Source: an uncultured Bacteroides sp.
GTDB lineage: Bacteria > Bacteroidota > Bacteroidia > Bacteroidales > GCA-2748055
Assembly (NCBI GenBank): GCA_964575865.1
Contig: CAZNSZ010000007.1
Span: forward strand, 18,931 to 82,930
Length of the DNA stretch: 64,000 bases
Direction: 5' to 3'
Shown: positions 1-64,000 of the stretch, one piece after another
Numbering within the stretch: the first letter of the stretch is position 1
How the letters are laid out: the number at the start of each line of letters is the position of its first letter
Position numbers and translations under genes: made by a program
The notes under the pieces: generated by a model
The model's input: the letters and a program-made list of their open reading frames with translations, nothing else
What the model was told of the DNA's origin: nothing
Databases searched by the model: none

Positions 1-2646
1 CCGGACAGGAAGAGCCTGATCCTGGTGGAGCAGGAGAGGGGCACTCCCGCTTTCGGGGTGGTCGGGGAGGGGGATCTGGTCCGGCTCACCACCGGCAAAC
101 TGGAGGTTGTGGTCTCCAGGGAAACGGGACGGGTGGAGTTCCTGGATACGGAGGGGAATACCCTGCTGAGCGAACTCCCCGGTGGAGGAAAGAGCTTTGC
201 CCCCATCGAGGTGGAGGGGCGCAGGGGGTACAGTTTCCGGCAGGTCTTTGATTCCCCCGAAGATGAAGCATTCTTCGGTCTCGGCCAGCACCAGAGCGAC
301 GAATGGAACTACAAGGGAAAGAATGAGATCCTTTACCAGTACAACACCAAGGTCTCCATCCCATTCGTGGTCTCCAGCAAGAACTACGGGATCCTCTGGG
401 ACAACTACTCCCTGACCAAATTCGGGGATGTGCGCGATTACGGTGAACTATCCCAGTTCACCCTCTACAACCTCGATGGGGAGGAGGGTGGATTGACCGC
501 TACCTATGTCACTGCGGAAGGGGAGACGTATTTGCGGCGCGACGAAGCCGCAGTCGATTATGAAAACCTGACCACCATTGAAAAATTTCCCCGGGACTTC
601 CCCTTTTTCGAATCCACCATCACCTGGGAAGGCGAGATCGAGGCACCCCGTTCAGGGGAATATGAATTCAAACTCTATTATGCCGGGTATACCACCGTGT
701 GGATGAACGGTGAAGAGGTGGTGGCCGAGCGGTGGCGGACGGCCTGGAATCCCAACACCTATAAGTTCAGGGTGAAACTGGAGGCAGGAGAGCGGGTACC
801 TGTGAAGCTGCACTGGAGGCCGGACGGCGGAGTGTCCTATATCGGACTGAAGGCGCTGGGCCCCCTGGATCCGGAAGAGCAGGGAAGGCTTTCCCTCTGG
901 TCCGAAATGGGGCAGGAACTGGATTACTACTTTATTCACGGGGAAAACCTGGACGAGGTGATCGGAGGATACCGGTCACTGACCGGAAAGGCCCCCATCA
1001 TGCCCGAATGGGCTTACGGTTTCTGGCAGAGCCGGGAAAGGTACAGGACCCAGGAGGAGATCGTGGCCACCCTGGGGGAATTCCGCAGGAGGGGAATTGG
1101 GATCGACAACATCGTCCAGGACTGGTTCTACTGGGAGGAGGAGCGCTGGGGGAGCCATGAATTCGATCCTGCCCGTTTCCCCGATCCGGCAGGGATGATC
1201 CGGGACATTCATGACATGAATGCCCATGTGATGATCTCGGTCTGGCCCAAATTCTATATCACCACCGGTCACTTTAAAGAATTCGACAGGAACGGATGGA
1301 TGTACCGGCAGGCGGTGGAAGACAGCATCAGGGACTGGGTCGGGCGCGGATATATCGGCTCATTCTATGACGCCTATGCAGAGGAGGCCCGGACGCTGTT
1401 CTGGGAGCAGATGAACGACCACCTGTTTCCGCTGGGCATCGATGCGTGGTGGATGGATGCCTCCGAGCCCGATATCCTGTCCAATGCCAGCCTGGAGTAC
1501 CGCAAGGCGCTTACCGGCCCCACCGCACTGGGGCCTTCCACGGAATTTCTCAATACCTATTCCCTGGTCAATGCCGAAGCCATCTATAACGGGCAGAGGG
1601 GAGTCAGTCCAGACCAGCGCGTATTCCTGCTGACCCGCTCGGGTTTTTCAGGGCTGCAAAGATACAGCACGGCCACGTGGAGCGGCGACATCGGGACCCG
1701 TTGGGAGGATATGAAGGCCCAGATCTCCGCAGGTCTGAATTTTGCCCTGTCGGGGATTCCTTACTGGACCATGGACATCGGGGGATTCTGCGTGGAGCGC
1801 AGGTACGAAAGGGCACCCGAGGGCAGCGAGGACCTTGAGGAGTGGCGCGAGCTGAATGCGCGGTGGTACCAGTTCGGAGCCTTCGTCCCCCTTTACAGGG
1901 CGCACGGACAATTCCCATACAGGGAGCCGTTTCACATTGCTCCCGACAACCACCCGGCATACCGTTCGATCCTTCGCTACAACCGGTTGCGCTATCAGCT
2001 GATGCCCTACATCTATTCCCTGGGAGGAATGGTCCACCTTGAGGATTACACCATCATGCGGGCACTGGTGATGGATTTTCCCGGGGATACGGAGGTGACC
2101 AACATCAGCGATCAGTACATGTTCGGTCCGGGACTGATGATCTGCCCGGTCTACCGCTATAAGGCAAGGGAAAGGGAAGTCAGGTTTCCTGCCGGATCCG
2201 GATGGTACGATATCTATTCGGGCAGCCATTTCCAGGGGGGGCAGAGCCGGATCGTGGCCGCTCCTTATGAACAGATGCCCGTCTATGCCAGGGCGGGATC
2301 GGTTATTCCTTTAGGACCCCGGATCGAATACGTCGGGCACAAACCGGATGAGCCGGTGACATTGTTTGTCTTTGCGGGTGCGGATGGGACCTTCTCCCTC
2401 TATGGCGATGAAGGGGTGAACTACAATTATGAGAAGGGGGAGTTTTCCCTCATACCGGTCCGTTATGACGACAGCCAGCGGACGCTGACCATCGGTCAGC
2501 GGCAGGGGACCTATGAGGGGATGCGCGAACAGCGCAGTTTCAATGTGGTGTTTGTCACCCCGGATAACCCGGCCCCGCTGGAATATGGCGGAAAGGTCAC
2601 CCGCACGGTCGAATACGACGGAAGTGAAATAACCATTACTTTATAG
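1..2646 (+). CDS. GH31 alpha-xylosidase-like glycosidase with PA14 insertion (5'-truncated by window edge)
   Basis: Frame is open from position 1. WWMDASEP nucleophile and TMDIGGF acid/base motifs; PA14-like block (TITWEGEIEAPRSGEYEFKLYYAG); layout like CjXyl31A/BoGH31A. Confidence 0.9.
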   Translation, partial: PDRKSLILVEQERGTPAFGVVGEGDLVRLTTGKLEVVVSRETGRVEFLDTEGNTLLSELPGGGKSFAPIEVEGRRGYSFRQVFDSPEDEAFFGLGQHQSDEWNYKGKNEILYQYNTKVSIPFVVSSKNYGILWDNYSLTKFGDVRDYGELSQFTLYNLDGEEGGLTATYVTAEGETYLRRDEAAVDYENLTTIEKFPRDFPFFESTITWEGEIEAPRSGEYEFKLYYAGYTTVWMNGEEVVAERWRTAWNPNTYKFRVKLEAGERVPVKLHWRPDGGVSYIGLKALGPLDPEEQGRLSLWSEMGQELDYYFIHGENLDEVIGGYRSLTGKAPIMPEWAYGFWQSRERYRTQEEIVATLGEFRRRGIGIDNIVQDWFYWEEERWGSHEFDPARFPDPAGMIRDIHDMNAHVMISVWPKFYITTGHFKEFDRNGWMYRQAVEDSIRDWVGRGYIGSFYDAYAEEARTLFWEQMNDHLFPLGIDAWWMDASEPDILSNASLEYRKALTGPTALGPSTEFLNTYSLVNAEAIYNGQRGVSPDQRVFLLTRSGFSGLQRYSTATWSGDIGTRWEDMKAQISAGLNFALSGIPYWTMDIGGFCVERRYERAPEGSEDLEEWRELNARWYQFGAFVPLYRAHGQFPYREPFHIAPDNHPAYRSILRYNRLRYQLMPYIYSLGGMVHLEDYTIMRALVMDFPGDTEVTNISDQYMFGPGLMICPVYRYKAREREVRFPAGSGWYDIYSGSHFQGGQSRIVAAPYEQMPVYARAGSVIPLGPRIEYVGHKPDEPVTLFVFAGADGTFSLYGDEGVNYNYEKGEFSLIPVRYDDSQRTLTIGQRQGTYEGMREQRSFNVVFVTPDNPAPLEYGGKVTRTVEYDGSEITITL

Positions 2647-2648
2647 CC

Positions 2649-3992
2649 ATGAAAACCGAATTGATCAGACAACTGAGAACCGCAGTCCTTCTCGTAATCG
2701 CTGCTGGCATGGGTACTGCCTGCACCACCAACTGGCCCCAGTACAGGGGACCCGGCCAGAACCTGGTGGTCGAACAGACCAACCTCCCTTCGGAATGGGG
2801 CGAGGGAGAGAATATCCGCTGGGCCACCTCCATTGAAGGGGACAGCTGGTCATCCCCGGTGGTCTGGGGGGACAGGATTTTTGTGACGGCCGCCGTGCCT
2901 GTTAAGGTGAATCCGCCTGCACAGCAACAGGGTCCGCCTCAGGGGAATCAGGAGGAGGACCAGAGCTGGAGGAATGATGTGTACCGCTGGCAGGTGGCCT
3001 GCTACGATGCAGAGACCGGGGCCGAACTGTGGAAGGTCGTTACCCGGGAGGGGAATCCCAGGACCAAGAAACACCCTGCCACCAATTATGCCTCCGAGAC
3101 CCCGGTGGTGGATGCGGACCGGCTCTATGTGCAGTTTGGAATGATCGGCCTCTTTTGTTACGATCACGAGGGCAACCTGGTCTGGGAGAAGGACCTGGGT
3201 GCCTATGAGACCCTGAACGGGTGGGGAACGGGAAGTTCGCCGGTCCTCTTTGACGGGGTGCTCTATCAGCAGGTGGATAACGAGGAGAATTCGTTCCTGG
3301 TGGCACTTGAAGCTGCCACCGGAGAGGAGGTATGGAGGGTGAGCAGGGATGAAAAGACCAATTACAGCACCCCCGTGATCTGGAAGAACAGCGAAAGGAC
3401 CGAACTGGTCACCGGGGGAAAACGGTACAGGGCCTATGATCCGGCCACCGGTGAATTGTACTGGGAACTGCAGGCCGACGGATTCTATAACATCCCATCC
3501 GCAGTACCGGGCGGGGACATGCTCTACCTGGGCAATGCAGGATTCCGGGACACCCCGGGTACCATGTTTGCCGTGATGGCAGGGGCGGAAGGGGACATCA
3601 CCCCGGCCGAAGGAGCCACCACCAGCGACGGGGTGGCCTGGTCCAATCCGGACGCCCCCACACAGAACCCGACACCGCTCCTCTATAACGGTTTGCTCTA
3701 CGTTCTGGCCAGCCGGGGTGGGGTTCTCACCTGTATCGATGCCCGGACCGGTGAACAGCTTTACCAGGAAAAAGTGGACGGTGTGGGGGCTTGCTGGGCT
3801 TCCCCGTGGGCCAACGGCGACAGGATATACTTCTATGACGAGAACGGAAAGACCAGCGTCGTCAAAGCGGGCACGGAATACGAACTGCTTCACCAGAACA
3901 GCCTTGAAGGTAAGTTCTGGGCATCGGTGGCCGTGGCCGGCGATACCTATATCCTGAAGGCAGTGGAAAAACTCTACTGCGTCGGGTTATGA
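2649..3992 (+). CDS. PQQ-like beta-propeller repeat lipoprotein
   Basis: Signal ending GTAC; WPQYRGP start, SSPVVWGD, GTGSSP, YSTPVIW and ASPWA repeats. Confidence 0.85.
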   Translation: MKTELIRQLRTAVLLVIAAGMGTACTTNWPQYRGPGQNLVVEQTNLPSEWGEGENIRWATSIEGDSWSSPVVWGDRIFVTAAVPVKVNPPAQQQGPPQGNQEEDQSWRNDVYRWQVACYDAETGAELWKVVTREGNPRTKKHPATNYASETPVVDADRLYVQFGMIGLFCYDHEGNLVWEKDLGAYETLNGWGTGSSPVLFDGVLYQQVDNEENSFLVALEAATGEEVWRVSRDEKTNYSTPVIWKNSERTELVTGGKRYRAYDPATGELYWELQADGFYNIPSAVPGGDMLYLGNAGFRDTPGTMFAVMAGAEGDITPAEGATTSDGVAWSNPDAPTQNPTPLLYNGLLYVLASRGGVLTCIDARTGEQLYQEKVDGVGACWASPWANGDRIYFYDENGKTSVVKAGTEYELLHQNSLEGKFWASVAVAGDTYILKAVEKLYCVGL

Positions 3993-4023
3993 TCCGGCCG
4001 GGTTCCTTGGTTCACACCGGGAA

Positions 4024-5691
4024 TTAATCCGGAATGGTCATCCTGGCCTCGCGGTCAGGATCGTTCTGCACTTCAGAGACGTCATTAAGGACCATGACCT
4101 CTCCCTTTTCAACGGTATAAGCCGGCCATTGGGGAAGGGTGCTGACATTGGGATCCCCTGTGCGCATGAATTGCAGCAGGGCATCCGACATTTTCTCCGC
4201 CAGTGCCATGGGGCGTTCACCACCACCGGTGTGGCTCCACATCAGGTCCGTATTGTAGTACCAGAAGCAGATGTCGAGGCAGTGGAATGCGCGCAGCCGC
4301 TCATTGAACAGGGGCGGTTCCCATCCGAACCACGCCACATACACCGGGGCATGTTGCACCGATTTGGCATCGGCGGTACTGACCACACCTTTCCGGTTGC
4401 TGGAGATCAGGGTCATGACCTCAATGGGCGTGGCTTCCGGGAACGCGGCCGCATAGGCCCGGTAAATCTCCCCTGCGGCATCGCCGAAATTGCCCCTGAA
4501 TCCTGACTGGCCGGACAGCATCTCGATGGCCTGCTCCGCGGTGATTGATTCTAAATCCGGGTTGGTCCAGGCCGCCGACCACTCGTGAAAGGTGCTGCTG
4601 ATCAGCATGGGGACATCCGTAGAGGGCCCTTCCGGATCGGAAAAGAATGTTCCCGAGGGAATGTGGATGCCGTCCGCCACCGGGCCGAAGCTGCCCCGCC
4701 TCATTCCGCTCCCGCCATGCTCTTCGGCGCATTTCCGCGAAGCCCTGTTGGCCAGGTGGATGTAGGCTTCCCAGGGCATCTCCTGTAGCTGGCCGATCTG
4801 TGAAGCGTTCAATCCCGCCTCGCGAAGGATGTATGCTCCCACCAGCCTGGTGTACTCCTGGTCGAAGCCCTGAGTGGTCGATCCGCTCAGGGGGACGGCC
4901 CTGTGGATCAGCCCCTCGGTGGCAGGCATGGCCAGAAGGGTGCATACCTTGGCACCCCCGCCCGATTGTCCCATGATGGTGACATTCCCCGGATCACCTC
5001 CGAAACCTTCAATGTTGTTGTGTACCCATTCAAGGGCGGCCACCATATCCAGTGCCCCCGCATTCCCTGAGTGGGCATATTCCGGTCCCCCCACCCCCGA
5101 CAGGTCGGAGAATCCGATGGGGCCCAGCCGGTGATTGACCGAAACGAAAACGATATCCCCCTTGCGGCTCAGGTTCTCTCCCATGTAGCCGTTCTGTTCG
5201 ATCCCGTTGCCGTTGGTATACCCCCCGCCATGGAACCAGACCATCACGGGCCTTTTCTTTCCATCGGCGATCGCCGGGGTCCACACATTCAGTTTCAGGC
5301 AGTCTTCGCTCACATCGTCGTAATTCCAGTTGTCCCTGAACGATGCCCAGGCGTTGGCATACCGGTTGTCCATCAGCTGCGGGGCCGTGTTCCCCCACCA
5401 GACCGCCGGGTAGACGTCCTCCCAGGGCTCAGGCGGCTGCGGTGGCATGAACCTGTTCTTCCCGCCGGTATCCGCCCCGTAGGGGATCCCGCGGAACTGG
5501 TAGATCCCCCGAAGGATGAATCCCTGGACCTTTCCGTATTGTGTCTCGGCGATGGCAATGTCATCGCCGATGTAAAGCAGTTGTTCACCGCCGGTATCCT
5601 GTTCCGTGGAACCGGACCCGCCTGTGCAGGCCCGGGCAGCAAAGAATACGGCAATAAGGATCCAGGCATGGTGCAGTTTGTGTGTTTTCAT
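4024..5691 (-). CDS. Carboxylesterase type B family protein
   Basis: FRGIPYG, SEDCLKLNVW, WFHGGG, GQSGGG nucleophile elbow, C-terminal FH; N-terminal signal. Confidence 0.9.
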   Translation of the reverse strand: MKTHKLHHAWILIAVFFAARACTGGSGSTEQDTGGEQLLYIGDDIAIAETQYGKVQGFILRGIYQFRGIPYGADTGGKNRFMPPQPPEPWEDVYPAVWWGNTAPQLMDNRYANAWASFRDNWNYDDVSEDCLKLNVWTPAIADGKKRPVMVWFHGGGYTNGNGIEQNGYMGENLSRKGDIVFVSVNHRLGPIGFSDLSGVGGPEYAHSGNAGALDMVAALEWVHNNIEGFGGDPGNVTIMGQSGGGAKVCTLLAMPATEGLIHRAVPLSGSTTQGFDQEYTRLVGAYILREAGLNASQIGQLQEMPWEAYIHLANRASRKCAEEHGGSGMRRGSFGPVADGIHIPSGTFFSDPEGPSTDVPMLISSTFHEWSAAWTNPDLESITAEQAIEMLSGQSGFRGNFGDAAGEIYRAYAAAFPEATPIEVMTLISSNRKGVVSTADAKSVQHAPVYVAWFGWEPPLFNERLRAFHCLDICFWYYNTDLMWSHTGGGERPMALAEKMSDALLQFMRTGDPNVSTLPQWPAYTVEKGEVMVLNDVSEVQNDPDREARMTIPD

Positions 5692-5790
5692 GGGTAATGT
5701 AGATTGGTTCTAAATCAAATAAAATGTTCATTCAAGTTAAACTTTATTTTACGAAATTCATCCAACCCTCGTGTGAGATTTCCGCGGTAC

Positions 5791-8130
5791 ATGAATACCC
5801 GATACCCCCTGCGCCAGAAGCTGCTGATCCCGAAAAGGGACCTGGCCGGCCTGGCCATCATTGTCGCCGGATTGCTTCATGCGGCCATGCTTTCCGGGCA
5901 GCCTTCCCCGGAGCATCAGCAACAGCCGCTTGCGATACATGAAAAGCCCGGGCAGCAACTGCCGATGCAGAATGAACCGCTGACTTATTACATCGTACAG
6001 ACGACCGGGGAGATCCGGATCGACGGCCGGCTGACCGAGCCCGTATGGCAGGAAGCCCGGGTTGCGGAACATTTCTGGATGAGTTTTCCGGTGGATGACC
6101 GGAGGGTGGAGGATCCGCTGCGCACAGAGGTCCGTTTGGTGTCTGACCGGGAAAACCTCTACATCGCTGCAATCTGCTACGGATCGCCCGATTATGTGAT
6201 CAAGACCCTGAAGAGGGACAAGGAGTTCGAGGAGGGCGATGGTTTCGGGGTGGTGATCGATCCGGTGAATGAACGTACCAACGGATTTACCTTCGCGGTG
6301 AATCCTGCAGGGGTGCAGACCGAATACCTGATCACCGGACAGACCGGGCGCCGTCAGGCGCTGGAGCCGGGCCGCCTTCCCCAGGGGGTCAACATCGCAT
6401 GGGACAACCGGTGGTATTCGGAAGTGACCAACCATGAGGACCACTGGGTGGCTGAAATAGCGATCCCGTTTAAATCCCTGCGGTTCGAGGCCGGAAAGCA
6501 AAGCTGGGGCATCAATTTTTTCAGGCTGGATGCGGGGAGCAACAGCATCCATACCTGGGCTCCTGTCCCCATTGAGTTCAAGGAGATCGACCTGGGATAT
6601 ACGGGCCAGCTGGTGTGGGAAGATCCGCCTGAGAAGACCCGGGGAAACGTGGCCATCATTCCCTACGTGAAGGGATCGGTGGCCAGGGATTTTGAAGCAG
6701 GGACCGGTCCGGCGTATGATTTTCAGCCGGGTGTGGACGCCAAGGTGCCGGTCACCTCAAGCCTCAACCTCGACCTGACGGTCAATCCTGACTTTTCGCA
6801 GGTGGAGGTGGACCAGCAGGTGCTCAACCTGACCCTGTTCGATATCCGGCTTCCGGAGAAACGCCTGTTTTTCCTGGAGAACAGTGATATATTCGAGGAT
6901 TTCGGCATCCCCCCCATGCGGCCGTTTTTCTCGCGCCGCATCGGACTGGACGAGGAGGGGAACGCGATCCCGATCCTTTACGGCGCCCGCCTCAGCGGCA
7001 ACGTGAACAAGGACCTGCGCATCGGGCTGATGAACCTGCAGACCAGGGAGACCGATCTGTTCCTCTCCCAGAATTATACGGTGGCTTCCTTCCACCAGCA
7101 GGTGCTTGCCCGATCCGTGATCAAGGGATATTTCCACAACCGCGAAGCCATCGGGAATGAAGATCCCGATTACAACCGGAACATGGGACTCGAGTTTCAG
7201 TACCGTTCCGGGGATGGCCGTTTCCAAAGCTTCGCAGGGTACTCCAAATCATTCACGCCCGGTATGAAGCAGAAAGATTACTTCTACAATGTGGGGATCG
7301 GATATGACAACAGGAACCTCAGCCTTTACACCAATCTGGCGGGACTGGGTGAGAATTACCGGGCCGACCTGGGATACATCAGGGGTCAGGAGTATTATGA
7401 CGCCAGCCGTGACACCTCGGTATATGTGGGGCTTCACCACAGCCATTCGAGGGCTTTCTATACCCATTATGCGGAGGACAGTGAGAAGATCCTTTCGCAC
7501 GAGTTCGGCGCCAGGCAAACCTTCGATGTGGATACGGACCTCTCCCTGCTGCTCAGTGAGACGGAACTGAGCTACACCCTTGTCTTTACCTCCACCAGCC
7601 GGCTGCAGGGTTCCTTCGGTTACAACGTGGTCAACCTGCTGTATCCCTTCACTTTCCTTGACACAGAACCCCTGCCTGCGGGAATCTACCGGTACAGCCT
7701 GGGGGAGGTGCGCTACGAATCGGATCAGCGCCGTCTGCTCAGTTTCAAGGCCGGGGTATCTTACGGTGGATTCTACAACGGGACCAGGGCTCAGTACATG
7801 GCCGAGGTCAGGTTCAGGGCACAGCCCTGGGGTAGCTTCTCTATCAACTTCGAGCAGAACGACCTCCGGTTCCCTGAACCTTACGGGACCGGCAACCTGC
7901 TCCTCATCGGACCGCGGATCGAGATCAACTTTTCAAGGGCGCTTTTCTGGACCACCTTCCTCCAATACAATACCCAGGAGGATAATTTTAACATCAATTC
8001 CAGGTTCCAGTGGCGTTTTGCCCCCATGTCCGACCTCTATGTGGTGTACACCGACAATTATGCGGTGGAGTTCTGGGGCCCCAAACACCGTGCACTGGTC
8101 CTGAAACTGAATTACTGGTTCAATTTCTGA
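5791..8130 (+). CDS. CBM9-like / DUF5916 outer-membrane protein
   Basis: IDGRLTEPVW sugar-binding-like N-domain, LDLTVNPDFSQVEVD motif, alternating beta-strands ending LNYWFNF. Start moved from ORF-track 5704 to ATG 5791. Confidence 0.75.
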   Translation: MNTRYPLRQKLLIPKRDLAGLAIIVAGLLHAAMLSGQPSPEHQQQPLAIHEKPGQQLPMQNEPLTYYIVQTTGEIRIDGRLTEPVWQEARVAEHFWMSFPVDDRRVEDPLRTEVRLVSDRENLYIAAICYGSPDYVIKTLKRDKEFEEGDGFGVVIDPVNERTNGFTFAVNPAGVQTEYLITGQTGRRQALEPGRLPQGVNIAWDNRWYSEVTNHEDHWVAEIAIPFKSLRFEAGKQSWGINFFRLDAGSNSIHTWAPVPIEFKEIDLGYTGQLVWEDPPEKTRGNVAIIPYVKGSVARDFEAGTGPAYDFQPGVDAKVPVTSSLNLDLTVNPDFSQVEVDQQVLNLTLFDIRLPEKRLFFLENSDIFEDFGIPPMRPFFSRRIGLDEEGNAIPILYGARLSGNVNKDLRIGLMNLQTRETDLFLSQNYTVASFHQQVLARSVIKGYFHNREAIGNEDPDYNRNMGLEFQYRSGDGRFQSFAGYSKSFTPGMKQKDYFYNVGIGYDNRNLSLYTNLAGLGENYRADLGYIRGQEYYDASRDTSVYVGLHHSHSRAFYTHYAEDSEKILSHEFGARQTFDVDTDLSLLLSETELSYTLVFTSTSRLQGSFGYNVVNLLYPFTFLDTEPLPAGIYRYSLGEVRYESDQRRLLSFKAGVSYGGFYNGTRAQYMAEVRFRAQPWGSFSINFEQNDLRFPEPYGTGNLLLIGPRIEINFSRALFWTTFLQYNTQEDNFNINSRFQWRFAPMSDLYVVYTDNYAVEFWGPKHRALVLKLNYWFNF

Positions 8131-8268
8131 GGGCAGGCAGGATGCAAACAAAGAATTCGCACATATGGATGGAATTCCCGGATAAAATGAACAGGGACAC
8201 GACAAACCATCCATTGCACATTGAAACGATTGTATTGTACATCACTATATTTTAAACCTATCTGAAAA

Positions 8269-9450
8269 ATGAAACACCACCACAAACGAATTCTTTTGGC
8301 ATGGCTCCTGGTTTCAGGAGGGGTATGCTTCAATGCCCGCCTGGATGCCCAGGAACTGCCCTTTATGAGGACCAGGGTACAATCTCCGGAACTGCACCAG
8401 GATAACAGTGTAACGTTCAGGATTTTTCTTCCGGATGCGGAAGAGGTGACACTGAGCGGCGGATGGATGGAGGGGTGGGGAACCCGGGAGCCCATGGTCA
8501 GGAACGACACCGGGCTGTGGACCCTGACTGTCGGACCGCTGGAACCGGAAATCTATACCTATTCCATGTGGGTTCATGGGGCAAAAGTGCTCGACGCGGC
8601 CAACACGGATGTGATGCGCGACGGGAGAAGGTATGAAAGCATGCTGCTTGTTCCCGGGCCTGCCTCTGAAGTGTACATGGTGAACGAGGTGCCACACGGA
8701 ACCCTTTCCAAGGTGTGGTACCCCTCTCCGACCCTGGGCATGGACCGGCGCATGTATGTTTACACCCCCGCAGGTTACGAGGGGGGGTATGATACCTATC
8801 CGGTACTCTACCTGTTGCACGGCGGAGGCGGTGATGAGGATGCCTGGAGTACCCTTGGCCGCTGCAGCCAGATCATGGATAACCTGATTGCGCAGCGCAA
8901 GGCGCGGCCCATGATTGTGGTCATGACCAACGGGAATCCCGGAGAGGCAGCCGCTCCGGGTGCAGCCCCCCCCAGGGAGGTCCCCGAAGGAGAGGTGTTC
9001 AGGATGGGGATGGGGCTCTTCGAGAAGAGCCTGGTGGACGATGTGATCCCCTTTGTGGAGGAGCACTACCGTACCAGGGACGGCAAGGCCAACCGGGCGG
9101 TGGCAGGCCTTTCCATGGGAGGGATGCAGACCATGAACCTGGCCTTCGACCACAGCATGGTCTTTGATTACTACGGGGTGATGAGCATGGGGATCACGCC
9201 GCCCGGCCCCGATGGAAGGACCTGGTTCAACAATGTGGATGCGAGGTTGAGCAGCTTGAAAACCAGTGGATATAAGCTCTACTGGATCGGATGCGGCACG
9301 GACGATTTTCTCTACGATGCGGCCAAAAACCTGGTCAGCAAGATGGAAGAAGCAGGATTGCCCTTTACCTACAGGGAAAGTACGGGCGGCCATACATGGA
9401 GCAACTGGCGGATCTACCTGTCCGAGCTGGCCCCGCTCCTGTTCAGGTAG
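8269..9450 (+). CDS. CE1-type esterase with N-terminal Ig/CBM48-like domain
   Basis: Signal peptide; YPVLYLLHGGGG, AGLSMGG, GGHTW motifs. Confidence 0.88.
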   Translation: MKHHHKRILLAWLLVSGGVCFNARLDAQELPFMRTRVQSPELHQDNSVTFRIFLPDAEEVTLSGGWMEGWGTREPMVRNDTGLWTLTVGPLEPEIYTYSMWVHGAKVLDAANTDVMRDGRRYESMLLVPGPASEVYMVNEVPHGTLSKVWYPSPTLGMDRRMYVYTPAGYEGGYDTYPVLYLLHGGGGDEDAWSTLGRCSQIMDNLIAQRKARPMIVVMTNGNPGEAAAPGAAPPREVPEGEVFRMGMGLFEKSLVDDVIPFVEEHYRTRDGKANRAVAGLSMGGMQTMNLAFDHSMVFDYYGVMSMGITPPGPDGRTWFNNVDARLSSLKTSGYKLYWIGCGTDDFLYDAAKNLVSKMEEAGLPFTYRESTGGHTWSNWRIYLSELAPLLFR

Positions 9451-9490
9451 GCGTCCCGGTGCCATACCGGCCCGCTGAAGGTATGCCGGC

Positions 9491-11941
9491 TCAGGAAGGG
9501 GAATACCGGTCTTCCGGATCCATGCGAAGGGTCCGGATGCCGAAAACTGGTCCGGCATAATGGTTTTCGGTGGCCCGGAAGGTGATGGTCACATAACCTG
9601 AGGCGGTGAGCGGGGCAGGGATGGTGTACCATACCTCCCCTGGTTCATTGTAGGGTATCCCGGTCAGGTCCTCGGTGGCTATGGTGGTCCCGTTGACCTG
9701 GATCAGGAATTCCCTGGGGCCCCGGAACCCTCCCCAGTATACGACCTGCAGTCCGGTATCCTTTCCCCGGTCCGTTTTCATCCGGACCGAAAACCAGCCA
9801 TACCTGGACTCGATGGAGGGGTATCCGTTGAACCTGTAAAAGCCCGGATTCTCAGACCTGAAGTGATGCCCCTGTTCCCTGGGGTTATCAGCCGGGACCA
9901 CCCGGTCAATGGTCCGGGCCCTGATGGTTTCCAGCGCCCGTTCCTCTTCCATGATCTCGCGGAGACGGGATTTCCATCCTTCCTGGCTGTAAAGGTCCCA
10001 GTAGACGGTAAATTTCCTGTCATGGAGGGCATACAGCGGGGCCAGGAGAGCGGGTTCCGGACGGGTGGCCGTACAGCGGAACCGGTGCGTTCCTTCCGGT
10101 AGGGGCTCCAGCCAGCCGGACGGGTCCTTTTCCATGGTGACCAGACCGGGGATCCGGGCCTTTACAGGGGCATCCGGGTCGCTTTCGGAGCGATGCATTC
10201 CGGATCCCGCTGAATCTGAGGCCGGCCCCAGGTCCCCCGCCAGGACCAGCGGCCCGCAGAACACCGCCATGCGGGAAGGATTGTCGGGCATCTCCTCCGT
10301 CCTCAGCGCAAAAGGCATGTCCAGTTCCACCATATCGCCCTTCCTCCACTTACCGCGAAGAGAGATGAACGCACCCGGAGTGACCGATTTCCGTACAGGT
10401 TTTCCGTTGACCCTTACCATCAACCCTTCTCCGGCCCATTCAGGGATCCTCAGCCGGAGGGTCAGCCTGACAGGCCGTTCGTTCATGAACCGCAGCAGGG
10501 TTGCCTCCTCTTCCGGGAACAGGGTTTCCTGCCGGAGGATTATCCCCTTTTCCCGCCAGCTGAGTTCCGAGGCGATGAACTGGGTGACGAAAAGCTCCGA
10601 TTCTCCGTGAAAGTAAATGGCCTCCCCGTATTTGGAATGGTTTTCCATCCCGGTCCCGATGCAGCAGGTGAAATCATGGGGATCCTGGTACTCCTTGCTT
10701 CCCCCCATCTGCAGCGAATGAAAATAGAGCACCTCCCCGCTGAGCGGATGCTGTGAGGAGAGGATGTGATTGATCAGGGCCTTTTCATAAAAACCGGCCA
10801 CTTCCGGCGATGCGGACCACTGGAAGAGGTGTTTGGAAAGCTTCAGCATGTTGTATACGTTGCAGCTTTCGGAGGTGGCACTACCCAGCCGGTCACTGAG
10901 GCTGTCCGCAGGCCCGAAATATTCATGGAATCCGTGCGACCCGTTGGCATAGGAGTGGTGGTTCACCACCCGGTCCCAGAAGTACCGGGAGGTCGTCTCT
11001 TTCACCGGGTCCCCTGTGACCTCATAGAGCCTGGCCAGCCCGATCACTTTGGGGATCTGTGTATTCCCGTGTTTCCCGGGAAGAATGTCCTCGCCCCTTG
11101 AAAGGGGTTCAAGGATCTCCCGGTGGAAGAAGCGTTCAGCCAGCTCCAGGTATGTTCCGTTCCCGGTATCGCAATAAAGGTCGGCCAGCACCTCATTCAT
11201 TCCCCCGTGCTCGCACTTCAGCATCTCCTGTACCTGTGCTTCCGACAATTCCCCGAGTGTTACATCCAGCCAGTCCGCCAGCCCCTTTTCAACCTCCAGT
11301 GCTTCCGTAATGCCGCAGAGCCGGTATGCATCCCTCAGGCCCGCCATGATCTTATGCATGGTGTAGAACGGCGCCCAGATCCCGTTCAGGTAAAAGGAGG
11401 CGGCGCGGATCTGTCCCCCGCCAACCTCCTCCCGCAGGACCTTTTCTCCGCCGGTGAAGGCACCGATGTACCCCGTTCCGTTGTGCTGCTGGCAAAAGGC
11501 AAGTTCAGCGGTGATGTACCGGACCCTGTTCAGGAACGCACTGTCGCCGGTGGTCAGATACATCAGGGAGCAGCCGCTCAGGTAGTGCCCCAGGCTGTGG
11601 CCCGCCAGGCTCATGGCTTCCCAGCCGCCATAAGCGTCATCCCGGGGATCCAGACCCGCCTCCGTTCTGAATCCGGACAGCAACCGGTCGGGATCGTACC
11701 GGAGCAGCGAGCGGGCATTGGTGCGGGTTGCCTCCAGGAAGGGGCCTTCCAGGAGGGTCACCTCACCGAGGGAGAAGGGCATGCACCGGAGCACGATCCC
11801 GCCTTCCGTCACCATGTGTCCTGAGCGCAGGGGCATTCGGGGCGGCGCTTCCCGGCAGCCAGCCAGGAGTAAAAGAAACAGGGTTGCGGGCAGCCATGGC
11901 AGACATGGCAGGGATGTTGAAGCAAGCCGGAAGGGATGCAT
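9491..11941 (-). CDS. GH127/GH146 beta-L-arabinofuranosidase-like lipoprotein
   Basis: LAGC lipobox; EHGGMNE, HGNTQIPK, ESCNVYNMLKL, FTCCIGTGMENH motifs. Confidence 0.9.
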   Translation of the reverse strand: MHPFRLASTSLPCLPWLPATLFLLLLAGCREAPPRMPLRSGHMVTEGGIVLRCMPFSLGEVTLLEGPFLEATRTNARSLLRYDPDRLLSGFRTEAGLDPRDDAYGGWEAMSLAGHSLGHYLSGCSLMYLTTGDSAFLNRVRYITAELAFCQQHNGTGYIGAFTGGEKVLREEVGGGQIRAASFYLNGIWAPFYTMHKIMAGLRDAYRLCGITEALEVEKGLADWLDVTLGELSEAQVQEMLKCEHGGMNEVLADLYCDTGNGTYLELAERFFHREILEPLSRGEDILPGKHGNTQIPKVIGLARLYEVTGDPVKETTSRYFWDRVVNHHSYANGSHGFHEYFGPADSLSDRLGSATSESCNVYNMLKLSKHLFQWSASPEVAGFYEKALINHILSSQHPLSGEVLYFHSLQMGGSKEYQDPHDFTCCIGTGMENHSKYGEAIYFHGESELFVTQFIASELSWREKGIILRQETLFPEEEATLLRFMNERPVRLTLRLRIPEWAGEGLMVRVNGKPVRKSVTPGAFISLRGKWRKGDMVELDMPFALRTEEMPDNPSRMAVFCGPLVLAGDLGPASDSAGSGMHRSESDPDAPVKARIPGLVTMEKDPSGWLEPLPEGTHRFRCTATRPEPALLAPLYALHDRKFTVYWDLYSQEGWKSRLREIMEEERALETIRARTIDRVVPADNPREQGHHFRSENPGFYRFNGYPSIESRYGWFSVRMKTDRGKDTGLQVVYWGGFRGPREFLIQVNGTTIATEDLTGIPYNEPGEVWYTIPAPLTASGYVTITFRATENHYAGPVFGIRTLRMDPEDRYSPS

Positions 11942-12058
11942 GCGGAGAAGGGTGTACGGTTGAGTAAAGGTACTAAAATATACGGAGCGCCCGGGAAGGA
12001 TGAATATCCCCCTGGTTTTTTGTATTATTGCGGACTACAAATGGTCAAATAAAGCAAA

Positions 12059-13159
12059 GTGGGGAAGAGTAAAACCATTTTCATCATTTTAACCGCCTTC
12101 CTCTGGCAGGGCATTGCGAACGCCCAGGGGTGGGAACTGGTCTGGTCGGATGAATTTGACGGAGTGGAACTCAATACGGACAAATGGTCCATAATGACCG
12201 GTGATGGTACCGAGTACGGGATCCCCGGATGGGGGAACAACGAACTGCAATACTACCGGGCAGAGAATGTGAAGGTAAGTGAAGGGAACCTGGTGATCAC
12301 TGCCAGAAGGGAATCATTCGGAGGGAAGGGGTACACTTCCGGCCGGATCCGCTCCCTCGGGAAAGGGGACTGGACCTATGCACGGGTTGAATTCCGGGCC
12401 AGAATGGCACTGGGACAGGGCATGTGGTCGGCCATATGGATGCTTCCCTCCGAGGAAGTCTACGGAGGATGGGCCGCCAGCGGGGAAATCGATATCGTGG
12501 AGTGCATCGGCCACGAGCCCATGGTGGTGCACGGGACCCTGCATTATGGCGGGCAGTGGCCCAACAATACCCAGAGCGGGATGGGCTACACCACCGACGG
12601 CTGGTCCTTTGCCCAGCAGTTCCATGACTTTGCCCTGGAGTGGGAAGAGGGGGAAATGAGGTGGTATGTGGACGGAAACCTTTACCAGACACAATCCAGC
12701 TGGAGGACCTCTGCCGGGGCCCCGTTCCCTGCCCCGTTTGACCAGGAGTTCCACCTGCTGATCAACCTGGCCGTGGGAGGGAACTGGCCCGGGGCACCCG
12801 ATGCCACCACCCGGTTCCCGCAGGAGCTGACCGTCGATTATATCCGGGTCTACCAGCGGACCAGCACCGGATTAAAAAAAACGGACGGCGGATCCGCTCC
12901 CGGGATCAGGCTGGAGCAAAATCTTCCCAATCCCTTCACAGAGAACACCACCATCACTTTTCACCTTCCGGCAGCACAGCAGATCTCCCTTGAATTGTTC
13001 GATTCCCTTGGCCGGTCCATGGGCGTATTGAGGGAGGGGATGCACCAGCCAGGAACCTACACCCACCAGCTTGACGGGAAGGAACTTTCCAGGGGACTCT
13101 ATTATATCCGGCTTCGCAGCGGGGAGTCGGACCTGGTTCGCCGGCTGGTCAGGTATTGA
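12059..13159 (+). CDS. GH16 laminarinase-type beta-glucanase with T9SS type A sorting domain
   Basis: WSDEFDG, WGNNELQYY, EIDIVE catalytic motif; C-terminal QNLPNPFTENTTI...GLYYIRL. Confidence 0.92.
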   Translation: MGKSKTIFIILTAFLWQGIANAQGWELVWSDEFDGVELNTDKWSIMTGDGTEYGIPGWGNNELQYYRAENVKVSEGNLVITARRESFGGKGYTSGRIRSLGKGDWTYARVEFRARMALGQGMWSAIWMLPSEEVYGGWAASGEIDIVECIGHEPMVVHGTLHYGGQWPNNTQSGMGYTTDGWSFAQQFHDFALEWEEGEMRWYVDGNLYQTQSSWRTSAGAPFPAPFDQEFHLLINLAVGGNWPGAPDATTRFPQELTVDYIRVYQRTSTGLKKTDGGSAPGIRLEQNLPNPFTENTTITFHLPAAQQISLELFDSLGRSMGVLREGMHQPGTYTHQLDGKELSRGLYYIRLRSGESDLVRRLVRY

Positions 13160-13162
13160 TGG

Positions 13163-16021
13163 TCAGCCTGCCATGCACCGGTGCACCAGGTACATGACCG
13201 AGCGGTAATCGATCCCGCCGTTCCGGGAGAGTCCGATCTCACAGGTCCGGCTGTTGGAAAATCCCTCGCTGATCCCGTTGAGGGCGGGGCGGAGGTTTCG
13301 CAGGGCATAGCTGTTGAGGGCAGGATCGGAGATCCCCTTATCCCCTGCAAATCCGCAGCAGCCTACCTCTTCGGGGAACAGGGGATGTTCGCAGCAGGCC
13401 TTCGCCACGCGGATAAATTTTTCCTGCAGTCCCATCCGGGTGCTGCTGCAGGTGACATGGAACGCCATCTGTCTGGCCGAGGGTATGAGCTCCAGTTTAC
13501 CGAGCAGGTGATCGTGGATGAACTCCACAGGCTCATACAGCTTCAGTTTGCCTGAAAACACCTTCTTCATCCGGTGGATGCAGGGGCTGGTATCGCAAAG
13601 CACCGGGAGCCTCCCTCCATCGCTGGCCTTCAGCAGCGCTTCTTCAAGCCGGGCGGACATGGCATCGGCCAGGGTGTGGAATCCCTTGCTCTCCCACGGG
13701 GTGCCGCAGCAGAGCGACCGCATCCCCTCCGGGAACACCACCCGGTATCCCGCCCTGCCCAGCACCTCAAGGGTGATCTCGGTCAGCGGTCTTTTCTCCC
13801 TGTCCCTGCCCGAGGGCCCCATGCTCTGGTTGATGCAGCTGGGGAAATAGACCACTCCGGGAGGCTCCCCTGATTCCACCCTTCCATGGATAACGGTCAC
13901 AGGATCCACATTTTCACTCCCGGCATGCACGGAATCCCCGCTTTGCGGGAGGATATTCAGCGAGATCTTTCCAGGGATGCGTTTGCTGCGCACCGGCCGC
14001 GGCATGTGCCTGTCCCAGAAAAGGAATTTCCGCACCGGGATCACGCGTCCCGCCAGGGTCATGAAACCCAGTCCCAGTTCCACGGCCCCGTGCAGGGTAT
14101 CCAGGTGCCTGGAGGCCCATCCTGCAACGGGAAAGGCCCATCTTTTCCGCTCCTTCTCCGCTGCCCGGATCTTTTTAATCAGGGTACCCGTATCGATGGA
14201 GAGCGGGCAGGTTACGGCACAGAGCCCGTCCCCCGCACAGGAACCCTCGCCCTGGTACCGGAACCCCCTGGTCAGGTTCCGGGTTCTGGGGTTGTTGTTC
14301 CCACCCGAACGGAGCAGCGCCAGCTCCCGCTGGACCACGATCCGCTGCCGGGCCGAAAGGGTATAGCCCGTTGTGAGACAGTTCACCTCGCAGAACCCGC
14401 ATTCGATGCATCCGTCCACCGATTCATCCACCACCGGCATGGGTTTGAAGTGCTTCAGGTGGAGCTCCGGATCATCGCTGATGATCACCTGCGGGTTGAG
14501 GATCCCCTCCGGATCGAACGCCGATTTGATTCTCTTCATGACCCGGTAGAGCTTCTCCCCCCATTCATAGGCAACAAAAGGGGCCATGTTCAGCCCGGTC
14601 CCGTGTTCCGCTTTCAGCGAACCGTCATATTTTTCCACCACCATCCGCGTGAGCCTGTCGATCATCTCCCGGTATCTGGCCAGTTCGGCAGGATCCTGGA
14701 AATCCTGGGAGAAGATGAAATGGAGGTTTCCGTCCAGCACGTGACCGTAAATGACGGCTTCCCTGTAATCCAGTTCATCCAGCATGCTCCTCATCTCCAG
14801 AACCGCTTCGGTGAGCCTGTCGGCATGGACGGCAATATCTTCGATGATCACGCTGGTCCCTGGCCGCCGCATCCCTCCCACAGAGGGGAATACGCCCTTG
14901 CGTACATTCCAGTAACCGGCGATCTGCCGCGGATCGGCGGTGACTTCAAAATCGCGGACCAGTTTGAAACCGGCCAGGGCCTTTTTCGTGTCTCCGGTGA
15001 GCTGTTCCAGGTGCTCCTTCGACTCCGATTCCAGGTCGATGAGCAGTGCGGTCACCTCCTTCCCGAATTCCCGGATGTAGGACGGAATCCCCGGTTGTTC
15101 CTGAACGGACCGCAGGGCCTCCCGGTCCATGATCTCGATGGCCGGCACGGCTGCTGCGCGCAGGCGGGGCACCGCTTCGCATGCCGACGCCAGGTCTCTG
15201 AAGTAGATCAGTGAGGAGGCGCGGTAAGGCTTGACGGGGATGGTCCTGAAGGTGGCCTCGGAGACAAATCCCAGGGTTCCTTCCGATCCCACCATCAGGT
15301 GGAGGATCATCTCGATGGGATCGTCGCAGTCGGTCAGGGCATTGAGGCTGTACCCCGTGGTGTTCTTGATGCTGTATTTCTCCCTGATCCTGGCCAGCAG
15401 GGAAGGATCGGAGAGGATCCCGAACCGCAGGCCCGTCAGGGTGTCGATCAGTTCCGGTTTGCTTTCCCGGAAAGCGGTGCGGCTGGCAGGATCGCCCGTA
15501 TCCAGCAGGGTCCCGTCCGCAAAAATGATTCTGGCCGAGGCTATGGTAGCGAAACTGTTGGCGTGAATACCGCAGCTCATCCCGCTGGCATTGTTGGCAA
15601 TGATCCCCCCGACCATGGCAGAATTGATGGAGGCAGGATCGGGACCGAACTTCCGGCCGTACGGGGCCAGTACCTGGTTGAGCCTGGCGCCTGTGATGCC
15701 CGGTCCGGTCCGGATCAGCCGTCCCTGCTCCAGGACCTCGCAACGGTTCCAGTGGTCCCCCCTGGCCTGAAGGAGCACAGAATCGGAAATGGATTGTCCG
15801 GAGAGGCTGGTCCCGGCTGCCCTGAACGTGACGGGCACCTTTTTTTCGTGAAGGATCTTCAGGGCCCGGATGACCTCCTCCTCACTGCGGGGTTTCAGGA
15901 CCATTTTCGGGACCTTGCGGTAACATCCGGCATCGGCTGCCGTGGCAACCAGGGTCATGTCATCGGTAAAGACCCGATCAGGGCCGAGGGCCCGGGTGAG
16001 CTGATCAACCAGGTCGTGCAT
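13163..16021 (-). CDS. FAD- and Fe-S-binding D-lactate dehydrogenase (Dld-II type)
   Basis: FRAAGTSLSGQ, GPDPAS, LKAEHGTG, CIECGFCEVNC, CAGDGLC and two CCG motifs. Confidence 0.85.
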   Translation of the reverse strand: MHDLVDQLTRALGPDRVFTDDMTLVATAADAGCYRKVPKMVLKPRSEEEVIRALKILHEKKVPVTFRAAGTSLSGQSISDSVLLQARGDHWNRCEVLEQGRLIRTGPGITGARLNQVLAPYGRKFGPDPASINSAMVGGIIANNASGMSCGIHANSFATIASARIIFADGTLLDTGDPASRTAFRESKPELIDTLTGLRFGILSDPSLLARIREKYSIKNTTGYSLNALTDCDDPIEMILHLMVGSEGTLGFVSEATFRTIPVKPYRASSLIYFRDLASACEAVPRLRAAAVPAIEIMDREALRSVQEQPGIPSYIREFGKEVTALLIDLESESKEHLEQLTGDTKKALAGFKLVRDFEVTADPRQIAGYWNVRKGVFPSVGGMRRPGTSVIIEDIAVHADRLTEAVLEMRSMLDELDYREAVIYGHVLDGNLHFIFSQDFQDPAELARYREMIDRLTRMVVEKYDGSLKAEHGTGLNMAPFVAYEWGEKLYRVMKRIKSAFDPEGILNPQVIISDDPELHLKHFKPMPVVDESVDGCIECGFCEVNCLTTGYTLSARQRIVVQRELALLRSGGNNNPRTRNLTRGFRYQGEGSCAGDGLCAVTCPLSIDTGTLIKKIRAAEKERKRWAFPVAGWASRHLDTLHGAVELGLGFMTLAGRVIPVRKFLFWDRHMPRPVRSKRIPGKISLNILPQSGDSVHAGSENVDPVTVIHGRVESGEPPGVVYFPSCINQSMGPSGRDREKRPLTEITLEVLGRAGYRVVFPEGMRSLCCGTPWESKGFHTLADAMSARLEEALLKASDGGRLPVLCDTSPCIHRMKKVFSGKLKLYEPVEFIHDHLLGKLELIPSARQMAFHVTCSSTRMGLQEKFIRVAKACCEHPLFPEEVGCCGFAGDKGISDPALNSYALRNLRPALNGISEGFSNSRTCEIGLSRNGGIDYRSVMYLVHRCMAG

Positions 16022-16037
16022 GTCTAAAGTTAAATAT

Positions 16038-16045
16038 TATCTTTG
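16038..16045 (+). promoter_or_regulatory. Bacteroidota -7 promoter box (TATCTTTG) for the namZ operon
   Basis: Exact TAnnTTTG match 20 nt upstream of ATG 16066 in an AT-rich divergent gap. Confidence 0.7.
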
Positions 16046-16065
16046 TATTTCAAACGGATCCCTTC

Positions 16066-17307
16066 ATGAGAAAAATGCCTCGCGGATCGCATTTCGCCTT
16101 GATTTTCTTGATGTTACCTTGGGCCATACAGGCCACCGGACAGGTCAAACCAGGCATCGAGGTCCTCAGGGAGCGCGGATTTGACATCCTGCAGGGCAAA
16201 CGGGTGGGGCTGGTCACCAATCCCACCGGGGTGGACAGCAGGCTTAGGTCGACCATCGATATACTTTACGGGAACGTGGACCTCAGGCTCCTTTTTGCGC
16301 CGGAACACGGGGTGCGGGGAGAATTCTCAGCCGGCGACCATGTGGGTGACCGGGTGGACGACCGGACAGGGATCCCGGTGGTCTCGCTCTACGGAAGCAG
16401 CCGGAAGCCGGACGCAGAAGCCCTCGGCCAGGTGGACGTGATCGTCTACGACATACAGGATCTGGGAGTCCGCTCCTACACTTACATCAGCACCATGGGT
16501 CTGGTCATGGAGGCTGCGGCCGGGCATGACAAAGAGGTGGTGATCCTGGACAGGCCCAATCCCCTGGGGGGGCTCCGGGTGGAAGGCCCTCCGGTGGAAG
16601 AGGGATATCACTCTTTCGTCAGCCAGTACAACATTCCCTACGTGTACGGACTCACCTGCGGTGAGCTGGCCAGGTACCTGAACGGGGAGGGTCTGCTGGC
16701 CGGCGGGGTGCACTGCAATCTCCATGTAGTCCCCATGGAGGGATGGACCCGTTCCATGACCTTCGGCGATACGAAACTGCCCTGGGTACCCACCTCCCCG
16801 CATATTCCTTCAAAGGAAGCTGCTTTTGGCTATCCCGCCACCGGGATCATCGGGGAACTGGACGGCAGCATGATCGGTATCGGCTATACGCTTCCCTTCC
16901 AGGTGCTCGTCACCGACGCGGTTCCCGCAGAGGCGCTTGCCGATGCCATGAACGGGCTCGGCCTGAACGGCCTGATCTTCCGTCCCATCCATCTCCGGCC
17001 CTATTATACGGACCGGAAGGGCCAGACGCTTCAGGGGGTGCAGGTGCACATCACTGATCCGGCAAGGGCCCCCCTGACCGAGGTGCAATTCTGGTTCCTT
17101 CAGGAGGCGCACCGGCTCGATCCGGAATTCGATCCATTCCGGGGCAGGGAGGACCGTTACCGGATGTTCGACCAGGTGTGCGGCTCCGACCGCATGAGGA
17201 CCTCCCTGATGAAGGATTACAATTTCAAACCGTTAACCACCTACTGGAACGGACAGGCCCGGAACTTCAGAGAACGGGCCGCAGGCTATACCCTCTATAA
17301 ACAGTGA
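16066..17307 (+). CDS. namZ: DUF1343 exo-beta-N-acetylmuramidase (GH171)
   Basis: GLVTNPTG, FAPEHGVRG, DIQDLGVRSYTYI, LDRPNP motifs; signal peptide. Confidence 0.9.
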   Translation: MRKMPRGSHFALIFLMLPWAIQATGQVKPGIEVLRERGFDILQGKRVGLVTNPTGVDSRLRSTIDILYGNVDLRLLFAPEHGVRGEFSAGDHVGDRVDDRTGIPVVSLYGSSRKPDAEALGQVDVIVYDIQDLGVRSYTYISTMGLVMEAAAGHDKEVVILDRPNPLGGLRVEGPPVEEGYHSFVSQYNIPYVYGLTCGELARYLNGEGLLAGGVHCNLHVVPMEGWTRSMTFGDTKLPWVPTSPHIPSKEAAFGYPATGIIGELDGSMIGIGYTLPFQVLVTDAVPAEALADAMNGLGLNGLIFRPIHLRPYYTDRKGQTLQGVQVHITDPARAPLTEVQFWFLQEAHRLDPEFDPFRGREDRYRMFDQVCGSDRMRTSLMKDYNFKPLTTYWNGQARNFRERAAGYTLYKQ

Positions 17308-20300
17308 TGCATATGGACAGGATGCTGCGCGGATGCTCTATTCTTCTTTTATTTTTCCTTGGATGTCATGATGCCGTCGGCCAGATCCGCGGGGAATGGA
17401 CCGATTCGCTTGTGGCCGTTGAGACCAGGCGGGTGGCCGATTCGCTGCTGAACAGTGACTGGTTCAGCCGGATGACCGGGTATCAGAAAGCCGACAGTAC
17501 AGAGATCGACACGGTCCTGGTGTTCCATAAATCGGAGCAGATCCGGATCCGGGCCGACGAACAGCTGGCATTTGCACCCGTGAGGAGGAGTCTGCTGGAC
17601 AGCCTTGAGGGGGCAGTGTGCGCGGGGCTGGGGGAGCCTTACCGTGCATACAGCGTGGTGGTCTTCAGCGGCAACAGGGACCTCAGGGATTTGATCCCCA
17701 ACGCGTTCCGTGATAATCAAAGGGAGATCGACAGCGACCGTTCACCGGGAAGGCTGAAGAGGAAATCACCTCCCCTGGTGAGGAACCTCTCCAGGGAATT
17801 CCTTCCCGACGCCGCTCTCTATCACATGAACATCGCCCTCTGGCACAGCCACGGATGGTATTACGAACCGAAACTGAACAGGTGGGAATGGCAGCGGGCC
17901 AGGATCTTCCAGACCGTGGAGGATATCTATCCCATGTCCTATACCCTTCCCTTTCTGATCCCGATGCTTGAAAATGCCGGCGCCACCGTGCTGGTTCCCA
18001 GGGAAAGGGACTGGCAGGTCAATGAGGTGGTGGTCGATAACAATGGCAGCCACGGGAACAGCATATTCCTGGCGGCCGGAGAAGTGAAGCAGGGGCCGGA
18101 CAGTTCCGGTTTCGCTCTCGGCGAACCCCCTTATGTGGAAGAGAATCCGTTCAGGATCGGGACGTACCTGGAGATGGATTCGGACCGGCAGGGAAGCAGT
18201 ACCGTGCAGTACATTCCCGATATTCCCGACGATGGCGAATATGCGGTATATATCTCCTACCATGCCTCGCCCGATAATGCGGACGAAGTCATTTACACCG
18301 TTTACCATGACGGGGGAGTGACCGAATTTGCTGTCAACCAGCAGATGGGGGGAGGGACCTGGGTGTACCTGGGAAGATTCCGGTTCGGCAGCGGGCTCGA
18401 TCCCGAAAAGGGCAAGGTGGTGGTCTCCAACCGCTACGGCAGCTGGCGGCCGAAACGCATCACCACCGACGCCGTCCGTTTCGGGGGGGGCATGGGCAAC
18501 ATTGCACGGAACGGGATGACCAGTCTCCGTCCGCGGTACCAGGAGGCCGCGCGGTACAGCATGCAGTACGCCGGATTCCCGGACTCCCTTGTCTGGAAGC
18601 TCAATCCTGAAAATGACTACAACGATGATTACCAGTCCCGTGGCGAATGGGTCAATTACCTCATGGGGGCCCCCAGGGGACCGGCGGCGGACAGGAACGC
18701 TGCCGGGCTGGGGATCCCGGTGGACCTGTCCCTCGGATTCCATACCGATGCGGGCATTACCGGTAACGACACGGTAATCGGTACCCTGGGGATCTACAGC
18801 ACCAACCGGGACCGCGGGGTATTTCCCGGCGGGCTCTCCAGGATGGCCTCCCGTGACCTGACCGACCTGGTCCAGTCACAGATCGTGGAAGACCTCAGGA
18901 GCCTATATGATCCCGCCTGGACCCGTCGCGCCATGTGGGACCGGGGGTACAGCGAAGCCTACCGCCCCAATACCCCTGCCATGCTGCTGGAACTCTTCTC
19001 TCACCAGAACTTTATCGACATGCGGTTCGGACAGGAGCCCATGTTCCGCTTCCATGTCAGCCGGGCCATCTACAAGGGCATGCTCCGGTTCCTGGATGCA
19101 TTTTACGGTACCGGTTATGTGGTGCAGCCGCTGCCGGTGGGCCATCTCACGGGCACCATCCTTGATAAGGGGGAGATCTCCCTCAGCTGGCGTCCTGTGG
19201 CTGATCCGCTGGAGCCCACTGCAGTTGCCGGTTCATACCGGGTCTACACGCGGGTAAACGGCGGGGGGTACGACAACGGCACCCCGGTGACCGGGCCCCG
19301 TTTCGTGCTGGAGGCTCCCCATCCCGATTCGGTCTATTCCTTCAGGGTGACCGCGGTCAACGGAGGGGGGGAGAGCTTCCCTTCCGAAGAGGTTTCCGTC
19401 TGCATCGCGTCGGAGGGATCGGGGACCGTATTGATCGTGAACGCCTTTGACCGCGTATCCGGGCCCGCCTGGTTCGACGATACCGGGCATGCCGGATTCC
19501 TGGACATGGTCGATCAGGGGGTCCCCTTCGGCATGGATCTCCATACGGTGGGATCGCAGTTCGATTTCAGGAAAGATTCCCCCTGGCTGGACGATGATTC
19601 TCCCGGACACGGGGCATCCTACGCCGACATGGAGCCCTTTATCATCCCCGGCAACAGCTTCGATTTCAGCCGGATCCATGGAAATTCCATCCTGCAGGCG
19701 GGGTATTCCTTCGTCACGGTAAGCGATGAGGCGGTCCTGGACAGCCTGGTGGAACTTTCCGCATATGAGGTGGTGGATTACCTGGCCGGGGAGGAGCGGA
19801 CCACCTTCCTGCCAAAGAACGACTCGGTTCCCCTTTATGCGGTCTTTCCCGGCAGGATGCTGTTCCTGCTGGAGGATTACCTGGAAGGTGGCGGGAGTCT
19901 TTTTCTGTCAGGGGCCCACGTGGCCACCGATGTGCACCTTCAGGGACAGGATTCGCTGGCAGCTTCGGTGCTCGGGTACCGGTGGCGGACCAGCAATGCC
20001 TCACGAACCGGCTCCTTTTACTTCATGGACGGGCAGTTTGCAGCCCGGGGTGACCGGTTCCTGTTCAATACCGGGTACGATCCCGTGATCTACACCGTGG
20101 AAGGGGCCGATGCACTTGAACCGGCGGACTCTTCCGCATTTACACTGATCAGGTATTCCGAAAACAACATGAGTGCCGGGGTGGCCCGGACGGGCAATGG
20201 CCGGGTGGTCTCCATGGGATTTCCGTTCGAGGCGGTCAGGGACCAGGGATCCCGCGACCTGATCATGCGCAGGACACTGGAGTTTTTAACCAACCGCAAA

Positions 20301-20312
20301 GAGAATGAATAG
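17304..20312 (+). CDS. Amidase_3-like / golvesin-like / FN3 multidomain protein (commonly annotated xanthan lyase)
   Basis: WHSHG, TVED, FHTDAG, LLELFSH motifs; [12 protein letters not shown]...TDAVRFGGG block; FN3-like [17 protein letters not shown]. Confidence 0.7.
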
Positions 20313-21768
20313 GATCAGTTGCTTTGTACCATGGTCGCCCTCCTCCGGACTGGAGGAGCCTTTGAGGGAACTGGCGGATCATCCCCTGGTCAGCAGGGTA
20401 ACCCTCATGGGGAGGGAGGAGCCTTTACAGCTGCCCGGAGATTTCCATTTCCTGGTCACCGACGGCCGGTTCAGCACCGCATCGGTCAGGCAGATCGCAG
20501 CGCATAGCAGAGAAGCGGAATATACCCTGCTGTTCACAGGAACCTCCAGGATCACACTGGGGCTGCTCACACTGGAACGGATGGTCCGGGTGGCAGAGGA
20601 TACCGGTGCGGGAATGATCTATTCCGATTACAGGGAGCTGGCGGACGGCATTGCAACGCCGCATCCGGTCATCGATTACCAGGAGGGTAGCCTGCGGGAT
20701 GACTTTGATTTTGGTCCCCTTTTGTTTTTCAACAGCCGGGAACTGACCGCCGCCGTATCGGGGATCAATGGATCCTTTGATTATGCGGGACTTTACCGGA
20801 CCAGGCTGAAGCTGAGCCTGCGCAGGCTTCCTGTCCGGATCCCGGAAATCCTCTATACGGCTGAGAGAACCGACAGGCGCCTGTCCGGAGAGAAGATGTT
20901 CGATTACGTGGATCCGAAGAACCGGGAAGTCCAGATTGAAATGGAGCGGGCGGTCACGGAACACCTGAAAGAGGCGGGCGGCTATCTTCCCCCGCCCACC
21001 CGGAAGGTCTCCCTGGAAGAGGGCGCTTTCCCGGTGGAAGCCACGGTGATCATCCCGGTGCTGAACCGGGTGAGGACCATCCGGGATGCCGTTGAATCGG
21101 TCATGTCCCAGAAGACAGGGTTTGCATTCAATCTGATCGTGGTGGATAACCACTCCACCGACGGGACCACGGAACTGGTCCGCGATCTGGCCGGCCGCCA
21201 TGAAAACCTGATCCACCTGATCCCCGAAAGGAACGACCTGGGTATCGGGGGGTGCTGGAACCTGGGGGTGCACCATCCAGGCTGCGGCAGGTTTGCCGTG
21301 CAGCTGGACAGCGACGACCTCTACGCCGGTGACGATACCCTGGAGCAGATGGTAGCGGCATTTTACGAGCAGCAATGCGCCATGGTGGTGGGAAGCTACC
21401 GGATGACCAACTTCCAGCTGGAGGAGATCCCTCCGGGAGTGATCGATCACAGGGAGTGGAGCCCGGAGAACGGGCACAACAATGCCCTCCGGATCAACGG
21501 CCTGGGTGCCCCAAGGGCATTTTTCACTCCTGTGCTGAGAGCTTTTCCCGTTCCCAATGTGAGTTACGGGGAGGATTATGCGGTGGGACTCTCCATCAGC
21601 AGGCATTATCCCATCGGGAGGATCTACCAACCCCTCTACCTTTGCCGCCGGTGGGAAGACAACACCGATGCCTCCCTGAACATCGATGCGCTGAACCGCC
21701 ATAACCTCTATAAGGACCGGCTCAGGACCATTGAGCTCCAGGCCAGAATCAGGATGAACCGGGAATGA
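20305..21768 (+). CDS. Two-domain glycosyltransferase family 2
   Basis: [27 protein letters not shown] in the C-terminal half; degenerate GT-A-like N-terminal half. Confidence 0.85.
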
Positions 21769-22724
21769 TGACCCTGCAGGAACAGGTATCGGCATTGTTC
21801 GAAGAACAGAAACAGGGCTGGCCCCTGCTGGGCAGCAACTGGGCCCTGCTGGATCAGGTTCGCGTCCGGGAGTTCCGGTTTGACGGAACTGTGATCAGGG
21901 TACAGTACAATCCCAGGCGCATCGTCTCATCCGCAGCCAAAGTGGATAAAGCGTCCATCGAACAGCGGAGCTGTTTCCTGTGTCCTGAAAACCGCCCCCC
22001 GGAAGAGCAGGGGGTCTGGTTCGGCGGGGATTACGAGATCCTGTGCAATCCATTTCCCATTTTCAGGCAGCATTTCACCATTGCCCACAGGGTGCATACC
22101 CCCCAGGTGATCCGGTCCGAGATCACCAGCTTCCTGGAGCTGGCGCGGGAGTTGCCCGGTCTGGTGGTTTTCTACAATGCCCCCGCCTGCGGGGCCTCGG
22201 CACCCGACCACCTCCATTTCCAGGCAGGGAACCGCGGGCTGATGCCCATAGAAGAGGAGCTGGCAACCCTGAAGAAAAGGTACGGCCGCCGGCTGACCGG
22301 ATCGGAAGCGCCCGCCGTCACTGCCATCTCCGATGGCCTGCGGAATTTTTTCCTGCTGGAGTCGGGCGACAGGGAAGCATTGGAAAACGCCTTTTACCTG
22401 ATTTTCGACCACATGGAGGTGTACCAGGAGGCCGAACCGATGCTCAACCTGCTGGCCTATTTCGACGGGTCATGGCAGCTGCTCCTGTTTCCCAGGGAAA
22501 AACACAGGCCGTGGCAATATTTCGAGGAGGGCGAGCGCAATATTTTGCTGAGCCCTGCCGCAGTGGACATGGGGGGGACGCTGATCATCCCGCTGGAGAA
22601 GGACTTTAACGCCATCACAGGGGAGGCGATCAGCGATATTTTTGCCCAGGTCACCTGTTCCGCCGCGCATTTTGACCAGATCTCCCGGCTGATACAAACC
22701 AAACTGAATCACCATGCCATCTGA
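21765..22724 (+). CDS. DUF4922 family GalT/HIT-like nucleotidyltransferase or phosphorylase
   Basis: [32 protein letters not shown] motifs. Confidence 0.8.
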
Positions 22725-24165
22725 CAACGCACCCCTGCTGGAGGTCGGAATTATGCACAGCGATGCCATCCGGTTCCGGCTGGAGGGGAATTTCCACCTA
22801 AAGGAAGGGGGGACGAGAAAGGCGCCTGGATCCACGCTCCACGGAGGATCCACGCTCAACGGAGGATCCACGCTCCACGGAGGATCCGCCCTCACCGGAG
22901 AAGCCACGGCTGTGCTGCATGGTGGTACCATCCGGATCAAAGCGGACGACCGGACCCTGGCGGAAGGGGAGGAGCTTCTGCTTGAACCTGCCGATCCGGC
23001 CACGTGCCGTTTCATCCTGCAGGAAGTGGTCATCGGAGTGGGGTTCCACTGGGAGCAGAAGGAGCAACAGGTGTTCAGGGGAGCGCTCAGGTTCATGGTC
23101 AGCCAGGGGAACCTCCAGGCGGTCAATATCATCCCGCTGGAGGAGTACCTGGTCAGCGTCATCTCCTCTGAGATGAGGGGGGACAGCTCCCCGGAGCTGC
23201 TGAAGGCGCACACGATCATCTCCCGCAGCTGGCTGCTGGCACAGATGGAGAAACAGCAATCGCTCAGGAAGGCCGGGAAAGCCGGCAACCTGCAGCCGGC
23301 CGGATCCTCACGCGGCCCTGGCCTGCAGGGGGAGGAGGAACACATCCGCTGGTATGACCGGGAGGATCACCACGATTTTCATGTATGTGCCGACGATCAC
23401 TGTCAGCGGTACCAGGGCATCACCAGGGCGGGCAGGCCCCGGGTGGAGCAGGCGGTGAGGGAGACCGCCGGGCAGGTGCTGGTCTACGGGGGAGGCCTTT
23501 GCGACGCCAGGTATTCCAAATGTTGCGGGGGCGTCAGCGAGACCTTTGAATCCTGCTGGGAACCGGTGGCGCATCCATACCTCCGGCGGGTGGACGACAA
23601 TCCGGCCGGTCACCCTGTCAATACCGCGGACCTGACCCGGGAGACCCATGCGGAGGCCTTCATCCGGGAATCCCCGGAGGCCTTCTGCAATACTTCCGAT
23701 GCCAGGCTCCTCCGGCAGGTGCTGAACGATTACGACCAGGTTTCGGCCGATTTTTACAGGTGGGAGGTACACTACAGCCAGGAAGAACTGGCCATGCTGA
23801 TCAGGGAAAAATCGGGATCGGACTTCGGGCATATCCTCGACCTGGTTCCCGTGGAAAGGGGGGTGTCCGGCCGGCTGATCAGGCTGAGGATCGTCGGGAG
23901 CCTGAAGGAACTGGTCATTGGCAAGGAGCTGGAGATCAGGCGGTGGCTCAGCCGGTCACACCTCTACAGTTCGGCATTCGTGGTGAAGAAGTCCGCAGTC
24001 CGGGACGGTATTCCCGGTCGTTTCACCCTCCGGGGCGCCGGCTGGGGGCACGGGGTGGGGCTCTGTCAGATCGGTGCGGCGGTGATGGCGGACCGGGGGT
24101 ACACCTACCGGCAGATCCTGGAACACTATTTTCGAGGGACCAAACTGGAAAAAAGATATGAATAA
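22714..24165 (+). CDS. SpoIID/LytB domain protein (putative lytic transglycosylase)
   Basis: LEEYLVSVISSEM, LKAHTIISRSW, VCADDHCQRYQG, GAGWGHGVGLCQIGA. Confidence 0.9.
   Translation: MPSDNAPLLEVGIMHSDAIRFRLEGNFHLKEGGTRKAPGSTLHGGSTLNGGSTLHGGSALTGEATAVLHGGTIRIKADDRTLAEGEELLLEPADPATCRFILQEVVIGVGFHWEQKEQQVFRGALRFMVSQGNLQAVNIIPLEEYLVSVISSEMRGDSSPELLKAHTIISRSWLLAQMEKQQSLRKAGKAGNLQPAGSSRGPGLQGEEEHIRWYDREDHHDFHVCADDHCQRYQGITRAGRPRVEQAVRETAGQVLVYGGGLCDARYSKCCGGVSETFESCWEPVAHPYLRRVDDNPAGHPVNTADLTRETHAEAFIRESPEAFCNTSDARLLRQVLNDYDQVSADFYRWEVHYSQEELAMLIREKSGSDFGHILDLVPVERGVSGRLIRLRIVGSLKELVIGKELEIRRWLSRSHLYSSAFVVKKSAVRDGIPGRFTLRGAGWGHGVGLCQIGAAVMADRGYTYRQILEHYFRGTKLEKRYE
22828..22899 (+). repeat. In-frame 18-bp tandem repeat x4 (GGATCCACGCTCCACGGA) encoding GSTLHG-like units
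   Basis: Units start at 22828, 22846, 22864 and 22882 with 0, 1, 0 and 3 mismatches to the consensus. Confidence 0.95.
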
Positions 24166-25951
24166 CAGCGGTTCAAAGCCCCCGGGGGGCAGGAAACAGG
24201 CGGGGCCCTGGCTGTGGGTCCCCAGCCTCTATTTCGCTGAAGGGATCCCCTATGTGATCGTCATGACCCTTTCGGTGATCTTTTATAAGCGGATGGGGAT
24301 CTCCAATACCGACATTGCCCTCTATACCAGCTGGCTTTACCTGCCATGGGTGATCAAGCCCCTGTGGGGTCCCGTGGTGGATATCCTCAAAACCAAGCGC
24401 TTCTGGATACTCATCATGCAATTGCTCATCGGGGCCGGGCTGGCCGGGGTGGCGCTGACCATCCCCGGCCCTCGTTTTTTTCAGCTTACCCTCGCCTTTT
24501 TCTGGCTGCTGGCCTTCAGTTCGGCCACCCATGACATTGCGGCGGACGGATTCTACATGCTGGGACTGTCCAGGCACGACCAGGCCTTCTTCGTGGGGAT
24601 CAGGAGCACATTTTACCGGCTGGCCATGCTCACCGGTCAGGGTTTGCTGGTGATCCTCGCCGGGTATTTCGAGGCCCGCACCGGACTTCCGAAGGTGGAG
24701 GTGGAGGTGGTCACGGAGGAAGGACGCTCCGACCTGGATTTTCAGCCGCTCAGGATGACCTTCTCCGCCGATACGGGGTCCACCTATTTCCTCCATCCGG
24801 AAACCGTGCGGATCGGACTGGGGAAAATCCCCGCCGCAAAGGCCGACAGCCTGTTGGCCCTGGTGGATGCCTGGAACAGCGGGAACGGCTTTTACGATGC
24901 GGGGGAGGCGACCAGTTCGGCTTCTCCGGCGGGAGAAGCGGGGAACCTGGGCTGGACCTGGTTCCGGCTCAGCAAACCACCGGAGGCGGGGGAGAACATC
25001 GTCCTCAATTTCAGTTTCGAACGGGGGGACCAGAGCATTTCACTGGCCCGCAGCTACCGCTTCAATTTTAACCGGGACAACTGGGACCAGCCGGCTTTTG
25101 CCGTCTTCCGCCTCGACCCGAAACTCCAGAAGGATACTTCGGCCTCCTTCGCGGGACTGAGCGGAAACATCCGCTTTGCCTGGACCATGGTCTTTGTGGT
25201 CATTGCCGTGGTGTTTGCAGGATTCTTCGTCTATCACCGGTTTATCCTTCCACGGCCGGCGGAGGATGTGGCCGCCCGCCACACGGAAGGCAGTTTTTTA
25301 AAGGAGTTTTTCGCCACCTTCGCTGAATTCTTCCGGAAAAAGAACATTGTGGTGATCCTCCTCTTTCTGCTGGTTTACCGGCTGGGGGAATCCCAGCTGG
25401 TGAAACTGGCCTCCCCCTTTCTGCTCGATTCCCGTGAAGCCAGCGGGCTGGGGCTCACCACCGGTGATCTGGGGCTGATCTACGGCACCATAGGGATCAT
25501 TGCCCTGTCGCTGGGAGGGATACTCGGGGGGATCGCCGCTTCGAGGAAAGGGCTCAAATACTGGCTCTGGTGGATGGTGGCGGCCATGAACCTGCCCAAC
25601 CTGGTCTACGTGTTCCTCTCCTATGCCATGCCCTCCTCCCTCTGGATCGTGGGGGCCTCGGTGGCGGTGGAGCAGTTCGGTTACGGATTCGGATTCACCG
25701 CCTATATGCTTTACATGATCTATGTGTCCGAAGGGAAACATAAGACAGCGCATTTCGCACTGACCACGGGATTCATGGCGCTGGGGATGATGCTGCCCGG
25801 CATGGTGAGCGGATGGCTCCAGGAGCAGATCGGGTACCAGCACTTTTTTATCTGGGTGATGATCTGTACCATCCCGGGCTTTGTACTGATACCGTTCCTG
25901 AGGATCGATCCCGCTTTCGGGAGGAAGCAGAAGAAGAATCCTGCACCATGA
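24158..25951 (+). CDS. ampG: AmpG-like MFS muropeptide transporter with a soluble insertion
   Basis: LYFAEGIPY, KPLWGPVVD, SATHDIAADGFY, QFGYGFGF; 597 aa, longer than a simple 12-TM MFS. Confidence 0.8.
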   Translation: MNNSGSKPPGGRKQAGPWLWVPSLYFAEGIPYVIVMTLSVIFYKRMGISNTDIALYTSWLYLPWVIKPLWGPVVDILKTKRFWILIMQLLIGAGLAGVALTIPGPRFFQLTLAFFWLLAFSSATHDIAADGFYMLGLSRHDQAFFVGIRSTFYRLAMLTGQGLLVILAGYFEARTGLPKVEVEVVTEEGRSDLDFQPLRMTFSADTGSTYFLHPETVRIGLGKIPAAKADSLLALVDAWNSGNGFYDAGEATSSASPAGEAGNLGWTWFRLSKPPEAGENIVLNFSFERGDQSISLARSYRFNFNRDNWDQPAFAVFRLDPKLQKDTSASFAGLSGNIRFAWTMVFVVIAVVFAGFFVYHRFILPRPAEDVAARHTEGSFLKEFFATFAEFFRKKNIVVILLFLLVYRLGESQLVKLASPFLLDSREASGLGLTTGDLGLIYGTIGIIALSLGGILGGIAASRKGLKYWLWWMVAAMNLPNLVYVFLSYAMPSSLWIVGASVAVEQFGYGFGFTAYMLYMIYVSEGKHKTAHFALTTGFMALGMMLPGMVSGWLQEQIGYQHFFIWVMICTIPGFVLIPFLRIDPAFGRKQKKNPAP

Positions 25952-25984
25952 TGCACCTGTTGGTGCAGCGGTCGATCCCCTGCA

Positions 25985-26668
25985 TCAGGCTTCGTCCAGG
26001 ATCACTGCTGCGGCCAGCCGCACGGCCTTTTTTACAACTTCCGTGCAATGCCCGGTGGCATCGGCTTCCTGGAACTCCCTCAGTTCGTCCGGATCGGTGA
26101 GGTGGTAGCACCTGCCGAACTCCCCCTTCTGGATCTCATGGCACATGGTGCTTCCGAATTCTTTTTCAAAGGCGGTGCAGAACGCTCCGGCAGGGACCAG
26201 TGAGGCCCTGTAGGTATCCCAGTCGCTCAGCTGGTGTTGGTTCCTTCCGAATATCAGTCCCAAGGCCATCAGCGGGCCTGTGACGGCACCGCAGGTCTCC
26301 CCCCGTTCAGCAATCCCGGTGACCGGTGTCAGCGCCCTGATCACCTCTTCCCCGCCCAGCCCGAATTGCTCCTTCAGGGCCATGAAGCTGCTCTGTGCAC
26401 AATGGTGTGACAGGTTCATGTACCGTTCCACCTTCTGATCGAGGAGCTGCATTACCAGGTCCCTGGGGAGCTCCCGGCTGGCATCCAGTTCCCTTTGGAA
26501 CGAGATTTGAGGGTCTGGAGGAGGCCCTGCTTCCGGAGTGGAAGGCTCACCGGTACCACGGCCGTCTTCCGGGGAGGGTGTGCTGCGCACGCACCCTCCC
26601 GGAAAAACGCCCGCAACCATTGCCGCAACCAGGCGTTCCGCAAACCTGCGCCGGTTCATTGGTGCCAT
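25985..26668 (-). CDS. C-GCAxxG-C-C family putative redox protein with Tat-like signal
   Basis: MNRRRF signal; HCAQS, ETCGAVTG, TMCHEI, HCTEVV. Confidence 0.8.
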   Translation of the reverse strand: MAPMNRRRFAERLVAAMVAGVFPGGCVRSTPSPEDGRGTGEPSTPEAGPPPDPQISFQRELDASRELPRDLVMQLLDQKVERYMNLSHHCAQSSFMALKEQFGLGGEEVIRALTPVTGIAERGETCGAVTGPLMALGLIFGRNQHQLSDWDTYRASLVPAGAFCTAFEKEFGSTMCHEIQKGEFGRCYHLTDPDELREFQEADATGHCTEVVKKAVRLAAAVILDEA

Positions 26669-26675
26669 CTTTTAT

Positions 26676-27719
26676 TTACAGCAGGATCTGCCGGCAGTAC
26701 TCCCGGCAGGTTTTCACCTCTTTCACCGAGCTGGACCACGGTTTCACCTCATACTCCAGTTCGATGTCGCAATAGATGGGCCAGCCATTCTCCCGGACCA
26801 GCAGAAGGACCTCGCTGATGGGGGTCTCTCCCTGTCCCCACACCTGGTTGGCATTGGGCTCCACGGCATTGCCGGGTCCCGTCTTGTCCTTCAGGTGAAT
26901 GCTGACGATCTGGTCATGGTACTTCTCAATAAAGGCACACGGGTCTTTCCCGGTGGACCCGTAATAGTGGCCCGCATCAAAGTTGAGCCTGTTGGCGGGT
27001 GACAGGGCCAGCAGGCGGTCCACATCAAACCCCTCCTCGGCGAACTGGAAGTGGTTGTGGAAAATGGCCAGCATCCCGGCCCTTTCGGCAGCAGCCCCCA
27101 GGTTCCTGCAGTTCTCCTCGTTCAGCTCGGCGGTGATCCCGATGGCCCCCAGTTCCCGCGCCACCCGGAAGGAGTAATCAAGCTCCTCATCACTGCTTCC
27201 CGCGGTCCATTTGTAGATGTGGATGTTGACGCCCGCATCATTGAACTTCCTTCGCAGCTCCCGGTACTTCTCCATGATCCCGTCGGAATGTCGCCATGCC
27301 TCCAGGTCCTCCCGGTACTGTTCCAGTGCGGCCTGCTGCTCTTCGGTCAGTGCAGGCCTTCCGGACCTGCCTCCGGGAGGCGGGCCCATCCACCTCCTCG
27401 GTACAGGGTTTTCAGGAGCGCCCAGGTACTCTTCCACGCCTGTCCCCATGAGTTCCACGGAGCTGATGCCCGCATCCACGCATGCCTGAAGCACTGCGTC
27501 CACCCCGCCTTCAAGTCCCCGGAAACTGTAAGTGATGGTCCCGATCTGCACCCCGCCGTATCTTGAATCGGGCAGTGCCGGCGTTTCACCGGAATCTTCC
27601 GACGGAGCGGTTTCGCCTCCTGTTGAACAGGAGAGAAGCAGGGCCATGGCCAGGAAGGCCATGACCGCTCCCCGGACTGTGCGTCCGGGAATGTTGCATA
27701 AATGAGTTCGTTTTTTCAT
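26676..27719 (-). CDS. Sugar phosphate isomerase/epimerase (AP-endonuclease-2 TIM barrel) lipoprotein
   Basis: GTITYSFR, FHNH, LNFDAGHY, IHLKDK, DIELEY; LLSC lipobox. Start moved to ATG 27719. Confidence 0.85.
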   Translation of the reverse strand: MKKRTHLCNIPGRTVRGAVMAFLAMALLLSCSTGGETAPSEDSGETPALPDSRYGGVQIGTITYSFRGLEGGVDAVLQACVDAGISSVELMGTGVEEYLGAPENPVPRRWMGPPPGGRSGRPALTEEQQAALEQYREDLEAWRHSDGIMEKYRELRRKFNDAGVNIHIYKWTAGSSDEELDYSFRVARELGAIGITAELNEENCRNLGAAAERAGMLAIFHNHFQFAEEGFDVDRLLALSPANRLNFDAGHYYGSTGKDPCAFIEKYHDQIVSIHLKDKTGPGNAVEPNANQVWGQGETPISEVLLLVRENGWPIYCDIELEYEVKPWSSSVKEVKTCREYCRQILL

Positions 27720-27757
27720 AGGATCCCATTTAAAAATATACGCTTCTCCCATGAGCA

Positions 27758-29239
27758 CTACAGGCTCCATCCCTGCCTGTATTCGTAGTGGAAATATTGA
27801 TCCGCTTCCGGAAGGTTGGTGATCTTCATGTTCCCGGCATCATATTCCAGGGTTTTATTCACCTGCTGGGACATGACAGCGATGTTGGTCAGCAGCATGA
27901 TCTCGGTCAGTTTCGACGCGATCTCGAAATCGTTGGCCGCTTTCCTTCCTTCCTTGATGGCCTCGATGAAGTCCACATAGACGCTCTTCGGCCTGGGCAG
28001 CCACTGGTCGGGGGCCTTGAAGCCCGGATCCTGGGGGATCAGCTCGGGCATGGCCCCGTGGGTCCCGTGCATGAGCATCCCCTTGGTGCCGATGTAAAGC
28101 GCTTCGGCAAGCTGGCGGTCCGCTTCCAGCTGGGCCGGACGGAAGGGCTTGATCCCGCCGTCGCTCCAGGTGACCTTCACCGGGGGCATTCCGTCCCTGG
28201 CTGCGAATTCATACTGTACATTTTCGGCCTGCGGCAGGTAATCCAGCGTAAAGGGGGAGGTGGTGGCCTGGATTTTTACGGGCATGCCCAGCTTCAATGC
28301 CCAGATGGGGGCGTCGAAGGTATGGGCGCCCATGTCCCCCATGGCGCCGGTTCCGTAGTCCCAGAGCCCGCGCCATGCGAAATGCACCACGTCGGGGTGG
28401 TAGGGTTTCTCTGGAGCGGGACCGAGCCACAGGTCGTACTTGAGGTTGTCCGGAACGGGAACCCCCCCGGGCCTGGTCAGGGCGCCCTGGGCCCAGACGG
28501 GCCGGTTGGACCACATGTGGACCTCGGTCACATCGCCAATAACGCCTGACTGGATCCATTCCACCGTCTGCATGGTGCCCTCGATGTTGTGTCCCTGGTT
28601 CCCCATCTGGGTGACCAGGCCGGTCTTCTTGGCCAGGTCCCGCAGGAACCGTACCTCATGAATGGTCTTGGCCATGGGCTTCTCCACGAACACGTGCTTG
28701 CCCGCATTCATGGCGTAGGCGGCGATCACGGCATGGGTATGGTCGGGGGTCCCGATGACCACGGCATCCAGTTCTTTCTCCTTGTCGATCATTTCCCGGA
28801 AATCGTGGTATGCCTTGGCTTTGGGGTAACCTGCAAAGATGTGGCCCGCATACTCATGGTCCACGTCACACAGGGCATAGATGTTGGCATGTTTGAAGGT
28901 CTCCGGGCCTCCGGCATCGCCCATCTGGTTGGCAGCCATTTGCCTCGGGGGGCGGGGAGGGGTGAGCCCGGGCATGCGGTTCCAGCGCAACCCCGGCAGC
29001 ATCCCCCTTCTCTGGATGGGCACATCGGGGGTGGCGATGTTCTGGATGTCGCTTCCTCCCTGGTTGCCCAGCCCGATCCCGGCCACGTTCACCATGTCGC
29101 TGGGTGCGGTATATCCTTTTCCTCCCAGCACATGGCGGGGGACAATGGTGAATGCGACCGCCGCGGCCGTGGTTTTGCCGATGAAGTCCCTCCGGGAGAG
29201 ACCCGTTGGGGATTTTTTGTCAGTGTGTTGCTGTTTCAT
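27758..29239 (-). CDS. Tat-exported Gfo/Idh/MocA oxidoreductase
   Basis: LSRRDFI twin-arginine; GIGLG, TPDHTHA, HVFVEKP, GAMGDMGAHTFD. Confidence 0.9.
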   Translation of the reverse strand: MKQQHTDKKSPTGLSRRDFIGKTTAAAVAFTIVPRHVLGGKGYTAPSDMVNVAGIGLGNQGGSDIQNIATPDVPIQRRGMLPGLRWNRMPGLTPPRPPRQMAANQMGDAGGPETFKHANIYALCDVDHEYAGHIFAGYPKAKAYHDFREMIDKEKELDAVVIGTPDHTHAVIAAYAMNAGKHVFVEKPMAKTIHEVRFLRDLAKKTGLVTQMGNQGHNIEGTMQTVEWIQSGVIGDVTEVHMWSNRPVWAQGALTRPGGVPVPDNLKYDLWLGPAPEKPYHPDVVHFAWRGLWDYGTGAMGDMGAHTFDAPIWALKLGMPVKIQATTSPFTLDYLPQAENVQYEFAARDGMPPVKVTWSDGGIKPFRPAQLEADRQLAEALYIGTKGMLMHGTHGAMPELIPQDPGFKAPDQWLPRPKSVYVDFIEAIKEGRKAANDFEIASKLTEIMLLTNIAVMSQQVNKTLEYDAGNMKITNLPEADQYFHYEYRQGWSL

Positions 29240-29420
29240 GGATCAAATGGTTTTATGGTTCGAATGGGTAATAAGTTAGTCATGCTGAACGAATTTCTAT
29301 TGTTCCGCAGCTATAAAATGAATGGAAAAAATGAATTTCCACAAGAATGATCTTGCCCTGTTCACCTTTAGACTCCCCGTGGAGCCAAGGGTTTAAAGAT
29401 GCAGCCGGGGTGTGGAATCC

Positions 29421-32400
29421 CTACGGGGAATCGAATGAAAACACCCGCACACTGTCCCTGTTGAATCCCGCGATGATCAGCGAAGGCGCTCCGTCGATGC
29501 AGAGCAGCGATTCCACCATTCCCTGGAGGACGATCCCGCTCTCCGGAGGGGGCATCAGGACTGAAAGGGGATCCCCATCGCCGCTGGCCAGCAGGAATCC
29601 CTTGCTGGCATCGTAATACCCTGTGCTGATGTCGTAGGTATGGTCGTTGCCGGCCAGCAGGACATCAGGAAGCCCGTCATGGTTGAAATCCCTGACGATC
29701 ATTTTCTTAACCGGGGAGACCTGGGCCTCCCGGGGCAGGGGTTCCCATTCGAAGTTTCCATCCCTGTTCCAGAGGATCTGGCTCGAAGCGGTGTTGACAT
29801 GGAAGGTATAGTTGACCCTTTTCATCACCGTGGAGTCCATCATATCCTCAATGGTGGCATAACTGAAGGAAGTATAATCGGGATACTTTCTCACAAAATA
29901 CCGCGACTGCCCCGCCAGTTCATCCAGGTAGTTGATGGGATACTCCCGCATGGTGTTGTATTCATCCAGCCAGTATCCGGTTGAGATGGGATCCAGGGTG
30001 CCGTTCAGGTCCAGATCGAGCGCATAGATCCTGAGGGGGTACTGGTCGCTGATGGTAAACCGGTGGTTCTCTCCCAGGTTCCCCAGGATATAGTCGTCAT
30101 CCCCGTCCTGGTCGAAGTCCGCCGCACAGATGGAGTACCAGATCCCGTGCATTTGTTCGACCTCCGGAAATTCCTGGCTGGTGATCCTGTTGCCTCCGTC
30201 ATTTCTGAGCATGCTGATGGAATTCCATTCACGGGTAACGATCAGATCTTCCCACCCATCGGAATCGAAATCGCTCCATACGGCATCTGTGACCATCCCC
30301 AGGTTGAAACGGGTGGCGGACTCCTCCACAAAACGCCCGTTTTCATTGAACAGGATCCAGGAATCGTTGGCGAAAGGGAACATCCCGTGGGCGATCCGCG
30401 CCCCGATGAAGAGGTCCATGTCCCCGTCCCGGTCCATGTCGCAGGGCCTTACCACGGAAGCGGGGAAGGAGCCGACCGGGAGCTGTTCCCGGGTGAAACC
30501 ACCCTTGTTGTTGCGGTACAGGTAATGCATGTACTGGTCTTCGGGATACTCATACCCTCCGGCCAGGGCCACCACATCATTGTCGCCGTCACCGTCCACA
30601 TCCAGGATGGCAAAATCGGCTTCCGTATAAGATTTGTGGCCGCTCAGTCCACGAAATTCCCTTTCGGCATACCGTTCCCCGTTCCAGAGGAGAACGCGGG
30701 TGGGCAACAGGTTTGTCGCTCCAACAATCAGATCCGGGTGGCCGTCCCCGTCCAGGTCCCCCGATTGCATCCGCGGTCCCATCTGTGAGAACTTATGGGG
30801 AATGATGTTCTGTTTGAAATTGTAATCGATCAGGTCCTCTTCCTGGTGAAGGTAGGAAATCACCCCCGGTGCCCTCCTGAAAATGGATGCTGCCCGGCTG
30901 TCCGGGGGGAGAGGCAGTGGTGAGGTGCCTGTTTCTTCGGAGATCTCAACCATCCGGTCAGCTTCGACCGCTGTGATCAGGGTCGTGCGGTTTCCTGAGG
31001 GCCAGGTGATCCTCACAGAATCCACCAGTGTGTTTTCCCCCAGTCCGAAATGGACCACCGGATCCACCGAGGAGATGTACCCGCGGGAAAGGAACTGTTC
31101 ATGGTACTGATGGACCCCTCCGCTCCACAGATCGATCTTTGCCCCGAATGCATATGGATTGGTCTTCTTTCCGTTCAGTTTGATCCTCAAATAATGTCCC
31201 TGGTCCGGATGGTCCTCGATGGACCTGTTCCTGTAGAGGAAGGCCACATCGTTCAGGTTGTTGGTCACATAATCCAGGTCGCCGTCGTTGTCAAGGTCCG
31301 CGAATGCTGCACCGTAGGAGTAGGAGGGGATATACTCGAACCACTCCCCGTCCTGTTTTTTAATGAATTGAAGATTTCCCACATTTTCGTAGGAATGGTT
31401 GGGGACCCTCTGTGCCGGGGCCCTTTCGATCACATGGCGTGCATCTGCCACGCTCCCGTAGACCTCCACCTTGTAGCGGGTCCAGTCCTTGTCGGTCATA
31501 TCCACCGGATAGCCATTGGCGATGATCAGGTCTTTGTCCCCATCGTTGTCATAGTCGGCAAACAGGGGCGACCAGCTCCATTCACTGGCATAGATACCCA
31601 TCATCTGTCCCACCTCGCTGTAAGGGACCATCTCCCCTTCGACAAAACCATTGTGGAGGTGCAGCATATTTCTCAGGAACTGGTGTTCGTACCCGTATTT
31701 GGCGTCGTTGGTATAATAGATATAGCCGAATCCGTTGATGGTCTGTTTTCTCTTATACAGATATTCCGGAAACATATCCAGCGTGTACATGTCCCTGTTG
31801 CCGTCGTTGTTGATATCCGCCATGTCGTTCCCCATGGAGGATTTGGTCTGGTAGGACATATACCTGCTGATCTCGTTCCGGAAGGTGCCGTCTTTCTGAT
31901 TGATATAGAGCAGATCGTTGGATATGAAATCATTGGAAATATAGAGGTCCGGGTAACCGTCCCTGTTCACATCGCCCACTGCCAGCCCGAGACCGAATCC
32001 TTCATAGATAATCCCCGCATCAACCGTGACGTTTGTAAAGGTCCCGTCTCCGTTGTTCCTATACAGGTCATCATTACTGGCTGCAGTGCCGTCGTTGATC
32101 TTTGGCCTGTAGCTGGCAGACAGCCGGTCATTTACAAAGTTGTTGAGCAGGTAGAGGTCCAGGTCCCCGTCCAGGTCGTAGTCCAGAAAAGCCGCATGCA
32201 CGGTAAAGCTCTCATCTGCGATCCCGTACTGACCGGCCTCGTCCACATAGAAGGGTATTCCGTCTTCACCCGCTCCCCGGCAAACAAACAGCCGGTTCCT
32301 GTTCCGCACGCTGTCTTCATAGGCCGTACAGGTGAAGTAGAGGTCTTTCCATCCGTCCTGGTTGATATCCGTGAAGGTCACTCCGCTGTACCATTGCCCG

Positions 32401-32711
32401 TTATCGAGATCCTCGAACCTGTCAGAGATCTCTTCGAACTTGAAACCGCCCTTATTCAGGTAGATCCGGGGAGCGACCTGGTTTGCGGTAAACACCAGGT
32501 CCTGCAATCCGTCGTTATTGAGATCAAACACACCCACCCCTGCCCCGTTGTAGATGTACTCGAAATTGAGGACATGAAGGCTATCAGTCTCCTCCACCCG
32601 GTTGATAAAGGTAATCCCGGTCTGTTCGGGAGTCAGCAACTCAAAGCGGGGCTTCTGCCCGCACGAGGTGAGGAGAGCGGCCACGAGCAATGGGAAGGTG
32701 ATTTTTTGCAT
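29421..32711 (-). CDS. CRTAC1/ASPIC-UnbV type FG-GAP (VCBS) repeat lipoprotein
   Basis: LTSC lipobox; many DxDxDGxxD repeats; SRGYISSVDPVVHFGLG ASPIC-UnbV signature. Confidence 0.88.
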   Translation of the reverse strand: MQKITFPLLVAALLTSCGQKPRFELLTPEQTGITFINRVEETDSLHVLNFEYIYNGAGVGVFDLNNDGLQDLVFTANQVAPRIYLNKGGFKFEEISDRFEDLDNGQWYSGVTFTDINQDGWKDLYFTCTAYEDSVRNRNRLFVCRGAGEDGIPFYVDEAGQYGIADESFTVHAAFLDYDLDGDLDLYLLNNFVNDRLSASYRPKINDGTAASNDDLYRNNGDGTFTNVTVDAGIIYEGFGLGLAVGDVNRDGYPDLYISNDFISNDLLYINQKDGTFRNEISRYMSYQTKSSMGNDMADINNDGNRDMYTLDMFPEYLYKRKQTINGFGYIYYTNDAKYGYEHQFLRNMLHLHNGFVEGEMVPYSEVGQMMGIYASEWSWSPLFADYDNDGDKDLIIANGYPVDMTDKDWTRYKVEVYGSVADARHVIERAPAQRVPNHSYENVGNLQFIKKQDGEWFEYIPSYSYGAAFADLDNDGDLDYVTNNLNDVAFLYRNRSIEDHPDQGHYLRIKLNGKKTNPYAFGAKIDLWSGGVHQYHEQFLSRGYISSVDPVVHFGLGENTLVDSVRITWPSGNRTTLITAVEADRMVEISEETGTSPLPLPPDSRAASIFRRAPGVISYLHQEEDLIDYNFKQNIIPHKFSQMGPRMQSGDLDGDGHPDLIVGATNLLPTRVLLWNGERYAEREFRGLSGHKSYTEADFAILDVDGDGDNDVVALAGGYEYPEDQYMHYLYRNNKGGFTREQLPVGSFPASVVRPCDMDRDGDMDLFIGARIAHGMFPFANDSWILFNENGRFVEESATRFNLGMVTDAVWSDFDSDGWEDLIVTREWNSISMLRNDGGNRITSQEFPEVEQMHGIWYSICAADFDQDGDDDYILGNLGENHRFTISDQYPLRIYALDLDLNGTLDPISTGYWLDEYNTMREYPINYLDELAGQSRYFVRKYPDYTSFSYATIEDMMDSTVMKRVNYTFHVNTASSQILWNRDGNFEWEPLPREAQVSPVKKMIVRDFNHDGLPDVLLAGNDHTYDISTGYYDASKGFLLASGDGDPLSVLMPPPESGIVLQGMVESLLCIDGAPSLIIAGFNRDSVRVFSFDSP

Positions 32712-32732
32712 AGACGATTTGATGTGCCGTTT

Positions 32733-33446
32733 CTAATTATTTTTTACGCACCGGATGCTGAATCCGTTTGTCTTCTCGCTGATATGTCTGATCAGTGTGT
32801 TGTTGTCATGTTGTACGCTTCTGAAGATCACCCGTGCAGGAACCTGATCAGACACATGGTACCAGCTGGCTTCAGTAGCGCTCCACCAGTATCCGGAAGC
32901 CCTCATAAGATTGAAAGTCCCGTTATAACTCCGGTATCCTCCTGGCAGGGCTGTGAAACCAGACGCATTGGTAGCCCCGGTGTTGGGACTTCGCCAGTAT
33001 GAGGTCCCCGTTTCTTTGAGTGCACCCCCGATGTTGTTGTGATCAATCAGATGACCGACCATCTCATTCCACTCTTCATCAGTGGGCACATGCCAGCCTT
33101 CCGGACAGATCTTTTCGGTTTCGACCACGTACCAGTTGTAAAGTGCACCATAGGGTTCACCGTTCAGGGAGTCGTTGTTGTACCAGCAGTAGGCCGGGCT
33201 CTCCAGGTCAGCCCAGGCCCCGTAATCTGTGATCATTTCGATGGGGGTTCCGTCATTCAGCCTGGTGGTCTTCAGGTTCTCGGACATCCAGACCTGATCA
33301 CCGATCCTGACAGTATGGTAAGTGTTCCCGTCGATATCGCCGAGCCGTTCTTTTTGACATCCTCCGGTAAAAACAAATGAAAGGACCAGAAGGGTTGCCA
33401 CCAGGACCTGGTGGGATATGAATGGGATTCTCCGGCGCAATTCCAT
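32733..33446 (-). CDS. Fibrobacter succinogenes major paralogous domain (FISUMP) lipoprotein
   Basis: IGDQVWMSENL, YGALYNW, ICPEGWHVP, GFTALPGGYR, GFSIRCVK. Confidence 0.9.
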   Translation of the reverse strand: MELRRRIPFISHQVLVATLLVLSFVFTGGCQKERLGDIDGNTYHTVRIGDQVWMSENLKTTRLNDGTPIEMITDYGAWADLESPAYCWYNNDSLNGEPYGALYNWYVVETEKICPEGWHVPTDEEWNEMVGHLIDHNNIGGALKETGTSYWRSPNTGATNASGFTALPGGYRSYNGTFNLMRASGYWWSATEASWYHVSDQVPARVIFRSVQHDNNTLIRHISEKTNGFSIRCVKNN

Positions 33447-33467
33447 GTTGTTCGGTTTGTTTTGGGC

Positions 33468-34877
33468 TCAGGACGCTTCCGGCGATGTTCCCAGTGTCCC
33501 GTTGTTGATCCAGAGGGTGATTCTGCTGAGACGGTCAAAGGGGGGATAGGGGTACATCCCCCCGGAAACGAAATCGGTCAATCCGTCTCCGTTGAAATCC
33601 CCCTGGTCCAGAATGATCAGATGGGTGGGATCGTTGGTGACCGGCCGTTTGATGAAGTTCATTTCCCCTGTATTTTCAAGCCAGATGAAACTCTGAGCGG
33701 AGAGATCCTCCCAGAGGTTGAAGGCGCTCACTGCGAACAGGTCCTTGTCACCGTCGTTATCGATATCGGTTGCCTTCAGGCTGTAAGCGCCAACCAGGGT
33801 GGCCACCCTGTGGAATTCAAACACCAGCCCCCCTTTGTTCTCAAGCCACTGGAGCCCGTGCCAGGGCCTTCCCTGTGGCGGTATGTAATCGAAGGCATCG
33901 CCGTTGGCATAGAGGATGTCCACAAGTCCGTCCTGGTTGACGTCGTCCAGGGAGATTCCGCTGGAACCGAAGTCTTCATTATCCGATCCCCACACCAGTT
34001 TCATCCGGAATTCTCCCCGGCCATCATTGATGTAACAATAGATCTCCTCCCACTCCTGGCTCACCAGGGAGAATATATCCAGGTCGCCGTCACCATCAAT
34101 ATCCGTCAGTTCCACATTGATGGGGCCTGAAAGATTCTGCAGCATATGGGTCCGGAACTCCCAGTTTCCCAGGTTTTCCATCCAACGCGTTTCACCGTCA
34201 TCGTACCCGAATTGGGCAACGGCCAGGTCCATGTCCCCGTCACCATCCAGGTCACCTGCCCTGACATCCGACACCCTGGCAATATGAGAGATGATGGTAT
34301 GGGGCCTGAAATTGAATTCCCCGTCATTTTCCAGCACCACGACCGAACCGATCCTGTCGTTGGAGGGATAAAGCAGCCCGAGTACTGCGACCATCAGGTC
34401 CTTGTCCCCGTCCCCCTCGAAGTCGATAGCCTCCACATGGGCCGGGGCAATCAGGCCGGAGGCAAGGATCCGTTCGGTGAAACTGCCGTCCGAAGCCTGC
34501 CGGATCCAGGAGACAAAATTATCCTTGGCATCACATACCAGCACGTCCAGTAGTCCGTCCCCGTCCAGGTCGTCTGCAACGAGATGGGAGATCATCGGGG
34601 GATCTGAGAAAGGAAAACCGACAGAGACCGGGTGCAGGAAGTCCACCTTTTCACCGGAGGGTGCATCGGCCAGTTCCATAGTGGACGGATCCGTATTGGC
34701 CTCAGAGTTACCAAGCTTCCTTTGGAGGACTTCTCCGACGGTCAATCCGCTGTTTGAAGACTGGATCTTTAGAAAAATCCAGGGTAATCCAATGATGATC
34801 AGGAGGATCACCAGGACCATCACCAGGTTCCTCAGGCGTTTCCCCTTTATGTTGGTTGTTTTGCGGTCCGTCGTCAT
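33468..34877 (-). CDS. Membrane-anchored FG-GAP (VCBS) repeat protein
   Basis: N-terminal hydrophobic anchor; about seven DLDGDGxxD-type repeats. Confidence 0.85.
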   Translation of the reverse strand: MTTDRKTTNIKGKRLRNLVMVLVILLIIIGLPWIFLKIQSSNSGLTVGEVLQRKLGNSEANTDPSTMELADAPSGEKVDFLHPVSVGFPFSDPPMISHLVADDLDGDGLLDVLVCDAKDNFVSWIRQASDGSFTERILASGLIAPAHVEAIDFEGDGDKDLMVAVLGLLYPSNDRIGSVVVLENDGEFNFRPHTIISHIARVSDVRAGDLDGDGDMDLAVAQFGYDDGETRWMENLGNWEFRTHMLQNLSGPINVELTDIDGDGDLDIFSLVSQEWEEIYCYINDGRGEFRMKLVWGSDNEDFGSSGISLDDVNQDGLVDILYANGDAFDYIPPQGRPWHGLQWLENKGGLVFEFHRVATLVGAYSLKATDIDNDGDKDLFAVSAFNLWEDLSAQSFIWLENTGEMNFIKRPVTNDPTHLIILDQGDFNGDGLTDFVSGGMYPYPPFDRLSRITLWINNGTLGTSPEAS

Positions 34878-34900
34878 GGCCAAAAAGGTCCAAATGCCTA

Positions 34901-34908
34901 CAAAACTA
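34901..34908 (-). promoter_or_regulatory. -7 promoter box (TAGTTTTG on minus strand) for the FG-GAP gene
   Basis: CAAAACTA on the plus strand, in the divergent AT-rich gap. Confidence 0.6.
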
Positions 34909-34956
34909 AGAATTATTTGCTATTATTGGGTCTCTTAAACGGATCTGAAATCAGTC

Positions 34957-36903
34957 ATGGAGAAAGCCCGAAGAGGAATCATCCATCTGGTCATTATACT
35001 GGCATCTGGTCTTGTTCCTGCAGTTCTGATTCAGTTATCTCAGGGTGAGCCTGTAAACCGGTATTACCATATCAGGAATTTCAGGTACGGGAAAGATCCC
35101 TATGTGATCCGGTGCAACAGGGGGGATACGTTGCATTTCACTTTCTCATCCGACGATACCGGGCACTCTTTCTTCCTGGAAGAGTTTGACGTGGATGTGA
35201 AGGTAAGTCCGGCCAATAACGAGGTACTGGTATTCGGTGTGGAGGATCCTTCCGCCAGGCCATATGTCACTGAAGAGCTGGTGCTGGTGGCGGATTTCCA
35301 GGGGCCTGCCCGGTACCTGGTCTCAAAGAGCCATTACCGGTGCCACGTCTGGTGCGGACCCATGCATGCCTTTGAACAGGGGAAACTGGTGATCATGCCC
35401 AATACCCTGCTGAGCTTCAGCCTGGGAAGCCTGCTGGCGGTGATCGCCCTCTGGGTGTTTTCGTTGTTCAGAGCACCGGTGATCGAGGGCACATCCGGAA
35501 AGGAAGATCCGCGGGGGGCGGACCTGTTTTTAAAGTTCCCCTGGTTCCGGAGAGCAGCGCGTTCCAGGTGGCCCCAGGTAGTGTTGATGATCCTTGCCCT
35601 CTGTCTCATCTATGTGGTCATCATGACCTCCCTGTTCGGGACAAAAATGTCCGGCAGGAATCTCGGTGTCGTCCTGATGTGGATCGTCTGGCTGTTCCTG
35701 CTGATCGTTGTGATGACCCCCCTGGGAGGAAGGGTCTGGTGCACCATTTGTCCGCTCCCGCTCTTCGGGGACTGGATTCAGCGCGGATCCCTGTTCACCC
35801 CGAGGACGGGGAAAACGGGGAATTACAACAACCGTTTTGCAGGGCTGTCCCTAAAATGGCCGTCCGGGATGGATAACAACTGGCTGAGGGTAGTTATATT
35901 CCTATTGCTTGCCACTTTTTCAACCACCCTGGTGGCTTCCCCCAAGGTGTCGGGCTTTGTGCTATTGGCCCTTATCCTGGCGCCGACAGCCATGTCCATG
36001 GTATTTGAATTACGTGCCTTTTGTCGCTATGTCTGTCCCGTACACGCTTTCGTGGGACCGTTTTCCGGAATGAGCGTTGTCGCCCTCAGGAACCGGTCCC
36101 GGGAAGTATGTGAGCAGTGTAAACCACACTATTGCCAGAAGGGAAATGCGAGAGGGTGGGCGTGTCCTTACGGGCTCAATGTGGGGGAGATCAAAGAGAG
36201 CATGGATTGCGGCCTTTGCCTTGAATGCGTGCGCAGCTGCACCTATGAGAATGTTTCGATTTTTGCAAGGCCGTTTGCATCTGAACGGAAGGTGAGGCAT
36301 CCCAGTGACGGATGGCTGGTGATTGCCATTTTCACCATCGCCATTATCTATTCCATTCTCTACCTGGGCCCCTGGCCGGCCGTCCGGGATTATGTGAATA
36401 TCCTCGATAAGAAGAACTGGGACCTGTTCGGCGTATATGCCCTGTTTCTATGGGTGGCCGTGCTGGTGGTTGTTCCCGGGGTCATTTATCTGCTCACACT
36501 GGCAGGCAGGAACTGGTCCGGAATCAACATGAAAACATCCGAAGCATTCCTGGCCAATTCCGGTTCCCTGCTTCCCATGGGATTGTTCATGTGGATGTCC
36601 TTTGTGGTACCGATGCTGTTTGTGAATTTCACCTTCCTTCTGCAATCCCTCTCGGATCCGTTTGGCTGGGGTTGGGATTTTTTCGGCACCGCCAATACTC
36701 CCTGGCACCAGGTGCTTCCGGGTGCGATCCCCTGGATACAGGCTTTCCTGATGCTGATTGGTACGGGATTGAGCCTCAGGAACCTCAGGAGGAACTGGAG
36801 CGGTCAGGGAACAGAGAAAGGACAGTTGATGCGGGCAAGCCTGCCCATGGGGATTTTTATCGCCTCGGTCAGCGCAATGATGATCTTCTTCTTCACCAAT
36901 TAG
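34957..36903 (+). CDS. Cupredoxin (CuA-like) domain fused to a NapH/NosR-like polyferredoxin membrane protein
   Basis: GHSF and CHVWCGPMH; CTICP, CRYVCP, CEQC, ACPYG, CGLCLECVRSC; many TM helices. Confidence 0.78.
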   Translation: MEKARRGIIHLVIILASGLVPAVLIQLSQGEPVNRYYHIRNFRYGKDPYVIRCNRGDTLHFTFSSDDTGHSFFLEEFDVDVKVSPANNEVLVFGVEDPSARPYVTEELVLVADFQGPARYLVSKSHYRCHVWCGPMHAFEQGKLVIMPNTLLSFSLGSLLAVIALWVFSLFRAPVIEGTSGKEDPRGADLFLKFPWFRRAARSRWPQVVLMILALCLIYVVIMTSLFGTKMSGRNLGVVLMWIVWLFLLIVVMTPLGGRVWCTICPLPLFGDWIQRGSLFTPRTGKTGNYNNRFAGLSLKWPSGMDNNWLRVVIFLLLATFSTTLVASPKVSGFVLLALILAPTAMSMVFELRAFCRYVCPVHAFVGPFSGMSVVALRNRSREVCEQCKPHYCQKGNARGWACPYGLNVGEIKESMDCGLCLECVRSCTYENVSIFARPFASERKVRHPSDGWLVIAIFTIAIIYSILYLGPWPAVRDYVNILDKKNWDLFGVYALFLWVAVLVVVPGVIYLLTLAGRNWSGINMKTSEAFLANSGSLLPMGLFMWMSFVVPMLFVNFTFLLQSLSDPFGWGWDFFGTANTPWHQVLPGAIPWIQAFLMLIGTGLSLRNLRRNWSGQGTEKGQLMRASLPMGIFIASVSAMMIFFFTN

Positions 36904-37037
36904 CAGAGGCCGCCGGGATACTGCGGATAACATCTCTTTTGCTGAAAGTCTCCTGACCTGAGAGGGCCGGGAATGTAACCAACGGCATGCATGGCAACGG
37001 CTGCCGGCTATCGACTGCTGTTTAGTGGCTGATCCCG

Positions 37038-37078
37038 AAAAAAATAGAAGAGGCCATCCCGCAGGGGACAGCCTCTTC
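37038..37078 (-). terminator. Intrinsic terminator of the first susC/susD operon
   Basis: GAAGAGGC/GCCTCTTC stem with an inner TCCC/GGGA pair, followed by a T-run on the minus strand, 20 nt after the susD stop. Confidence 0.75.
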
Positions 37079-37098
37079 CGGGTATCAGAGGGTATCTT

Positions 37099-38853
37099 CT
37101 ATCTGTTCTGGATCAGTCTGCCCAGCATCAGGTCGATCTGGCGCTGCGGAACCGGGTAATTCACATCTTCCGGTCCGATGGAGGCGGGTCCGTACAGCAG
37201 GTCACCCCAGGGCATGGTCTTCTCATAGGCCATGATCCTGGAAAGTTCAGACTGGACATCTCCCCAGCGCTGCAGGTCATAATACCGGTGCCCTTCCTGA
37301 CCAAGTTCCAGCTTGCGCTCAAACTTGATGGCAGCCATGGCACTGGCCTGATCCGCAAACTGGCTGGCGGGATAGAGCCCGATCACATAATTGGCCGCCG
37401 GGGTAACCCCGTCATCTTCCATCACGAATCCTGCCGGGTTGGAAGCGCGCTCCCTGAGGGCGTTCACTTCTCCCATTCCCCGGTCATCTGCGCCTGTCAT
37501 GGCTTCACATTCGGCTTTCAGCAGCAATACATCGGCAAAGCGGGCCATTCTGTATCCGTTGGCGGTCCACCCTGAGGTCCAGTTCCCCACTTCGGTGTAG
37601 GTGCCTTCCTGCTCCTTTTTGTACACGGCCTTTTTGGGGCTGTAGGGTCCGGAATAGGTCTGGTCACGAATCCAGTCGGATCCGGTATGGGGGCCCCAGT
37701 CCCAGTAAGGGATCCCGCGGCGTCCCACCGACCAGTCAAGCCTCGGGTCAAGCTGTCCGCCATATTCCGTAAAAGGATCACTGGGAGTAAGTCCCTGGTC
37801 ATTGGTGACCATTTCGTCGTTATAGGAGAAATCCAGGAACGGCAATCCGTCACCATTGGTCCGGAACGAGTTCACGAACTCCTGGGTGGGATTGAAGAAA
37901 CCGCAGCATCCGCCGGGGGAGCCTCCGCCCTTGTAGGGGAAGTTCAGCACTTCTCCCCAGCTGGCATTGCGGGCACCGGAGTTGTCGTTCACCGAATACT
38001 GCACCGTGTAAATGGCTTCGATGAAGTTACGGTTCACAATATTGAAAATCTCCCCGTACTGGGGCGCCAGTCCGATGGGCTCTCCATTGGGTTTCACCCC
38101 TGACTCCTCAATCTCGGTGAGCAGCGCCAGTGCAGTGGAATAATCCCTGTACATCTGCATCTGTGCCTTGGCCAGGAAGAACTGGGCAACGGTTTTATTG
38201 AACCGGCCGATGGCACCCATATTCTGGGCCAGGTTGGTCCCGGCTTCCAGGTCGGCGATGATCATCGGACGTACATCCACATCATTGGTGAGTTCGTCCT
38301 GTACCGTGGTCTCATCCACGTAGGGAACATACATCCCGGTCTCCAGATCGCCCCACATCCTGAATGCTTCGAAATGGTACCATCCGCGAAGCGCCCGGGC
38401 CTGGTTGACAAAACTGTCGTGCTCCTCCTGGGAGATCGTTCCGGCCTCCAGGGCCTGCCCCGCCACCGAAATGGTGGAGTTGCAGCGGGAGATCCCTTCA
38501 TAGCAGGACCGCCATTTCGCGTTCAAATAAGGATTGGTGGCTGTTTCATTGTATCGCTGAATGGGATTGATGTCCGGCTGGTCACCGGTGTCGGTCCCTT
38601 TGTTGGCTTCCATCCCACGGATACTTCCGAATACCCATCCCGTGGTAGAGGCATCCCAGCTGAACTGGCTATCGATCCCGTCGAGAAAGGAATAGGCCCC
38701 GATGAGCAGGGCATCCACCCCTTCATAGGTCGCCAGCACCGCACCGTCCAGCGATCCCTTGGGAGTGATCTCCAGGAACTCCTCACTACAGGCGTTCATC
38801 ATCAGGAGCGCTGCAGTGACGGCTATTACTGTGAAATATTTTGACTTTTTCAT
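37099..38853 (-). CDS. SusD/RagB family lipoprotein
   Basis: MNAC lipobox; ARALRGWYHF, ARFADVLLLKAE, FERKLELGQEGHRYYDLQRWG. Start moved to ATG 38853. Confidence 0.93.
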   Translation of the reverse strand: MKKSKYFTVIAVTAALLMMNACSEEFLEITPKGSLDGAVLATYEGVDALLIGAYSFLDGIDSQFSWDASTTGWVFGSIRGMEANKGTDTGDQPDINPIQRYNETATNPYLNAKWRSCYEGISRCNSTISVAGQALEAGTISQEEHDSFVNQARALRGWYHFEAFRMWGDLETGMYVPYVDETTVQDELTNDVDVRPMIIADLEAGTNLAQNMGAIGRFNKTVAQFFLAKAQMQMYRDYSTALALLTEIEESGVKPNGEPIGLAPQYGEIFNIVNRNFIEAIYTVQYSVNDNSGARNASWGEVLNFPYKGGGSPGGCCGFFNPTQEFVNSFRTNGDGLPFLDFSYNDEMVTNDQGLTPSDPFTEYGGQLDPRLDWSVGRRGIPYWDWGPHTGSDWIRDQTYSGPYSPKKAVYKKEQEGTYTEVGNWTSGWTANGYRMARFADVLLLKAECEAMTGADDRGMGEVNALRERASNPAGFVMEDDGVTPAANYVIGLYPASQFADQASAMAAIKFERKLELGQEGHRYYDLQRWGDVQSELSRIMAYEKTMPWGDLLYGPASIGPEDVNYPVPQRQIDLMLGRLIQNR

Positions 38854-38881
38854 ATTGTATAGAAGTTTTAGCGCGTTGACA

Positions 38882-41800
38882 TTAGAATCCAAGGTTTACG
38901 CCTACTACGAACTGCTTGGGCGCAGGCAAACTTCCCTGGTCCACACCGAATACTGTCTCGTTGGGCTGGAACAGCTCGGGGTCGAGACCGGAGTACTTGG
39001 TAATGGTGAACAGGTTGGTGCCCTGTACGTAGATCCTCAGATTATCGAATACATTGCCTACCCGTCCGAAGTTGTAACCGATCTGCAGGTTCTTCAGCCG
39101 GAAGAATGAGCCGTCCTCGATGTAATAGCCGCTGAACTCCTGGTTGGTGGAGAAGTTGGCGTTATTGGAGGCCTTGGGTACCCTGGCGTCTGTATTTTCA
39201 GGCGTCCAGCTGTCGTACAGCAGATCCGTACTGCGCTGTCCCTGGAAGGACTGCCAGAAATCGAGCCACCAGAGGTTCTGGTTCAGGATATCGTTCCCCT
39301 GGGAACCATAGAAGAAGGCGGTCAGATCGAATCCCTTATACCCCAGCACCAGGTTCAGGCTGTAGGTGAAGTCGGGATTGGGATCGCCGATATGGATCCG
39401 GTCGTCCGGGGTGATCTCCCCGTCGCCGTCCACATCCCTGAACCGCATGAATCCGGGCTCCTGGTCTGCCTGAAGCGCCACACCGTCGTTGGCAGGAACA
39501 TAGATGGTGTTCCCGGACTCATCCGTGGTTTCGGTCAGGTCAGCCTCCTGGAACAGACCCATGTAGTCATACCCGAAGAATGAACCCACCGGGTAGCCCA
39601 CCTCGTTCCTGGAGGTGGATCCGATCCTGGCACCTCCCGACTGGGTGGCGTCGAAGTATTCGATCCCCTCGGCGATCTTGACGATCTCATTGTTATAGGT
39701 GGTGAGGGCAGCGGTGGCCTCGAAGCTGAAGTCGCTCCAGATCTGGCGGTAGATCAGCTGGAGGTCGATCCCGGTGTTCCTCATCTCACCCACGTTCACA
39801 TAGGGACGGGATGCATTTCCGGCTGTACCGGGCAGTTCCGGGTTGTAGAGCAGGTCCACGTTCTGTTTCATGTACCAGTCGAACACCACTTCGAACTTCC
39901 GGTTGAACAGTACGGCATCGAATCCCACGTTGGTGGAGATGTTGGTCTCCCATTTGGCATCCGGATTCCCGATCCTGGAGGGATGGAAGCCCAGTACCGA
40001 ACTGTTGAATGTACCGTTGATGTCATAGAATGAACGTCCGGGTGATCCGCTGAAGAGGTAGTACTGGTTGGCGGTGGACACCGGCAGCTGGTTCCCCATG
40101 GTTCCCCAGCCTCCCCTGATCTTCAGGTCGTTGATCACATCGGATCCGGCCAGGAAGGACTCCTCGCTGATCCTCCAGGCAGCCGAAACCGAGGGGAAGA
40201 TCCCGTAGCGGGTGTCGGGTCCGAAGACCGACGATCCGTCCCGGCGGACCGTTGCGCTCAGGTAGTACTTGCTGCGGAAGTTGTAATCAGCACGCAGGAA
40301 CTGTGAAACGATGGTCCTGGGCGTGTTGAACCACGAGGTACCCCCCTGGAGGCTCTCGGCGGTTCCGACGGTACGGAAAGCAAATGCGCTGGAGAAGTAT
40401 CCGGCGCCGGTGGCGTTCACCCCGCGTCCCAGGCCCAGTTTGTTGGCCTCGTAACCGGCCACTGCCAGCAGGCTGTGGTCACCCATCTGGCGGCTGAAGG
40501 TCAGGGTGTTGGTCCAGGTCCATTCCCCTCCGACAATCCCCTGCTCGGTGTAGGTGGGGGTTGCGGTGTTCTCGGCAGCCTCATAGGTGTCCGAGTTCCA
40601 GTTGGTCTGGTAGGAGTTGTTGATGGATCCGCCGAAAGAGGTCCTGAGGTTCAGTCCTTCGATAATCTTCAGGTCGGCGAAAACGTTTCCGAAGACCCTC
40701 ATATCCATCCATTTGTCCAGGGAGTTCCTGTTCTGGTTGGCCACATAGTTGCCGCCCTGGCCCAGCCTGGGCGCAATCCCGGTTCCACCCCAGTCCCCGT
40801 CTTCGAAGAAGTGGGTGAGACCCTGGTAGGGGCCGTTGTTCCAGATCACCGGAACAATAGCGGGCATGCGGTACACGGCGCCCATCACAGCGGTCTGCTC
40901 ACCCTGGTTGGCGATCCCGTTGTCCTGGCGGTTCACGATGTTGATGTTCTCCCCGATGGTCACCCTGTCCTTAATTTTGAACTCGGAGTTAAACCGTCCA
41001 CTGAACCGCTTGTACCAGCTTTCGATGACCGTACCCTTCTGGTCGAAATACCCCAGGCTGGCGTAGTAGTTGGCCGACTGGTTTCCGCCCGAGAGGGAGA
41101 GGTCATAGTTCTGGATCGGTCCGTTCTGTGTCACCTCGTCCCACCATTTGGTGTCTGCAGCCCAGAAGGGCAGGGTGGGTGAGGCATTGTTGGAATCCCC
41201 GTAGATGGGATGGACCTCGGAGGTGCCGTCATTATCGTAAACCAGCCACTGAATGTCGGCATACTCCTGTGTGTTGGCAACGTAGTCGATATCACCGCCC
41301 CTTGTCTGTGTTCCTGCGTAGGCGTTAAAATTGACCTTCATGCCGGAGGATCCTTTCTTGGTGGTGATCACGATCACCCCGTTGGAGGCGCGGGCACCGT
41401 ACATGGAGGCTGCACCGGCGTCCTTCAGGACGGACATCGATTCGACATCCTCCGGGTTAATGGTATTCACATCGGTGGTGGGAACCCCGTCCACAATGTA
41501 GAGCGGTTCGTTGTTCTGGAAGGAACCGAGCCCGCGGATCCGCACCTTGGCTGCCTGGCCCGGCCTGGCATCCTGCACCACGGTAACACCGGCAACCCTG
41601 CCCTGCATCTGCTGGGTGATGTTGCCCTGCGGCATCTGCACCAGCTGTTCTGAGTTCACGACCCCGACCGAACCGGTCAGGTCCTTCTTTTTCTGGGTGG
41701 CATAGGCGGTCACCACGATCTCATCCAGGGAGGTCACGTCAGGAGCCAGCACCACGTTGATGGTGTTCTGCGGCCCGACGGGAATCGCCTGGGTGGTGTA

Positions 41801-42046
41801 ACCCACGAATGAGAAAACTAGGACGGCATCCGGTCCCGGGACTACAATGCTGTAGTTCCCGTCCACATCGGTCACGGCACCCTGAACGGTGCCCTGGATC
41901 ACGATGTTCACCCCGGGTAGCGGTCCCTGCTCTTCGGAAGTTACTTGCCCTGTAACCGTTTTTTGCTGAGCGTAGGTAAGGCTAACCGCAAAGCAAAAGA
42001 GGAGAAGCGACATGAGGCCACTTTTCCACAAAGTAGATTTACGCAT
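38882..42046 (-). CDS. SusC/RagA TonB-dependent transporter
   Basis: GAVTDVDGNY, PLYIVDGVP, VLKDAGAASMYGARASNGVIVITTK, terminal VNLGF. Start moved to ATG 42046. Confidence 0.95.
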   Translation of the reverse strand: MRKSTLWKSGLMSLLLFCFAVSLTYAQQKTVTGQVTSEEQGPLPGVNIVIQGTVQGAVTDVDGNYSIVVPGPDAVLVFSFVGYTTQAIPVGPQNTINVVLAPDVTSLDEIVVTAYATQKKKDLTGSVGVVNSEQLVQMPQGNITQQMQGRVAGVTVVQDARPGQAAKVRIRGLGSFQNNEPLYIVDGVPTTDVNTINPEDVESMSVLKDAGAASMYGARASNGVIVITTKKGSSGMKVNFNAYAGTQTRGGDIDYVANTQEYADIQWLVYDNDGTSEVHPIYGDSNNASPTLPFWAADTKWWDEVTQNGPIQNYDLSLSGGNQSANYYASLGYFDQKGTVIESWYKRFSGRFNSEFKIKDRVTIGENINIVNRQDNGIANQGEQTAVMGAVYRMPAIVPVIWNNGPYQGLTHFFEDGDWGGTGIAPRLGQGGNYVANQNRNSLDKWMDMRVFGNVFADLKIIEGLNLRTSFGGSINNSYQTNWNSDTYEAAENTATPTYTEQGIVGGEWTWTNTLTFSRQMGDHSLLAVAGYEANKLGLGRGVNATGAGYFSSAFAFRTVGTAESLQGGTSWFNTPRTIVSQFLRADYNFRSKYYLSATVRRDGSSVFGPDTRYGIFPSVSAAWRISEESFLAGSDVINDLKIRGGWGTMGNQLPVSTANQYYLFSGSPGRSFYDINGTFNSSVLGFHPSRIGNPDAKWETNISTNVGFDAVLFNRKFEVVFDWYMKQNVDLLYNPELPGTAGNASRPYVNVGEMRNTGIDLQLIYRQIWSDFSFEATAALTTYNNEIVKIAEGIEYFDATQSGGARIGSTSRNEVGYPVGSFFGYDYMGLFQEADLTETTDESGNTIYVPANDGVALQADQEPGFMRFRDVDGDGEITPDDRIHIGDPNPDFTYSLNLVLGYKGFDLTAFFYGSQGNDILNQNLWWLDFWQSFQGQRSTDLLYDSWTPENTDARVPKASNNANFSTNQEFSGYYIEDGSFFRLKNLQIGYNFGRVGNVFDNLRIYVQGTNLFTITKYSGLDPELFQPNETVFGVDQGSLPAPKQFVVGVNLGF

Positions 42047-42327
42047 AACGAAGTAGTTTTGGGTTAGTAAAGAATACAAGTTGGTCTATTAGTCTGGTAT
42101 ATATTGATTTAAACCTTGTTGTAGTTAGTGCGGCACGTAGCAATACCATACAATTATAGTATTATTTTTGGCTTGGAAACCCTTTTAAACAGTGAATTTC
42201 GGGGGGATTGCCCAAATTTTTACAGAGTCTAAATAAACCCAGGAAGGGTCGAAGGAATAAAGACTGGCTAAAAACAGCTGACCTGCCGGTCGTTGACCTT
42301 GGATCAAAGATCGCCTGTGGCCAGGGA

Positions 42328-43518
42328 TCAACGGTCCCCGCTGAGGTTGCGGCGAATGGCATGTTCAAGGCCCCGGATCTCGGCCAGGCTCTTCATCCTT
42401 CCGTACAGGGAATAACCCGGGTAATGGTCAAGTCCGAAATCGCCCAGGATCCGCGCCCCGTGATCTGGACGGACCGGGATCCCAGTGTACCCGCGCACTT
42501 CTTTTTCCCGCCGGAGGTCCTCCCGCACCATGGTCTCCAGGATGGAATGGATGTCCACATCGCCTTCAAGCAGGTGGGTTTCGCTGAAGTTGCGCCCGGG
42601 ATCGCGTTTGACGTTCCTGAGATGCAGAAAATGGATGTGCCGGGCCAGCGAGGCGGCCATGGCCGGCATGTCATTGGTGGTTGAGGCCCCGAACGAACCG
42701 CTGCAGAAGGTGATCCCGTTGGCGGGGGAATCCACCGCACGGACAATGTACAGGGCATCCTCAAGGGTGCTCACGGCCCTGGGCAGTCCCAGCAGGGGCC
42801 AGGGGGGATCGTCGGGATGGATGGCCAGAAAGATGCCCGATTCCCCGGCAACGGGAACCACTTCCTGCAGGAAGCCGGTCAGGTGATCCTGAAAGGCAGC
42901 TTTGTCCATCCCTTTGTAGGCTTCGATCCGTTTCAGCACCTCCCGGGGGGTGAAAGCCTCTCCGGAACCGGGGAACCCCAGCAGGAAAGTTTTCAGCAGA
43001 TCTTCCTTTTCTTTTCGACCGGTCCGGTCATATAGGAGAGCGGCTTTGCGCACCACTTCTTCGGTATAATCCGATGCAGCTCCCGGTCGCTGCAGCAGGT
43101 ACATGTCGATCAGGGCAAAATGGACCAGGGTGAACGAGGAGAGTTCCGATCCGTCTGGCTGCCTGCTGTTCAGCCTGGTCCTGGACCAGTCCAGGGCCGG
43201 CATGAAATTGTAGCAGACCGTATGCACCCCCTCTTCTCCCAGGTGCTTCAGTGTCTGTTTGAAATTTTCAATGTGGAAGCGGAAATCGCCCGATCTTGTC
43301 TTTATGGATTCGTGCACCGGAACGCTTTCCACCACCCCCCAGCGCAATCCCGCTTTTTCGATGACTGCCTTCCGCTCCCTGATGGCTTCCCGCTCCCAGC
43401 ACGCACCCACAGGGATCTGGTGGAGGGCGGAGACCACGCTGACGGCCCCTGTCTGGACCACCTGGTCCAGGGTGACCGGATCACCCGGTCCGAACCATCG
43501 CCAGGAGGGGATCAGCAT
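42328..43518 (-). CDS. uxuA: Mannonate dehydratase
   Basis: WRWFGPGDPV, VCYNFMP, AIHPDDPP, HFLHLRN, RPDHG, YGRMKSLAEIRGL. Confidence 0.95.
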   Translation of the reverse strand: MLIPSWRWFGPGDPVTLDQVVQTGAVSVVSALHQIPVGACWEREAIRERKAVIEKAGLRWGVVESVPVHESIKTRSGDFRFHIENFKQTLKHLGEEGVHTVCYNFMPALDWSRTRLNSRQPDGSELSSFTLVHFALIDMYLLQRPGAASDYTEEVVRKAALLYDRTGRKEKEDLLKTFLLGFPGSGEAFTPREVLKRIEAYKGMDKAAFQDHLTGFLQEVVPVAGESGIFLAIHPDDPPWPLLGLPRAVSTLEDALYIVRAVDSPANGITFCSGSFGASTTNDMPAMAASLARHIHFLHLRNVKRDPGRNFSETHLLEGDVDIHSILETMVREDLRREKEVRGYTGIPVRPDHGARILGDFGLDHYPGYSLYGRMKSLAEIRGLEHAIRRNLSGDR

Positions 43519-43580
43519 GGGAGCGGGGATGGAAAGGAATGGAACATCGGTCTCACTTTCATTGATCTGTTCTTATTGGA

Positions 43581-44405
43581 TCACACCCCGCTGTGGAAGC
43601 TGAATCCGCCGTCCACCGGCAGGATCACCCCGGTCACGAAAGAGGCCGCATCGCCGGCAAGGAACAGCACGGCACCGATCAGCTCGTCGGCTTTCCCGAA
43701 CCTCCCCATGGGGGTTTTCCCGATCACCAGTCCGCCCCGTTCCGTAGGCGTGCCGTCCGGATTGGTCAGCAGTGCCCGGTTCTGATCCCCGATGAAGAAC
43801 CCCGGTGCAATGGCATTGACACGGATGCGGGGACTGTGTTTCATGGCCATCTCCATGGCCATCCACTGGGTGAAGTTGGAAACGGCCGCTTTGGCAGCGG
43901 AATACCCGACCACCCTGGTGATGGTCCGCATGGCAGCCATGGAGGAAATATTGATGATGGAACCGCTTTTTTGCCCGGCCATGATCCTGCCCACCTCCAG
44001 GGTGGGGAGCAGGGTACTCTTATAATTGAGGTCCGACACCCTGTCGAAATCAGCCAGGTTGAGATCGAAAATGGTCCGGTCGGGTGCAATGGTGGCCCCC
44101 GGGATATTCCCTCCGGCCGCATTGATCAGGATGTCGATCCTGGCATGTTCGTCCAGGATCTTTGCGCAGGTCCTGCGGATGCTTTCCATGTCCAGGGCAT
44201 CCATGTGCACCCCGTAAGCCGAGCAGCTTTTTCCGATGATGGTTTCCGCATTGGCCACCGCCTTTTCCAGGTTGATGTCTGCCAGGATGATCTTCACCCC
44301 CGCCTGTGCCAGCCCGCAGCCGATGGCGCCGGCCAGCACGCCCCCGCCGCCGGTGATCAGCGCGGTTTTTCCCTCCAGGTTGTATAATTTATCAATGTAT
44401 CCCAT
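43581..44405 (-). CDS. uxuB: SDR family D-mannonate oxidoreductase-like protein
   Basis: TGGGGVL, INAAGGN, YSAAKAA, NAIAPGFF, PVDGGFS; directly upstream of uxuA. Confidence 0.82.
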   Translation of the reverse strand: MGYIDKLYNLEGKTALITGGGGVLAGAIGCGLAQAGVKIILADINLEKAVANAETIIGKSCSAYGVHMDALDMESIRRTCAKILDEHARIDILINAAGGNIPGATIAPDRTIFDLNLADFDRVSDLNYKSTLLPTLEVGRIMAGQKSGSIINISSMAAMRTITRVVGYSAAKAAVSNFTQWMAMEMAMKHSPRIRVNAIAPGFFIGDQNRALLTNPDGTPTERGGLVIGKTPMGRFGKADELIGAVLFLAGDAASFVTGVILPVDGGFSFHSGV

Positions 44406-44483
44406 GATTTCTCTGAGCTTGTTGCATGGTCGGGATTTGACTGAATGATAAACAAAACAATGGCCTTCCTGTTCGGGCGGAGC

Positions 44484-44523
44484 AAAAAAAACTGCCTTCC
44501 GGCGGGCGGTTCCGGAAGGCAGT
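44484..44523 (-). terminator. Intrinsic terminator of the second susC/susD operon
   Basis: Perfect 12-bp stem ACTGCCTTCCGG/CCGGAAGGCAGT with 9-nt loop, followed by a T-tract on the minus strand. Confidence 0.88.
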
Positions 44524-44545
44524 CCTTCACTAACCTAAAACCATC

Positions 44546-46291
44546 CTAATAACCAGGATTTTGCCCATATTCGTTGGTGGTCCTTGTGATCTGGTTGACA
44601 GGGATGGGGCGCAGGGCATGGAAATCCTTGATGTTCTGCGCGTCCGGATTGTGCAGTTTCACCCGCTCTATGAGTTTCCCGGTCCGCTTGAGATCCAGCC
44701 AGCGCTGCTGTTCCCCGAAGGTCTCCCTGGACCATTCGTCCAGTATGAAATCCAGGTCCACCTCCCCGGCGGGCACTTCCATCTGTGACTCCATGCCCGG
44801 CCAGGCTGCCCGCCTGCGGATCGCATTGATATATTCCACCGCATTGCTCCCGTTTCCGTCCCTTCCCAGCATGGCCTCGGCTGCGACCAGGTAGGTCTCG
44901 CCCAGCCTGTAGACCGGGAAATCCCTTGACCCCCTGGTCTCGTTCAGCGAGGGCCTCAGGTTGTCCTCCCACTTCCAGGGAACCGGGAAGATGTTGATGT
45001 TCGGATTGTTGGCCGAGACGTCGGTCTTCCAGAGGCACCAGTCCTGGTCGATCTCATCCAGGTTCCAGGTGAAAAGCTGCACCCCGGGAAGGCGGGCCCT
45101 GATGGCCGCCGTATCGAACTCGGCAGCCGTTTTATCGGTGATCCATATGGCCGTGTCGCCCACAGCCGCCCCTTCCGGGATGTTCCGGTCGGTGTTGTAA
45201 AGCCATACGATCTGGAACGATTTCTCGAACCGGGAATCCACATCCAGCGGCCTGAAGCTTTCCAGCAGCCAGGGGGTGGGCCTGAACCGGATCCAGGGGC
45301 GGCCGTACCCGTGCCCCAGGGCGCGGTCCAGGCCGTTGCTGTAGACCTCGTACCACGCCCTGAAGTAGAGGTGGTTCCTGTTCCCCTCATCGTTCAGCAG
45401 CATGTCCTGGTCATACTGGATCGACCAGAGGATCTCGTTGTTCTGTTCCGATTCGGTGGTATGCACGAGTCCCCCGGCACCGTCATCCGAATTGTAGATC
45501 CGCTGGTAATCCGCCAGCAGCTCGTGCCCGGAATTCTGGATCACGTCCACGGCCAGGTCGGCGGCTTCGCTGAAATCAGCCGTGCCGTTCCCAAATGACT
45601 GGTAGGCGCGGGTCAGATACACAAGGGCCAGTCCGTGCTGCGCCGCCGGCCTGGTGATCCGTCCGAATTCCGACTGGCGGTCGGGAAGCACCGCGATGGC
45701 ATCCTCCAGGTCCTGGATGATCGCATTATAGATCTCGGCTTCCGAATCCCTGCGGGCCTCGGTCTCCACACCCACGGTCTCCTCCAGGGTCAGGTGCACC
45801 GGTCCCCAGAACTGGACCAGCAGGAAGTAGTAATGGGCGCGCAGGAATTTCACCTCTCCCACCAGCCGTGCTTTCTCATCCTCGGGGATATCGGCATCAG
45901 GTGCCCTGCCGATCACGGCATTGCAGGTGTTGATCCCCTCATAAAAGCGCTGCCACGGATCCCAGAAAGTGGCCGATTCTCCGTTGAGTCCTGCGATATA
46001 CTTGTTGATATAGTGGGCACCCCCGTGCCCGCCGTTGGTGTACTCATCGGTACCGAACACGGTGATCTCGCATCCGTCCTCGTCACCGTAAAAGTCCCGG
46101 AACCGTTCGTAAGCTGCGTTGACTGCATCCCTGAATCCGTCAGGTGTGTTGTAGTGGGTATCCACTGTGACCCCGGAAATGATCTCCTCCTCCAGGACGT
46201 CACACGAGACACCGGTGATCAGGGTTGCGGCAACTGCGATAAACAGATATTTGATTGTTTTCATAGCTCTCATGTTTTTATCCGTTACCAA
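44546..46291 (-). CDS. SusD/RagB family lipoprotein
   Basis: VSC lipobox; FLRAHYYFLLVQFWG, YRLGETYLVAAEA, EQQRWLDLKRTG. Confidence 0.93.
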   Translation of the reverse strand: MVTDKNMRAMKTIKYLFIAVAATLITGVSCDVLEEEIISGVTVDTHYNTPDGFRDAVNAAYERFRDFYGDEDGCEITVFGTDEYTNGGHGGAHYINKYIAGLNGESATFWDPWQRFYEGINTCNAVIGRAPDADIPEDEKARLVGEVKFLRAHYYFLLVQFWGPVHLTLEETVGVETEARRDSEAEIYNAIIQDLEDAIAVLPDRQSEFGRITRPAAQHGLALVYLTRAYQSFGNGTADFSEAADLAVDVIQNSGHELLADYQRIYNSDDGAGGLVHTTESEQNNEILWSIQYDQDMLLNDEGNRNHLYFRAWYEVYSNGLDRALGHGYGRPWIRFRPTPWLLESFRPLDVDSRFEKSFQIVWLYNTDRNIPEGAAVGDTAIWITDKTAAEFDTAAIRARLPGVQLFTWNLDEIDQDWCLWKTDVSANNPNINIFPVPWKWEDNLRPSLNETRGSRDFPVYRLGETYLVAAEAMLGRDGNGSNAVEYINAIRRRAAWPGMESQMEVPAGEVDLDFILDEWSRETFGEQQRWLDLKRTGKLIERVKLHNPDAQNIKDFHALRPIPVNQITRTTNEYGQNPGY

Positions 46292-49228
46292 TTAAAAATC
46301 AACCATTAACCCGAAGGAATACATGCGGGTCGCCGGAACATCCGCCGTGATCTCACCCCCGTACTTTTCGGGATCAAGTCCCTTTTCCAGGTGTGACCAG
46401 ATGAAGAAGGTGTCCAGGTTGAGGTAGACCCTCAGCTTCTTCATCCCGGCCTTGGAAACCATTCCGGTCGGGAAGTTGTAACCCAGCTGGATGTTCTTGA
46501 TCTTGAAGAAATCCCCCGCGTAATATCCCCTGGTGGAGCTGTAGAGCGGGTACTCCCTCGAACCGTCGGGTTTGGGATGCACATTGGTTGGATTGGTCTC
46601 GGTCCAGTAATCCACATTCAGGTTGTTGTAGCGGCCCTGAAGGGTGGTCCTGGATACCAGGTAGTTGTTGTAGACGGTATGGCCGAAGACGCCCAGCAGC
46701 ATAAAGGAGAAGTCGATCCCCTTGTATTCGAACCGCTGGCCGAGCCCCAGGGTGATGGAGGGCATGTCCGATCCCAGGATCACCTGGTCTTCCTGGTTGA
46801 TCAAACCGTCATCGTTCTGGTCCATGACGTGGATCTCGCCCGGGTACTGGGAGTAAATGGCCGCATCGTCCTCCTCGCCCAGCTGCCAGACGCCCACTTT
46901 CTCGTAATCGTACCAGACGGTGAGCGGCTCCCCGATGAACCATTCGTTCCCCACGTCATCCTCCTCGGTCCCGTACAGGTCGAGGATCTCCTCCTTGTTT
47001 CCGAACAGGTTCAGGTTGGTTTCCCAGCTGAAATCGCCGCTGGCGAAGTTCATGAAGGTCACCCCCAGTTCCCATCCCCGGTTCCTGGTCTCGCCGATGT
47101 TCTCGAACACCGAGCTGAATCCGGAGGTGATGGGAAGCTGCCTTTCCAGCAGCAGGTCGGTGGTGTGGGTCTGGTATACCTCGAAACTACCGAAGATCCG
47201 GCCTTCCAGCAATCCGAAATCGAGACCGATATTGGCGGTGGCAGATGATTCCCAGCGGAGTTCCGGGTTGGCCAGGCTTTCCGGCCTGAATCCGAGCCCG
47301 GAGAGGCCTCCGAAGGAGTAGTAGGACCTGGCCAGGGCACCCCTGGTCTGGTAGGGATCGATCCCCGTGTTCCCTGTCACCCCGTAGCTCACCCTCAGGC
47401 GAAGGTCCGAGAAGAGATCCTGTCCCTGCATGAAATCCTCGCTGCTGATGCGCCACATGGCTGCGGCCGAAGGGAAGAACCCCCATTTGTTGCCTTCCGC
47501 CAGCCGGGACGACCCGTCCCACCGGCCCGTCAGCGTGAGCATATATTTGCCGAGCAGCTCATAGTTCACCCGCCCCATGATCGACATGATGCCCCATTCA
47601 CTGAGGTAGCTGCCCATGTCGTTGACCGTTTCGGCCGTTCCCAGGTTATGGTACAACTGCGATTCATAGGGAATGTCCTCCACCTCTATGTGGGTGAGTT
47701 CGCTGTTGGATTCCTGGATACTGTACAACCCGGTGAAATTGAGGTTGTGGTCCCCGGTCTCCAGGGTGTAGGTCAGGATGTTCTCAAAGGTATATTCAAA
47801 GACCCTTTCATGCTCTTTGCGTACCAGGGCATTGCCTCCCTGCCGGGCGCCCGAATTGGATCCCTGGAACAGTCCCCTCCTGTACGTGGTCAGGCTGGGC
47901 CCGTAGTTCATCCGGTAGCTCAGGTTGTCCAGGATGTCGATCTCGGCGAAAATATTGCTGAACACCCTGAACGCTTCCCGCTCATCGGCATAGACCCCCT
48001 CCTCGTAATCGGCCAGCGGATTCCACAACAATGGATCAGCCCCGGGCCTGAAGATCAGGTTCCCGTCCGCATCGTAGGGTTCGGCCAGCGGGGAGATGTT
48101 CACCGCTCCACCGTATGCATTCCCGCCCACGTTCCGGAGTCCGCTCAGTACCTGCGTGGAGGTTCCCACCTTGATCCGCTTGGTGGCCTGGTGGTCCAGG
48201 TTGACCCGGAATGTTTTCCTGGTGTAGTCCTGTGTTTCAATGACCCCCCCTTCCTTGAAATAGTTGGCGGAGATGGCGAAGCCCGTGGTGGAGTTCCCGC
48301 CCCGGACCGCCAGCTGGTTGTTGGTCTGGAATCCGTTGCCGAGGACAAGGTCCACCCAGTCGGTGGAGACTCCCGCTGCATAGGCGTCCAGTTCATCCTG
48401 GGTAAATGCGCGTCCACCCACTTCCTTGAGCCGGTAATACTGCTCACCGTTCATGAGGTCGGGCACTGCCAGAACACTCGATATCCCGTAATGTCCCGAA
48501 TAGGAGATGGTGGTGGGCATGTTCCCGCCCCGGTTGGTGGTGATCAGGATCACCCCATTGGCGCCACGGGATCCGTAAATCGCCGTGGCCGAGGCGTCTT
48601 TCAGGACCTCCATGGACCGGATGTCCTTTGGATTCAGGCCAGTGATGGAACCGGTCCACGGTATCCCGTCTACGACGAACAGGGGGTCGTTGGTGGCGGT
48701 CAGGGATCTGCGCCCCCTGATCCGGATGGTCACATCGGTTCCGGGTGTGCTTCCGCCATCGGAGAGAGCCACTACCCCGGTGGCCCTGCCCTGCAGCGCC
48801 TGGCCTGCATTCATCACCGGCCTTTCCTGGATCTCATCGGAAGAAACCGAGGAGATGGCCCCCGTGATGCTTCCCCTTCGCTGCGTACCATATCCGACCA
48901 CCACCAGTTCGTCGAGCCCCACCGTAGAGGGAGCCAGTTGAACGTCGATGGTGGTCCGGTTGCCCACAGGGATCGCCTGGACTTCATAGCCCACGAAAGA
49001 AAACAGCAGAACGGCATCGGTTCCGGGAACCTGGATGCTGTATGCTCCGTCAGGATCTGTGATCGCTCCGGTGGTGGTTCCCTGGACCACGATGTTGACC
49101 CCCACAAGGGGTTCACCGGTAGTCTCATCGGAGACCGTTCCCGTGACCGTCCTTGCCTGTGCGAACAGGTTCAGACTGCATAAGGAACAGCATGCTCCGA
49201 AGAAAAAGAATAGCAGTGTTTTTTTCAT
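46292..49228 (-). CDS. SusC/RagA TonB-dependent transporter
   Basis: PLFVVDGIP, VLKDASATAIYGSRGANGVILITT, terminal LMVDF. Confidence 0.95.
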   Translation of the reverse strand: MKKTLLFFFFGACCSLCSLNLFAQARTVTGTVSDETTGEPLVGVNIVVQGTTTGAITDPDGAYSIQVPGTDAVLLFSFVGYEVQAIPVGNRTTIDVQLAPSTVGLDELVVVGYGTQRRGSITGAISSVSSDEIQERPVMNAGQALQGRATGVVALSDGGSTPGTDVTIRIRGRRSLTATNDPLFVVDGIPWTGSITGLNPKDIRSMEVLKDASATAIYGSRGANGVILITTNRGGNMPTTISYSGHYGISSVLAVPDLMNGEQYYRLKEVGGRAFTQDELDAYAAGVSTDWVDLVLGNGFQTNNQLAVRGGNSTTGFAISANYFKEGGVIETQDYTRKTFRVNLDHQATKRIKVGTSTQVLSGLRNVGGNAYGGAVNISPLAEPYDADGNLIFRPGADPLLWNPLADYEEGVYADEREAFRVFSNIFAEIDILDNLSYRMNYGPSLTTYRRGLFQGSNSGARQGGNALVRKEHERVFEYTFENILTYTLETGDHNLNFTGLYSIQESNSELTHIEVEDIPYESQLYHNLGTAETVNDMGSYLSEWGIMSIMGRVNYELLGKYMLTLTGRWDGSSRLAEGNKWGFFPSAAAMWRISSEDFMQGQDLFSDLRLRVSYGVTGNTGIDPYQTRGALARSYYSFGGLSGLGFRPESLANPELRWESSATANIGLDFGLLEGRIFGSFEVYQTHTTDLLLERQLPITSGFSSVFENIGETRNRGWELGVTFMNFASGDFSWETNLNLFGNKEEILDLYGTEEDDVGNEWFIGEPLTVWYDYEKVGVWQLGEEDDAAIYSQYPGEIHVMDQNDDGLINQEDQVILGSDMPSITLGLGQRFEYKGIDFSFMLLGVFGHTVYNNYLVSRTTLQGRYNNLNVDYWTETNPTNVHPKPDGSREYPLYSSTRGYYAGDFFKIKNIQLGYNFPTGMVSKAGMKKLRVYLNLDTFFIWSHLEKGLDPEKYGGEITADVPATRMYSFGLMVDF

Positions 49229-49378
49229 AGTAGTTAGTTAGGAGTTAGTAGTTAGAGGTTAGATATCAACTATAAATAAAAAAGGGCTTGTTTGACGGTG
49301 AGGGCTGCCGGGATCGGCAGCGGGGATTGCGCACAGGAAAAACTGGTTCGGGCATAACGGGTTGAATTGTCCGGACAT

Positions 49379-49392
49379 TGCAATCGGTTGCA
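49379..49392. promoter_or_regulatory. LacI-type operator TGCAATCGGTTGCA upstream of susC
   Basis: Near-palindrome with central CG, identical to 53165-53178; abuts a TAACTTTA -7-like box (49393-49400, minus strand). Confidence 0.8.
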
Positions 49393-49512
49393 TAAAGTTA
49401 TAAAAAAAATGCGATAACCTGGCTGCGTATTGCCGATTAATTTATGGTTGCAGCAATGAAACCCCTCCTGACGGACCCCATCGAGCGTGAAGGAGGGGCC
49501 GGTATGATCGGA

Positions 49513-50889
49513 TCAGAGGTTCAGGTAATCCGTCCCGTAAGGATAGCGCTGGGGCCTGCTCAGCATGGCGTTGGCCGCTTCATTTCCGATGAAGCGCTCC
49601 TTTTCCGGATCCCACTGCAATGCCCCGGGAATTTTCATGGCGATATGGCTCAGCAGGCAGACGGAGCATGCCCGGTGACCGATCTCGATGGGGGAGATGG
49701 GTTCTTTCCTGCTCTGGATGCAGTCCAGCCAGTTTCCGTGCTGATCTTCGCTCACATACAGGTGGAGTTCTTCTTCGCCGATGGGTGACTTAAGGATCCC
49801 CGGATCGCTGGCATTCAGCGCCTGGTTGCTCCTTTCCTGGGCCACAGGGTCGCTGGCGGTGGCCACATAGTTGCCCCGGGAGACGAATATCCAGCCGTCG
49901 GTCCCTTCATACCGGATCCCGTTCGGGAATCCACCGCTGGTATACATGGTGATCCCGTTCTCATATTCGGCTTTAACCATGAAGTCGCCATGGACATCCC
50001 AGAGCCCGGATTTGGGGAACTCGGCCACCGCTTCCAGCGAGATGGGTCCCGTATGTTCGGTGTCCATGCCCCAGGCTGCCGAGTCGAAATGGTGCTGTCC
50101 CCAGCCGGTGATCATGCCCGCCCCGAACTGTTCCCGCCTCAACCAGCCGGGTCTTCCGTAACCCTCCCGGGGATGCACCCCGATCTCCGTATAATACACC
50201 CAGGGGGTCTCTCCCAGCCACATGTCATAATTGAGGTTGACGGGGACGGGCATCTCTTCGGCTTCCGGTCCGGAAGGATCCCCCGGGAGGCCGATCTTGA
50301 CCGTATGCAGCTTCCCGATGCGCCCGTTCCTCACCAGTTCTGCTGCAAGGCGGAATTGTTCCGAGGAGCGCTGCTGGGTCCCCATCTGCAGGATGATGCC
50401 CTTTTTACGCACCACGTCGCTGACCAGCCTGCCTTCTGCAATGGTCAGGGAGGTGGGCTTCTGCAGGTAGATGTCCTTCCCTGCAAGTGCAGCTTCGATG
50501 GCGGGCTGGGCATGCCAGTGGTCGGGAGTGGAAATGATCACGGCATCGATCTCCGGATTGAGCAGCATTTCACGGTAATCCTCATACATGGCCACATCGG
50601 GCACGCCCTGTCCGTTCAGCTTCTCCCGGTAATACCCTTCCACCAGTTCCCTGCCTTCCTGCATGCGTTTGCTGTCCACGTCGCTGACTGCGATCACACG
50701 GGCGATGTCGTATTTCATGGTGTCGGGGAGATCGTGTCCGCGGGCAATGCGGCCGCAACCGATCTGTCCGATCTGTATCCTGTTGCTCGGGGCGCTTTTG
50801 CCAAATACCGAGGATGGTACAATGGTGGGCACGGTAAATGCACCTGCGGCGGCCGCCGAGGCGTTTTTAATGAAGGTCCTTCGTTTCAT
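49513..50889 (-). CDS. Tat-exported Gfo/Idh/MocA oxidoreductase
   Basis: MKRRTFI; GQIGCG, TPDHWHA, YLQKP, GWGQHHFD. Confidence 0.9.
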   Translation of the reverse strand: MKRRTFIKNASAAAAGAFTVPTIVPSSVFGKSAPSNRIQIGQIGCGRIARGHDLPDTMKYDIARVIAVSDVDSKRMQEGRELVEGYYREKLNGQGVPDVAMYEDYREMLLNPEIDAVIISTPDHWHAQPAIEAALAGKDIYLQKPTSLTIAEGRLVSDVVRKKGIILQMGTQQRSSEQFRLAAELVRNGRIGKLHTVKIGLPGDPSGPEAEEMPVPVNLNYDMWLGETPWVYYTEIGVHPREGYGRPGWLRREQFGAGMITGWGQHHFDSAAWGMDTEHTGPISLEAVAEFPKSGLWDVHGDFMVKAEYENGITMYTSGGFPNGIRYEGTDGWIFVSRGNYVATASDPVAQERSNQALNASDPGILKSPIGEEELHLYVSEDQHGNWLDCIQSRKEPISPIEIGHRACSVCLLSHIAMKIPGALQWDPEKERFIGNEAANAMLSRPQRYPYGTDYLNL

Positions 50890-50929
50890 GGTCTGGTTTT
50901 TTTTTTTGGTTCAATCATTCCAGTGGGAT

Positions 50930-51838
50930 TTATTCTTTGCTGTAGGATTCATACAGGGTTGCGATACCCGCCTCGAGGTGGTCCCCCGCATGGACCACTA
51001 CCCGGTATTTCAGCCGGATGGTGCTCCCTTTTTCAAGCTGGATATGCGTCCCGTTTTCTGGCCAGTACATGGGGGTGGGGGAGAAGAACCCATAATCCCT
51101 CGTGAACCACGGGGCAGGGAACCAGTCACTGGAGGGATGCTGCAAAATGGCGATCCCTTCCGTGCCGCCCATTCGCGTTCCATGGTAATCCATCCAGGGG
51201 GACCGTTTCCCGAAGGTCCCCGCTTCGCCCAGCTCCCCTTCGGCATTCACCATCACCCCCCCGTTGATCACCGCCAGATCGGGATCCATCCGGATGCTCA
51301 GCAGCGAGTGATTGGTTTTTTCGATGGTCACATCCGTCAGCATTTCCATGGAAATGTCAAAATCGATCAGGTAGAGCGCCTCCGATGGAGCGGTCACCGT
51401 GATGATCCGGATATCCCTGACCGGGGACATGGCCCCGGGTCGTTTCCAGATATTCTCGTTCTCTATGACGACCCGGTCATGACCCGATTCCAGTATATCG
51501 GCCCTGAGGGGCACGATCTGCCCCCTCTCGGTCCCTTCCTGCCAGTAGTTTCCCCCGTTGACCCGGTCACACCCGAAGAACAGGGAGCTGTGGTGCGGGT
51601 AATTGCCGTTCCTCATGGAGGTGACCCCGGCCCCCGAGGGTCCGTTGACGGGAAAGAAGAACGGATACTTGTCGTGCTCCGACAGCATGTAGCTGGTCAG
51701 CAGGGTGCCGTCCCGCCTGATCTCGATCCGGTCCCCCAGGCGCTCTGCAGTCAATGGTTGCTGTGCCGGGGCACCCGTCGCCGCCAAGGAGCAGAGGAGT
51801 CCCAGCCAGGCCGTTTTGGGAATGGAGGATTTCATCAT
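50930..51838 (-). CDS. DUF6807 / PmoA-like family protein
   Basis: KYPFFFPV, YPHHSSLFFG, WFTRDYG, LKYRVVVHAG; signal peptide. Confidence 0.75.
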   Translation of the reverse strand: MMKSSIPKTAWLGLLCSLAATGAPAQQPLTAERLGDRIEIRRDGTLLTSYMLSEHDKYPFFFPVNGPSGAGVTSMRNGNYPHHSSLFFGCDRVNGGNYWQEGTERGQIVPLRADILESGHDRVVIENENIWKRPGAMSPVRDIRIITVTAPSEALYLIDFDISMEMLTDVTIEKTNHSLLSIRMDPDLAVINGGVMVNAEGELGEAGTFGKRSPWMDYHGTRMGGTEGIAILQHPSSDWFPAPWFTRDYGFFSPTPMYWPENGTHIQLEKGSTIRLKYRVVVHAGDHLEAGIATLYESYSKE

Positions 51839-53106
51839 GGGTATTGTTCGTTGGATTCACGAGCGTTGATTTCCACCTGCGGAGGCTCGCCGAATGCCCG
51901 CCAGTACTGTTCCGGCGCTTCTTCGGAGAGACTGCCGTCAAAAACCAGCAGCCGGTATTTCAGGGCATAATCCTTCCCTTTTTCAAGGACCCAGGGGTTG
52001 TGGCGTATGGGGCAGAATTCGAAGTAGAGGTCCCCCCGGCCCCCGTTGGCATCCACCGGCCAGACGCGCATGGGCTCCGGAAATTCACGGTTGGAAGGGT
52101 GTCCCATAAACAGGATCCCGCTCCTTCCGGCACCGCTCCCCGACTCTCCTTCCACCATGCACCAGCGCGCCTTGGTGCCGTCTGCCGTGAGCCGGTCATT
52201 TTGTTCCGAGGTGAGCACCGTGCTGTTGTCCCTGTGCCAGCGTTCTGTGGCCCGGAAACCGATGCCTCCGCCGTAACGGTATGCATCCAGAATGATCCCG
52301 GAATCCAGGGGGGTATTCAGGGTGGTGGTGTAGTCGATCAGCCATACCTGTTCGTTTCCCGTATTCCAGACCCTCACATCAAGCACCTCGCTGATGGCCA
52401 GCCGGTCCTCACCGGGCGCACCGAAATCAACGTGCTCCTGGAGCGCCCTGAATCCCGAATAGACCGGTCCCTCCTGCCGGGAGATGAACCCGCTGAACCT
52501 CACGGTACCCTCTCCCTTGTTCAGGTTCCAGAAGTCCACTTCCCTCCCGTTGATATGTGTTTTGGTCCACGGTCCCCAGATCCCGTAATGGTGGTAATGG
52601 TCCGGGGGCTGGATCCGTGTCAGCACCTCGCCTCCGGGTGACCAGAGGGGATGGATGAAACCGGAACGTTTGAAGAGGGGGCTGATCCCTTCGGGTGGCC
52701 AGACCGTTCGGAACTGGTAACCGAGCACCGGCCGGCCTTCTTTTTCCATTTGCAGCAATCCATGTTTTTCTTCCAGACTGACCGGTCCCTCCGGTGGTGC
52801 GGCATCCCCCCTTTCAATGATGTACTGCCTGCTGCTTCCTGCAGGCGTCATTCCCCCCAGGATGAACCAGAGGGTGGCCGAGTGACCGTATTCCATCTGG
52901 CACGGGACGGGAACTGTCCCGTCATTCCGGATTTCCTTCAGGACCAGGGGCCCCTGGTCCTCGTTATAATCAATCGTGCTGAGCGGGATCCCCACCGGGC
53001 AATCGGCACGGTCCGATGCTCCTGCGTGGACCGTGATGGTTGCCACAGGTTGTCCGGACAGTGAAAGATTAAGCAAGAGCAGGGGGATCAGTGAAAGGAA
53101 TCTCAT
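51835..53106 (-). CDS. DUF6807 / PmoA-like family protein with extra N-terminal domain
   Basis: RSGFIHPL, DHYHHYGIWGPW, VDFWN, YRYGGGIGFRA, LKYRLLVFDG; signal peptide. Confidence 0.75.
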   Translation of the reverse strand: MRFLSLIPLLLLNLSLSGQPVATITVHAGASDRADCPVGIPLSTIDYNEDQGPLVLKEIRNDGTVPVPCQMEYGHSATLWFILGGMTPAGSSRQYIIERGDAAPPEGPVSLEEKHGLLQMEKEGRPVLGYQFRTVWPPEGISPLFKRSGFIHPLWSPGGEVLTRIQPPDHYHHYGIWGPWTKTHINGREVDFWNLNKGEGTVRFSGFISRQEGPVYSGFRALQEHVDFGAPGEDRLAISEVLDVRVWNTGNEQVWLIDYTTTLNTPLDSGIILDAYRYGGGIGFRATERWHRDNSTVLTSEQNDRLTADGTKARWCMVEGESGSGAGRSGILFMGHPSNREFPEPMRVWPVDANGGRGDLYFEFCPIRHNPWVLEKGKDYALKYRLLVFDGSLSEEAPEQYWRAFGEPPQVEINARESNEQYP

Positions 53107-53164
53107 GGGGTCGGGTCAGGAATTTGTATACAGGTTTAAAACTGTAGATAAAAATAGGGGAAAA

Positions 53165-53178
53165 TGCAATCGGTTGCA
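53165..53178. promoter_or_regulatory. LacI-type operator TGCAATCGGTTGCA between the divergent DUF6807 operon and lacI
   Basis: Identical to 49379-49392; 12 nt upstream of a TATATTTG box. Confidence 0.8.
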
Positions 53179-53190
53179 AATAATAATCTT

Positions 53191-53198
53191 TATATTTG
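53191..53198 (+). promoter_or_regulatory. -7 promoter box (TATATTTG) of the LacI-family gene
   Basis: Exact TAnnTTTG match 44 nt upstream of ATG 53243. Confidence 0.7.
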
Positions 53199-53242
53199 AA
53201 ATTCACAATCCGTTTGACAGCCCTTGCACCACCCTTCCGACC

Positions 53243-54295
53243 ATGACCCATAAAAAGGAAGTGACCATTTACGATATCGCCGAGGCACTGAAAATTTCGG
53301 CTTCAACCGTCAGCCGGGGCCTCAGGGACCATCCTGCCCTCCGCAGGGAGACGGTCCGGCGGATCAAGGAAGTGGCCAGGGAAATGGGTTATCAGCAGAA
53401 CGCTTTCGCCAGCAACCTGCGGAGCAACCGTTCCAATACCATCGGTGTGATTCTTCCGAGGCTGGACAGCAATTTCCAGTCCTCGGTGGTGGCCGGCATC
53501 GAAAAAAAGGTGAACCAGCATGGGTACAACCTGATCATCAGCCAGTCGCGGGAAAGCAAGGCGAAGGAAAACGCCAACATCGACACCATGTTCAACAGCA
53601 GGGTGGACGGACTGCTGGTTTCGCTGGCGTGCGATACCTGCGACCTTTCCCACTTCAACAACATGCTGCGCAAGGGGATCCCGGTGGTGCTCTTCGACAG
53701 GGTCAAGGAGCATCCCGATTACAGTTGTTCACGGGTGGTGATCGACAATGTGAAAGCCGGCCGCGATGCAGTGGCCCATCTGCTGGATGAAGGATGCTGC
53801 CGGATCATGTACGTGGGGGATAACCTGACAGGCAGTGTATATGCCGACCGGCACCGGGGGTACATGGAAGCCCTTGCGGAAAGGAAGATCCCCTATGATC
53901 CGGACCTCTCTTACATCACACCCCTGGATGAAAGGTCCGGTGAAAGGGTGGTGGAGCGGATCCGGGAACTGGATGCCCTCCCGGATGGCATCTTCGCCGC
54001 CAATGACACCTCGGCCGTTTCGATCATCTGCGAGCTGAAGCAGAACGGGTACAGGGTCCCGGAGGATGTGGCCGTGGTGGGATTCAACGATGTGCATATT
54101 GCCCGGGTGATCGATCCCCCCCTGACCACCATCCGGTATCCCGGGGAGGAGATGGGAGAAGTGGCCGCCACCACACTGATCGAGATCCTCACCGGCGGCG
54201 AGGCGGTGACCAGGAAGACCGTGGTGCTGGACCACCAGCTGGTGGTCCGTAAGTCATCCATGAAGCACCTGAATGAACCGCATGCGGTCTCCTGA
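53243..54295 (+). CDS. LacI family transcriptional regulator
   Basis: VTIYDIAEALKISASTVSRGL HTH; sugar-binding domain with VVGFND. Start moved to ATG 53243. Confidence 0.95.
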   Translation: MTHKKEVTIYDIAEALKISASTVSRGLRDHPALRRETVRRIKEVAREMGYQQNAFASNLRSNRSNTIGVILPRLDSNFQSSVVAGIEKKVNQHGYNLIISQSRESKAKENANIDTMFNSRVDGLLVSLACDTCDLSHFNNMLRKGIPVVLFDRVKEHPDYSCSRVVIDNVKAGRDAVAHLLDEGCCRIMYVGDNLTGSVYADRHRGYMEALAERKIPYDPDLSYITPLDERSGERVVERIRELDALPDGIFAANDTSAVSIICELKQNGYRVPEDVAVVGFNDVHIARVIDPPLTTIRYPGEEMGEVAATTLIEILTGGEAVTRKTVVLDHQLVVRKSSMKHLNEPHAVS

Positions 54296-54335
54296 TTGCG
54301 GGCTATTTTCATTATCTTGGGGGCTCATTTCATCT

Positions 54336-55343
54336 ATGATGGATCATCATCTCCCTTTCCATCCGATCCTGATGCATTTTGCAGCCAGATATGCCGGATA
54401 CAGCTACGGTGCATTTGCCGCTGACCACCGGGTACTGGTGGAGAGCAACCTGCGATGCCAGGAAGCCTTCGGCCTTGATGCGGTGGGCCTCATCTCCGAT
54501 CCATACCGGGAGACCGCCGCCTTCGGCGCCCGGATCACCTTCCCGGAGGAGGCAGTCCCCCGTTGCCACGGTCCCGTCGTCAGAAACATGGAGGATCTGA
54601 AGGGATTGAAAAATCCCGACGTGTACAGGGCAGAACGCACCCGGGACCGGATCCTGGCGGGAAAAGCGCTGCGAAAAGCGGCGGATCCCTCCATCCCCGT
54701 GATCGGCTGGATCGAGGGCCCGCTGGCCGAATCGTGCAACCTGGCCGGCGTCAACGAGGTGCTGCTCCGGCTCTACATGGATCCCGGTTTTGTCCGTATG
54801 CTGATCGACAGGGTGATGGTCACTGCAAAGGAGTTCGCCAGGGCACAGGTGGAAGCCGGGTGCGGGATCATCGGGGTAGGGGATGCCATCTGCTCACAGA
54901 TCTCCGCAGAGAATTACCGTGAGTTTGTCCGCGAGAAGCACCGGGAACTCTTCGGATATATCCACTCCCTGGGGGCCAGGGTGAAACTGCATATCTGCGG
55001 GAACATCACCCACCTGCTGGAGGAACTGCCTTACTCAGGGCCGGATATCGTAGACCTGGACTGGATGGTGGATATGGATAAAGCCAGGGAGTTACTGGGT
55101 CCGGGGATCACCAGGTGCGGCAACCTGGATCCTGTGGGAGTCATCCAGGAGAAAAAGCAGGAGGAGGTCTATGCGGCGACCAGGGGGCTGTGCGAGCGCG
55201 AGGAGGGACGGGATTTCATTCTGTCGGGAGGGTGCGAGATCACCGTGAACACGCCCCCCGGCCACCTGCGGGCCATGCGTGATGCCTCCCTTTCAGGCGG
55301 CGCCGAATCCGGCCGAAAACAAGCCAATCACTCATTTAAATGA
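54336..55343 (+). CDS. Uroporphyrinogen decarboxylase / MtaA-CmuA superfamily protein
   Basis: PVIGWIEGPLA, KLHICGN, CGNLDPV, ILSGGCEI. Start uncertain (54273 or 54336). Confidence 0.8.
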   Translation: MMDHHLPFHPILMHFAARYAGYSYGAFAADHRVLVESNLRCQEAFGLDAVGLISDPYRETAAFGARITFPEEAVPRCHGPVVRNMEDLKGLKNPDVYRAERTRDRILAGKALRKAADPSIPVIGWIEGPLAESCNLAGVNEVLLRLYMDPGFVRMLIDRVMVTAKEFARAQVEAGCGIIGVGDAICSQISAENYREFVREKHRELFGYIHSLGARVKLHICGNITHLLEELPYSGPDIVDLDWMVDMDKARELLGPGITRCGNLDPVGVIQEKKQEEVYAATRGLCEREEGRDFILSGGCEITVNTPPGHLRAMRDASLSGGAESGRKQANHSFK

Positions 55344-56113
55344 AACATCCTATGAGACCTTACATGCTTACAGAATCCTACTGGCCGGAGGTCAGGGAAC
55401 GTGACTACCGGCTGGCCGTGCTGCCCTGGGGAGCCACAGAGGCCCATAACCTGCACCTTCCTTACGGCACCGACAATTTCGAAACCGATGCCCTGGTGCA
55501 GGAGGCCGCACGGATGGCATGGGAACGCGGTGCGGGAGTGATCGTGCTTCCCACCATCCCCGTCGGGGTCAATACCGGCCAGCACGATATCAGGCTGACC
55601 CTCAATTTTCACCCCTCCACACAGCAGGCGATCCTGGAGGACCTGGCCGAAAGCCTGGACAACCACGGGATCGACAAGCTGCTGGTGGTGAACGGGCACG
55701 GAGGAAACGATTTCAGGCAGATGATCAGGGAGGTGGGGAGCCACTTTCCGGACCTGCTCATCGCCACCTGCAACTGGTTCCAGTCGGTGGACAAGACGGC
55801 AATCTTCGAGAACGGGGGGGACCATGCCGATGAGATGGAGACCAGCCTGATGATGTTTGCCCATCCCGAAAAGGTGAAACCGCCGGAGACGGCAGGAGAA
55901 GGCAGGTCCAAACGGTTCAGTGTGGAGGCGCTCAATGAATCATGGGCCTGGACCGAGCGGAAATGGAGCCGGACCACCGCGGACACCGGGATCGGTAACC
56001 CGAGAAAAGCCACCCGCGAGAAGGGGGAGCGCTATTTCAGCGAGGTTACCAAAAAGCTTGCTGACCTCATGACCGGCCTGGCGGCCACCGACGCGTCTGA
56101 CCTGTACCGGTAA
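55340..56113 (+). CDS. Creatininase family amidohydrolase
   Basis: LPWGATEAHNLHLPYGTD, NGHGGN, HADEMETS, GIGNP. Confidence 0.9.
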   Translation: MKHPMRPYMLTESYWPEVRERDYRLAVLPWGATEAHNLHLPYGTDNFETDALVQEAARMAWERGAGVIVLPTIPVGVNTGQHDIRLTLNFHPSTQQAILEDLAESLDNHGIDKLLVVNGHGGNDFRQMIREVGSHFPDLLIATCNWFQSVDKTAIFENGGDHADEMETSLMMFAHPEKVKPPETAGEGRSKRFSVEALNESWAWTERKWSRTTADTGIGNPRKATREKGERYFSEVTKKLADLMTGLAATDASDLYR

Positions 56114-56128
56114 TCCGGCAGATCAGTT

Positions 56129-56136
56129 TAGTTTTG
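56129..56136 (+). promoter_or_regulatory. -7 promoter box (TAGTTTTG) for the GMC operon
   Basis: Exact TAnnTTTG match in the AT-rich gap before ATG 56190. Confidence 0.6.
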
Positions 56137-56189
56137 TTCTAAAGGGATAATTCTTCAATTTGGTGACGGAACCCACCCGGTCGAACCAG

Positions 56190-56747
56190 ATGGCACTCAC
56201 CCGGAGAACATTCATCAGGACAGGGATGGCAGGCTTCGGCAGCCTGCTCCTGATGCCTTCCTGCTTCAGACAGGAACGGTCACCCTACCTTTTTTTCACG
56301 CCCGCCGAAGCGGCCTGCCTGATCCCGCTCTGCGAGCAGATCATTCCGGCCGATGACCATGGCGGAGGGGCCACCGAGGCAGGTGTCATCCATTACATCG
56401 ACCGGCAGCTGCTGGCGGTTTTTGATTATGACCAGGTGGTCTACCAGCGCGGCATCGATGCCCTGCAGGCCACCTGCCTGGAACGTTTCGGAAGGAGGTA
56501 TGAACAGCTGGATGCGGAAAGCCAGCTCCGGCTTGCCGAACAGATGGACACGGGCACCATCGGGGGGGAAGGCTGGGAGGGAACGGATCCCCGGCGTTTC
56601 TTCGGGCTGGTCAGGGACCACACCATGCAGGGCTTTTACGGGCCGCCCCGGCACGGGGGGAACCGGGACTATATGAGCTACCGGATGATGGACCTGGATT
56701 TTCCGCTGGTGGTGGGACGCAACCATTACCAACACCTCACACCCTGA
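56190..56747 (+). CDS. Gluconate-2-dehydrogenase subunit 3 family (Tat small subunit)
   Basis: LTRRTFI; IIPADD.GGGA.EAGV..YIDRQL; HTMQGFYG..RHGGNRD. Confidence 0.88.
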   Translation: MALTRRTFIRTGMAGFGSLLLMPSCFRQERSPYLFFTPAEAACLIPLCEQIIPADDHGGGATEAGVIHYIDRQLLAVFDYDQVVYQRGIDALQATCLERFGRRYEQLDAESQLRLAEQMDTGTIGGEGWEGTDPRRFFGLVRDHTMQGFYGPPRHGGNRDYMSYRMMDLDFPLVVGRNHYQHLTP

Positions 56748-56750
56748 ACC

Positions 56751-58406
56751 ATGGCGGCACAACATGTCAACGCAGTGATCGTAGGCGCCGGTGCAGGCGG
56801 GGGGGTGGTGGCCAAGGAGCTGGCCACCAACGGCCTGTCGGTTGTGCTCCTGGAACGGGGCGGATGGCCGGACTATGACAGGCACATCAACGATGAGCTG
56901 ATCTCGCAGCGGACCCAGGTGCTCGGTTCCGCATTCGGACCCGACCACAGGCTGCACCCCCGCGTCCGCATATACGGAGAAGGGAACCGGCAGGTGGTGA
57001 CCCCCATCCGGGGGGACTACGGCCACAATGCAGCGTGCGTGGGTTCCGGAACGGTCAGCTACGGGGCCATGGCGTGGCGCTTCATGCCGGAAGATTTCAG
57101 GATGAAATCCACCTATGGCCACGTGGAGGGATCCACCCTGGAGGACTGGCCCATTTCCTATGAGGAACTGGAACCCTATTATGAACAGGCCGAATGGGAA
57201 ATCGGGGTTGCCGGGGAGGCCCGGGACAATCCCTTTGCAGCACCCAGGGAAAGGGAGTATCCCATGCCCGCGTTCGAGAACAACAAGGAGGGAAAGGTGC
57301 TGGCAGCCGCCTGCAGAAGGCTCGGACTGCACCCTTTCCCCATTCCCATGCTCCGCAACTCGGTCCCCTACAATGGAAGGCCCGCCTGTATCAGGAACAG
57401 GACCTGCGTGGGATATGCCTGCCCGGTGGACGGAAAGAACGGAACCCACAACACGGTGATCCCCGTGGCCATGGCCACAGGCAACTGTGAGGTCAGGGTG
57501 CACTGCCAGGTGGCCGAGGTGATGAGCAACGACCGGGGCAGGGTGACCGGGGTAAGGTACTTCGATGAAAACAACCGGGAGCAGGTCCAGACCGCCGACC
57601 TGGTGGTGCTGGCCGCCTCCGCCACGGAGACTGCCAGGCTGCTGCTGAACTCCACCAGCAAATTGTTCCCCAACGGGCTGGGGAACAACCATGACTGGGT
57701 GGGGCGCAACCTCCAGGGCCATGCCTATACCGGCGCTCACGGGCTCTTCGATCATGAGGTCACTGACTATGCGGGACCGGGGGCCACCTTCGGGTTCTGC
57801 GACTACAACCACCACAACGAAGGGATTATCGGCGGCGGCCTTCTCTGCAATGAATTCAACGCGCTTCCCTACCTCTTTACCGGGATCAGGCCCCCTGGAG
57901 CGGCAAGGTGGGGCAGGGAGCACAAGGATTTCCAGATGCGGAACATCAAACGGATCGCGGCCCTCCACGGGCCCATCCAGGAGATGCCCAACTTTGAGGC
58001 CCGTGTCACGGTCGACCCCACGGTGAAGGACCACTGGGGAATCCCCGTGGCGGCGCTCTCCGGTGAGCGCCATGCCCTGGACCGGGTGCACTGCCAGTGG
58101 CTTTCGGAGCGTGCCGAGGAGGTGATCAGGGAAGCGGGAGCGGTAAAAACCTGGCTCAGTGTGGGGGGAAGGGGTCTCAGCGGGGGTCAGCATCAGTGCG
58201 GAACAGCCAGGATGGGTGATGATCCCCGTACCTCGGTGACCAACCGCTACGGACAGGTCCATGACATCGACAACCTCTTTGTGGCAGACGGCAGTGTTTT
58301 TGTGACCGGCGGAGGATTCAATCCGGTGCTGACCATCATGGCCGTTGCCTACCGCACCGGGGCCTACATCAACAGCACCTGGAAGGGAACCCGCTTAAAA
58401 TCCTGA
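56751..58406 (+). CDS. GMC family FAD oxidoreductase large subunit
   Basis: VIVGAGAGGG, VGSGTVSYGA, HQCGTARMG, NLFVADGS, FNPVLT; no signal peptide. Confidence 0.92.
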   Translation: MAAQHVNAVIVGAGAGGGVVAKELATNGLSVVLLERGGWPDYDRHINDELISQRTQVLGSAFGPDHRLHPRVRIYGEGNRQVVTPIRGDYGHNAACVGSGTVSYGAMAWRFMPEDFRMKSTYGHVEGSTLEDWPISYEELEPYYEQAEWEIGVAGEARDNPFAAPREREYPMPAFENNKEGKVLAAACRRLGLHPFPIPMLRNSVPYNGRPACIRNRTCVGYACPVDGKNGTHNTVIPVAMATGNCEVRVHCQVAEVMSNDRGRVTGVRYFDENNREQVQTADLVVLAASATETARLLLNSTSKLFPNGLGNNHDWVGRNLQGHAYTGAHGLFDHEVTDYAGPGATFGFCDYNHHNEGIIGGGLLCNEFNALPYLFTGIRPPGAARWGREHKDFQMRNIKRIAALHGPIQEMPNFEARVTVDPTVKDHWGIPVAALSGERHALDRVHCQWLSERAEEVIREAGAVKTWLSVGGRGLSGGQHQCGTARMGDDPRTSVTNRYGQVHDIDNLFVADGSVFVTGGGFNPVLTIMAVAYRTGAYINSTWKGTRLKS

Positions 58407-59467
58407 TGCGATCCATGAAGAAACGAAAGGGCATACTCCTCCTGATCACCATCCCGGTTCTGGCCGTTATCCTGCTGACGGGGTACGCAGGATGGAATGC
58501 GGCCAACCCGGAGCGGACCTGTGCCTCCTGCCATGAGATCGTTCCATCCATGGAGCTGTGGCAGCAATCGGCCCACCGGGAGGTCAGTTGCGCGGACTGC
58601 CACGGAACCGCCCTTTCCAACGGATTCCACAGCCTCAGGGAGAAAGCCGGGATGCTTTTCGGTCATTTCGGGAGAAGGCAGGATGCCGCTCCCGTCCGGC
58701 TGGACGAGGCCGGGGTGCTGGAGGTGATGGAAGCGTGCGTGGAGTGCCACATGGAAGAGTACCGGAGCTGGCTCTCAGGGGGGCATTCGGCCACCTATGC
58801 CGACATCTTTCTGAATGAAGCGCACAACCGCAAGGAGCAGCTGTACCCGGACTGCTTCCGGTGCCACGGGATGTATTACGGGGGCACCATCGGGGAGCTG
58901 GTACAGCCCATTTCCACAGCGGGCCCATGGACCATGACGGAGCGTGCAATGGAATCCCGGGCGGTGATCCCCTGCCTGGCCTGTCATCCCATCCATATGG
59001 AAAACCGGTTGCGGGGCAGGGCCGGATCCCTGGACGATCCCGGTGCCATCTTCTATGAACGGGAGGAAAGGGACCCCCTGATGGGGCTCTACCTGAGATC
59101 GGACCGGATGCACCTGAGGGCCGACATGCTGCCCAAGCCCGACATGTTCCGGCAGGGCGAGGCGGTCCATGTATCGGATGACCCGGCACAGCGGCTATGT
59201 GTTCAATGCCATGCCCCCAACTGGGCCCATGAGGCGGGTACAGAGGATGACCGGACGCCCGTTGGGGTCCATGAGGGTCTCAGCTGCCTGGCCTGTCACC
59301 AGGGTCATTCCAATGATCCCAGGGGCTCCTGTGCCCGCTGTCACCCTGCCCTCTCCAACTGTGGCCTGGATGTGGAGACCATGAACACCACGTATGCCAA
59401 ACGGGAGAGTCCCCACGATATTCATTTTGTAGCCTGCACAGATTGCCACGATCCGGTACCGGAATGA
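58406..59467 (+). CDS. Membrane-anchored multiheme cytochrome c (9 CxxCH)
   Basis: CASCH, CADCH, CVECH, CFRCH, CLACH, CVQCH, CLACH, CARCH, CTDCH; N-terminal TM helix. Confidence 0.9.
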   Translation: MRSMKKRKGILLLITIPVLAVILLTGYAGWNAANPERTCASCHEIVPSMELWQQSAHREVSCADCHGTALSNGFHSLREKAGMLFGHFGRRQDAAPVRLDEAGVLEVMEACVECHMEEYRSWLSGGHSATYADIFLNEAHNRKEQLYPDCFRCHGMYYGGTIGELVQPISTAGPWTMTERAMESRAVIPCLACHPIHMENRLRGRAGSLDDPGAIFYEREERDPLMGLYLRSDRMHLRADMLPKPDMFRQGEAVHVSDDPAQRLCVQCHAPNWAHEAGTEDDRTPVGVHEGLSCLACHQGHSNDPRGSCARCHPALSNCGLDVETMNTTYAKRESPHDIHFVACTDCHDPVPE

Positions 59468-59485
59468 TGACCCATCAAAGAGACA

Positions 59486-60769
59486 ATGAAACGACGACAG
59501 TTTCTCAACCAGTCGGCCGGCCTTGCCCTGGGAACCCTTGGAGGACCGGGGCTCTATCAGGAGACGAACGCTGCGGAACAAAGGGAAAGGACCAACCCGA
59601 TGCGTAACCGGGAACCCTTTCCGCTGGCCATCACCATGTGGGAATTCTCCTGGCTGGAGCGGAGATGGCCCGGAGCGGGGTATGAGGATTGGGACCGGGC
59701 GCTCACGGAGCTCACAGAGCGGGGATACGATGCGGTCCGCATCGATGCCTTCCCGCACCTGATCAGCCACGATCCCGAAAAAGAGTACCTGTTGCTGCCC
59801 CACTGGAGCGTGCAGGACTGGGGGAGCCCGGCCATTAACCGGGTCCGGGTCCAGCCCCACCTTAACCGGTTCCTCGAACGGTGCAGGGCACACGGTATCA
59901 AAGCGGGGCTCTCTTCCTGGTTCCGGCAGGACGAAGAGGACCTGCGCATGAAGCTGGACACTCCCGAAAAGCTGGGAGCGGCATGGCTGGCCGTCCTGGA
60001 TTCCATCCGGGAGGGCGGGGTGCTGGATGCGGTCTGCTATGTGGATCTTTGCAATGAATGGACGGGGCCGGCCTGGTGTCCTTTCTTTGTCAACGATCCG
60101 CCGGAAGCGGTATGGACGGGATGGGACACTGCGAAATCAAAGCAGTGGATGGAACGCGCCATTGCCGTCATCAAAGAGAAATACCCGGAGATTCCCGCCA
60201 CCTTCTCCTTCACGGGGGAGGTCACCCCGGACACCCCGGGCAAGGGGCCGTTCCCCATGCTGGATTTCCTGGAGCCGCACATCTGGATGTCCGCTTCCAA
60301 CGGGGATGAGTACTACCGGGAGGTGGGCTATACCTACGACAGGTTCGAACTGGAGAGTTACAGGAACCTGGCCCTCAAGGGAAAAGGGGTGTATGAGAAC
60401 CGCAAAGCATACTGGCAGGAGGGATTGAAGCGGCAGATCCGCCTGGCGGCAGAATGGTCGGAAAAGCTGAACACCGGACTGGTCACCACCGAATGCTGGG
60501 GGGTGGTTGATTTCAAGGACGGACCGCTGCTGGACTGGGGGTATGTGAAGGAGCTGTGTGCACTGGGCACGGAGGAGGCTGCCGGAACGGGAAGATGGAT
60601 CGCTCTGGCCACCAGTAATTTCTGTGGTCCCCAGTTCGTCGGGATGTGGCGGGATGTGGAATGGCACAGGAGATTAACGGATACCATCCACCGGGCCACG
60701 CTGGCCCCTGACCTGATGGCCTCACCGCTGGTGAGGCGGCTGGCCGGTACAGGGGCCTATTCGCGATAA
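59486..60769 (+). CDS. Tat-exported cellulase-like (clan GH-A) protein
   Basis: MKRRQFL; DLCNEW and LVTTECWG as putative acid/base and nucleophile. Confidence 0.7.
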   Translation: MKRRQFLNQSAGLALGTLGGPGLYQETNAAEQRERTNPMRNREPFPLAITMWEFSWLERRWPGAGYEDWDRALTELTERGYDAVRIDAFPHLISHDPEKEYLLLPHWSVQDWGSPAINRVRVQPHLNRFLERCRAHGIKAGLSSWFRQDEEDLRMKLDTPEKLGAAWLAVLDSIREGGVLDAVCYVDLCNEWTGPAWCPFFVNDPPEAVWTGWDTAKSKQWMERAIAVIKEKYPEIPATFSFTGEVTPDTPGKGPFPMLDFLEPHIWMSASNGDEYYREVGYTYDRFELESYRNLALKGKGVYENRKAYWQEGLKRQIRLAAEWSEKLNTGLVTTECWGVVDFKDGPLLDWGYVKELCALGTEEAAGTGRWIALATSNFCGPQFVGMWRDVEWHRRLTDTIHRATLAPDLMASPLVRRLAGTGAYSR

Positions 60770-60808
60770 AATATCCGCCCCCCGGTGCGGGGAGTTGAAC
60801 AAATGGCT

Positions 60809-60816
60809 TATTTTTG
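60809..60816 (+). promoter_or_regulatory. -7 promoter box (TATTTTTG) for nagB
   Basis: Exact TAnnTTTG match about 95 nt upstream of ATG 60912. Confidence 0.55.
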
Positions 60817-60911
60817 TTCTGAAATCACTCAGTGACCGGAACCGCGACCGCAATGGCAACCGTTACTGAAACCGCAATTTAGCTACCGATAAGAACCACA
60901 ACACTGCTGCC

Positions 60912-63233
60912 ATGAATTTTAGATCAGAAGTCGAAAAGGCGTTTTTCCATCTTTCCGGTTCTCCTGAACCAACCACCCGCATCCCTTATATTGTGGTGGA
61001 TAATTTCCCACTGCTGGGATTGATGACCTCGCTGCGTTTCCTTGAATGGGCAGGAGAGAATCCGGAGGGGGTGATCAGCCTGCCCACCGGCAAGACCCCT
61101 GAATATTTCATCAAGTGGACCGGGTACCTGCTGGAGAACTGGGAAGGAAAGAAGGTCAAAGAACTGAGAAGCAAATACGGGATCGGAGGCATGGCCAAAC
61201 CGAGCCTTAAAAAGCTGCAGTTCGTGCAGATCGATGAATTCTATCCCATCAGCTCCAAGCAGCACAACAGTTTCTTTAACTATGTCAGAAAATATTATAT
61301 CGGAGGTTTCGGACTCGATCCGAAAAAATCCCTGCTGATCAATTCCGATGAGATCCGGCTGGAAGGGGGAATGCATTTTAAGGAGGTCTTTCCTGAGAGC
61401 AGGGTCGACCTTTCACTGCGTTACCGGGAACCCAAGAGCCAGTTCGAGCGGATCCAGCAGCAGTCCATCTTTGCTATCGACGACTGGTGCACCGAATACG
61501 AGCAGCAGGTAAGGGAGAAAGGCGGGATTGGCTTCTTCCTGGGAGGGATAGGCCCCGACGGGCACATCGCCTTCAATACCCGGGGCTCGGACCACTACTC
61601 CACCACAAGGCTCACCGAAACCAACTTTGAAACCCAGGCGGTTGCAGCCTCCGACCTGGGGGGGATCGAGATCTCACGCAACCGGCTGGTGATCACCATC
61701 GGGCTGGAGACCATCACCCATAACCCGGAGGCCGTCGCCCTGATCTTTGCTGCGGGTGAAGCCAAGGCCCCCATGGTGCGCGACGCGCTGGAGCAGGAGC
61801 CCTCCAACCTCTATCCGGCCAGTGTGCTGGGCAAGCTGCCCAATGCACGTTTCTACCTCACCACGGGAGCTGCTTCCATGCTGCAGGCTTCCGTGGACGC
61901 ATTTTACAAGCACGGCGACTGGTCCCAGGATAAGACCGACCGGGCGGTCATCGACCTCTGCGTAAAGCTGCAGAAATACGGACACCACCTGACCCTGGCC
62001 GACCTGAGGGATGACCGCTACTGCCGGATGATCCCCGGGCTGGGGGAGGAGACCGTCTCCTCGGTGATCGAATCCACCGTCGGAAAATTCCAGAAAGGGA
62101 TGTTCGCCGAACAGAACCAGGTCTACTACCATACCGGTCCCCACCACGACGACATTATGCTGGGCCTCAATCCGCATATCCACAGGCTGATGAGGAACGA
62201 AACCAATTCCAATTACTTTTCTGTTCTCACGTCAGGATTTACCGCGGTGACCAATAAGTTCGTCATCGATGCCCTGGAAGATACCCGGCATTTCCTGGAT
62301 GCGGGGCTCATCTCCATGACCCGCTACCCCGATTTTTTTGAAAAGGGATACCTCTACAAGCGGGACAAGGACGTGAACCACTACCTGCTGAAGGTAGCTT
62401 CCGGAGAGCATTACGAACTGCGCAGGGGACTGGCCCACCGGCTGGTCAGGGACATAGTGGGCCTCTACAAGGTGAAGAGCATCGAGCAGCTCAGGGACCG
62501 GATCAACACCATCCTTCACATACTGAACGACAGCTATGACGGGGAGATCAACACCCCCGACATACAGAAGCTGAAGGGGATGATCCGGGAGTTCGAAGAA
62601 GAGCTGGTGTGGGCCTGTTTCGGGATCCAGACCAAAAACGTGCACCACCTCCGCCTGGGATTCTATACGGGCGATATCTTTACGGAACAGCCCAAAAGGG
62701 ACCGGGACGTGGCGCCGATCCTGGAGAATCTGAGGGAGATCAAGCCCACGGTGGTGAGCCTGGCCTTCGATCCCGAGGGAAGCGGGCCGGATACACACTA
62801 CAAGGTGCTGCAGGTGATCGCAGAAGCGCTGCGGATGTGGAGCCAGGAGGAGGACCTCTCCAAACTCCGCATCTGGGGGTACCGGAACGTATGGTACCGT
62901 TTCCATCCGGCGGAGGCCAATCGCATCGTTCCGGTATCGCTGAATGCCATGGGGGTGATGGACAATGCGTTCACGTACAGCTATCTGAGCCAGGTGGACG
63001 CCTCATTCCCCAGCTACCAGCATGACGGGAAATTCTCCGACCTCACACAGCGGATATGGGTGGAACAGCTGAAGACAGTGCAGCTGCTGCTGGGAAAAAA
63101 TTATTTCTACCAGAACGACAGCCCGCGGGTCCGCACGACCCATGGCCTGCTCTTTTTCAAGGAGATGAACCTGGAAGAGTTCCTCGGGCACGCCAGGGAA
63201 CTGGAAAAATCCATGGAGGGCGTGGTCTTTTGA
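60912..63233 (+). CDS. nagB: Long-form glucosamine-6-phosphate deaminase fused to a PIG-L/LmbE-like domain
   Basis: LPTGKTP, QIDEFYP, GGIGPDGHIAFN; C-terminal PHHDDIMLG and PDTHYK. Confidence 0.8.
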   Translation: MNFRSEVEKAFFHLSGSPEPTTRIPYIVVDNFPLLGLMTSLRFLEWAGENPEGVISLPTGKTPEYFIKWTGYLLENWEGKKVKELRSKYGIGGMAKPSLKKLQFVQIDEFYPISSKQHNSFFNYVRKYYIGGFGLDPKKSLLINSDEIRLEGGMHFKEVFPESRVDLSLRYREPKSQFERIQQQSIFAIDDWCTEYEQQVREKGGIGFFLGGIGPDGHIAFNTRGSDHYSTTRLTETNFETQAVAASDLGGIEISRNRLVITIGLETITHNPEAVALIFAAGEAKAPMVRDALEQEPSNLYPASVLGKLPNARFYLTTGAASMLQASVDAFYKHGDWSQDKTDRAVIDLCVKLQKYGHHLTLADLRDDRYCRMIPGLGEETVSSVIESTVGKFQKGMFAEQNQVYYHTGPHHDDIMLGLNPHIHRLMRNETNSNYFSVLTSGFTAVTNKFVIDALEDTRHFLDAGLISMTRYPDFFEKGYLYKRDKDVNHYLLKVASGEHYELRRGLAHRLVRDIVGLYKVKSIEQLRDRINTILHILNDSYDGEINTPDIQKLKGMIREFEEELVWACFGIQTKNVHHLRLGFYTGDIFTEQPKRDRDVAPILENLREIKPTVVSLAFDPEGSGPDTHYKVLQVIAEALRMWSQEEDLSKLRIWGYRNVWYRFHPAEANRIVPVSLNAMGVMDNAFTYSYLSQVDASFPSYQHDGKFSDLTQRIWVEQLKTVQLLLGKNYFYQNDSPRVRTTHGLLFFKEMNLEEFLGHARELEKSMEGVVF

Positions 63234-63305
63234 CCGGCAGTCAGGGTATTGCAACTGTTTTCCCAGGCCATCAGGAAGGCCGGGGAATGATTCCCGTTGG
63301 GAAAG

Positions 63306-64000
63306 TCATCGCAAGGGAACGATCCGGACCGGATCCTGGTTGGGTTGCGCCTCAAAGGTAATGAAACCTCCCCCGCTGTCTGAACCCTCAAGGTGGGCCA
63401 GCTCCTTTCCGTCCTGGGTCACCCGGACCCTTTCCCAGTCTTCGGGAAGCCGGGTCCTGACGGTGAGGGGAAACGCATAGCGCTCCGGATCCAGGGAGTG
63501 GGTGATGCTCACCAGGATCTCTTTTCTTCTCATGGTGGTTTCTGCCTTCCCGTTCATGCGTTCCCTCATGTACCTGGTCACATCCCGGAAAGGGGCCACC
63601 CATAGGTCCTCACCATGGGTATGGAGCTTGCCGAAATAGTGGTGGAGGGTATCCCCGGGAATGGCCTCCCAGCCGATGCCGTCCACCCCGTGAAATACCA
63701 GCACCAGCCAAATGTTGTCATGGGACAGGCAGGTATCGATCCAGGATTCCATGAGCGACAGCGGTGTGCGGGAAAGGGGCCCCCGCTGCCATTGTACATA
63801 GGCCCTTTCACTGTCACCGGGAGCCGCCCTGCTGCTGCGGTTCAGCTCCTCCAGCCAGGGGTGCGGCATGCGGTTGCGAAGGGCAGGGTAGAGGGACAGG
63901 GCAATTTCCATCACCCTTTCATTTTCAGTGCCATATGGGCACTCGCAGGAGAAGGTGTGCTCCGTTCCCAGCCGGGCGGCGATCTCCTCTTTGCATTTTT
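63306..64000 (-). CDS. Polysaccharide deacetylase family protein (5' end outside window)
   Basis: Frame stays open to the window edge (...HTFSCECPYGTENERVMEIA...); WLVLVFHGVDGIGWE motif. Confidence 0.7.
   Translation of the reverse strand, partial: KCKEEIAARLGTEHTFSCECPYGTENERVMEIALSLYPALRNRMPHPWLEELNRSSRAAPGDSERAYVQWQRGPLSRTPLSLMESWIDTCLSHDNIWLVLVFHGVDGIGWEAIPGDTLHHYFGKLHTHGEDLWVAPFRDVTRYMRERMNGKAETTMRRKEILVSITHSLDPERYAFPLTVRTRLPEDWERVRVTQDGKELAHLEGSDSGGGFITFEAQPNQDPVRIVPLR

Follow-up and report, generated by a model that had tools for sequence, protein, structure and literature searches.

The window (the whole stretch of 64,000 nt that was analysed) carries three co-oriented ORFs on the minus strand. 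The first encodes a 493-aa Gfo/Idh/MocA oxidoreductase with a Tat signal (GFO; 27758..29239; recognised from Pfam, NCBIfam and PDB matches), the second a 347-aa xylose-isomerase-like TIM-barrel protein with a lipobox (TIM; 26676..27719; Pfam, Foldseek and synteny), and the third a 227-aa C-GCAxxG-C-C family protein with both a Tat signal and a lipobox (CGC; 25985..26668; PF09719 and TIGR01909). The intergenic gaps are 38 and 7 nt. The TIM ORF is open to an ATG at 27770, and its signal peptide begins at the ATG at 27719, to which the 38-nt gap is counted from the GFO stop; CGC starts 7 nt past the TIM stop. No plausible terminator was found in either gap. These coordinates confirm the three co-oriented genes and the gap sizes given in a first-pass annotation of this DNA. 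The annotation had also assigned Tat motifs to two of the proteins, as we find for GFO and CGC, and a lipobox to only one; a lipobox cysteine is present in two, TIM and CGC.

The next gene upstream of GFO, on the same strand, encodes a 1096-aa FG-GAP + ASPIC/UnbV (CRTAC1-type) propeller protein (29421..32711; Pfam FG-GAP_3 and UnbV_ASPIC). Sequence and synteny comparison places the upstream edge of a GFO(-TIM) segment, absent from relatives such as loci L011 and L013, in the 181-nt spacer between the two genes (29240..29420, minus strand). We found no sigma-70-like site in this spacer, which is uninformative for Bacteroidota. Convergent to CGC is an MFS/AmpG-like permease gene (24158..25951, plus strand; Pfam MFS_1), the final gene of a cell-wall operon. 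A gene for a Fer4_5-containing membrane protein (34957..36903, plus strand; Pfam Fer4_5) is divergent from the string FG-GAP / Fib_succ / ASPIC / GFO / TIM / CGC. About 20 kb from GFO-TIM lies a DUF5916/CBM9 protein gene (5704..8130, plus strand; Pfam; 69% identity to the L109 neighbour), whose orthologue is the usual upstream neighbour of the pair in congeners.

GFO belongs to the Gfo/Idh/MocA family, scoring 66.8 bits against PF01408 (cut-off 24) and 95.9 bits against the C2 domain PF19051 (cut-off 23.3). Its N-terminus reads SRRDF followed by a hydrophobic stretch and matches TIGR01409 (TAT_signal_seq) at 20.1 bits (cut-off 16.7). TatC is present in the genome, and both GFO and CGC are predicted to be exported as Tat substrates. 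GFO matches the dehydrogenase structures 8TDF/8TDH (E 1.8e-90), with the EKP (VEKP), R-P-x-W and G-D-M-x-x-H motifs aligned. For AL3, the residues reported to bind the sugar and to act in catalysis are an Arg and a Trp three positions apart, an Asp and a His four apart, and a Gln near the NAD. In GFO, R246-P-V-W249, D302-M-G-A-H306 and Q-M-G-N-Q-G align with the same 8tdf motifs and show little or no variation among 10 orthologues, so that it appears to carry the AL3/BT2158-type residues, on our inferred mapping to the published numbering. Judged by sequence, GFO and the AL3/BT2158 glycoside 3-dehydrogenases are paralogues. We rejected it as a member of the equivalog family itself (NCBIfam BT_2158_fam, NF058561); its score of 437.3 bits is under the 750-bit cut-off and is spread over two stretches, on either side of a ~47-aa insertion that interrupts the Rossmann domain at residues ~70-116. 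The genome has two true members of that family elsewhere (891 and 839 bits) and holds 34 GFO matches in all. Orthologues of the window's GFO, 70-88% identical, were found in 80 metagenome loci.

TIM passes PF01261 (AP_endonuc_2) marginally (31.5 bits; cut-off 31.1). Its AF2 model (pLDDT 85) has the (beta/alpha)8 fold, and together with the metal-ligand Glu/Asp/His residues this identifies it as a PF01261-type barrel; E89, H221-N-H223, D248, H251, H275, D318, E320 and E322 are invariant in 21 homologues. Its lipobox, LLLSC (L-L-S-C), fits the lipoprotein pattern [LVI][ASTG][GAS]C, and lipidation is predicted. Foldseek matched the model to sugar-isomerase TIM barrels; its 427 hits at E<=0.001 include 3lmz/3p6l at E 3e-12. 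The lyases AL1 (8tcd, E 1e-9) and BT1 (8tct, E 1.5e-9), which have a catalytic Glu and a Co2+ site, are found at ranks 18-22 and score no better than epimerases and C-glycoside deglycosidases. At the sequence level, phmmer against the PDB matched only 4kw2, 3p6l and 3lmz, and neither AL1 nor BT1. TIM is a candidate 3-keto-glycoside lyase/isomerase.

TIM directly follows GFO in 12/12 congeners and in 49 of 58 metagenome loci. The cluster order in congeners is DUF5916, GFO, TIM, GFO2 (a signal-less Gfo gene), GH32 and SDR; in the window's genome, GFO2-SDR-like genes are on another contig. GFO and TIM are a real, widespread conserved module, and appear to be a 3-keto-glycoside-type pair of dehydrogenase and lyase/isomerase. 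The 8TDF/8TDH and TIM-fold matches and these adjacency counts back the earlier description of the first two genes as a dehydrogenase/lyase-type pair.

The module resembles the 3-keto-glycoside pathway encoded by AL1-AL4 in Alistipes (Nasseri et al., 10.1101/2024.03.25.586180) and BT2156-BT2160 in Bacteroides thetaiotaomicron (Liu et al., PMC8121099). In both, a Tat-exported Gfo/Idh/MocA dehydrogenase is encoded beside an exported xylose-isomerase-like TIM-barrel enzyme; GFO shares the aligned RPxW and GDMxxH motifs, the AL1/BT1 lyase structures are among the fold matches of the TIM model, and the signal-less second Gfo follows in congeners, as do AL4/BT2159. Unlike in that pathway, GFO falls short of the family cut-off and carries the Rossmann insertion, TIM has no sequence similarity to AL1/BT1 detectable by phmmer, the window cluster has no DUF1080 hydratase/hydrolase (the genome has 21 DUF1080 matches), and the accompanying genes are different (GH32 and SDR in congeners, ASPIC and CGC in the window). 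Zymomonas mobilis GFOR is also a Tat-exported Gfo/Idh/MocA protein, with tightly bound NADP recycled by a second sugar (PMC8121099), although it has another C-terminal domain type, another substrate and no TIM partner. Only the Rossmann domain of GFO aligns with it (PDB 1ofg/1h6a; E ~2e-8). This GFO-TIM subfamily is distinct, extends from marine sediments to the human gut, and is a candidate for a new branch in the pathway of oxidative glycoside cleavage.

CGC scores 73.1 bits against PF09719 (cut-off 27) and 49.2 bits against TIGR01909 (cut-off 47.4), and has the cysteine pattern of the C-GCAxxG-C-C family. In the literature we found only passing mentions of this family of putative redox-active proteins, and no function, cofactor or partner. 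Six conserved cysteines follow the lipid-anchor cysteine (C90, C126, C164, C176, C187 and C208), of which C90, C126, C176 and C208 are invariant in 24 CGC orthologues, while C164 and C187 are additional to the family pattern. The CGC subfamily further differs from the family in an invariant Tat motif, a lipobox cysteine and a ~60-aa linker, and in having the motif T-C-G-A-x-x-G rather than G-C-A-x-x-G. The signal reads RRRF with Cys26, and R6, R7, F9 and C26 are invariant in the 24 orthologues. The lipobox is P-G-G-C in the window and L-G-[GSA]-C in nearly all orthologues, and CGC is predicted to be lipidated. The orthologue at locus L074 scores 21.6 bits against Pfam TAT_signal, just under the 22.7-bit cut-off.

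The AF2 model of CGC (pLDDT 74) has a single standout fold match, 1h21_A, the split-Soret cytochrome c of Desulfovibrio desulfuricans (PDB 1H21, 'a novel iron centre'), with Z 11.7 (the next chain reaches 5.7) and a Foldseek probability of 0.96. Residues 46-227 superpose on residues 8-190 of this chain with an rmsd of 4.8 Å over 146 residues and 15% identity; no sequence-level match to split-Soret cytochrome c was found. CGC is not itself such a cytochrome, as there is no CxxCH haem motif in its 227 aa and the resemblance of its model to 1h21 does not extend beyond the N-terminal part of that protein. We infer that it probably binds a metal or Fe-S centre. This large, uncharacterised subfamily now has a predicted cellular address (Tat plus lipid anchor), a structural lead and a reproducible genomic partner (ASPIC/UnbV).

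That partner, the ASPIC/UnbV propeller gene, is the recurrent conserved neighbour of CGC. At 44/60 orthologous loci, CGC directly adjoins an ASPIC-type gene, in three different architectures, and there are only 6 UnbV_ASPIC matches genome-wide. At L011 and L013, a 65%-identical ASPIC orthologue is followed by CGC and the convergent MFS gene, with neither GFO nor TIM. None of the 71 CGC-orthologue loci has a TIM gene. GFO occurs within 7 kb of CGC in six of them, which is the chance level, and is adjacent and co-oriented in only two, both from Planctomycetota; one of these (L074) has DUF362, GFO and CGC in that order, facing a ThuA/3-keto-disaccharide hydrolase gene and another GFO gene. Among the 58 metagenome GFO loci with room downstream, 4 have CGC and 54 do not. 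CGC is beside GFO-TIM in 0/12 congeners; the pair and CGC are on different contigs in all 12, including assemblies of 10-30 contigs. The data do not support CGC as part of the GFO-TIM unit as a general rule, and a conserved GFO + TIM + CGC operon beyond one lineage is rejected by its absence from the 12 congeners, the 71 CGC loci and 54/58 GFO loci. The first-pass annotation had treated the three genes as one unit and named co-occurrence as the check; the unit survives as the GFO-TIM pair without CGC, which is not conserved next to that pair but is consistently next to GFO in one clade.

In this clade of the CGC tree, GFO directly precedes CGC, 4-52 nt apart, at each of the five loci whose context is known. 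A weakly supported branch (SH-aLRT 69.8) sets off a group of 24 sequences containing all five, and outside this group 45/45 Bacteroidales loci of known context lack GFO. The full trio occurs only in the window and at L185; L149, L151 and L192 have GFO-CGC without TIM (gaps of 4, 4 and 52 nt), and L151 also lacks the ASPIC gene. That GFO-CGC adjacency outlasts the loss or absence of TIM and ASPIC hints at selection for keeping GFO and CGC together. The GFO tree does not group the CGC-context copies into a single well-supported clade. GFO-CGC loci are always at the same chromosomal site, with the MFS/AmpG-like permease as synteny anchor; it is convergent to CGC in L011, L013, L015, L018-L033 and others, as well as in the GFO-adjacent L149, L151 and L185. 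At L150 and L151, the Fer4_5 gene immediately precedes GFO-CGC and is encoded on the other strand. The arrangement is kept across loci whose GFO is 76-88% and CGC 68-76% identical to the window's.

From the gene order, signals, family assignments and conservation counts documented here, we think it probable that the region represents two older units joined in one lineage of uncultured Bacteroidales. One would be a periplasmic two-gene 3-keto-glycoside module, in which GFO, exported folded via Tat with tightly bound NAD, would oxidise a presumed glycoside substrate at C3, and the metal-dependent exported TIM would act next on the keto-sugar by elimination or isomerisation. The NAD on GFO would most likely be regenerated by reducing the keto-sugar product (ping-pong), so GFO would need no protein electron acceptor. 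The other unit would consist of the ASPIC/UnbV propeller and the Tat-exported, lipid-anchored CGC. GFO, with or without TIM, would have come between the propeller gene and the CGC gene, if we read the direction of the rearrangement correctly, and the genes at the joined locus are probably co-transcribed. Against this reading speak the persistence of GFO-CGC adjacency within the one clade, the lack of a single well-supported clade of CGC-context copies in the GFO tree, the GFO and ThuA genes beside CGC in Planctomycetota and Verrucomicrobiota, and the correlated presence of TIM and CGC within the genus (counts below).

Cofactor recycling of this kind has a reported precedent. The Tat-exported Gfo protein AL3, which accompanies the exported TIM-barrel lyase AL1, is reported to have bound NAD, to be unaffected by added NAD(P)(H), and to recycle its cofactor via 3-ketoglucose (10.1101/2024.03.25.586180); the same has been proposed for BT2158 (PMC8121099). 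Periplasmic reoxidation of Tat-exported, NAD-bound sugar dehydrogenases is an acknowledged question, for which an "as yet unidentified sugar" (PMC8121099) and "specialized proteins, such as cytochromes" (Nasseri preprint, 10.1101/2024.03.25.586180) have been invoked. A conserved redox partner would have been a real advance. Our data indicate that CGC is not a general redox partner of such dehydrogenases, a result that saves work and directs attention to the keto-sugar ping-pong route.

It is possible, though rather doubtful, that CGC instead has a general role in the periplasm as a redox carrier or maturation factor. It would then be an Fe-S or thiol protein with a lipid anchor, connected to a membrane Fer4/cupredoxin protein and serving the adjacent exported enzyme (ASPIC/UnbV in most Bacteroidales, Gfo in some lineages). 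The invariant Tat signal would fit cofactor insertion before export, but the cofactor is putative and the fold match comes from a predicted model with a pLDDT of 74. CGC's neighbours vary by lineage and are mostly exported enzymes (ASPIC, GFO and ThuA, the last convergent to CGC in two Verrucomicrobiota loci); however, those in Cytophagales/Verrucomicrobiota are sulfatases, MFS transporters or periplasmic binding proteins. The Fer4_5 gene is divergent to the operon in the window and directly beside GFO-CGC in L151, yet only 1/71 CGC loci has it within 7 kb, albeit with short flanks. A more specific proposal, which we regard as improbable, is that CGC is a small periplasmic Fe-S carrier with a split-Soret-N-terminal-like fold, linking exported enzymes without an evident outlet for electrons to a Fer4/cupredoxin conduit in the membrane. 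These enzymes would be CRTAC1-type ASPIC/UnbV propellers in most Bacteroidales, and Tat-Gfo dehydrogenases in Planctomycetota and some other lineages. If true, this would be the first defined role for the C-GCAxxG-C-C family and a protein route for reoxidising periplasmic sugar dehydrogenases.

The first-pass annotation had suggested that CGC reoxidises, or takes electrons from, GFO, which would make it a dedicated electron acceptor and the three genes one functional unit. We consider this distinctly unlikely. The gaps are tight, both in the window and between GFO and CGC at L149 and L151 (4 nt each), and the one clade is GFO-adjacent at 5/5 loci, but TIM is dispensable in 3/5 of these linked loci and occurs in 0/71 CGC loci. 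CGC follows Tat-GFO genes at L074 and L077 (both Planctomycetota), although GFO is near CGC only at chance frequency, in a genome with 34 GFO matches; GFO-TIM and CGC are separated in every congener, and CGC is missing from 54/58 GFO loci. In favour, too, the fold resembles the part of a split-Soret cytochrome whose entry title names an iron centre. Against the proposal, NAD(P)H donates hydride, and the known transfers from NAD(P)H to Fe-S centres or disulfides use a flavin. Pfam detected no flavin domain in GFO or CGC, and without a flavin, an Fe-S or thiol protein is unlikely to reoxidise bound NAD(P)H. GFOR, GH109 and AL3/BT2158 work redox-neutrally, and GFO's characterised relatives are thought to recycle their cofactor on the keto-sugar, as in the two-unit reading that we prefer.

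Plain juxtaposition of three independent exported genes after rearrangement, without shared transcription or function, is highly improbable; the genome is rearranged relative to congeners (DUF5916 and the GFO2-SDR-like genes being elsewhere) and dense in GFO and DUF1080 matches, but the 7- and 38-nt gaps are too small for a terminator and promoter, and the arrangement persists across the diverged loci. Among the genus genomes, 12 have both a TIM orthologue and CGC, 2 have TIM only, 4 have CGC only and 6 have neither, a correlation with a one-sided Fisher value of ~0.03 (hand-computed and uncorrected for kinship).

All three genes lie on the minus strand: a Gfo/Idh/MocA gene with a Tat signal (GFO, 29239..27758), an exported TIM-barrel gene (TIM, 27719..26676) and a gene for a C-GCAxxG-C-C Cys protein (CGC, 26668..25985). 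The ORFs bear out the co-orientation and the gaps noted in the first-pass annotation (38 nt for GFO-TIM and 7 nt for TIM-CGC). GFO encodes 493 aa with GFO_IDH_MocA and C2 domains, and its Tat signal scores above the TIGR01409 cut-off. TIM encodes 347 aa, with a narrow match to AP_endonuc_2 (31.5 bits; cut-off 31.1) and the lipobox LLLSC, while the 227-aa product of CGC matches C_GCAxxG_C_C at 73 bits, passes TIGR01909, and has a twin-arginine motif as well as a lipobox Cys. Hence the two Tat motifs reported earlier stand (GFO and CGC) but the single lipobox does not, as both TIM and CGC carry one. An alternative TIM start (ATG at 27770, 51 nt upstream of 27719) would overlap GFO by 13 nt; we favour 27719, judging by the orthologue alignment and the signal peptide. 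TatC is encoded in the same genome. Next upstream of GFO is a 1096-aa FG-GAP plus ASPIC/UnbV propeller gene of the CRTAC1 type (ASPIC, 29421..32711, minus strand), and downstream of CGC lies a convergent MFS/AmpG-like gene, the terminal gene of a cell-wall operon. The promoter and terminator scan, which models sigma-70 and not Bacteroidota promoters, is uninformative for the trio.

We consider it probable that this arrangement fuses, in one lineage, two older units. GFO and TIM would form a redox-neutral periplasmic module acting on 3-keto-glycosides, the ASPIC propeller and the CGC protein would form the second unit, and the joined genes are probably co-transcribed in the window.

The first two genes are a real pair of dehydrogenase and TIM-barrel protein, as had been claimed. 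A GFO orthologue (79-87% identity) lies directly upstream of the TIM orthologue (62-72%) in 12/12 same-genus genomes having TIM. A metagenome scan with the GFO alignment gave 80 loci (70-88% identity). Downstream sequence of 1.2 kb or more is available for 58 of these, and in 49 of the 58 a TIM homologue directly follows GFO. The closest solved structures to GFO are two Gfo-type dehydrogenases, 8TDF (E 1.8e-90) and 8TDH (E 1.8e-87), whose accession codes neighbour the entries of the Alistipes and Bacteroides thetaiotaomicron 3-keto-glycoside pathway lyases (AL1/BT1) and of the P2B11 glucuronide 3-dehydrogenase. Aligned with 8TDF (the Alistipes dehydrogenase AL3), GFO keeps VEKP, Q-M-G-N-Q-G, R-P-x-W and G-D-M-x-x-H. 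Unlike AL3, it has a Pro/Arg/Gly-rich insertion of ~47 residues (residues ~70-116, about 28892-29032 in the window) after the GxGxxG strand and before the next Rossmann strand, which is conserved in all close orthologues and takes another form in the L118 paralogue. Against the NCBIfam BT_2158 equivalog, GFO scores 437 bits (cut-off 750) and two other genes of the genome score 891 and 839, which makes GFO a paralogue of the B. thetaiotaomicron dehydrogenase BT2158, not its orthologue. The GFO tree is not used to infer evolutionary direction, since its rooting on L118, a branch of length 7.3, cannot be relied on.

TIM is modelled (pLDDT 85) as a xylose-isomerase-like barrel and has eight invariant candidate metal or catalytic residues. 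Foldseek matches the model to the AL1/BT1 3-keto-glucoside 1,2-lyases, C-glycoside deglycosidases and sugar epimerases at E values from 1e-9 to 1e-12, so the fold singles out no reaction. In a published system, a Tat-exported Gfo protein with bound NAD works with an exported TIM-barrel lyase, added NAD(P)(H) has no effect, and the cofactor is recycled via the 3-keto-sugar (bioRxiv 10.1101/2024.03.25.586180); the same recycling has been proposed for BT2158 (PMC8121099). The GFO-TIM pair fits this picture and represents a novel subfamily within a known type. The 49 loci include a clade from human-gut and other metagenomes (L189, L198 and L199; GFO orthologues of 74-78% identity) in which the partner TIM has its own Tat signal, beside a lipobox in L189 and L199 (e.g. 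SRREFLG...FSC), and an ~880-aa gene precedes the otherwise isolated pair.

In same-genus genomes and many sediment metagenomes (L104-L113, L152-L179), the usual order is DUF5916/CBM9, sometimes a sulfatase, Tat-Gfo, exported TIM, a signal-less second Gfo (Gfo2), GH32 and SDR, a gene content that suggests an oxidative pathway for glycosides of the sucrose or fructan type. In the genome of the window, 20 kb separate the DUF5916 orthologue (5704..8130) from the trio, and the Gfo2- and SDR-like genes are on a separate contig. In this 4.7 Mb genome, the Gfo-type BT_2158 model has 34 matches and the model for 3-keto-disaccharide hydrolases (DUF1080) has 21, among them neighbouring Gfo and DUF1080 genes in the canonical arrangement on contigs C28 and C103; going by these counts, the organism is heavily invested in oxidative glycoside cleavage.

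CGC usually has other neighbours. In the genome-collection scan, CGC orthologues of 41-62% identity turned up at 71 loci, in Bacteroidota, Verrucomicrobiota, Planctomycetota and one Myxococcota record, with genes in high-GC PVC loci (e.g. L070, L077) assigned by GC3 and phmmer. None of the 71 carries TIM, and a Gfo gene of any kind lies within 7 kb in six, about what chance would give for one Gfo gene per ~140 kb. Where the CGC ORF was callable, an FG-GAP_3 plus UnbV_ASPIC gene immediately adjoins it in 44/60 loci (L011-L053). Three arrangements of this neighbour occur, each tracking its own subclade of the CGC tree: a co-oriented upstream gene of ~1100 aa, a divergent upstream gene of ~1200 aa with TPR repeats, and a co-oriented downstream gene of ~560 aa. 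As the window's genome has only six UnbV_ASPIC matches, chance adjacency is negligible. Two of the loci (L011 and L013) have ASPIC and CGC followed by the convergent MFS gene at the window's chromosomal site, with neither GFO nor TIM. In Cytophagales and Verrucomicrobiota, CGC neighbours include sulfatase, MFS and periplasmic binding protein genes. A third kind of neighbourhood occurs in the Verrucomicrobiota MAGs L065, L066 and L068, where a Peripla_BP_6 gene is directly upstream of CGC (8-nt gap in L065, which has a second such gene downstream). In one same-genus genome, the CGC orthologue (L145, G020:C4:44011-44499) contains an in-frame TAA, its open frame is only 157 aa long, and it may be a pseudogene.

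The linkage of GFO to CGC is confined to one lineage. It is not unique to the window's genome, since the metagenome scan found GFO directly upstream of CGC in four further loci. L185 reads ASPIC-GFO-TIM-CGC with the convergent MFS gene; L149 has ASPIC-GFO-CGC without TIM (4-nt gap); L151 has GFO-CGC after a divergent Fer4 gene, without ASPIC or TIM (4-nt gap); and L192 has GFO-CGC with a 52-nt gap. All share one chromosomal site wherever the downstream flank is present (the L192 contig ends before it). In the CGC tree, these four and the window fall among 24 sequences set apart from the rest by a single, weakly supported branch (SH-aLRT 69.8), and GFO is missing from all 45 Bacteroidales loci of known context outside it, so one origin is enough. 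For the clade of the closest CGC homologues (P0001-P0020, 63-91% identity), context is known at only 5 loci. Still, GFO and CGC have stayed adjacent where TIM or ASPIC is lost or absent, and inertia by itself would not predict as much.

The three genes together are a variant specific to one lineage. Of the single unit first described, the GFO-TIM pair holds, but the membership of CGC is not supported as a general rule: in twelve same-genus genomes that encode the pair, the CGC orthologue is on a separate contig every time, even in assemblies of 10-30 contigs. Within the genus, the presence of TIM and CGC is positively correlated (12 genomes with both, 2 with TIM only, 4 with CGC only, 6 with neither), but this carries little weight because the genomes are kin.

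As for the CGC protein itself, R6, R7, F9 and C26 are invariant in 24 orthologues, as are C90, C126, C164, C176, C187 and C208. Sequence searches of the PDB, by profile and with a canonical paralogue, returned only a chance match to a designed binder (E 0.98), and the ESM Atlas only other C_GCAxxG_C_C clusters (scores 0.84-0.85). Its AF2 model (pLDDT 74) is helical over residues 52-227, and the one fold match that stands out is to split-Soret cytochrome c (1H21, entry title "a novel iron centre"), over its ~180 N-terminal residues. This likeness rests on VIA-align Z (11.7; next chain 5.7) and Foldseek probability (0.96), as no Foldseek match to the PDB reached E<=0.001. Unlike the cytochrome, the CGC protein has no CxxCH haem motif, and only the N-terminal part of 1H21 is matched. 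In a 2003 paper on the cytochrome, the iron centre is reportedly a [2Fe-2S] cluster bound by Cys. The fold likeness and the invariant Tat signal, which would suit cofactor loading in the cytoplasm, point to a metal or Fe-S centre but do not establish one. The term C_GCAxxG_C_C was in no title or abstract found, and one paper has the family as a table row only; the ASPIC association, Tat-lipoprotein nature and split-Soret-like fold of this subfamily were not found in the little literature mentioning it.

It is conceivable, though rather unlikely, that the CGC protein is a shared periplasmic carrier serving different exported enzymes, a role that would also connect it with the Fer4/cupredoxin membrane gene nearby. 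The original proposal, an electron acceptor for the dehydrogenase, is quite improbable: the adjacency is real in the window and four loci but is not conserved outside one clade, and a hydride donor would have to deliver, without a flavin, to a one-electron or thiol acceptor.

CGC also occurs among putative 3-keto-sugar genes outside Bacteroidota. Gfo- and ThuA-type families are very abundant in Planctomycetota and Verrucomicrobiota, so these cases are taken as a lead only. One Planctomycetota MAG (L074:3216-10634) encodes, in this order, a Tat-DUF362 protein, a Gfo protein and a Tat C-GCAxxG-C-C protein, facing first a ThuA gene fused to a 3-keto-disaccharide hydrolase and then a Gfo gene; it is a second, distant case of CGC among such genes. 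The related L077 has DUF362, ~1.9 kb without annotation, and then two Tat-GFO genes ~1 kb upstream of CGC, and ThuA is convergent to CGC in two Verrucomicrobiota loci.

Follow-up and report, generated by a model that had tools for sequence, protein, structure and literature searches.

Gene content of the locus

The window analysed here is the whole 64-kb stretch of DNA. It carries a minus-strand arm (42328-53106) and a plus-strand arm (53243-63233), which diverge from an intergenic promoter region.

42328-43518, minus: uxuA, D-mannonate dehydratase (Pfam UxuA, E 6e-108; TIGR00695 equivalog, 434 bits, cut-off 199.6)
43581-44405, minus: SDR-type D-mannonate/fructuronate oxidoreductase, UxuB function (NCBIfam PRK08277, 334 bits, cut-off 281)
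44546-46291, minus: SusD-like lipoprotein (Pfam SusD_RagB and SusD-like_3; true start probably the Met at 46264)
46292-49228, minus: SusC-like TonB-dependent transporter (Pfam CarbopepD_reg_2 and Plug)
49379-49392, no strand: LacI-type operator O2, TGCAATCGGTTGCA (exact match, ~150 nt upstream of susC)
49513-50889, minus: Tat-exported Gfo/Idh/MocA oxidoreductase, Gfo458 (Pfam GFO_IDH_MocA and C2 domain; RR motif MKRRTFIK)
50930-51838, minus: DUF6807 paralogue b, 302 aa, signal peptide (Pfam PF14100, E 3.5e-61)
51835-53106, minus: DUF6807 paralogue a, 423 aa, signal peptide (Pfam PF14100, E 6e-66)
53165-53178, no strand: LacI-type operator O1, TGCAATCGGTTGCA (exact match, divergent DUF6807/lacI intergenic promoter region)
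53243-54295, plus: LacI-family regulator (Pfam LacI HTH and Peripla_BP_3)
54339-55343, plus: URO-D-family protein of MtaA (zinc) type, UROD-A, cytoplasmic (Pfam URO-D, E 1.5e-55)
55340-56113, plus: creatininase-family amidohydrolase-like protein, cytoplasmic (Pfam Creatininase, E 6e-59)
56160 or 56190-56747, plus: Gluconate_2-dh3 small subunit, Tat signal and lipobox (Pfam PF13618, E 4.5e-25)
56751-58406, plus: GMC flavoprotein catalytic subunit (Pfam GMC_oxred_N and GMC_oxred_C)
58406-59467, plus: membrane-anchored nine-haem c-type cytochrome (nine CXXCH; Pfam Cytochrome_C7 and Cytochrom_NNT)
59486-60769, plus: PF12876 'Cellulase-like' TIM-barrel protein, Tat signal (Pfam E 1.7e-139)
60912-63233, plus: 773-aa NagB-fold/PIG-L-like fusion protein (NCBIfam 'GlcN6P deaminase-like', 194 bits, cut-off 384)

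All genes named in a first-pass annotation of this DNA (susC/susD, Gfo, two DUF6807, uxuBA, LacI, URO-D, creatininase, GMC, cytochrome and PF12876) were recovered by ORF calls and Pfam/NCBIfam scans, and its nine haems for the cytochrome correspond to nine CXXCH motifs. However, the annotation overlooked the gene at 56190-56747 for the small Tat subunit that belongs to the GMC dehydrogenase, and the end that it set at 60769 falls short, since the conserved operon runs on to the 773-aa gene. Its remark that no recognisable GH, PL or CE family is present besides a GH-A-like protein agrees with the Pfam scan, in which PF12876 is the only such domain between 42 and 61 kb. Keto-glycoside lyases of known families (AP_endonuc_2, DUF1080) are not found within 42-63 kb, and the locus encodes no inner-membrane sugar transporter.

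On the left arm, the predicted UxuA and UxuB functions pass curated cut-offs. Gfo458 has its best PDB matches in 8tdf and 8tdh (E 2e-19), limited to the N-terminal domain, the Rossmann half, and a weaker one in the glucuronide 3-dehydrogenase 8tdi (E 6.5e-7). The two DUF6807 paralogues share 21% identity and an HH motif. An AlphaFold2 model of paralogue a (pLDDT 87) retrieved galactose-mutarotase-like supersandwich proteins in Foldseek (GH38, PL26, GalM), a fold of carbohydrate type. Many of these matches are galactose-mutarotase-like folds that are non-catalytic, which counts against the oxidative reading preferred below. Invariant in paralogue a are D169-H170-x-H172-H173 and nine Arg, residues that would suit an anionic sugar.

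On the right arm, the UROD-A reading frame opens at 54273, and homologues begin at the Met at 54339. Aligned to MtaA (4ay7), UROD-A keeps LHICGN and GGCE, and with them the His, Cys and Cys zinc ligands; its orthologues, ~70% identical, are widespread. The creatininase-like protein matches PDB 3lub, a putative creatinine amidohydrolase (E 1e-66), and stays under every NCBIfam equivalog cut-off. The small subunit has the N-terminus MALTRRTFIR...LLLMPSC, the GMC subunit matches FAD-glucose dehydrogenase (6a2u) and fructose dehydrogenase (7w2j) at E ~1e-53 and retains a 3Fe-4S cysteine motif aligned with that of 6a2u, and the cytochrome has an NrfH/NapC-like N-terminus (NCBIfam NrfH, 45 bits, below cut-off). 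Judged by sequence, it is plausible that the three form a respiratory dehydrogenase, as the earlier proposal of electron transfer to respiration had it. The PF12876 protein is close to PDB 3gyc, an uncharacterised putative glycoside hydrolase (E 6e-135), and its NEW(190) and TEC(335) motifs, as far as sequence can tell, have the spacing of the acid/base and nucleophile of clan GH-A. For the 773-aa protein, Foldseek finds a NagB fold (E 2.5e-7) and a weaker PIG-L-like match at the C-terminus (E 0.019; LnmX/MshB PIG-L fold, probability 0.8-0.98). Its motifs PHHDD and DTH are invariant, and the NagB-like domain is without the canonical NagB Glu148 and Arg172. Going by these predicted folds, the protein would provide the amino-sugar link suspected at first pass.

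Two conserved modules and a common operator

The survey of the left module covered 43 loci, with DUF6807a orthologues (51-70% identity) as anchors. Its core consists of DUF6807a, DUF6807b and the Tat Gfo enzyme: a Gfo458 orthologue (69-87% identity) adjoins DUF6807 in 40 of the loci, and paralogue b lies beside paralogue a in at least 26, which is an undercount. A SusC-like gene is found in 18 loci and a URO-D paralogue in 22; the latter and an AraC regulator are the usual companions of the module elsewhere, and in this paralogue of other genomes His-x-Asp replaces His-x-Cys. UxuA/UxuB accompany the module in 10/43 loci, in several gene orders, which fits the mannonate end point proposed at first pass, without a local uxaC. 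In 14 related loci, ThuA-like genes are mixed in among those for DUF6807 and Gfo; the window itself has none. A PF16490 Gfo-like lipoprotein recurs as well. SusC orthologues (80-85% identical) come after the Gfo gene in L013, L014 and L019, where SusD orthologues are 80-82% identical, and L014 has uxuA at the matching position and an SDR-type oxidoreductase that is 90% identical.

The right module comprises the URO-D-like, creatininase-like and 773-aa proteins in 8/8 loci anchored on UROD-A. In all eight the creatininase-like gene adjoins UROD-A and the 773-aa gene comes after the cassette. The four-gene GMC/cytochrome/PF12876 cassette is itself optional (six of the eight), with the small subunit kept in L003, L005, L006, L009, L011 and L014. 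Orthologues of the LacI regulator (52-76% identity) are the first gene of the same operon in L003, L005, L013 and L014. In L095, a 773-aa orthologue is found in a GlcNAc/N-glycan context (glycosylasparaginase, ROK kinases, PNGase-like).

Across Bacteroidota the modules are conserved independently of each other, and the locus is a junction of the two, not one ancestral pathway. Only 3/43 loci have right-arm genes close to the DUF6807 module (L019 ends before that side), and none of the eight UROD-A-anchored loci has DUF6807/Gfo genes nearby (DUF6807 within 10 kb). The single undivided pathway of the first-pass annotation therefore has to be given up. Since the modules stand apart in most genomes, a joint substrate follows only from common regulation in one lineage.

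This regulation is visible in the 14-mer TGCAATCGGTTGCA, which, as had been noted before, occurs exactly twice in the 64 kb, before susC and before lacI. Both positions hold the same motif in four other independent contigs (L013/L048, L014, L019 and L024), where the two modules lie side by side and the counterpart of O2 is located in the Gfo-susC spacer. In the more distant loci L003 and L005, a copy with one mismatch is found upstream of lacI. This cross-contig conservation is stronger evidence than the two-copy count within the window, and it indicates co-regulation of the two arms in this lineage. Loci with LacI operators are without the AraC regulator that is usual elsewhere, which looks like regulatory capture; cultured relatives such as Mariniphaga or Sunxiuqinia have the AraC version. 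The genes do recur together in other genomes, with the operator architecture kept.

Proposed pathway and alternative readings

Our best reading is that the system is uncharacterised and departs from, while belonging to, the 3-keto-glycoside type, a chemistry that we infer. Tentatively, and with confidence somewhat short of even, we propose a LacI regulon of two modules that would degrade an acidic glycan of uronate and amino sugar by oxidation, not by classical hydrolysis. There is precedent for Tat-exported Gfo enzymes that work by oxidation, elimination and hydration (10.1101/2024.03.25.586180; PMC8121099). SusC/SusD would import an oligosaccharide, and the periplasmic Tat-exported Gfo/Idh/MocA enzyme, with NAD bound, would oxidise a sugar hydroxyl to a ketone. 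The two distantly related DUF6807 proteins could then carry out elimination and hydration (or isomerisation), setting a sugar free, and the freed uronate would reach the cytoplasm and pass via fructuronate and mannonate to KDG through UxuB and UxuA. The periplasmic three-subunit flavoprotein dehydrogenase would oxidise a sugar or glycoside and hand electrons to menaquinone, with the GH-A-like PF12876 protein acting alongside, while the cytoplasmic URO-D-like zinc protein, the creatininase-like amidohydrolase and the NagB/PIG-L fusion would process the amino-sugar part. LacI would bind both copies of the 14-bp operator, the one before susC and the one in the divergent promoter, presumably as a repressor with a ligand.

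The AmpG-like permease gene and the 773-aa gene are adjacent in L096, and the region between them is therefore possibly an insertion hot spot and not a functional unit. It is conceivable, albeit unlikely, that two unrelated modules came to lie side by side there, the right arm serving the catabolism of cell-wall or amino-sugar conjugates and the left arm being a separate uronide locus under the same repressor. The neighbouring AmpG-like permease would bring in muropeptides, MurNAc-peptides or glycopeptides. The creatininase-like protein would be an amidase, the URO-D-like protein would take off a substituent, and deacetylation and deamination of the hexosamine would fall to the 773-aa protein. 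In line with this, the 773-aa gene of L096 follows an AmpG-like MFS gene by 12 bp, within a GT2-DUF4922-SpoIID-MFS block; the same block plus NamZ is found at 16066-25951 of the window and, in L003, L005, L007 and L009, immediately before lacI. Genes for Peptidase_S58 (DmpA-type), Asp/Glu racemase, Asn-synthase-like and radical-SAM proteins accompany UROD-A/creatininase/773-aa in L001, L005, L010, L011 and L013, and the lack of DUF6807 within 10 kb of UROD-A (0/8) points the same way. However, the NamZ/AmpG block synteny could be mere inheritance within one clade, it is hard to see what the periplasmic GMC/cytochrome/PF12876 cassette would do in muropeptide recycling, and the operator before susC and at the lacI promoter is kept in four independent contigs. 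Furthermore, a URO-D paralogue is found in the left arm of L013, L019 and L024, and the right arm of L013 and L024 is without UROD-A, which suggests a shared requirement.

We regard as improbable a reading in which the left-arm enzymes leave glycosidic bonds intact and act in the periplasm on free monosaccharides, uronates or cyclitols, converting one into another (by oxidation/reduction, epimerisation or ring opening), with depolymerisation left to classical glycosidases encoded elsewhere. Inositol and sugar dehydrogenases do occur in the Gfo/Idh/MocA family, aldose 1-epimerases typically have the mutarotase fold, GH2, sulfatase and DUF2264 genes are found in related loci, and besides PF12876 at 59486-60769 the window has genes of GH31, GH127 and GH16 at 0-13 kb. 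The NCBIfam matches to IolG, IolN and IolE that would speak for such a role are weak, however, all far under their cut-offs. The susC/susD pair lies directly after the Gfo gene with an operator in front, ThuA-like genes, known from keto-disaccharide routes, recur in the left module, and the obligate pairing of two DUF6807 paralogues suggests two chemical steps and not simple mutarotation.

We see it as very improbable that the locus targets an O-methylated sugar, as suggested at first pass, for instance 4-O-methyl-glucuronate, with the URO-D-like protein as a true corrinoid-dependent O-demethylase: the one basis for this is the kept MtaA zinc ligands (His, Cys, Cys), and UxuB and UxuA would take the demethylated uronate after isomerisation, but the protein reaches 124 bits against an MtaA/CmuA subfamily cut-off of 235, the left-arm paralogue of other genomes has His-x-Asp and not His-x-Cys, aliphatic methyl ethers are poor methyl donors, and no corrinoid partner recurs in ~50 loci, with no corrinoid protein or activating methyltransferase among families present in at least 3 of the 43 left-module loci (families 0-23 listed, 15 identified), nor any among the genes called at the 8 right-module loci.

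Relation to known systems

One of the systems nearest to the locus is the BT2156-BT2160/Alistipes AL1-AL4 3-keto-glycoside pathway (PMC8121099; 10.1101/2024.03.25.586180). Both are Bacteroidota sugar clusters without a classical glycosidase, with a periplasmic Tat-exported Gfo/Idh/MocA enzyme and two accessory periplasmic proteins, and the nearest solved homologues of Gfo458 belong there (8tdf and 8tdh, with 8tdi weaker). However, Gfo458 is not an equivalog, its 126 bits against BT_2158_fam lying far under the cut-off of 750. Instead of the lyase/hydratase partners of that pathway (sugar-phosphate-isomerase TIM barrel, DUF1080) there are two mutarotase-fold DUF6807 proteins, the second, cytoplasmic Gfo enzyme is missing, and the cluster has links to a URO-D-family protein as well as to SusC/D and UxuB/UxuA. 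More similar to BT2158 is a module in another part of the window, at 25985-29239, in which Gfo493 (437 bits) is accompanied by AP_endonuc_2. The ThuA-like genes of the 14 related loci outside the window are reminiscent of the ThuAB 3-keto-disaccharide route of rhizobia and Agrobacterium, as cited in PMC8121099, in which ABC transport systems take the place of SusC/D. UxuA and the mannonate oxidoreductase, which is of the SDR type that Bacteroides uses, correspond to the hexuronate (Uxu) pathway, but uxaC, kdgK and kdgA were not found in the window. Among solved structures, the PF12876 protein has a close relative in 3gyc (E 6e-135) and the creatininase-like protein one in 3lub (E 1e-66), both from structural genomics; the searchable literature yielded no assigned activity for either, nor a paper that treats what DUF6807 or PF12876 does.

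The flavoprotein dehydrogenase of the right arm is similar to FAD-glucose dehydrogenase (6a2u), fructose dehydrogenase (7w2j) and the Caulobacter LacABC glucoside 3-dehydrogenase in its GMC subunit with the 3Fe-4S cysteine motif, its small Tat 'hitch-hiker' Gluconate_2-dh3 subunit and the c-type cytochrome gene alongside. In those enzymes the cytochrome is a three-haem class I protein. Here, in contrast, it is membrane-anchored and nine-haem with an NrfH/NapC-like N-terminus, which suggests coupling to menaquinone. Also unlike these enzymes, the cassette includes a PF12876 protein and is set between cytoplasmic URO-D/creatininase and NagB/PIG-L genes.

Gene content and predicted operators

The locus consists of a minus-strand left arm, uxuA to DUF6807a (42328-53106), and a plus-strand right arm, lacI to the gene of a 773-aa NagB/PIG-L-like protein (53243-63233). 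Genes were called from an ORF listing with Pfam and NCBIfam scans, and assignments were judged against curated cut-offs. All genes named in the first-pass annotation were recovered, but it had overlooked the Gluconate_2-dh3 small subunit at 56190-56747, and the conserved operon runs on past the range it had given, to the 773-aa gene.

Genes of the locus, with window coordinates, strand, product and basis of assignment
42328-43518, minus: uxuA, above curated cut-off
43581-44405, minus: SDR-type mannonate oxidoreductase (UxuB), above curated cut-off
44546-46291, minus: SusD, Pfam SusD_RagB
46292-49228, minus: SusC, Pfam Plug and CarbopepD_reg_2
49513-50889, minus: Gfo/Idh/MocA protein (Gfo458), RR Tat motif
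50930-51838, minus: DUF6807b, DUF6807
51835-53106, minus: DUF6807a, DUF6807
53243-54295, plus: LacI, HTH_LacI and periplasmic-binding-protein fold
54339 (start as in homologues)-55343, plus: URO-D-like protein (UROD-A), URO-D family
55340-56113, plus: creatininase-family protein, Pfam family member
56190-56747, plus: Gluconate_2-dh3 small subunit, PF13618 E 4.5e-25, RR Tat motif
56751-58406, plus: GMC flavoprotein, FAD-GDH/FDH homology
58406-59467, plus: cytochrome, nine CXXCH motifs
59486-60769, plus: PF12876 'Cellulase-like' protein, Tat motif
60912-63233, plus: 773-aa NagB/PIG-L-like protein, after a 142-bp gap

The adjacent susC/susD pair (44546-49228, Pfam) is a feature of PULs; a co-localized classified GH, PL or CE is absent, the sole Pfam candidate in 42-63 kb being the unclassified PF12876 protein. 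This agrees with the earlier remark that the locus lacks such genes apart from a GH-A-like one, since Pfam shows only PF12876 in 42-61 kb. From the Uxu pathway, UxuA and a mannonate oxidoreductase are present, both exceeding their curated cut-offs, and the ORFs annotated across the window's 64 kb include neither UxaC nor KDG kinase nor KDG aldolase. Classical CAZymes occur upstream (window 25-13159), namely a GH31 with PA14 domain, a GH127 and a GH16 with T9SS sorting domain, together with a COesterase and a CBM48 esterase, and no LacI operator lies close to them. The stretch 29421-42079 encodes a second SusC/SusD pair (37099-42079) and two FG-GAP proteins, one of them of the UnbV_ASPIC/FG-GAP type (1096 aa), as well as a NapH-like Fer4_5 membrane protein and a Fib_succ_major protein; in three homologous loci from other genomes (L001, L010, L011) a SusC-SusD-ASPIC operon is divergent from the URO-D/creatininase operon.

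Two identical operators had been proposed to tie susC to the regulator, and both copies were found. The 14-mer TGCAATCGGTTGCA has the near-palindromic form and central CG typical of LacI-family sites. The 64-kb window contains two exact copies and no more. One (49379-49392) lies some 150 nt upstream of susC, the other (53165-53178) in the 136 bp that separate DUF6807a from lacI. In L013/L048, L014, L019 and L024 the motif recurs at both matching positions; the LacI orthologues, found in L013 and L014 of these, are 68-76% identical to that of the window. L003 and L005, with a LacI of about 52% identity, have a copy with one mismatch upstream of lacI. The operator claim is thus upheld, and this conservation across genomes is stronger evidence than the count within the window. 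The HTH_LacI domain, the periplasmic-binding-protein fold and a near-palindrome, the predicted operator, in target promoters are all present. A sigma-70 promoter and terminator scan, which is ill-suited to Bacteroidota, returned sites no commoner than in shuffled sequence. LacI would repress all promoters of the locus. With its conserved operator and modular synteny, the locus offers a clean setting for finding ligands and substrates even if its chemistry differs from that proposed below.

Synteny of the two arms

Left-arm synteny was assessed in 43 loci of at least 9 kb, taken from an alignment-based metagenome scan and three look-ups. DUF6807a orthologues are 51-71% identical, with Mariniphaga, Sunxiuqinia and Mangrovibacterium among the carriers. 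An orthologue of Gfo458, the Tat Gfo/Idh/MocA protein, adjoins DUF6807a in 40 of the 43 loci (69-87% identity), DUF6807b was detected in at least 26, and UROD-B, a left-arm URO-D paralogue, lies directly upstream of DUF6807a in 22. Also present are an AraC regulator (26/43), a SusC-like gene (18/43) and, in varied gene order, UxuA/UxuB (10/43). Other neighbors are a PF16490 'Oxidoreduct_C' lipoprotein with a Gfo-like N-terminus, which follows the Gfo458 orthologue in 26 loci (L026-L094; e.g. L049 10866-12284), ThuA-like genes inserted between the two DUF6807 genes (14 loci), LacZ-like GH2 (8 loci), DUF2264 (5), a LarA-like protein (4) and a sulfatase (3); none of these six is found in the window. 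The DUF6807 gene module is widespread: of 8,000 candidates scored, 4,934 are homologues at E ≤ 1e-10, and every source naming an organism gives Bacteroidota.

UROD-A orthologues, about 70% identical, occur in very many Bacteroidota contigs. A genome-contig scan with a single URO-D protein gave 4 loci, the alignment-based metagenome scan being far more productive, and right-arm synteny was read from eight loci anchored on UROD-A. The creatininase-like and 773-aa genes accompany UROD-A in all eight. The four-gene cassette of small subunit, GMC subunit, cytochrome and PF12876 protein is present in six and missing from two, and hence an optional insert. Peptidase_S58 occurs in four of the eight, and an Asp/Glu racemase, an Asn-synthase-like protein and a radical-SAM protein in several. 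An insert of about 2 kb between lacI and the URO-D gene of L005 (7973-10001) carries genes for a Peptidase_S58 and an Asp/Glu racemase homologue, indicating that D-amino-acid-related genes enter and leave the operon. Neither DUF6807 nor Gfo458 was found within 10 kb in any of the eight loci.

Right-arm genes were detected in only 3 of the 43 left-arm loci (L013/L048, L014, L024); the contig of L019 shares this left arm and the two operators and ends before the right-arm side. These four are the loci that carry the LacI operators and are without AraC. Thus, the arms are independent modules that were brought under one repressor in one lineage. The co-occurrence that the first-pass annotation had expected is true of each arm, and of both together in those three loci, but in most loci the arms are separate. 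Its reading of a single pathway is thereby weakened, while the system itself is real, conserved and uncharacterized. The main rival reading takes the right arm for a muropeptide or glycopeptide catabolic system and leaves the arms only the regulator in common; the 0/8 count and the peptidase and racemase neighbors speak for it, the joint loci with their shared operators against it.

In L013 and L024 the right arm is without UROD-A and the left arm has UROD-B, a distribution which hints that some URO-D-family activity is needed and does not imply equivalence of the two. Identity of UROD-A with UROD-B is ruled out, as they are 22% identical paralogues with differing putative metal ligands, UROD-B having His-x-Asp in place of the His-x-Cys of MtaA. 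URO-D paralogues in L012 (8967-10004), L013 (8943-9974) and L009 (18790-19776) are 19-23% identical to UROD-A and all have His-x-Asp; the type directly upstream of DUF6807a in 22/43 loci is that of L012 and L013.

The lacI operon directly follows a block of NamZ, Golvesin_C, GT2, DUF4922, SpoIID and AmpG-like MFS genes in L003, L005, L007 and L009. This block is also present in the window (16066-25951; Golvesin_C/fn3 protein of 1002 aa), and its order is the same in L003, L009 and L096. A divergent FAD-oxidase/CCG fusion precedes it (window 13163-16021, minus strand). The 773-aa gene of L096 directly follows the AmpG-like permease gene, starting 12 bp after it; window 25985-60769 therefore has the look of insertions nested at the boundary of these two genes, and this is the simplest history of the locus. 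The lacI-URO-D-creatininase(-GMC) cassette would have entered first, and a further 27 kb (25985-53106), including the left arm, would have followed in the lineage of the window.

Predicted folds and candidate chemistry

DUF6807a has no PDB relative that could be found by sequence. Its AlphaFold2 model (pLDDT 87) matches the galactose-mutarotase-like supersandwiches of GH38, PL26, GalM, GH36 and heparinases. Invariant across the family are a D-H-x-H-H motif and nine arginines, which would suit a metal or acid-base site with an anionic sugar as its substrate. DUF6807a and DUF6807b, though seemingly always paired, are only 21% identical. In the literature searched, no functional study was found of DUF6807, PF14100, the 'PmoA family protein' or PF16490, nor of PF12876, 3GYC or IPR029475, nor of URO-D in a PUL context; the one text found to mention PF14100 in connection with carbohydrates concerns an ORF flanked by two novel beta-galactosidases in a clone from a soil metagenome. 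Among solved structures, Gfo458 is closest to 8tdf and 8tdh, the similarity being confined to the Rossmann half. An inositol pathway is ruled out, Iol matches being far under their cut-offs.

In the right arm, the GMC subunit matches the FAD-GDH 6a2u with E 3.5e-53, its three 3Fe-4S cysteines aligning with those of that structure, and is also homologous to fructose dehydrogenase (E about 1e-53). The cytochrome combines nine CXXCH motifs with an N-terminal membrane anchor and NrfH/NapC-like similarity. The PF12876 protein is close to the orphan structure 3gyc and the creatininase-like protein to the orphan structure 3lub; a true creatininase is ruled out by the TIGR04448 score (65 bits, equivalog cut-off 235). 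UROD-A aligns LHICGN and GGCE to the His-x-Cys...Cys zinc-ligand positions of MtaA (4ay7) and scores 124 bits against the MtaA/CmuA family (cut-off 235.4). No corrinoid protein was seen among the recurrent neighbor families examined, and corrinoid-dependent demethylation is considered unlikely because partner genes were not found. Matches to MftE, MftG and MftF are superfamily-level only and far under the cut-offs, which rules out a mycofactocin-like system.

The 773-aa protein, with 73-91% identity across 120 clusters, is among the most conserved of the region, and Foldseek assigns its predicted model a NagB-like fold. In this domain DGHIAFN is kept, Thr replaces the catalytic Glu148 and the phosphate-binding Arg172 is not conserved; these residues, together with 79.5 bits against the NagB equivalog (cut-off 236.9), rule out a canonical NagB. 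The protein also has invariant PHHDD(410) and DTH(627), a Pfam PIG-L match (E 0.008) below threshold, and a Foldseek match to LnmX with probability 0.98 but E 0.019 on a pLDDT 70 model; a PIG-L-like domain is probable. Public annotations vary between GlcN6P deaminase, 6-phosphogluconolactonase and PIG-L deacetylase. The L095 orthologue is surrounded by genes for ROK kinases, a glycosylasparaginase, a PNGase-like protein and a fucosidase, a neighborhood that supports a hexosamine role.

For the chemistry of the locus as a whole, we infer from sequence the following scheme. SusC/D would bring in an acidic oligosaccharide, Gfo458 would make a keto-sugar, the DUF6807 pair would carry out elimination/hydration or isomerization, and the uronate would enter via fructuronate, mannonate and KDG. 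The GMC-cytochrome complex would oxidize a periplasmic sugar or glycoside and pass electrons to menaquinone, and the 773-aa, URO-D-like and creatininase-like proteins would handle an amino-sugar part. More speculatively, the 773-aa protein might connect the two arms by turning an N-acetyl-hexosaminuronate into fructuronate through deacetylation and deamination; this would explain the missing uxaC.

We consider it possible, though rather doubtful, that DUF6807 is a new family of keto-sugar lyases or hydratases, that it forms with the Tat Gfo protein a third widespread non-Koshland type of uronide cleavage, and that Bacteroidota possess a LacABC-like glycoside dehydrogenase connected to menaquinone by a nine-heme NrfH-like subunit. 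Should the scheme above hold, the DUF6807 module would constitute a new family of enzymes that break down glycans non-hydrolytically, a kind of system that CAZyme-based PUL annotation misses, there would be a concrete candidate for the electron route from periplasmic sugar oxidation to the quinone pool in Bacteroidota, and testable roles would follow for the structural-genomics orphans 3gyc and 3lub and for PF14100.

Relation to known glycoside-oxidizing systems

The precedent for oxidation-elimination-hydration is the 3-keto-glycoside pathway BT2156-2160/AL1-4 (PMC8121099; 10.1101/2024.03.25.586180). The BT_2158-family glycoside 3-dehydrogenase of that system is not matched by the locus, as Gfo458 scores 125.6 bits against an equivalog cut-off of 750, over its N-terminal half only. 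There is no AP_endonuc_2 lyase in 42-63 kb save a secondary AP_endonuc_2 match inside UxuA, and tblastn of the DUF1080 (3keto-disac_hyd) protein of L013 gave no match in the window; DUF1080 adjoins the 773-aa gene in other loci. Differing in these three features, the locus is not a member of that system, though it may work similarly. A three-gene set elsewhere in the window (25985-29239, minus strand) is nearer to the known system than the locus itself. It comprises a second Tat Gfo/Idh/MocA protein (Gfo493; 27758-29239, 493 aa), which reaches 437 bits with BT_2158_fam and so also stays under the cut-off of 750, an AP_endonuc_2 TIM-barrel protein (26676-27770, 364 aa) and a putative C_GCAxxG_C_C redox protein with a Tat signal. 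Weaker Gfo493 homologues (34-37% identity) adjoin the 773-aa gene in L001, L003, L010, L011 and L013.

The right arm resembles FAD-GDH, FDH and LacABC in its GMC subunit with 3Fe-4S motif and its Tat Gluconate_2-dh3 small subunit. However, those enzymes have a three-heme cytochrome c, whereas the subunit here is nine-heme, membrane-anchored and NrfH/NapC-like. The short respiratory chain of Bacteroides has been argued probably to preclude cytochrome-c-dependent glycoside dehydrogenases (PMC8121099). It is plausible that the NrfH-like nine-heme subunit is a way round this limit; if so, the locus would hold an anaerobe-compatible drain for the electrons of periplasmic sugar oxidation, thought unlikely for cytochrome-dependent enzymes in Bacteroides (PMC8121099).

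Follow-up and report, generated by a model that had tools for sequence, protein, structure and literature searches.

The locus described here raises the question of what a protein named for uroporphyrinogen decarboxylase (URO-D) does in a carbohydrate-type operon, directly in front of a gene for a creatininase-family hydrolase. The window, by which we mean the whole analysed stretch of 64,000 nucleotides from an uncultured Bacteroides sp., carries the gene on contig C7 together with the following features:

53165..53178, no strand: operator-like palindrome of 14 bp, TGCAATCGGTTGCA, upstream of lacI, with a second exact copy at 49379-49392
53243..54295, plus strand: LacI-family regulator (Pfam LacI and Peripla_BP_3), 41 nt upstream of the URO-D gene
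54336..55343, plus strand: MtaA/CmuA-like URO-D-fold protein, 335 aa, predicted cytoplasmic (Pfam URO-D, 1.3e-55)
55340..56113, plus strand: creatininase-family metal hydrolase, 257 aa, predicted cytoplasmic (Pfam Creatininase, 5.7e-59)
56160..59467, plus strand: Gluconate_2-dh3 small subunit, GMC flavoprotein and multi-haem (nine-heme) cytochrome (Pfam)
59486..60769, plus strand: PF12876 'sugar-binding cellulase-like' protein (Pfam, 1.7e-139), an optional operon member
60912..63233, plus strand: NagB-like/LmbE-like fusion, 773 aa (NCBIfam PRK02122 'glucosamine-6-phosphate deaminase-like', 2.6e-57)

All close homologs of the URO-D-fold protein begin at the Met of 54336/54339, and a longer open reading frame from 54273 is therefore unsupported. 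The gene ends in TGA at 55341-55343 and the creatininase gene starts with ATG at 55340-55342, so that the two share an ATGA-type junction, which the first-pass annotation had described correctly. It had also recognised a zinc-ligand pattern consisting of HxC (KLHICG) and a distal Cys (GGCEI), and the sequence indeed reads His at 54990-54992 and Cys at 54996-54998 for the former motif and Cys at 55233-55235 for the latter.

The protein scores 189 bits on Pfam URO-D (PF01208), where the cut-off is 23.9, and its best NCBIfam match is mtaA_cmuA (TIGR01463), where it reaches 124.2 bits, below the cut-off of 235.4. Judged from these profiles, it represents a divergent branch outside the curated TIGR01463 subfamily. 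The AF2 model (pLDDT 95.7) has MtaA of Methanosarcina mazei (4ay7) as its top PDB match (TM 0.87, rmsd 2.2 A) in a fold search, with HemE structures close behind (TM about 0.83) and MetE-type zinc barrels among the lower-ranked matches. H219, C221 and C300 align with the LHICGN motif and the distal GC Cys of MtaA, and these residues are replaced by others in tobacco HemE. This triad, kept in 118/118 close and 74-76 of 79 distant homologs, is a candidate zinc site. Since the Pfam match begins at residue 11 and profile position 29, the N-terminal substrate-binding segment of HemE (the first ~28 positions) is missing; the same is true of the whole window clade, which, compared with its corrinoid-linked sister clades, has lost 15-18 N-terminal residues. 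In the tree, the window protein falls in a five-row clade (support 99), whose sister is a clade of 11 rows (support 99) that includes the corrinoid-adjacent genes of loci L022, L045 and L048, and the enclosing 20-row clade (support 100) also contains L049.

The name of the Pfam fold and the closeness of the HemE structures would fit a true uroporphyrinogen decarboxylase of haem synthesis, but this identity is virtually eliminated by several results. The protein reaches 88.3 bits on the hemE model (TIGR01464), whose cut-off is 302.95, its N-terminal segment is missing, and HemE does not have the aligned His and Cys. In the tree, a comparison with HemE that the first-pass annotation had proposed, E. 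coli HemE was set as outgroup and groups only with two other long-branch paralogs of this genome. Among the seven other URO-D-family matches in the genome, the four strongest, which are the ones that were scanned, fall below the hemE cut-off as well. The protein itself is MtaA-like.

A protein of this kind was called an orphan in the first-pass annotation, given that neither a corrinoid protein nor an activator lies in the window. We find no corrinoid gene in the window and no B12-binding domain on its contig. The term is nevertheless true of the window only, because a search for corrinoid partners across the genome, as the annotation had suggested, located a corrinoid protein and its activator on contig C55, along with a methyl-corrinoid:tetrahydrofolate methyltransferase, MTHFR and FTHFS:

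C55:8661-9329, minus strand: stand-alone corrinoid protein, the only one of the genome
C55:7167-8657, minus strand: RACo activator, adjoining the corrinoid protein

The pterin-binding methyl-THF:corrinoid methyltransferase of C55 scores 264.4 bits against a cut-off of 259, and it is present in single copy, as are the corrinoid protein, RACo, MTHFR and FTHFS. URO-D-family matches number eight in the genome, counting the window gene, and neither MtaB nor MttB was found there. With a single-copy corrinoid set and no MttB or MtaB, the URO-D-family proteins are therefore the only recognisable candidates for the substrate:corrinoid methyltransferase (MT1). A four-component set of MT1 candidate, corrinoid protein, MT2 and activator is complete in the genome and is split between contigs rather than joined in one operon, the MT1 candidate being on C7 and the remainder on C55. 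The AraC-corrinoid protein-RACo unit is retained in all five related genomes tested, and the corrinoid protein and RACo are likewise kept by G541, a congener without the URO-D gene; the corrinoid protein is found in 16/18 genomes with the URO-D gene as against 66/383 without it, in counts where related genomes are not independent.

Physical links to corrinoid proteins are found among relatives of the window gene. Metagenome loci were collected with a narrower homolog alignment, not the diverse 70-sequence one, and a scan of genome contigs for the gene gave four loci. The sister clades are at 54-59% identity, and a corrinoid protein lies within 3 kb in 12 of the 26 metagenome loci at 54-65% identity; five of the 12 also have a homocysteine methyltransferase. 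Two of the 12, L159 and L160, carry an AraC-corrinoid protein-pterin methyltransferase-MTHFR set as on C55. A corrinoid-binding domain is fused to the protein itself in two URO-D relatives, P0209 and P0238, at opposite ends. The gene order at L045 is SusC-SusD-SusE-GH31-URO-D-corrinoid protein-URO-D-activation domain-GH13, and L049 adjoins araA and a sugar symporter; the wider clade is usually found in carbohydrate loci. For the clade of the window itself, a corrinoid gene was seen nearby in 0/27 loci, so that corrinoid dependence there rests on partners in trans.

The creatininase-family partner matches its Pfam family (PF02633) with 199.9 bits against a cut-off of 31.3 and has the family fold, its nearest solved structure being 3LUB, a 'putative creatinine amidohydrolase' (E 1e-66). 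E34, H36, D45, H120, H162, E165 and E167 are invariant among 33 homologs, and we take the first four to be the metal-ligand positions of Pseudomonas creatininase. The protein departs from characterised members in having Gly at position 122 (33/33 homologs) and in scoring far below every equivalog model (creatininase TIGR04448, 65.4 bits against 235; MftE, 72 against 172; IolN, 32 against 245), and the first of these scores speaks against a true creatinine amidohydrolase. Its protein atlas entry bears the label 'creatininase family' only. Downstream of the URO-D gene, the creatininase gene comes next in 20/20 loci of the window clade (66% identity or more), which makes the pairing seen in the window a fixed one. 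The 3LUB-like subfamily occurs in 50/401 genomes of the order, mostly without a URO-D gene and with varying neighbours (GH31, GH2, GH3, sensor kinases). We therefore rejected a general coupling of the two families; the coupling is confined to a single clade among uncultured Bacteroidales.

The third regular member of this module is the NagB-LmbE fusion gene, which in related loci comes after the creatininase gene either directly or past a dehydrogenase insert; in the congener G541, the creatininase and NagB-LmbE genes are adjacent and the URO-D gene is missing. The insert, composed of the Gluconate_2-dh3, GMC and cytochrome genes, is predicted to encode a periplasmic dehydrogenase unit and is optional: among the 12 clade loci whose sequence extends far enough downstream, seven contain it and four do not, and in L122 a PF12876 gene stands in its place. 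The PF12876 gene is seen in some related loci only. Apart from the dehydrogenase, LacI, uxuAB and SusC/D vary around the module, and adjacency to it is not conserved for uxuAB, SusC/D, DUF6807 or the Tat GFO gene. Since the uxuBA link is not conserved, the earlier guess that the module strips the methyl group of 4-O-methyl-glucuronate is unsupported, and we have dropped it. Most relatives have a peptidase S58 and an Asp/Glu/hydantoin racemase gene just upstream, which points to a putative amino-sugar-like substrate bearing an amide or an amino acid.

We lean towards the reading that the URO-D-fold protein is a corrinoid-dependent MT1 which demethylates an N-acylated amino-sugar-like compound, with the C55 genes acting in trans. 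In the cytoplasm, the C55 corrinoid protein in its Co(I) form would receive, through the zinc enzyme, the methyl group of a methylated amino-sugar-like compound taken up by the cell, and the adjacent RACo would maintain this carrier in its active form. Unloading could proceed through the neighbouring pterin-binding methyltransferase to tetrahydrofolate, with MTHFR and FTHFS adjoining, or alternatively through a stand-alone homocysteine methyltransferase to homocysteine. The fixed partners of the enzyme in this clade, the creatininase-family hydrolase and the NagB-LmbE fusion, would act on that compound as well, taking off its amide-linked substituents and its amino group. Several observations weigh against this reading, namely the 0/27 count and the shortened N-terminus of the window clade, the low TIGR01463 score of the protein, and the occurrence of the creatininase and NagB-LmbE genes without a URO-D gene in G541; in addition, there is no CAZyme indicating a methylated sugar in the locus and no inner-membrane importer in the operon. 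Characterised H-x-C...C zinc sites activate a thiol acceptor, which is the MT2 role of MtaA, rather than an ether donor. Compared with the aryl ethers, halides and thioethers known from the family, an aliphatic methyl ether of a sugar also makes a poorer leaving group.

The MtaA/CmuA family comprises both MT1 and MT2 enzymes (PMC8630106; PMC10418091), and the window protein might be an MT2 like MtaA, moving the methyl group of a methyl-corrinoid protein onto a zinc-activated thiol or selenol acceptor from the pathway, or a bifunctional enzyme working on a methylthio compound, like MtsA. In favour of this, its H-x-C...C triad matches in alignment the one through which zinc activates coenzyme M in MtaA (references 33-34 of PMC10418091), and related clusters with 2-4 URO-D paralogs and a corrinoid protein resemble the mlp clusters, for which a role in methyl-sulfur or methyl-selenide metabolism has been proposed (PMC10418091). 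However, at L022 the URO-D-fold relative is the sole methyltransferase beside the corrinoid protein, the evident methyl-acceptor enzymes belong to other families (homocysteine S-methyltransferase and pterin-binding methyltransferase), and thiol methylation would make little sense in an otherwise catabolic-looking operon. We consider such a role rather improbable.

An unlikely, if not negligible, alternative is that proteins of the window clade have become corrinoid-independent zinc enzymes on a URO-D/MetE-like barrel, whether as direct alkyl transferases, as decarboxylases or as hydrolase-like enzymes whose chemistry is coupled to that of the creatininase-family protein. The lack of a corrinoid gene in 27/27 clade loci, the lost N-terminal segment, the new fixed partnership with the creatininase-family gene and the MetE-type barrels further down the fold matches all fit this possibility. 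It is countered by the corrinoid protein and RACo in five of five related genomes, even if G541 keeps them without a URO-D gene, and by the corrinoid links of the nearest sister clades and fusion proteins. To our knowledge, there is no corrinoid-independent family member with the H-x-C...C triad.

As a candidate MT1, the window protein shares with the MtaA/MtbA/MtsA/CmuA family the URO-D (beta/alpha)8 fold, the aligned triad and relatives that adjoin or are fused to corrinoid-binding proteins. It differs from MtaA (about 22% identity to 4ay7) in being bacterial and predicted cytoplasmic, in belonging to a carbohydrate-type operon without coenzyme M, in probably serving the donor side as MT1 rather than MT2, and in having its corrinoid protein on another contig. 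The three- or four-component corrinoid O-demethylases known from anaerobes, MtvABC of Moorella, OdmABCD of Acetobacterium and MtoABCD of Methermicoccus, likewise combine an MT1, a corrinoid protein, an ATP-dependent activator and an MT2 that delivers the methyl group to a folate-type carrier, but their substrates are aryl methyl ethers and they are encoded in gene clusters (PMC8630106), whereas the MT1 candidates described here are scattered among sugar loci and share one central corrinoid gene set. Their MT1s (MtvB, OdmB, VdmB) are distant relatives of the window protein.

Many sugars from plants, algae and microbes carry methyl ethers that block their degradation. The carbohydrate demethylases that we found described are oxygen-dependent P450 enzymes only, which remove the methyl ether of 6-O-methyl-D-galactose in marine Bacteroidota (PMC6292453). 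As proposed here, they take away a catabolism-blocking methyl group within a glycan utilisation locus; in contrast to the oxygen-free methyl transfer to cobalt that we propose, they are unrelated monooxygenases that consume O2 and release formaldehyde (PMC6292453). In our literature search, neither corrinoid-dependent demethylation of sugars, nor a gene cluster of URO-D and creatininase, nor the presence of creatininase-family genes within PULs was described in any paper. We tentatively propose that Bacteroidota possess an oxygen-free, B12-dependent demethylation route for carbohydrates and related compounds such as amino sugars and cyclitols, a possibility to which we would give somewhat less than even chances. 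A central corrinoid carrier-activator-folate unit would serve several substrate-specific MtaA-like enzymes scattered among glycan loci, one of them tied here to a creatininase-type hydrolase and NagB-LmbE in a new pathway of three enzymes that use an amino-sugar-like nutrient which is both methylated and N-acylated. The new points are the fixed creatininase/NagB-LmbE pairing and the corrinoid genes in trans. If MtaA-like proteins were anaerobic sugar demethylases, this would explain the use of methylated glycans by sediment and gut Bacteroidota, tie glycan degradation to vitamin B12 demand as well as to one-carbon and methionine metabolism, and assign a function to a large number of genes that now bear the label 'uroporphyrinogen decarboxylase'. 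The URO-D protein, the 3LUB-like creatininase-family protein and the NagB-LmbE fusion form a defined three-enzyme set that can be tested jointly.

Upstream of the module, the sequence reads an ATG start for lacI at 53243. With a gap of 41 nt and no strong terminator, co-transcription of lacI and the URO-D gene is plausible; in a sigma-70 and terminator scan, the lacI stop showed a weak hairpin only, at or below chance expectation. A lacI gene precedes the URO-D gene in a minority of related loci (L017, L110, L117 and L134), and in most the upstream gene is the peptidase S58 gene rather than lacI. The 14-bp palindrome upstream of lacI occurs in two exact copies within the window, compared with 0.44 matches expected by chance, and is followed at about 53192-53199 by TATATTTG, which agrees with the Bacteroidota -7 box (TAnnTTTG).

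We lean slightly towards reading the URO-D-fold protein as a corrinoid-dependent methyltransferase that demethylates an N-acylated amino-sugar-like compound. Observed in support are the fold, the zinc triad, the exclusion of HemE, corrinoid genes encoded in trans, relatives linked or fused to corrinoid proteins, and a fixed gene triad. Its nearest known kind is the corrinoid methyltransferase systems. The protein and its partner are encoded by two genes:

54336-55343, + strand: URO-D-fold ORF, 335 aa (Pfam URO-D, 1.3e-55)
55340-56113, + strand: creatininase-family ORF, 257 aa (Pfam Creatininase, 5.7e-59)

Reading the sequence confirmed the stop/start overlap reported by the first-pass annotation (TGA over ATG, ATGA at 55340-55343) and the motifs KLHICG and GGCEI in the URO-D-fold protein, which correspond to residues H219, C221, and C300. 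For this gene the ORF finder offers a second, longer frame starting at 54273, but all close homologs begin at the Met of 54336/54339. Both proteins are expected to be cytoplasmic, as no signal peptide was seen in either by eye. A LacI-family gene (ATG 53243) terminates 41 nt upstream, and co-transcription with the URO-D gene is plausible given that a terminator scan of the junction returned no strong terminator, only one weak hairpin not above chance expectation. In the stretch 53165-53199, upstream of lacI, a 14-bp operator-like palindrome is followed 13 nt further on by TATATTTG, which fits the Bacteroidota -7 promoter box, TAnnTTTG; the 41-nt gap ahead of the URO-D gene holds an imperfect version of this box only (TATCTTGG).

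The earlier preference for an MtaA-like protein over HemE is upheld by model ranking, residues, and fold. The top-ranked NCBIfam model is the MtaA/CmuA subfamily at 124 bits; hemE reaches 88 bits against a cut-off of 303, and each score falls under its own cut-off. In pairwise alignments, the His-x-Cys and distal Cys match LHICGN and GC of Methanosarcina mazei MtaA (4ay7), which is also the best structure match of the AlphaFold model (pLDDT 95.7; TM 0.87, rmsd 2.2 Å, versus ~0.83 for HemE structures). All 118 close homologs keep the zinc triad, as do 74-76 of the 79 distant cluster representatives. HemE identity was rejected on the hemE score, on the different residues that tobacco HemE carries at the triad positions (pairwise alignment), and on the missing N-terminal segment of the fold, evident from a Pfam match that starts at profile position 29. 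Seven further URO-D-family matches occur in the genome; the four strongest were scanned, and they do not reach the hemE cut-off either.

While no B12-binding domain is encoded on the window's contig, the description of the protein as an orphan does not hold for the genome, as a search for corrinoid partners recovered a corrinoid protein and a reductive activator (RACo) on another contig, C55:

L024:7167-14532 (contig C55): corrinoid gene set, AraC regulator divergent

This set comprises a 222-aa stand-alone corrinoid protein, the RACo-type activator, the AraC regulator, formate-THF ligase (FTHFS), MTHFR, and a pterin-binding methyl-THF:corrinoid methyltransferase (264 bits, cut-off 259); the neighbours of the corrinoid genes include no substrate methyltransferase. 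Corrinoid protein, RACo, and pterin methyltransferase each occur as one stand-alone copy in the genome, which also encodes a stand-alone homocysteine S-methyltransferase (contig C91) and a MetH-activation-domain-like protein (contig C10). Members of the MttB and MtaB families are absent from the genome, leaving URO-D-family proteins as the sole recognisable candidates for the substrate:corrinoid methyltransferase (MT1). The AraC-corrinoid protein-RACo unit is kept in 5/5 related genomes tested, with carrier identities of 82-86%.

The gene is rare in reference genomes (3/301 sampled in the phylum, 18/401 in the order) and common in metagenomes. In the maximum-likelihood tree, the window's protein falls into a five-row clade (support 99) whose 11-row sister (support 99) includes genes immediately adjacent to one for a corrinoid protein (L022, L045, L048); a further gene of this kind, L049, falls in the 20-row clade (support 100) that encloses both. 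Our metagenome set of 80 loci contains 26 relatives at 54-65% identity with flanks on both sides, and in 12 of them a corrinoid protein is encoded within 3 kb, accompanied by a MetH-type activation domain (7), a homocysteine S-methyltransferase (5), or a second URO-D paralog (10); two of the 12 (L159, L160) carry a C55-like AraC-corrinoid protein-pterin methyltransferase-MTHFR set. In two more distant representatives, URO-D is fused to a corrinoid-binding domain, at the C-terminus in P0209 (585 aa) and at the N-terminus in P0238 (571 aa). Across the order sample, the carrier is present in 16/18 genomes with the gene versus 66/383 without, which is only supportive because related genomes are not independent. 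The MtaA/CmuA family contains both MT1 and corrinoid-to-acceptor (MT2) enzymes (PMC8630106; PMC10418091). In loci with a recognisable methyl acceptor enzyme, that enzyme comes from another family (homocysteine or pterin methyltransferase), which favours a putative donor-side, MT1 role for the URO-D protein. Several sister-clade clusters (L150, L165, L178, L183, L187, and L049:9445-14127) encode a URO-D protein, a corrinoid protein, and a URO-D protein with a thioredoxin-like tail, plus homocysteine S-methyltransferase and a MetH activation domain, an arrangement suggestive of a split methionine synthase supplied by several methyl-donor enzymes.

The window's own clade (at least 66% identity) is organised differently, with a corrinoid gene nearby in 0/27 loci and a creatininase-family gene directly 3' of the URO-D gene in all 20 loci with enough sequence. 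A NagB-LmbE fusion follows immediately in L112, L115, L120, and L131; alternatively, a Gluconate_2-dh3/GMC/multi-haem cytochrome unit, with or without a PF12876 gene, intervenes before NagB-LmbE where the contig extends. Given these two arrangements, the regular unit is URO-D, creatininase-family protein, and NagB-LmbE, and the dehydrogenase is an insert. The suggested tie to uxuAB was not borne out: uxuAB, SusC/D, DUF6807, and the Tat GFO gene of the window are not retained in related loci. In most clade relatives the gene 5' of URO-D encodes a peptidase S58 (DmpA-like) and is often preceded by Asp/Glu/hydantoin racemase, asparagine-synthase-like, and weak radical-SAM-like genes; several neighbours in related loci are named solely by similarity to already annotated genes. 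Examples of this upstream neighbourhood are:

L015:8032-9922
L115:4529-7971
L118:1521-5835

The window's genome, which has no S58 homolog, and a few other loci carry lacI in this place. In a congener, G541 (L101, C3:84600-104500), asparagine-synthase-like, radical-SAM-like, creatininase-family, and NagB-LmbE genes stand in a row, while the URO-D gene and the GMC dehydrogenase unit are both absent; this retention of the partners agrees with an accessory role in which the URO-D protein removes decorations. The clade also lacks 15-18 N-terminal residues (window 54336-54380, alignment A2) that all corrinoid-adjacent sister-clade proteins possess. Past the window end, a convergent PF06439 (3-keto-disaccharide-hydrolase-family) gene lies downstream of NagB-LmbE (C7:83769-84389), as in several related loci (L115:12257-13057), in some alongside a GFO/IDH/MocA gene.

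The creatininase-family partner is distant from true creatininase, and its scores against the equivalog models for creatininase, MftE, and IolN fall far under their cut-offs. Its closest structure is 3LUB (E 1e-66), which is unannotated. With E34, H36, D45, H120, H162, E165, and E167 unchanged across 33 homologs, the protein probably works as a metal hydrolase. Its subfamily occurs in 50/401 genomes of the order among mixed neighbours, often GH31, GH2, or GH3.

In the proposed pathway, an N-acylated, amino-sugar-like compound imported in methylated form would lose a methyl group, which the URO-D protein would pass on to the carrier in its Co(I) state. RACo would re-reduce the carrier; the methyl group could leave for tetrahydrofolate or homocysteine, and the creatininase-family protein and NagB-LmbE would take off amide and amino groups. 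In MtaB, zinc polarises methanol, and by analogy we speculate that zinc could polarise an ether oxygen here. IolN, a member of the creatininase family, hydrolyses a ring in the inositol pathway, and GlcNAc-inositol conjugates are the typical substrates of LmbE enzymes; going by family names alone, candidate substrates include O-methyl GlcNAc/GlcN derivatives and O-methyl inositols or inosamines. Our literature search returned no paper on corrinoid-dependent sugar demethylation or on URO-D/creatininase gene pairing, and described carbohydrate demethylases are O2-dependent P450s (PMC6292453). We count as new here the in-trans corrinoid set, the clade-specific creatininase/NagB-LmbE triad, the S58/racemase neighbours, and the fusion proteins.

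The wider setting of these genes is carbohydrate use. The gene order in L045 is LacI | SusC-SusD-SusE-GH31-URO-D-corrinoid protein-URO-D(thioredoxin-like)-activation domain-GH13, and L049 adjoins araA and a sodium:solute symporter. The former (L045:1163-15148) is an alpha-glucan-type PUL with the full URO-D/corrinoid set between GH31 and GH13, which hints at a methylated alpha-glucan as its substrate. Contig C72 of the window's genome (L027:77-9862) encodes two convergent URO-D-like paralogs of ~410 aa, with H-x-C...H replacing H-x-C...C, after genes for GH92 plus GDSL esterase, DUF5005/DUF4185, MFS, and ROK kinase; this may be a second 'spoke', placed in a locus of mannoside type.
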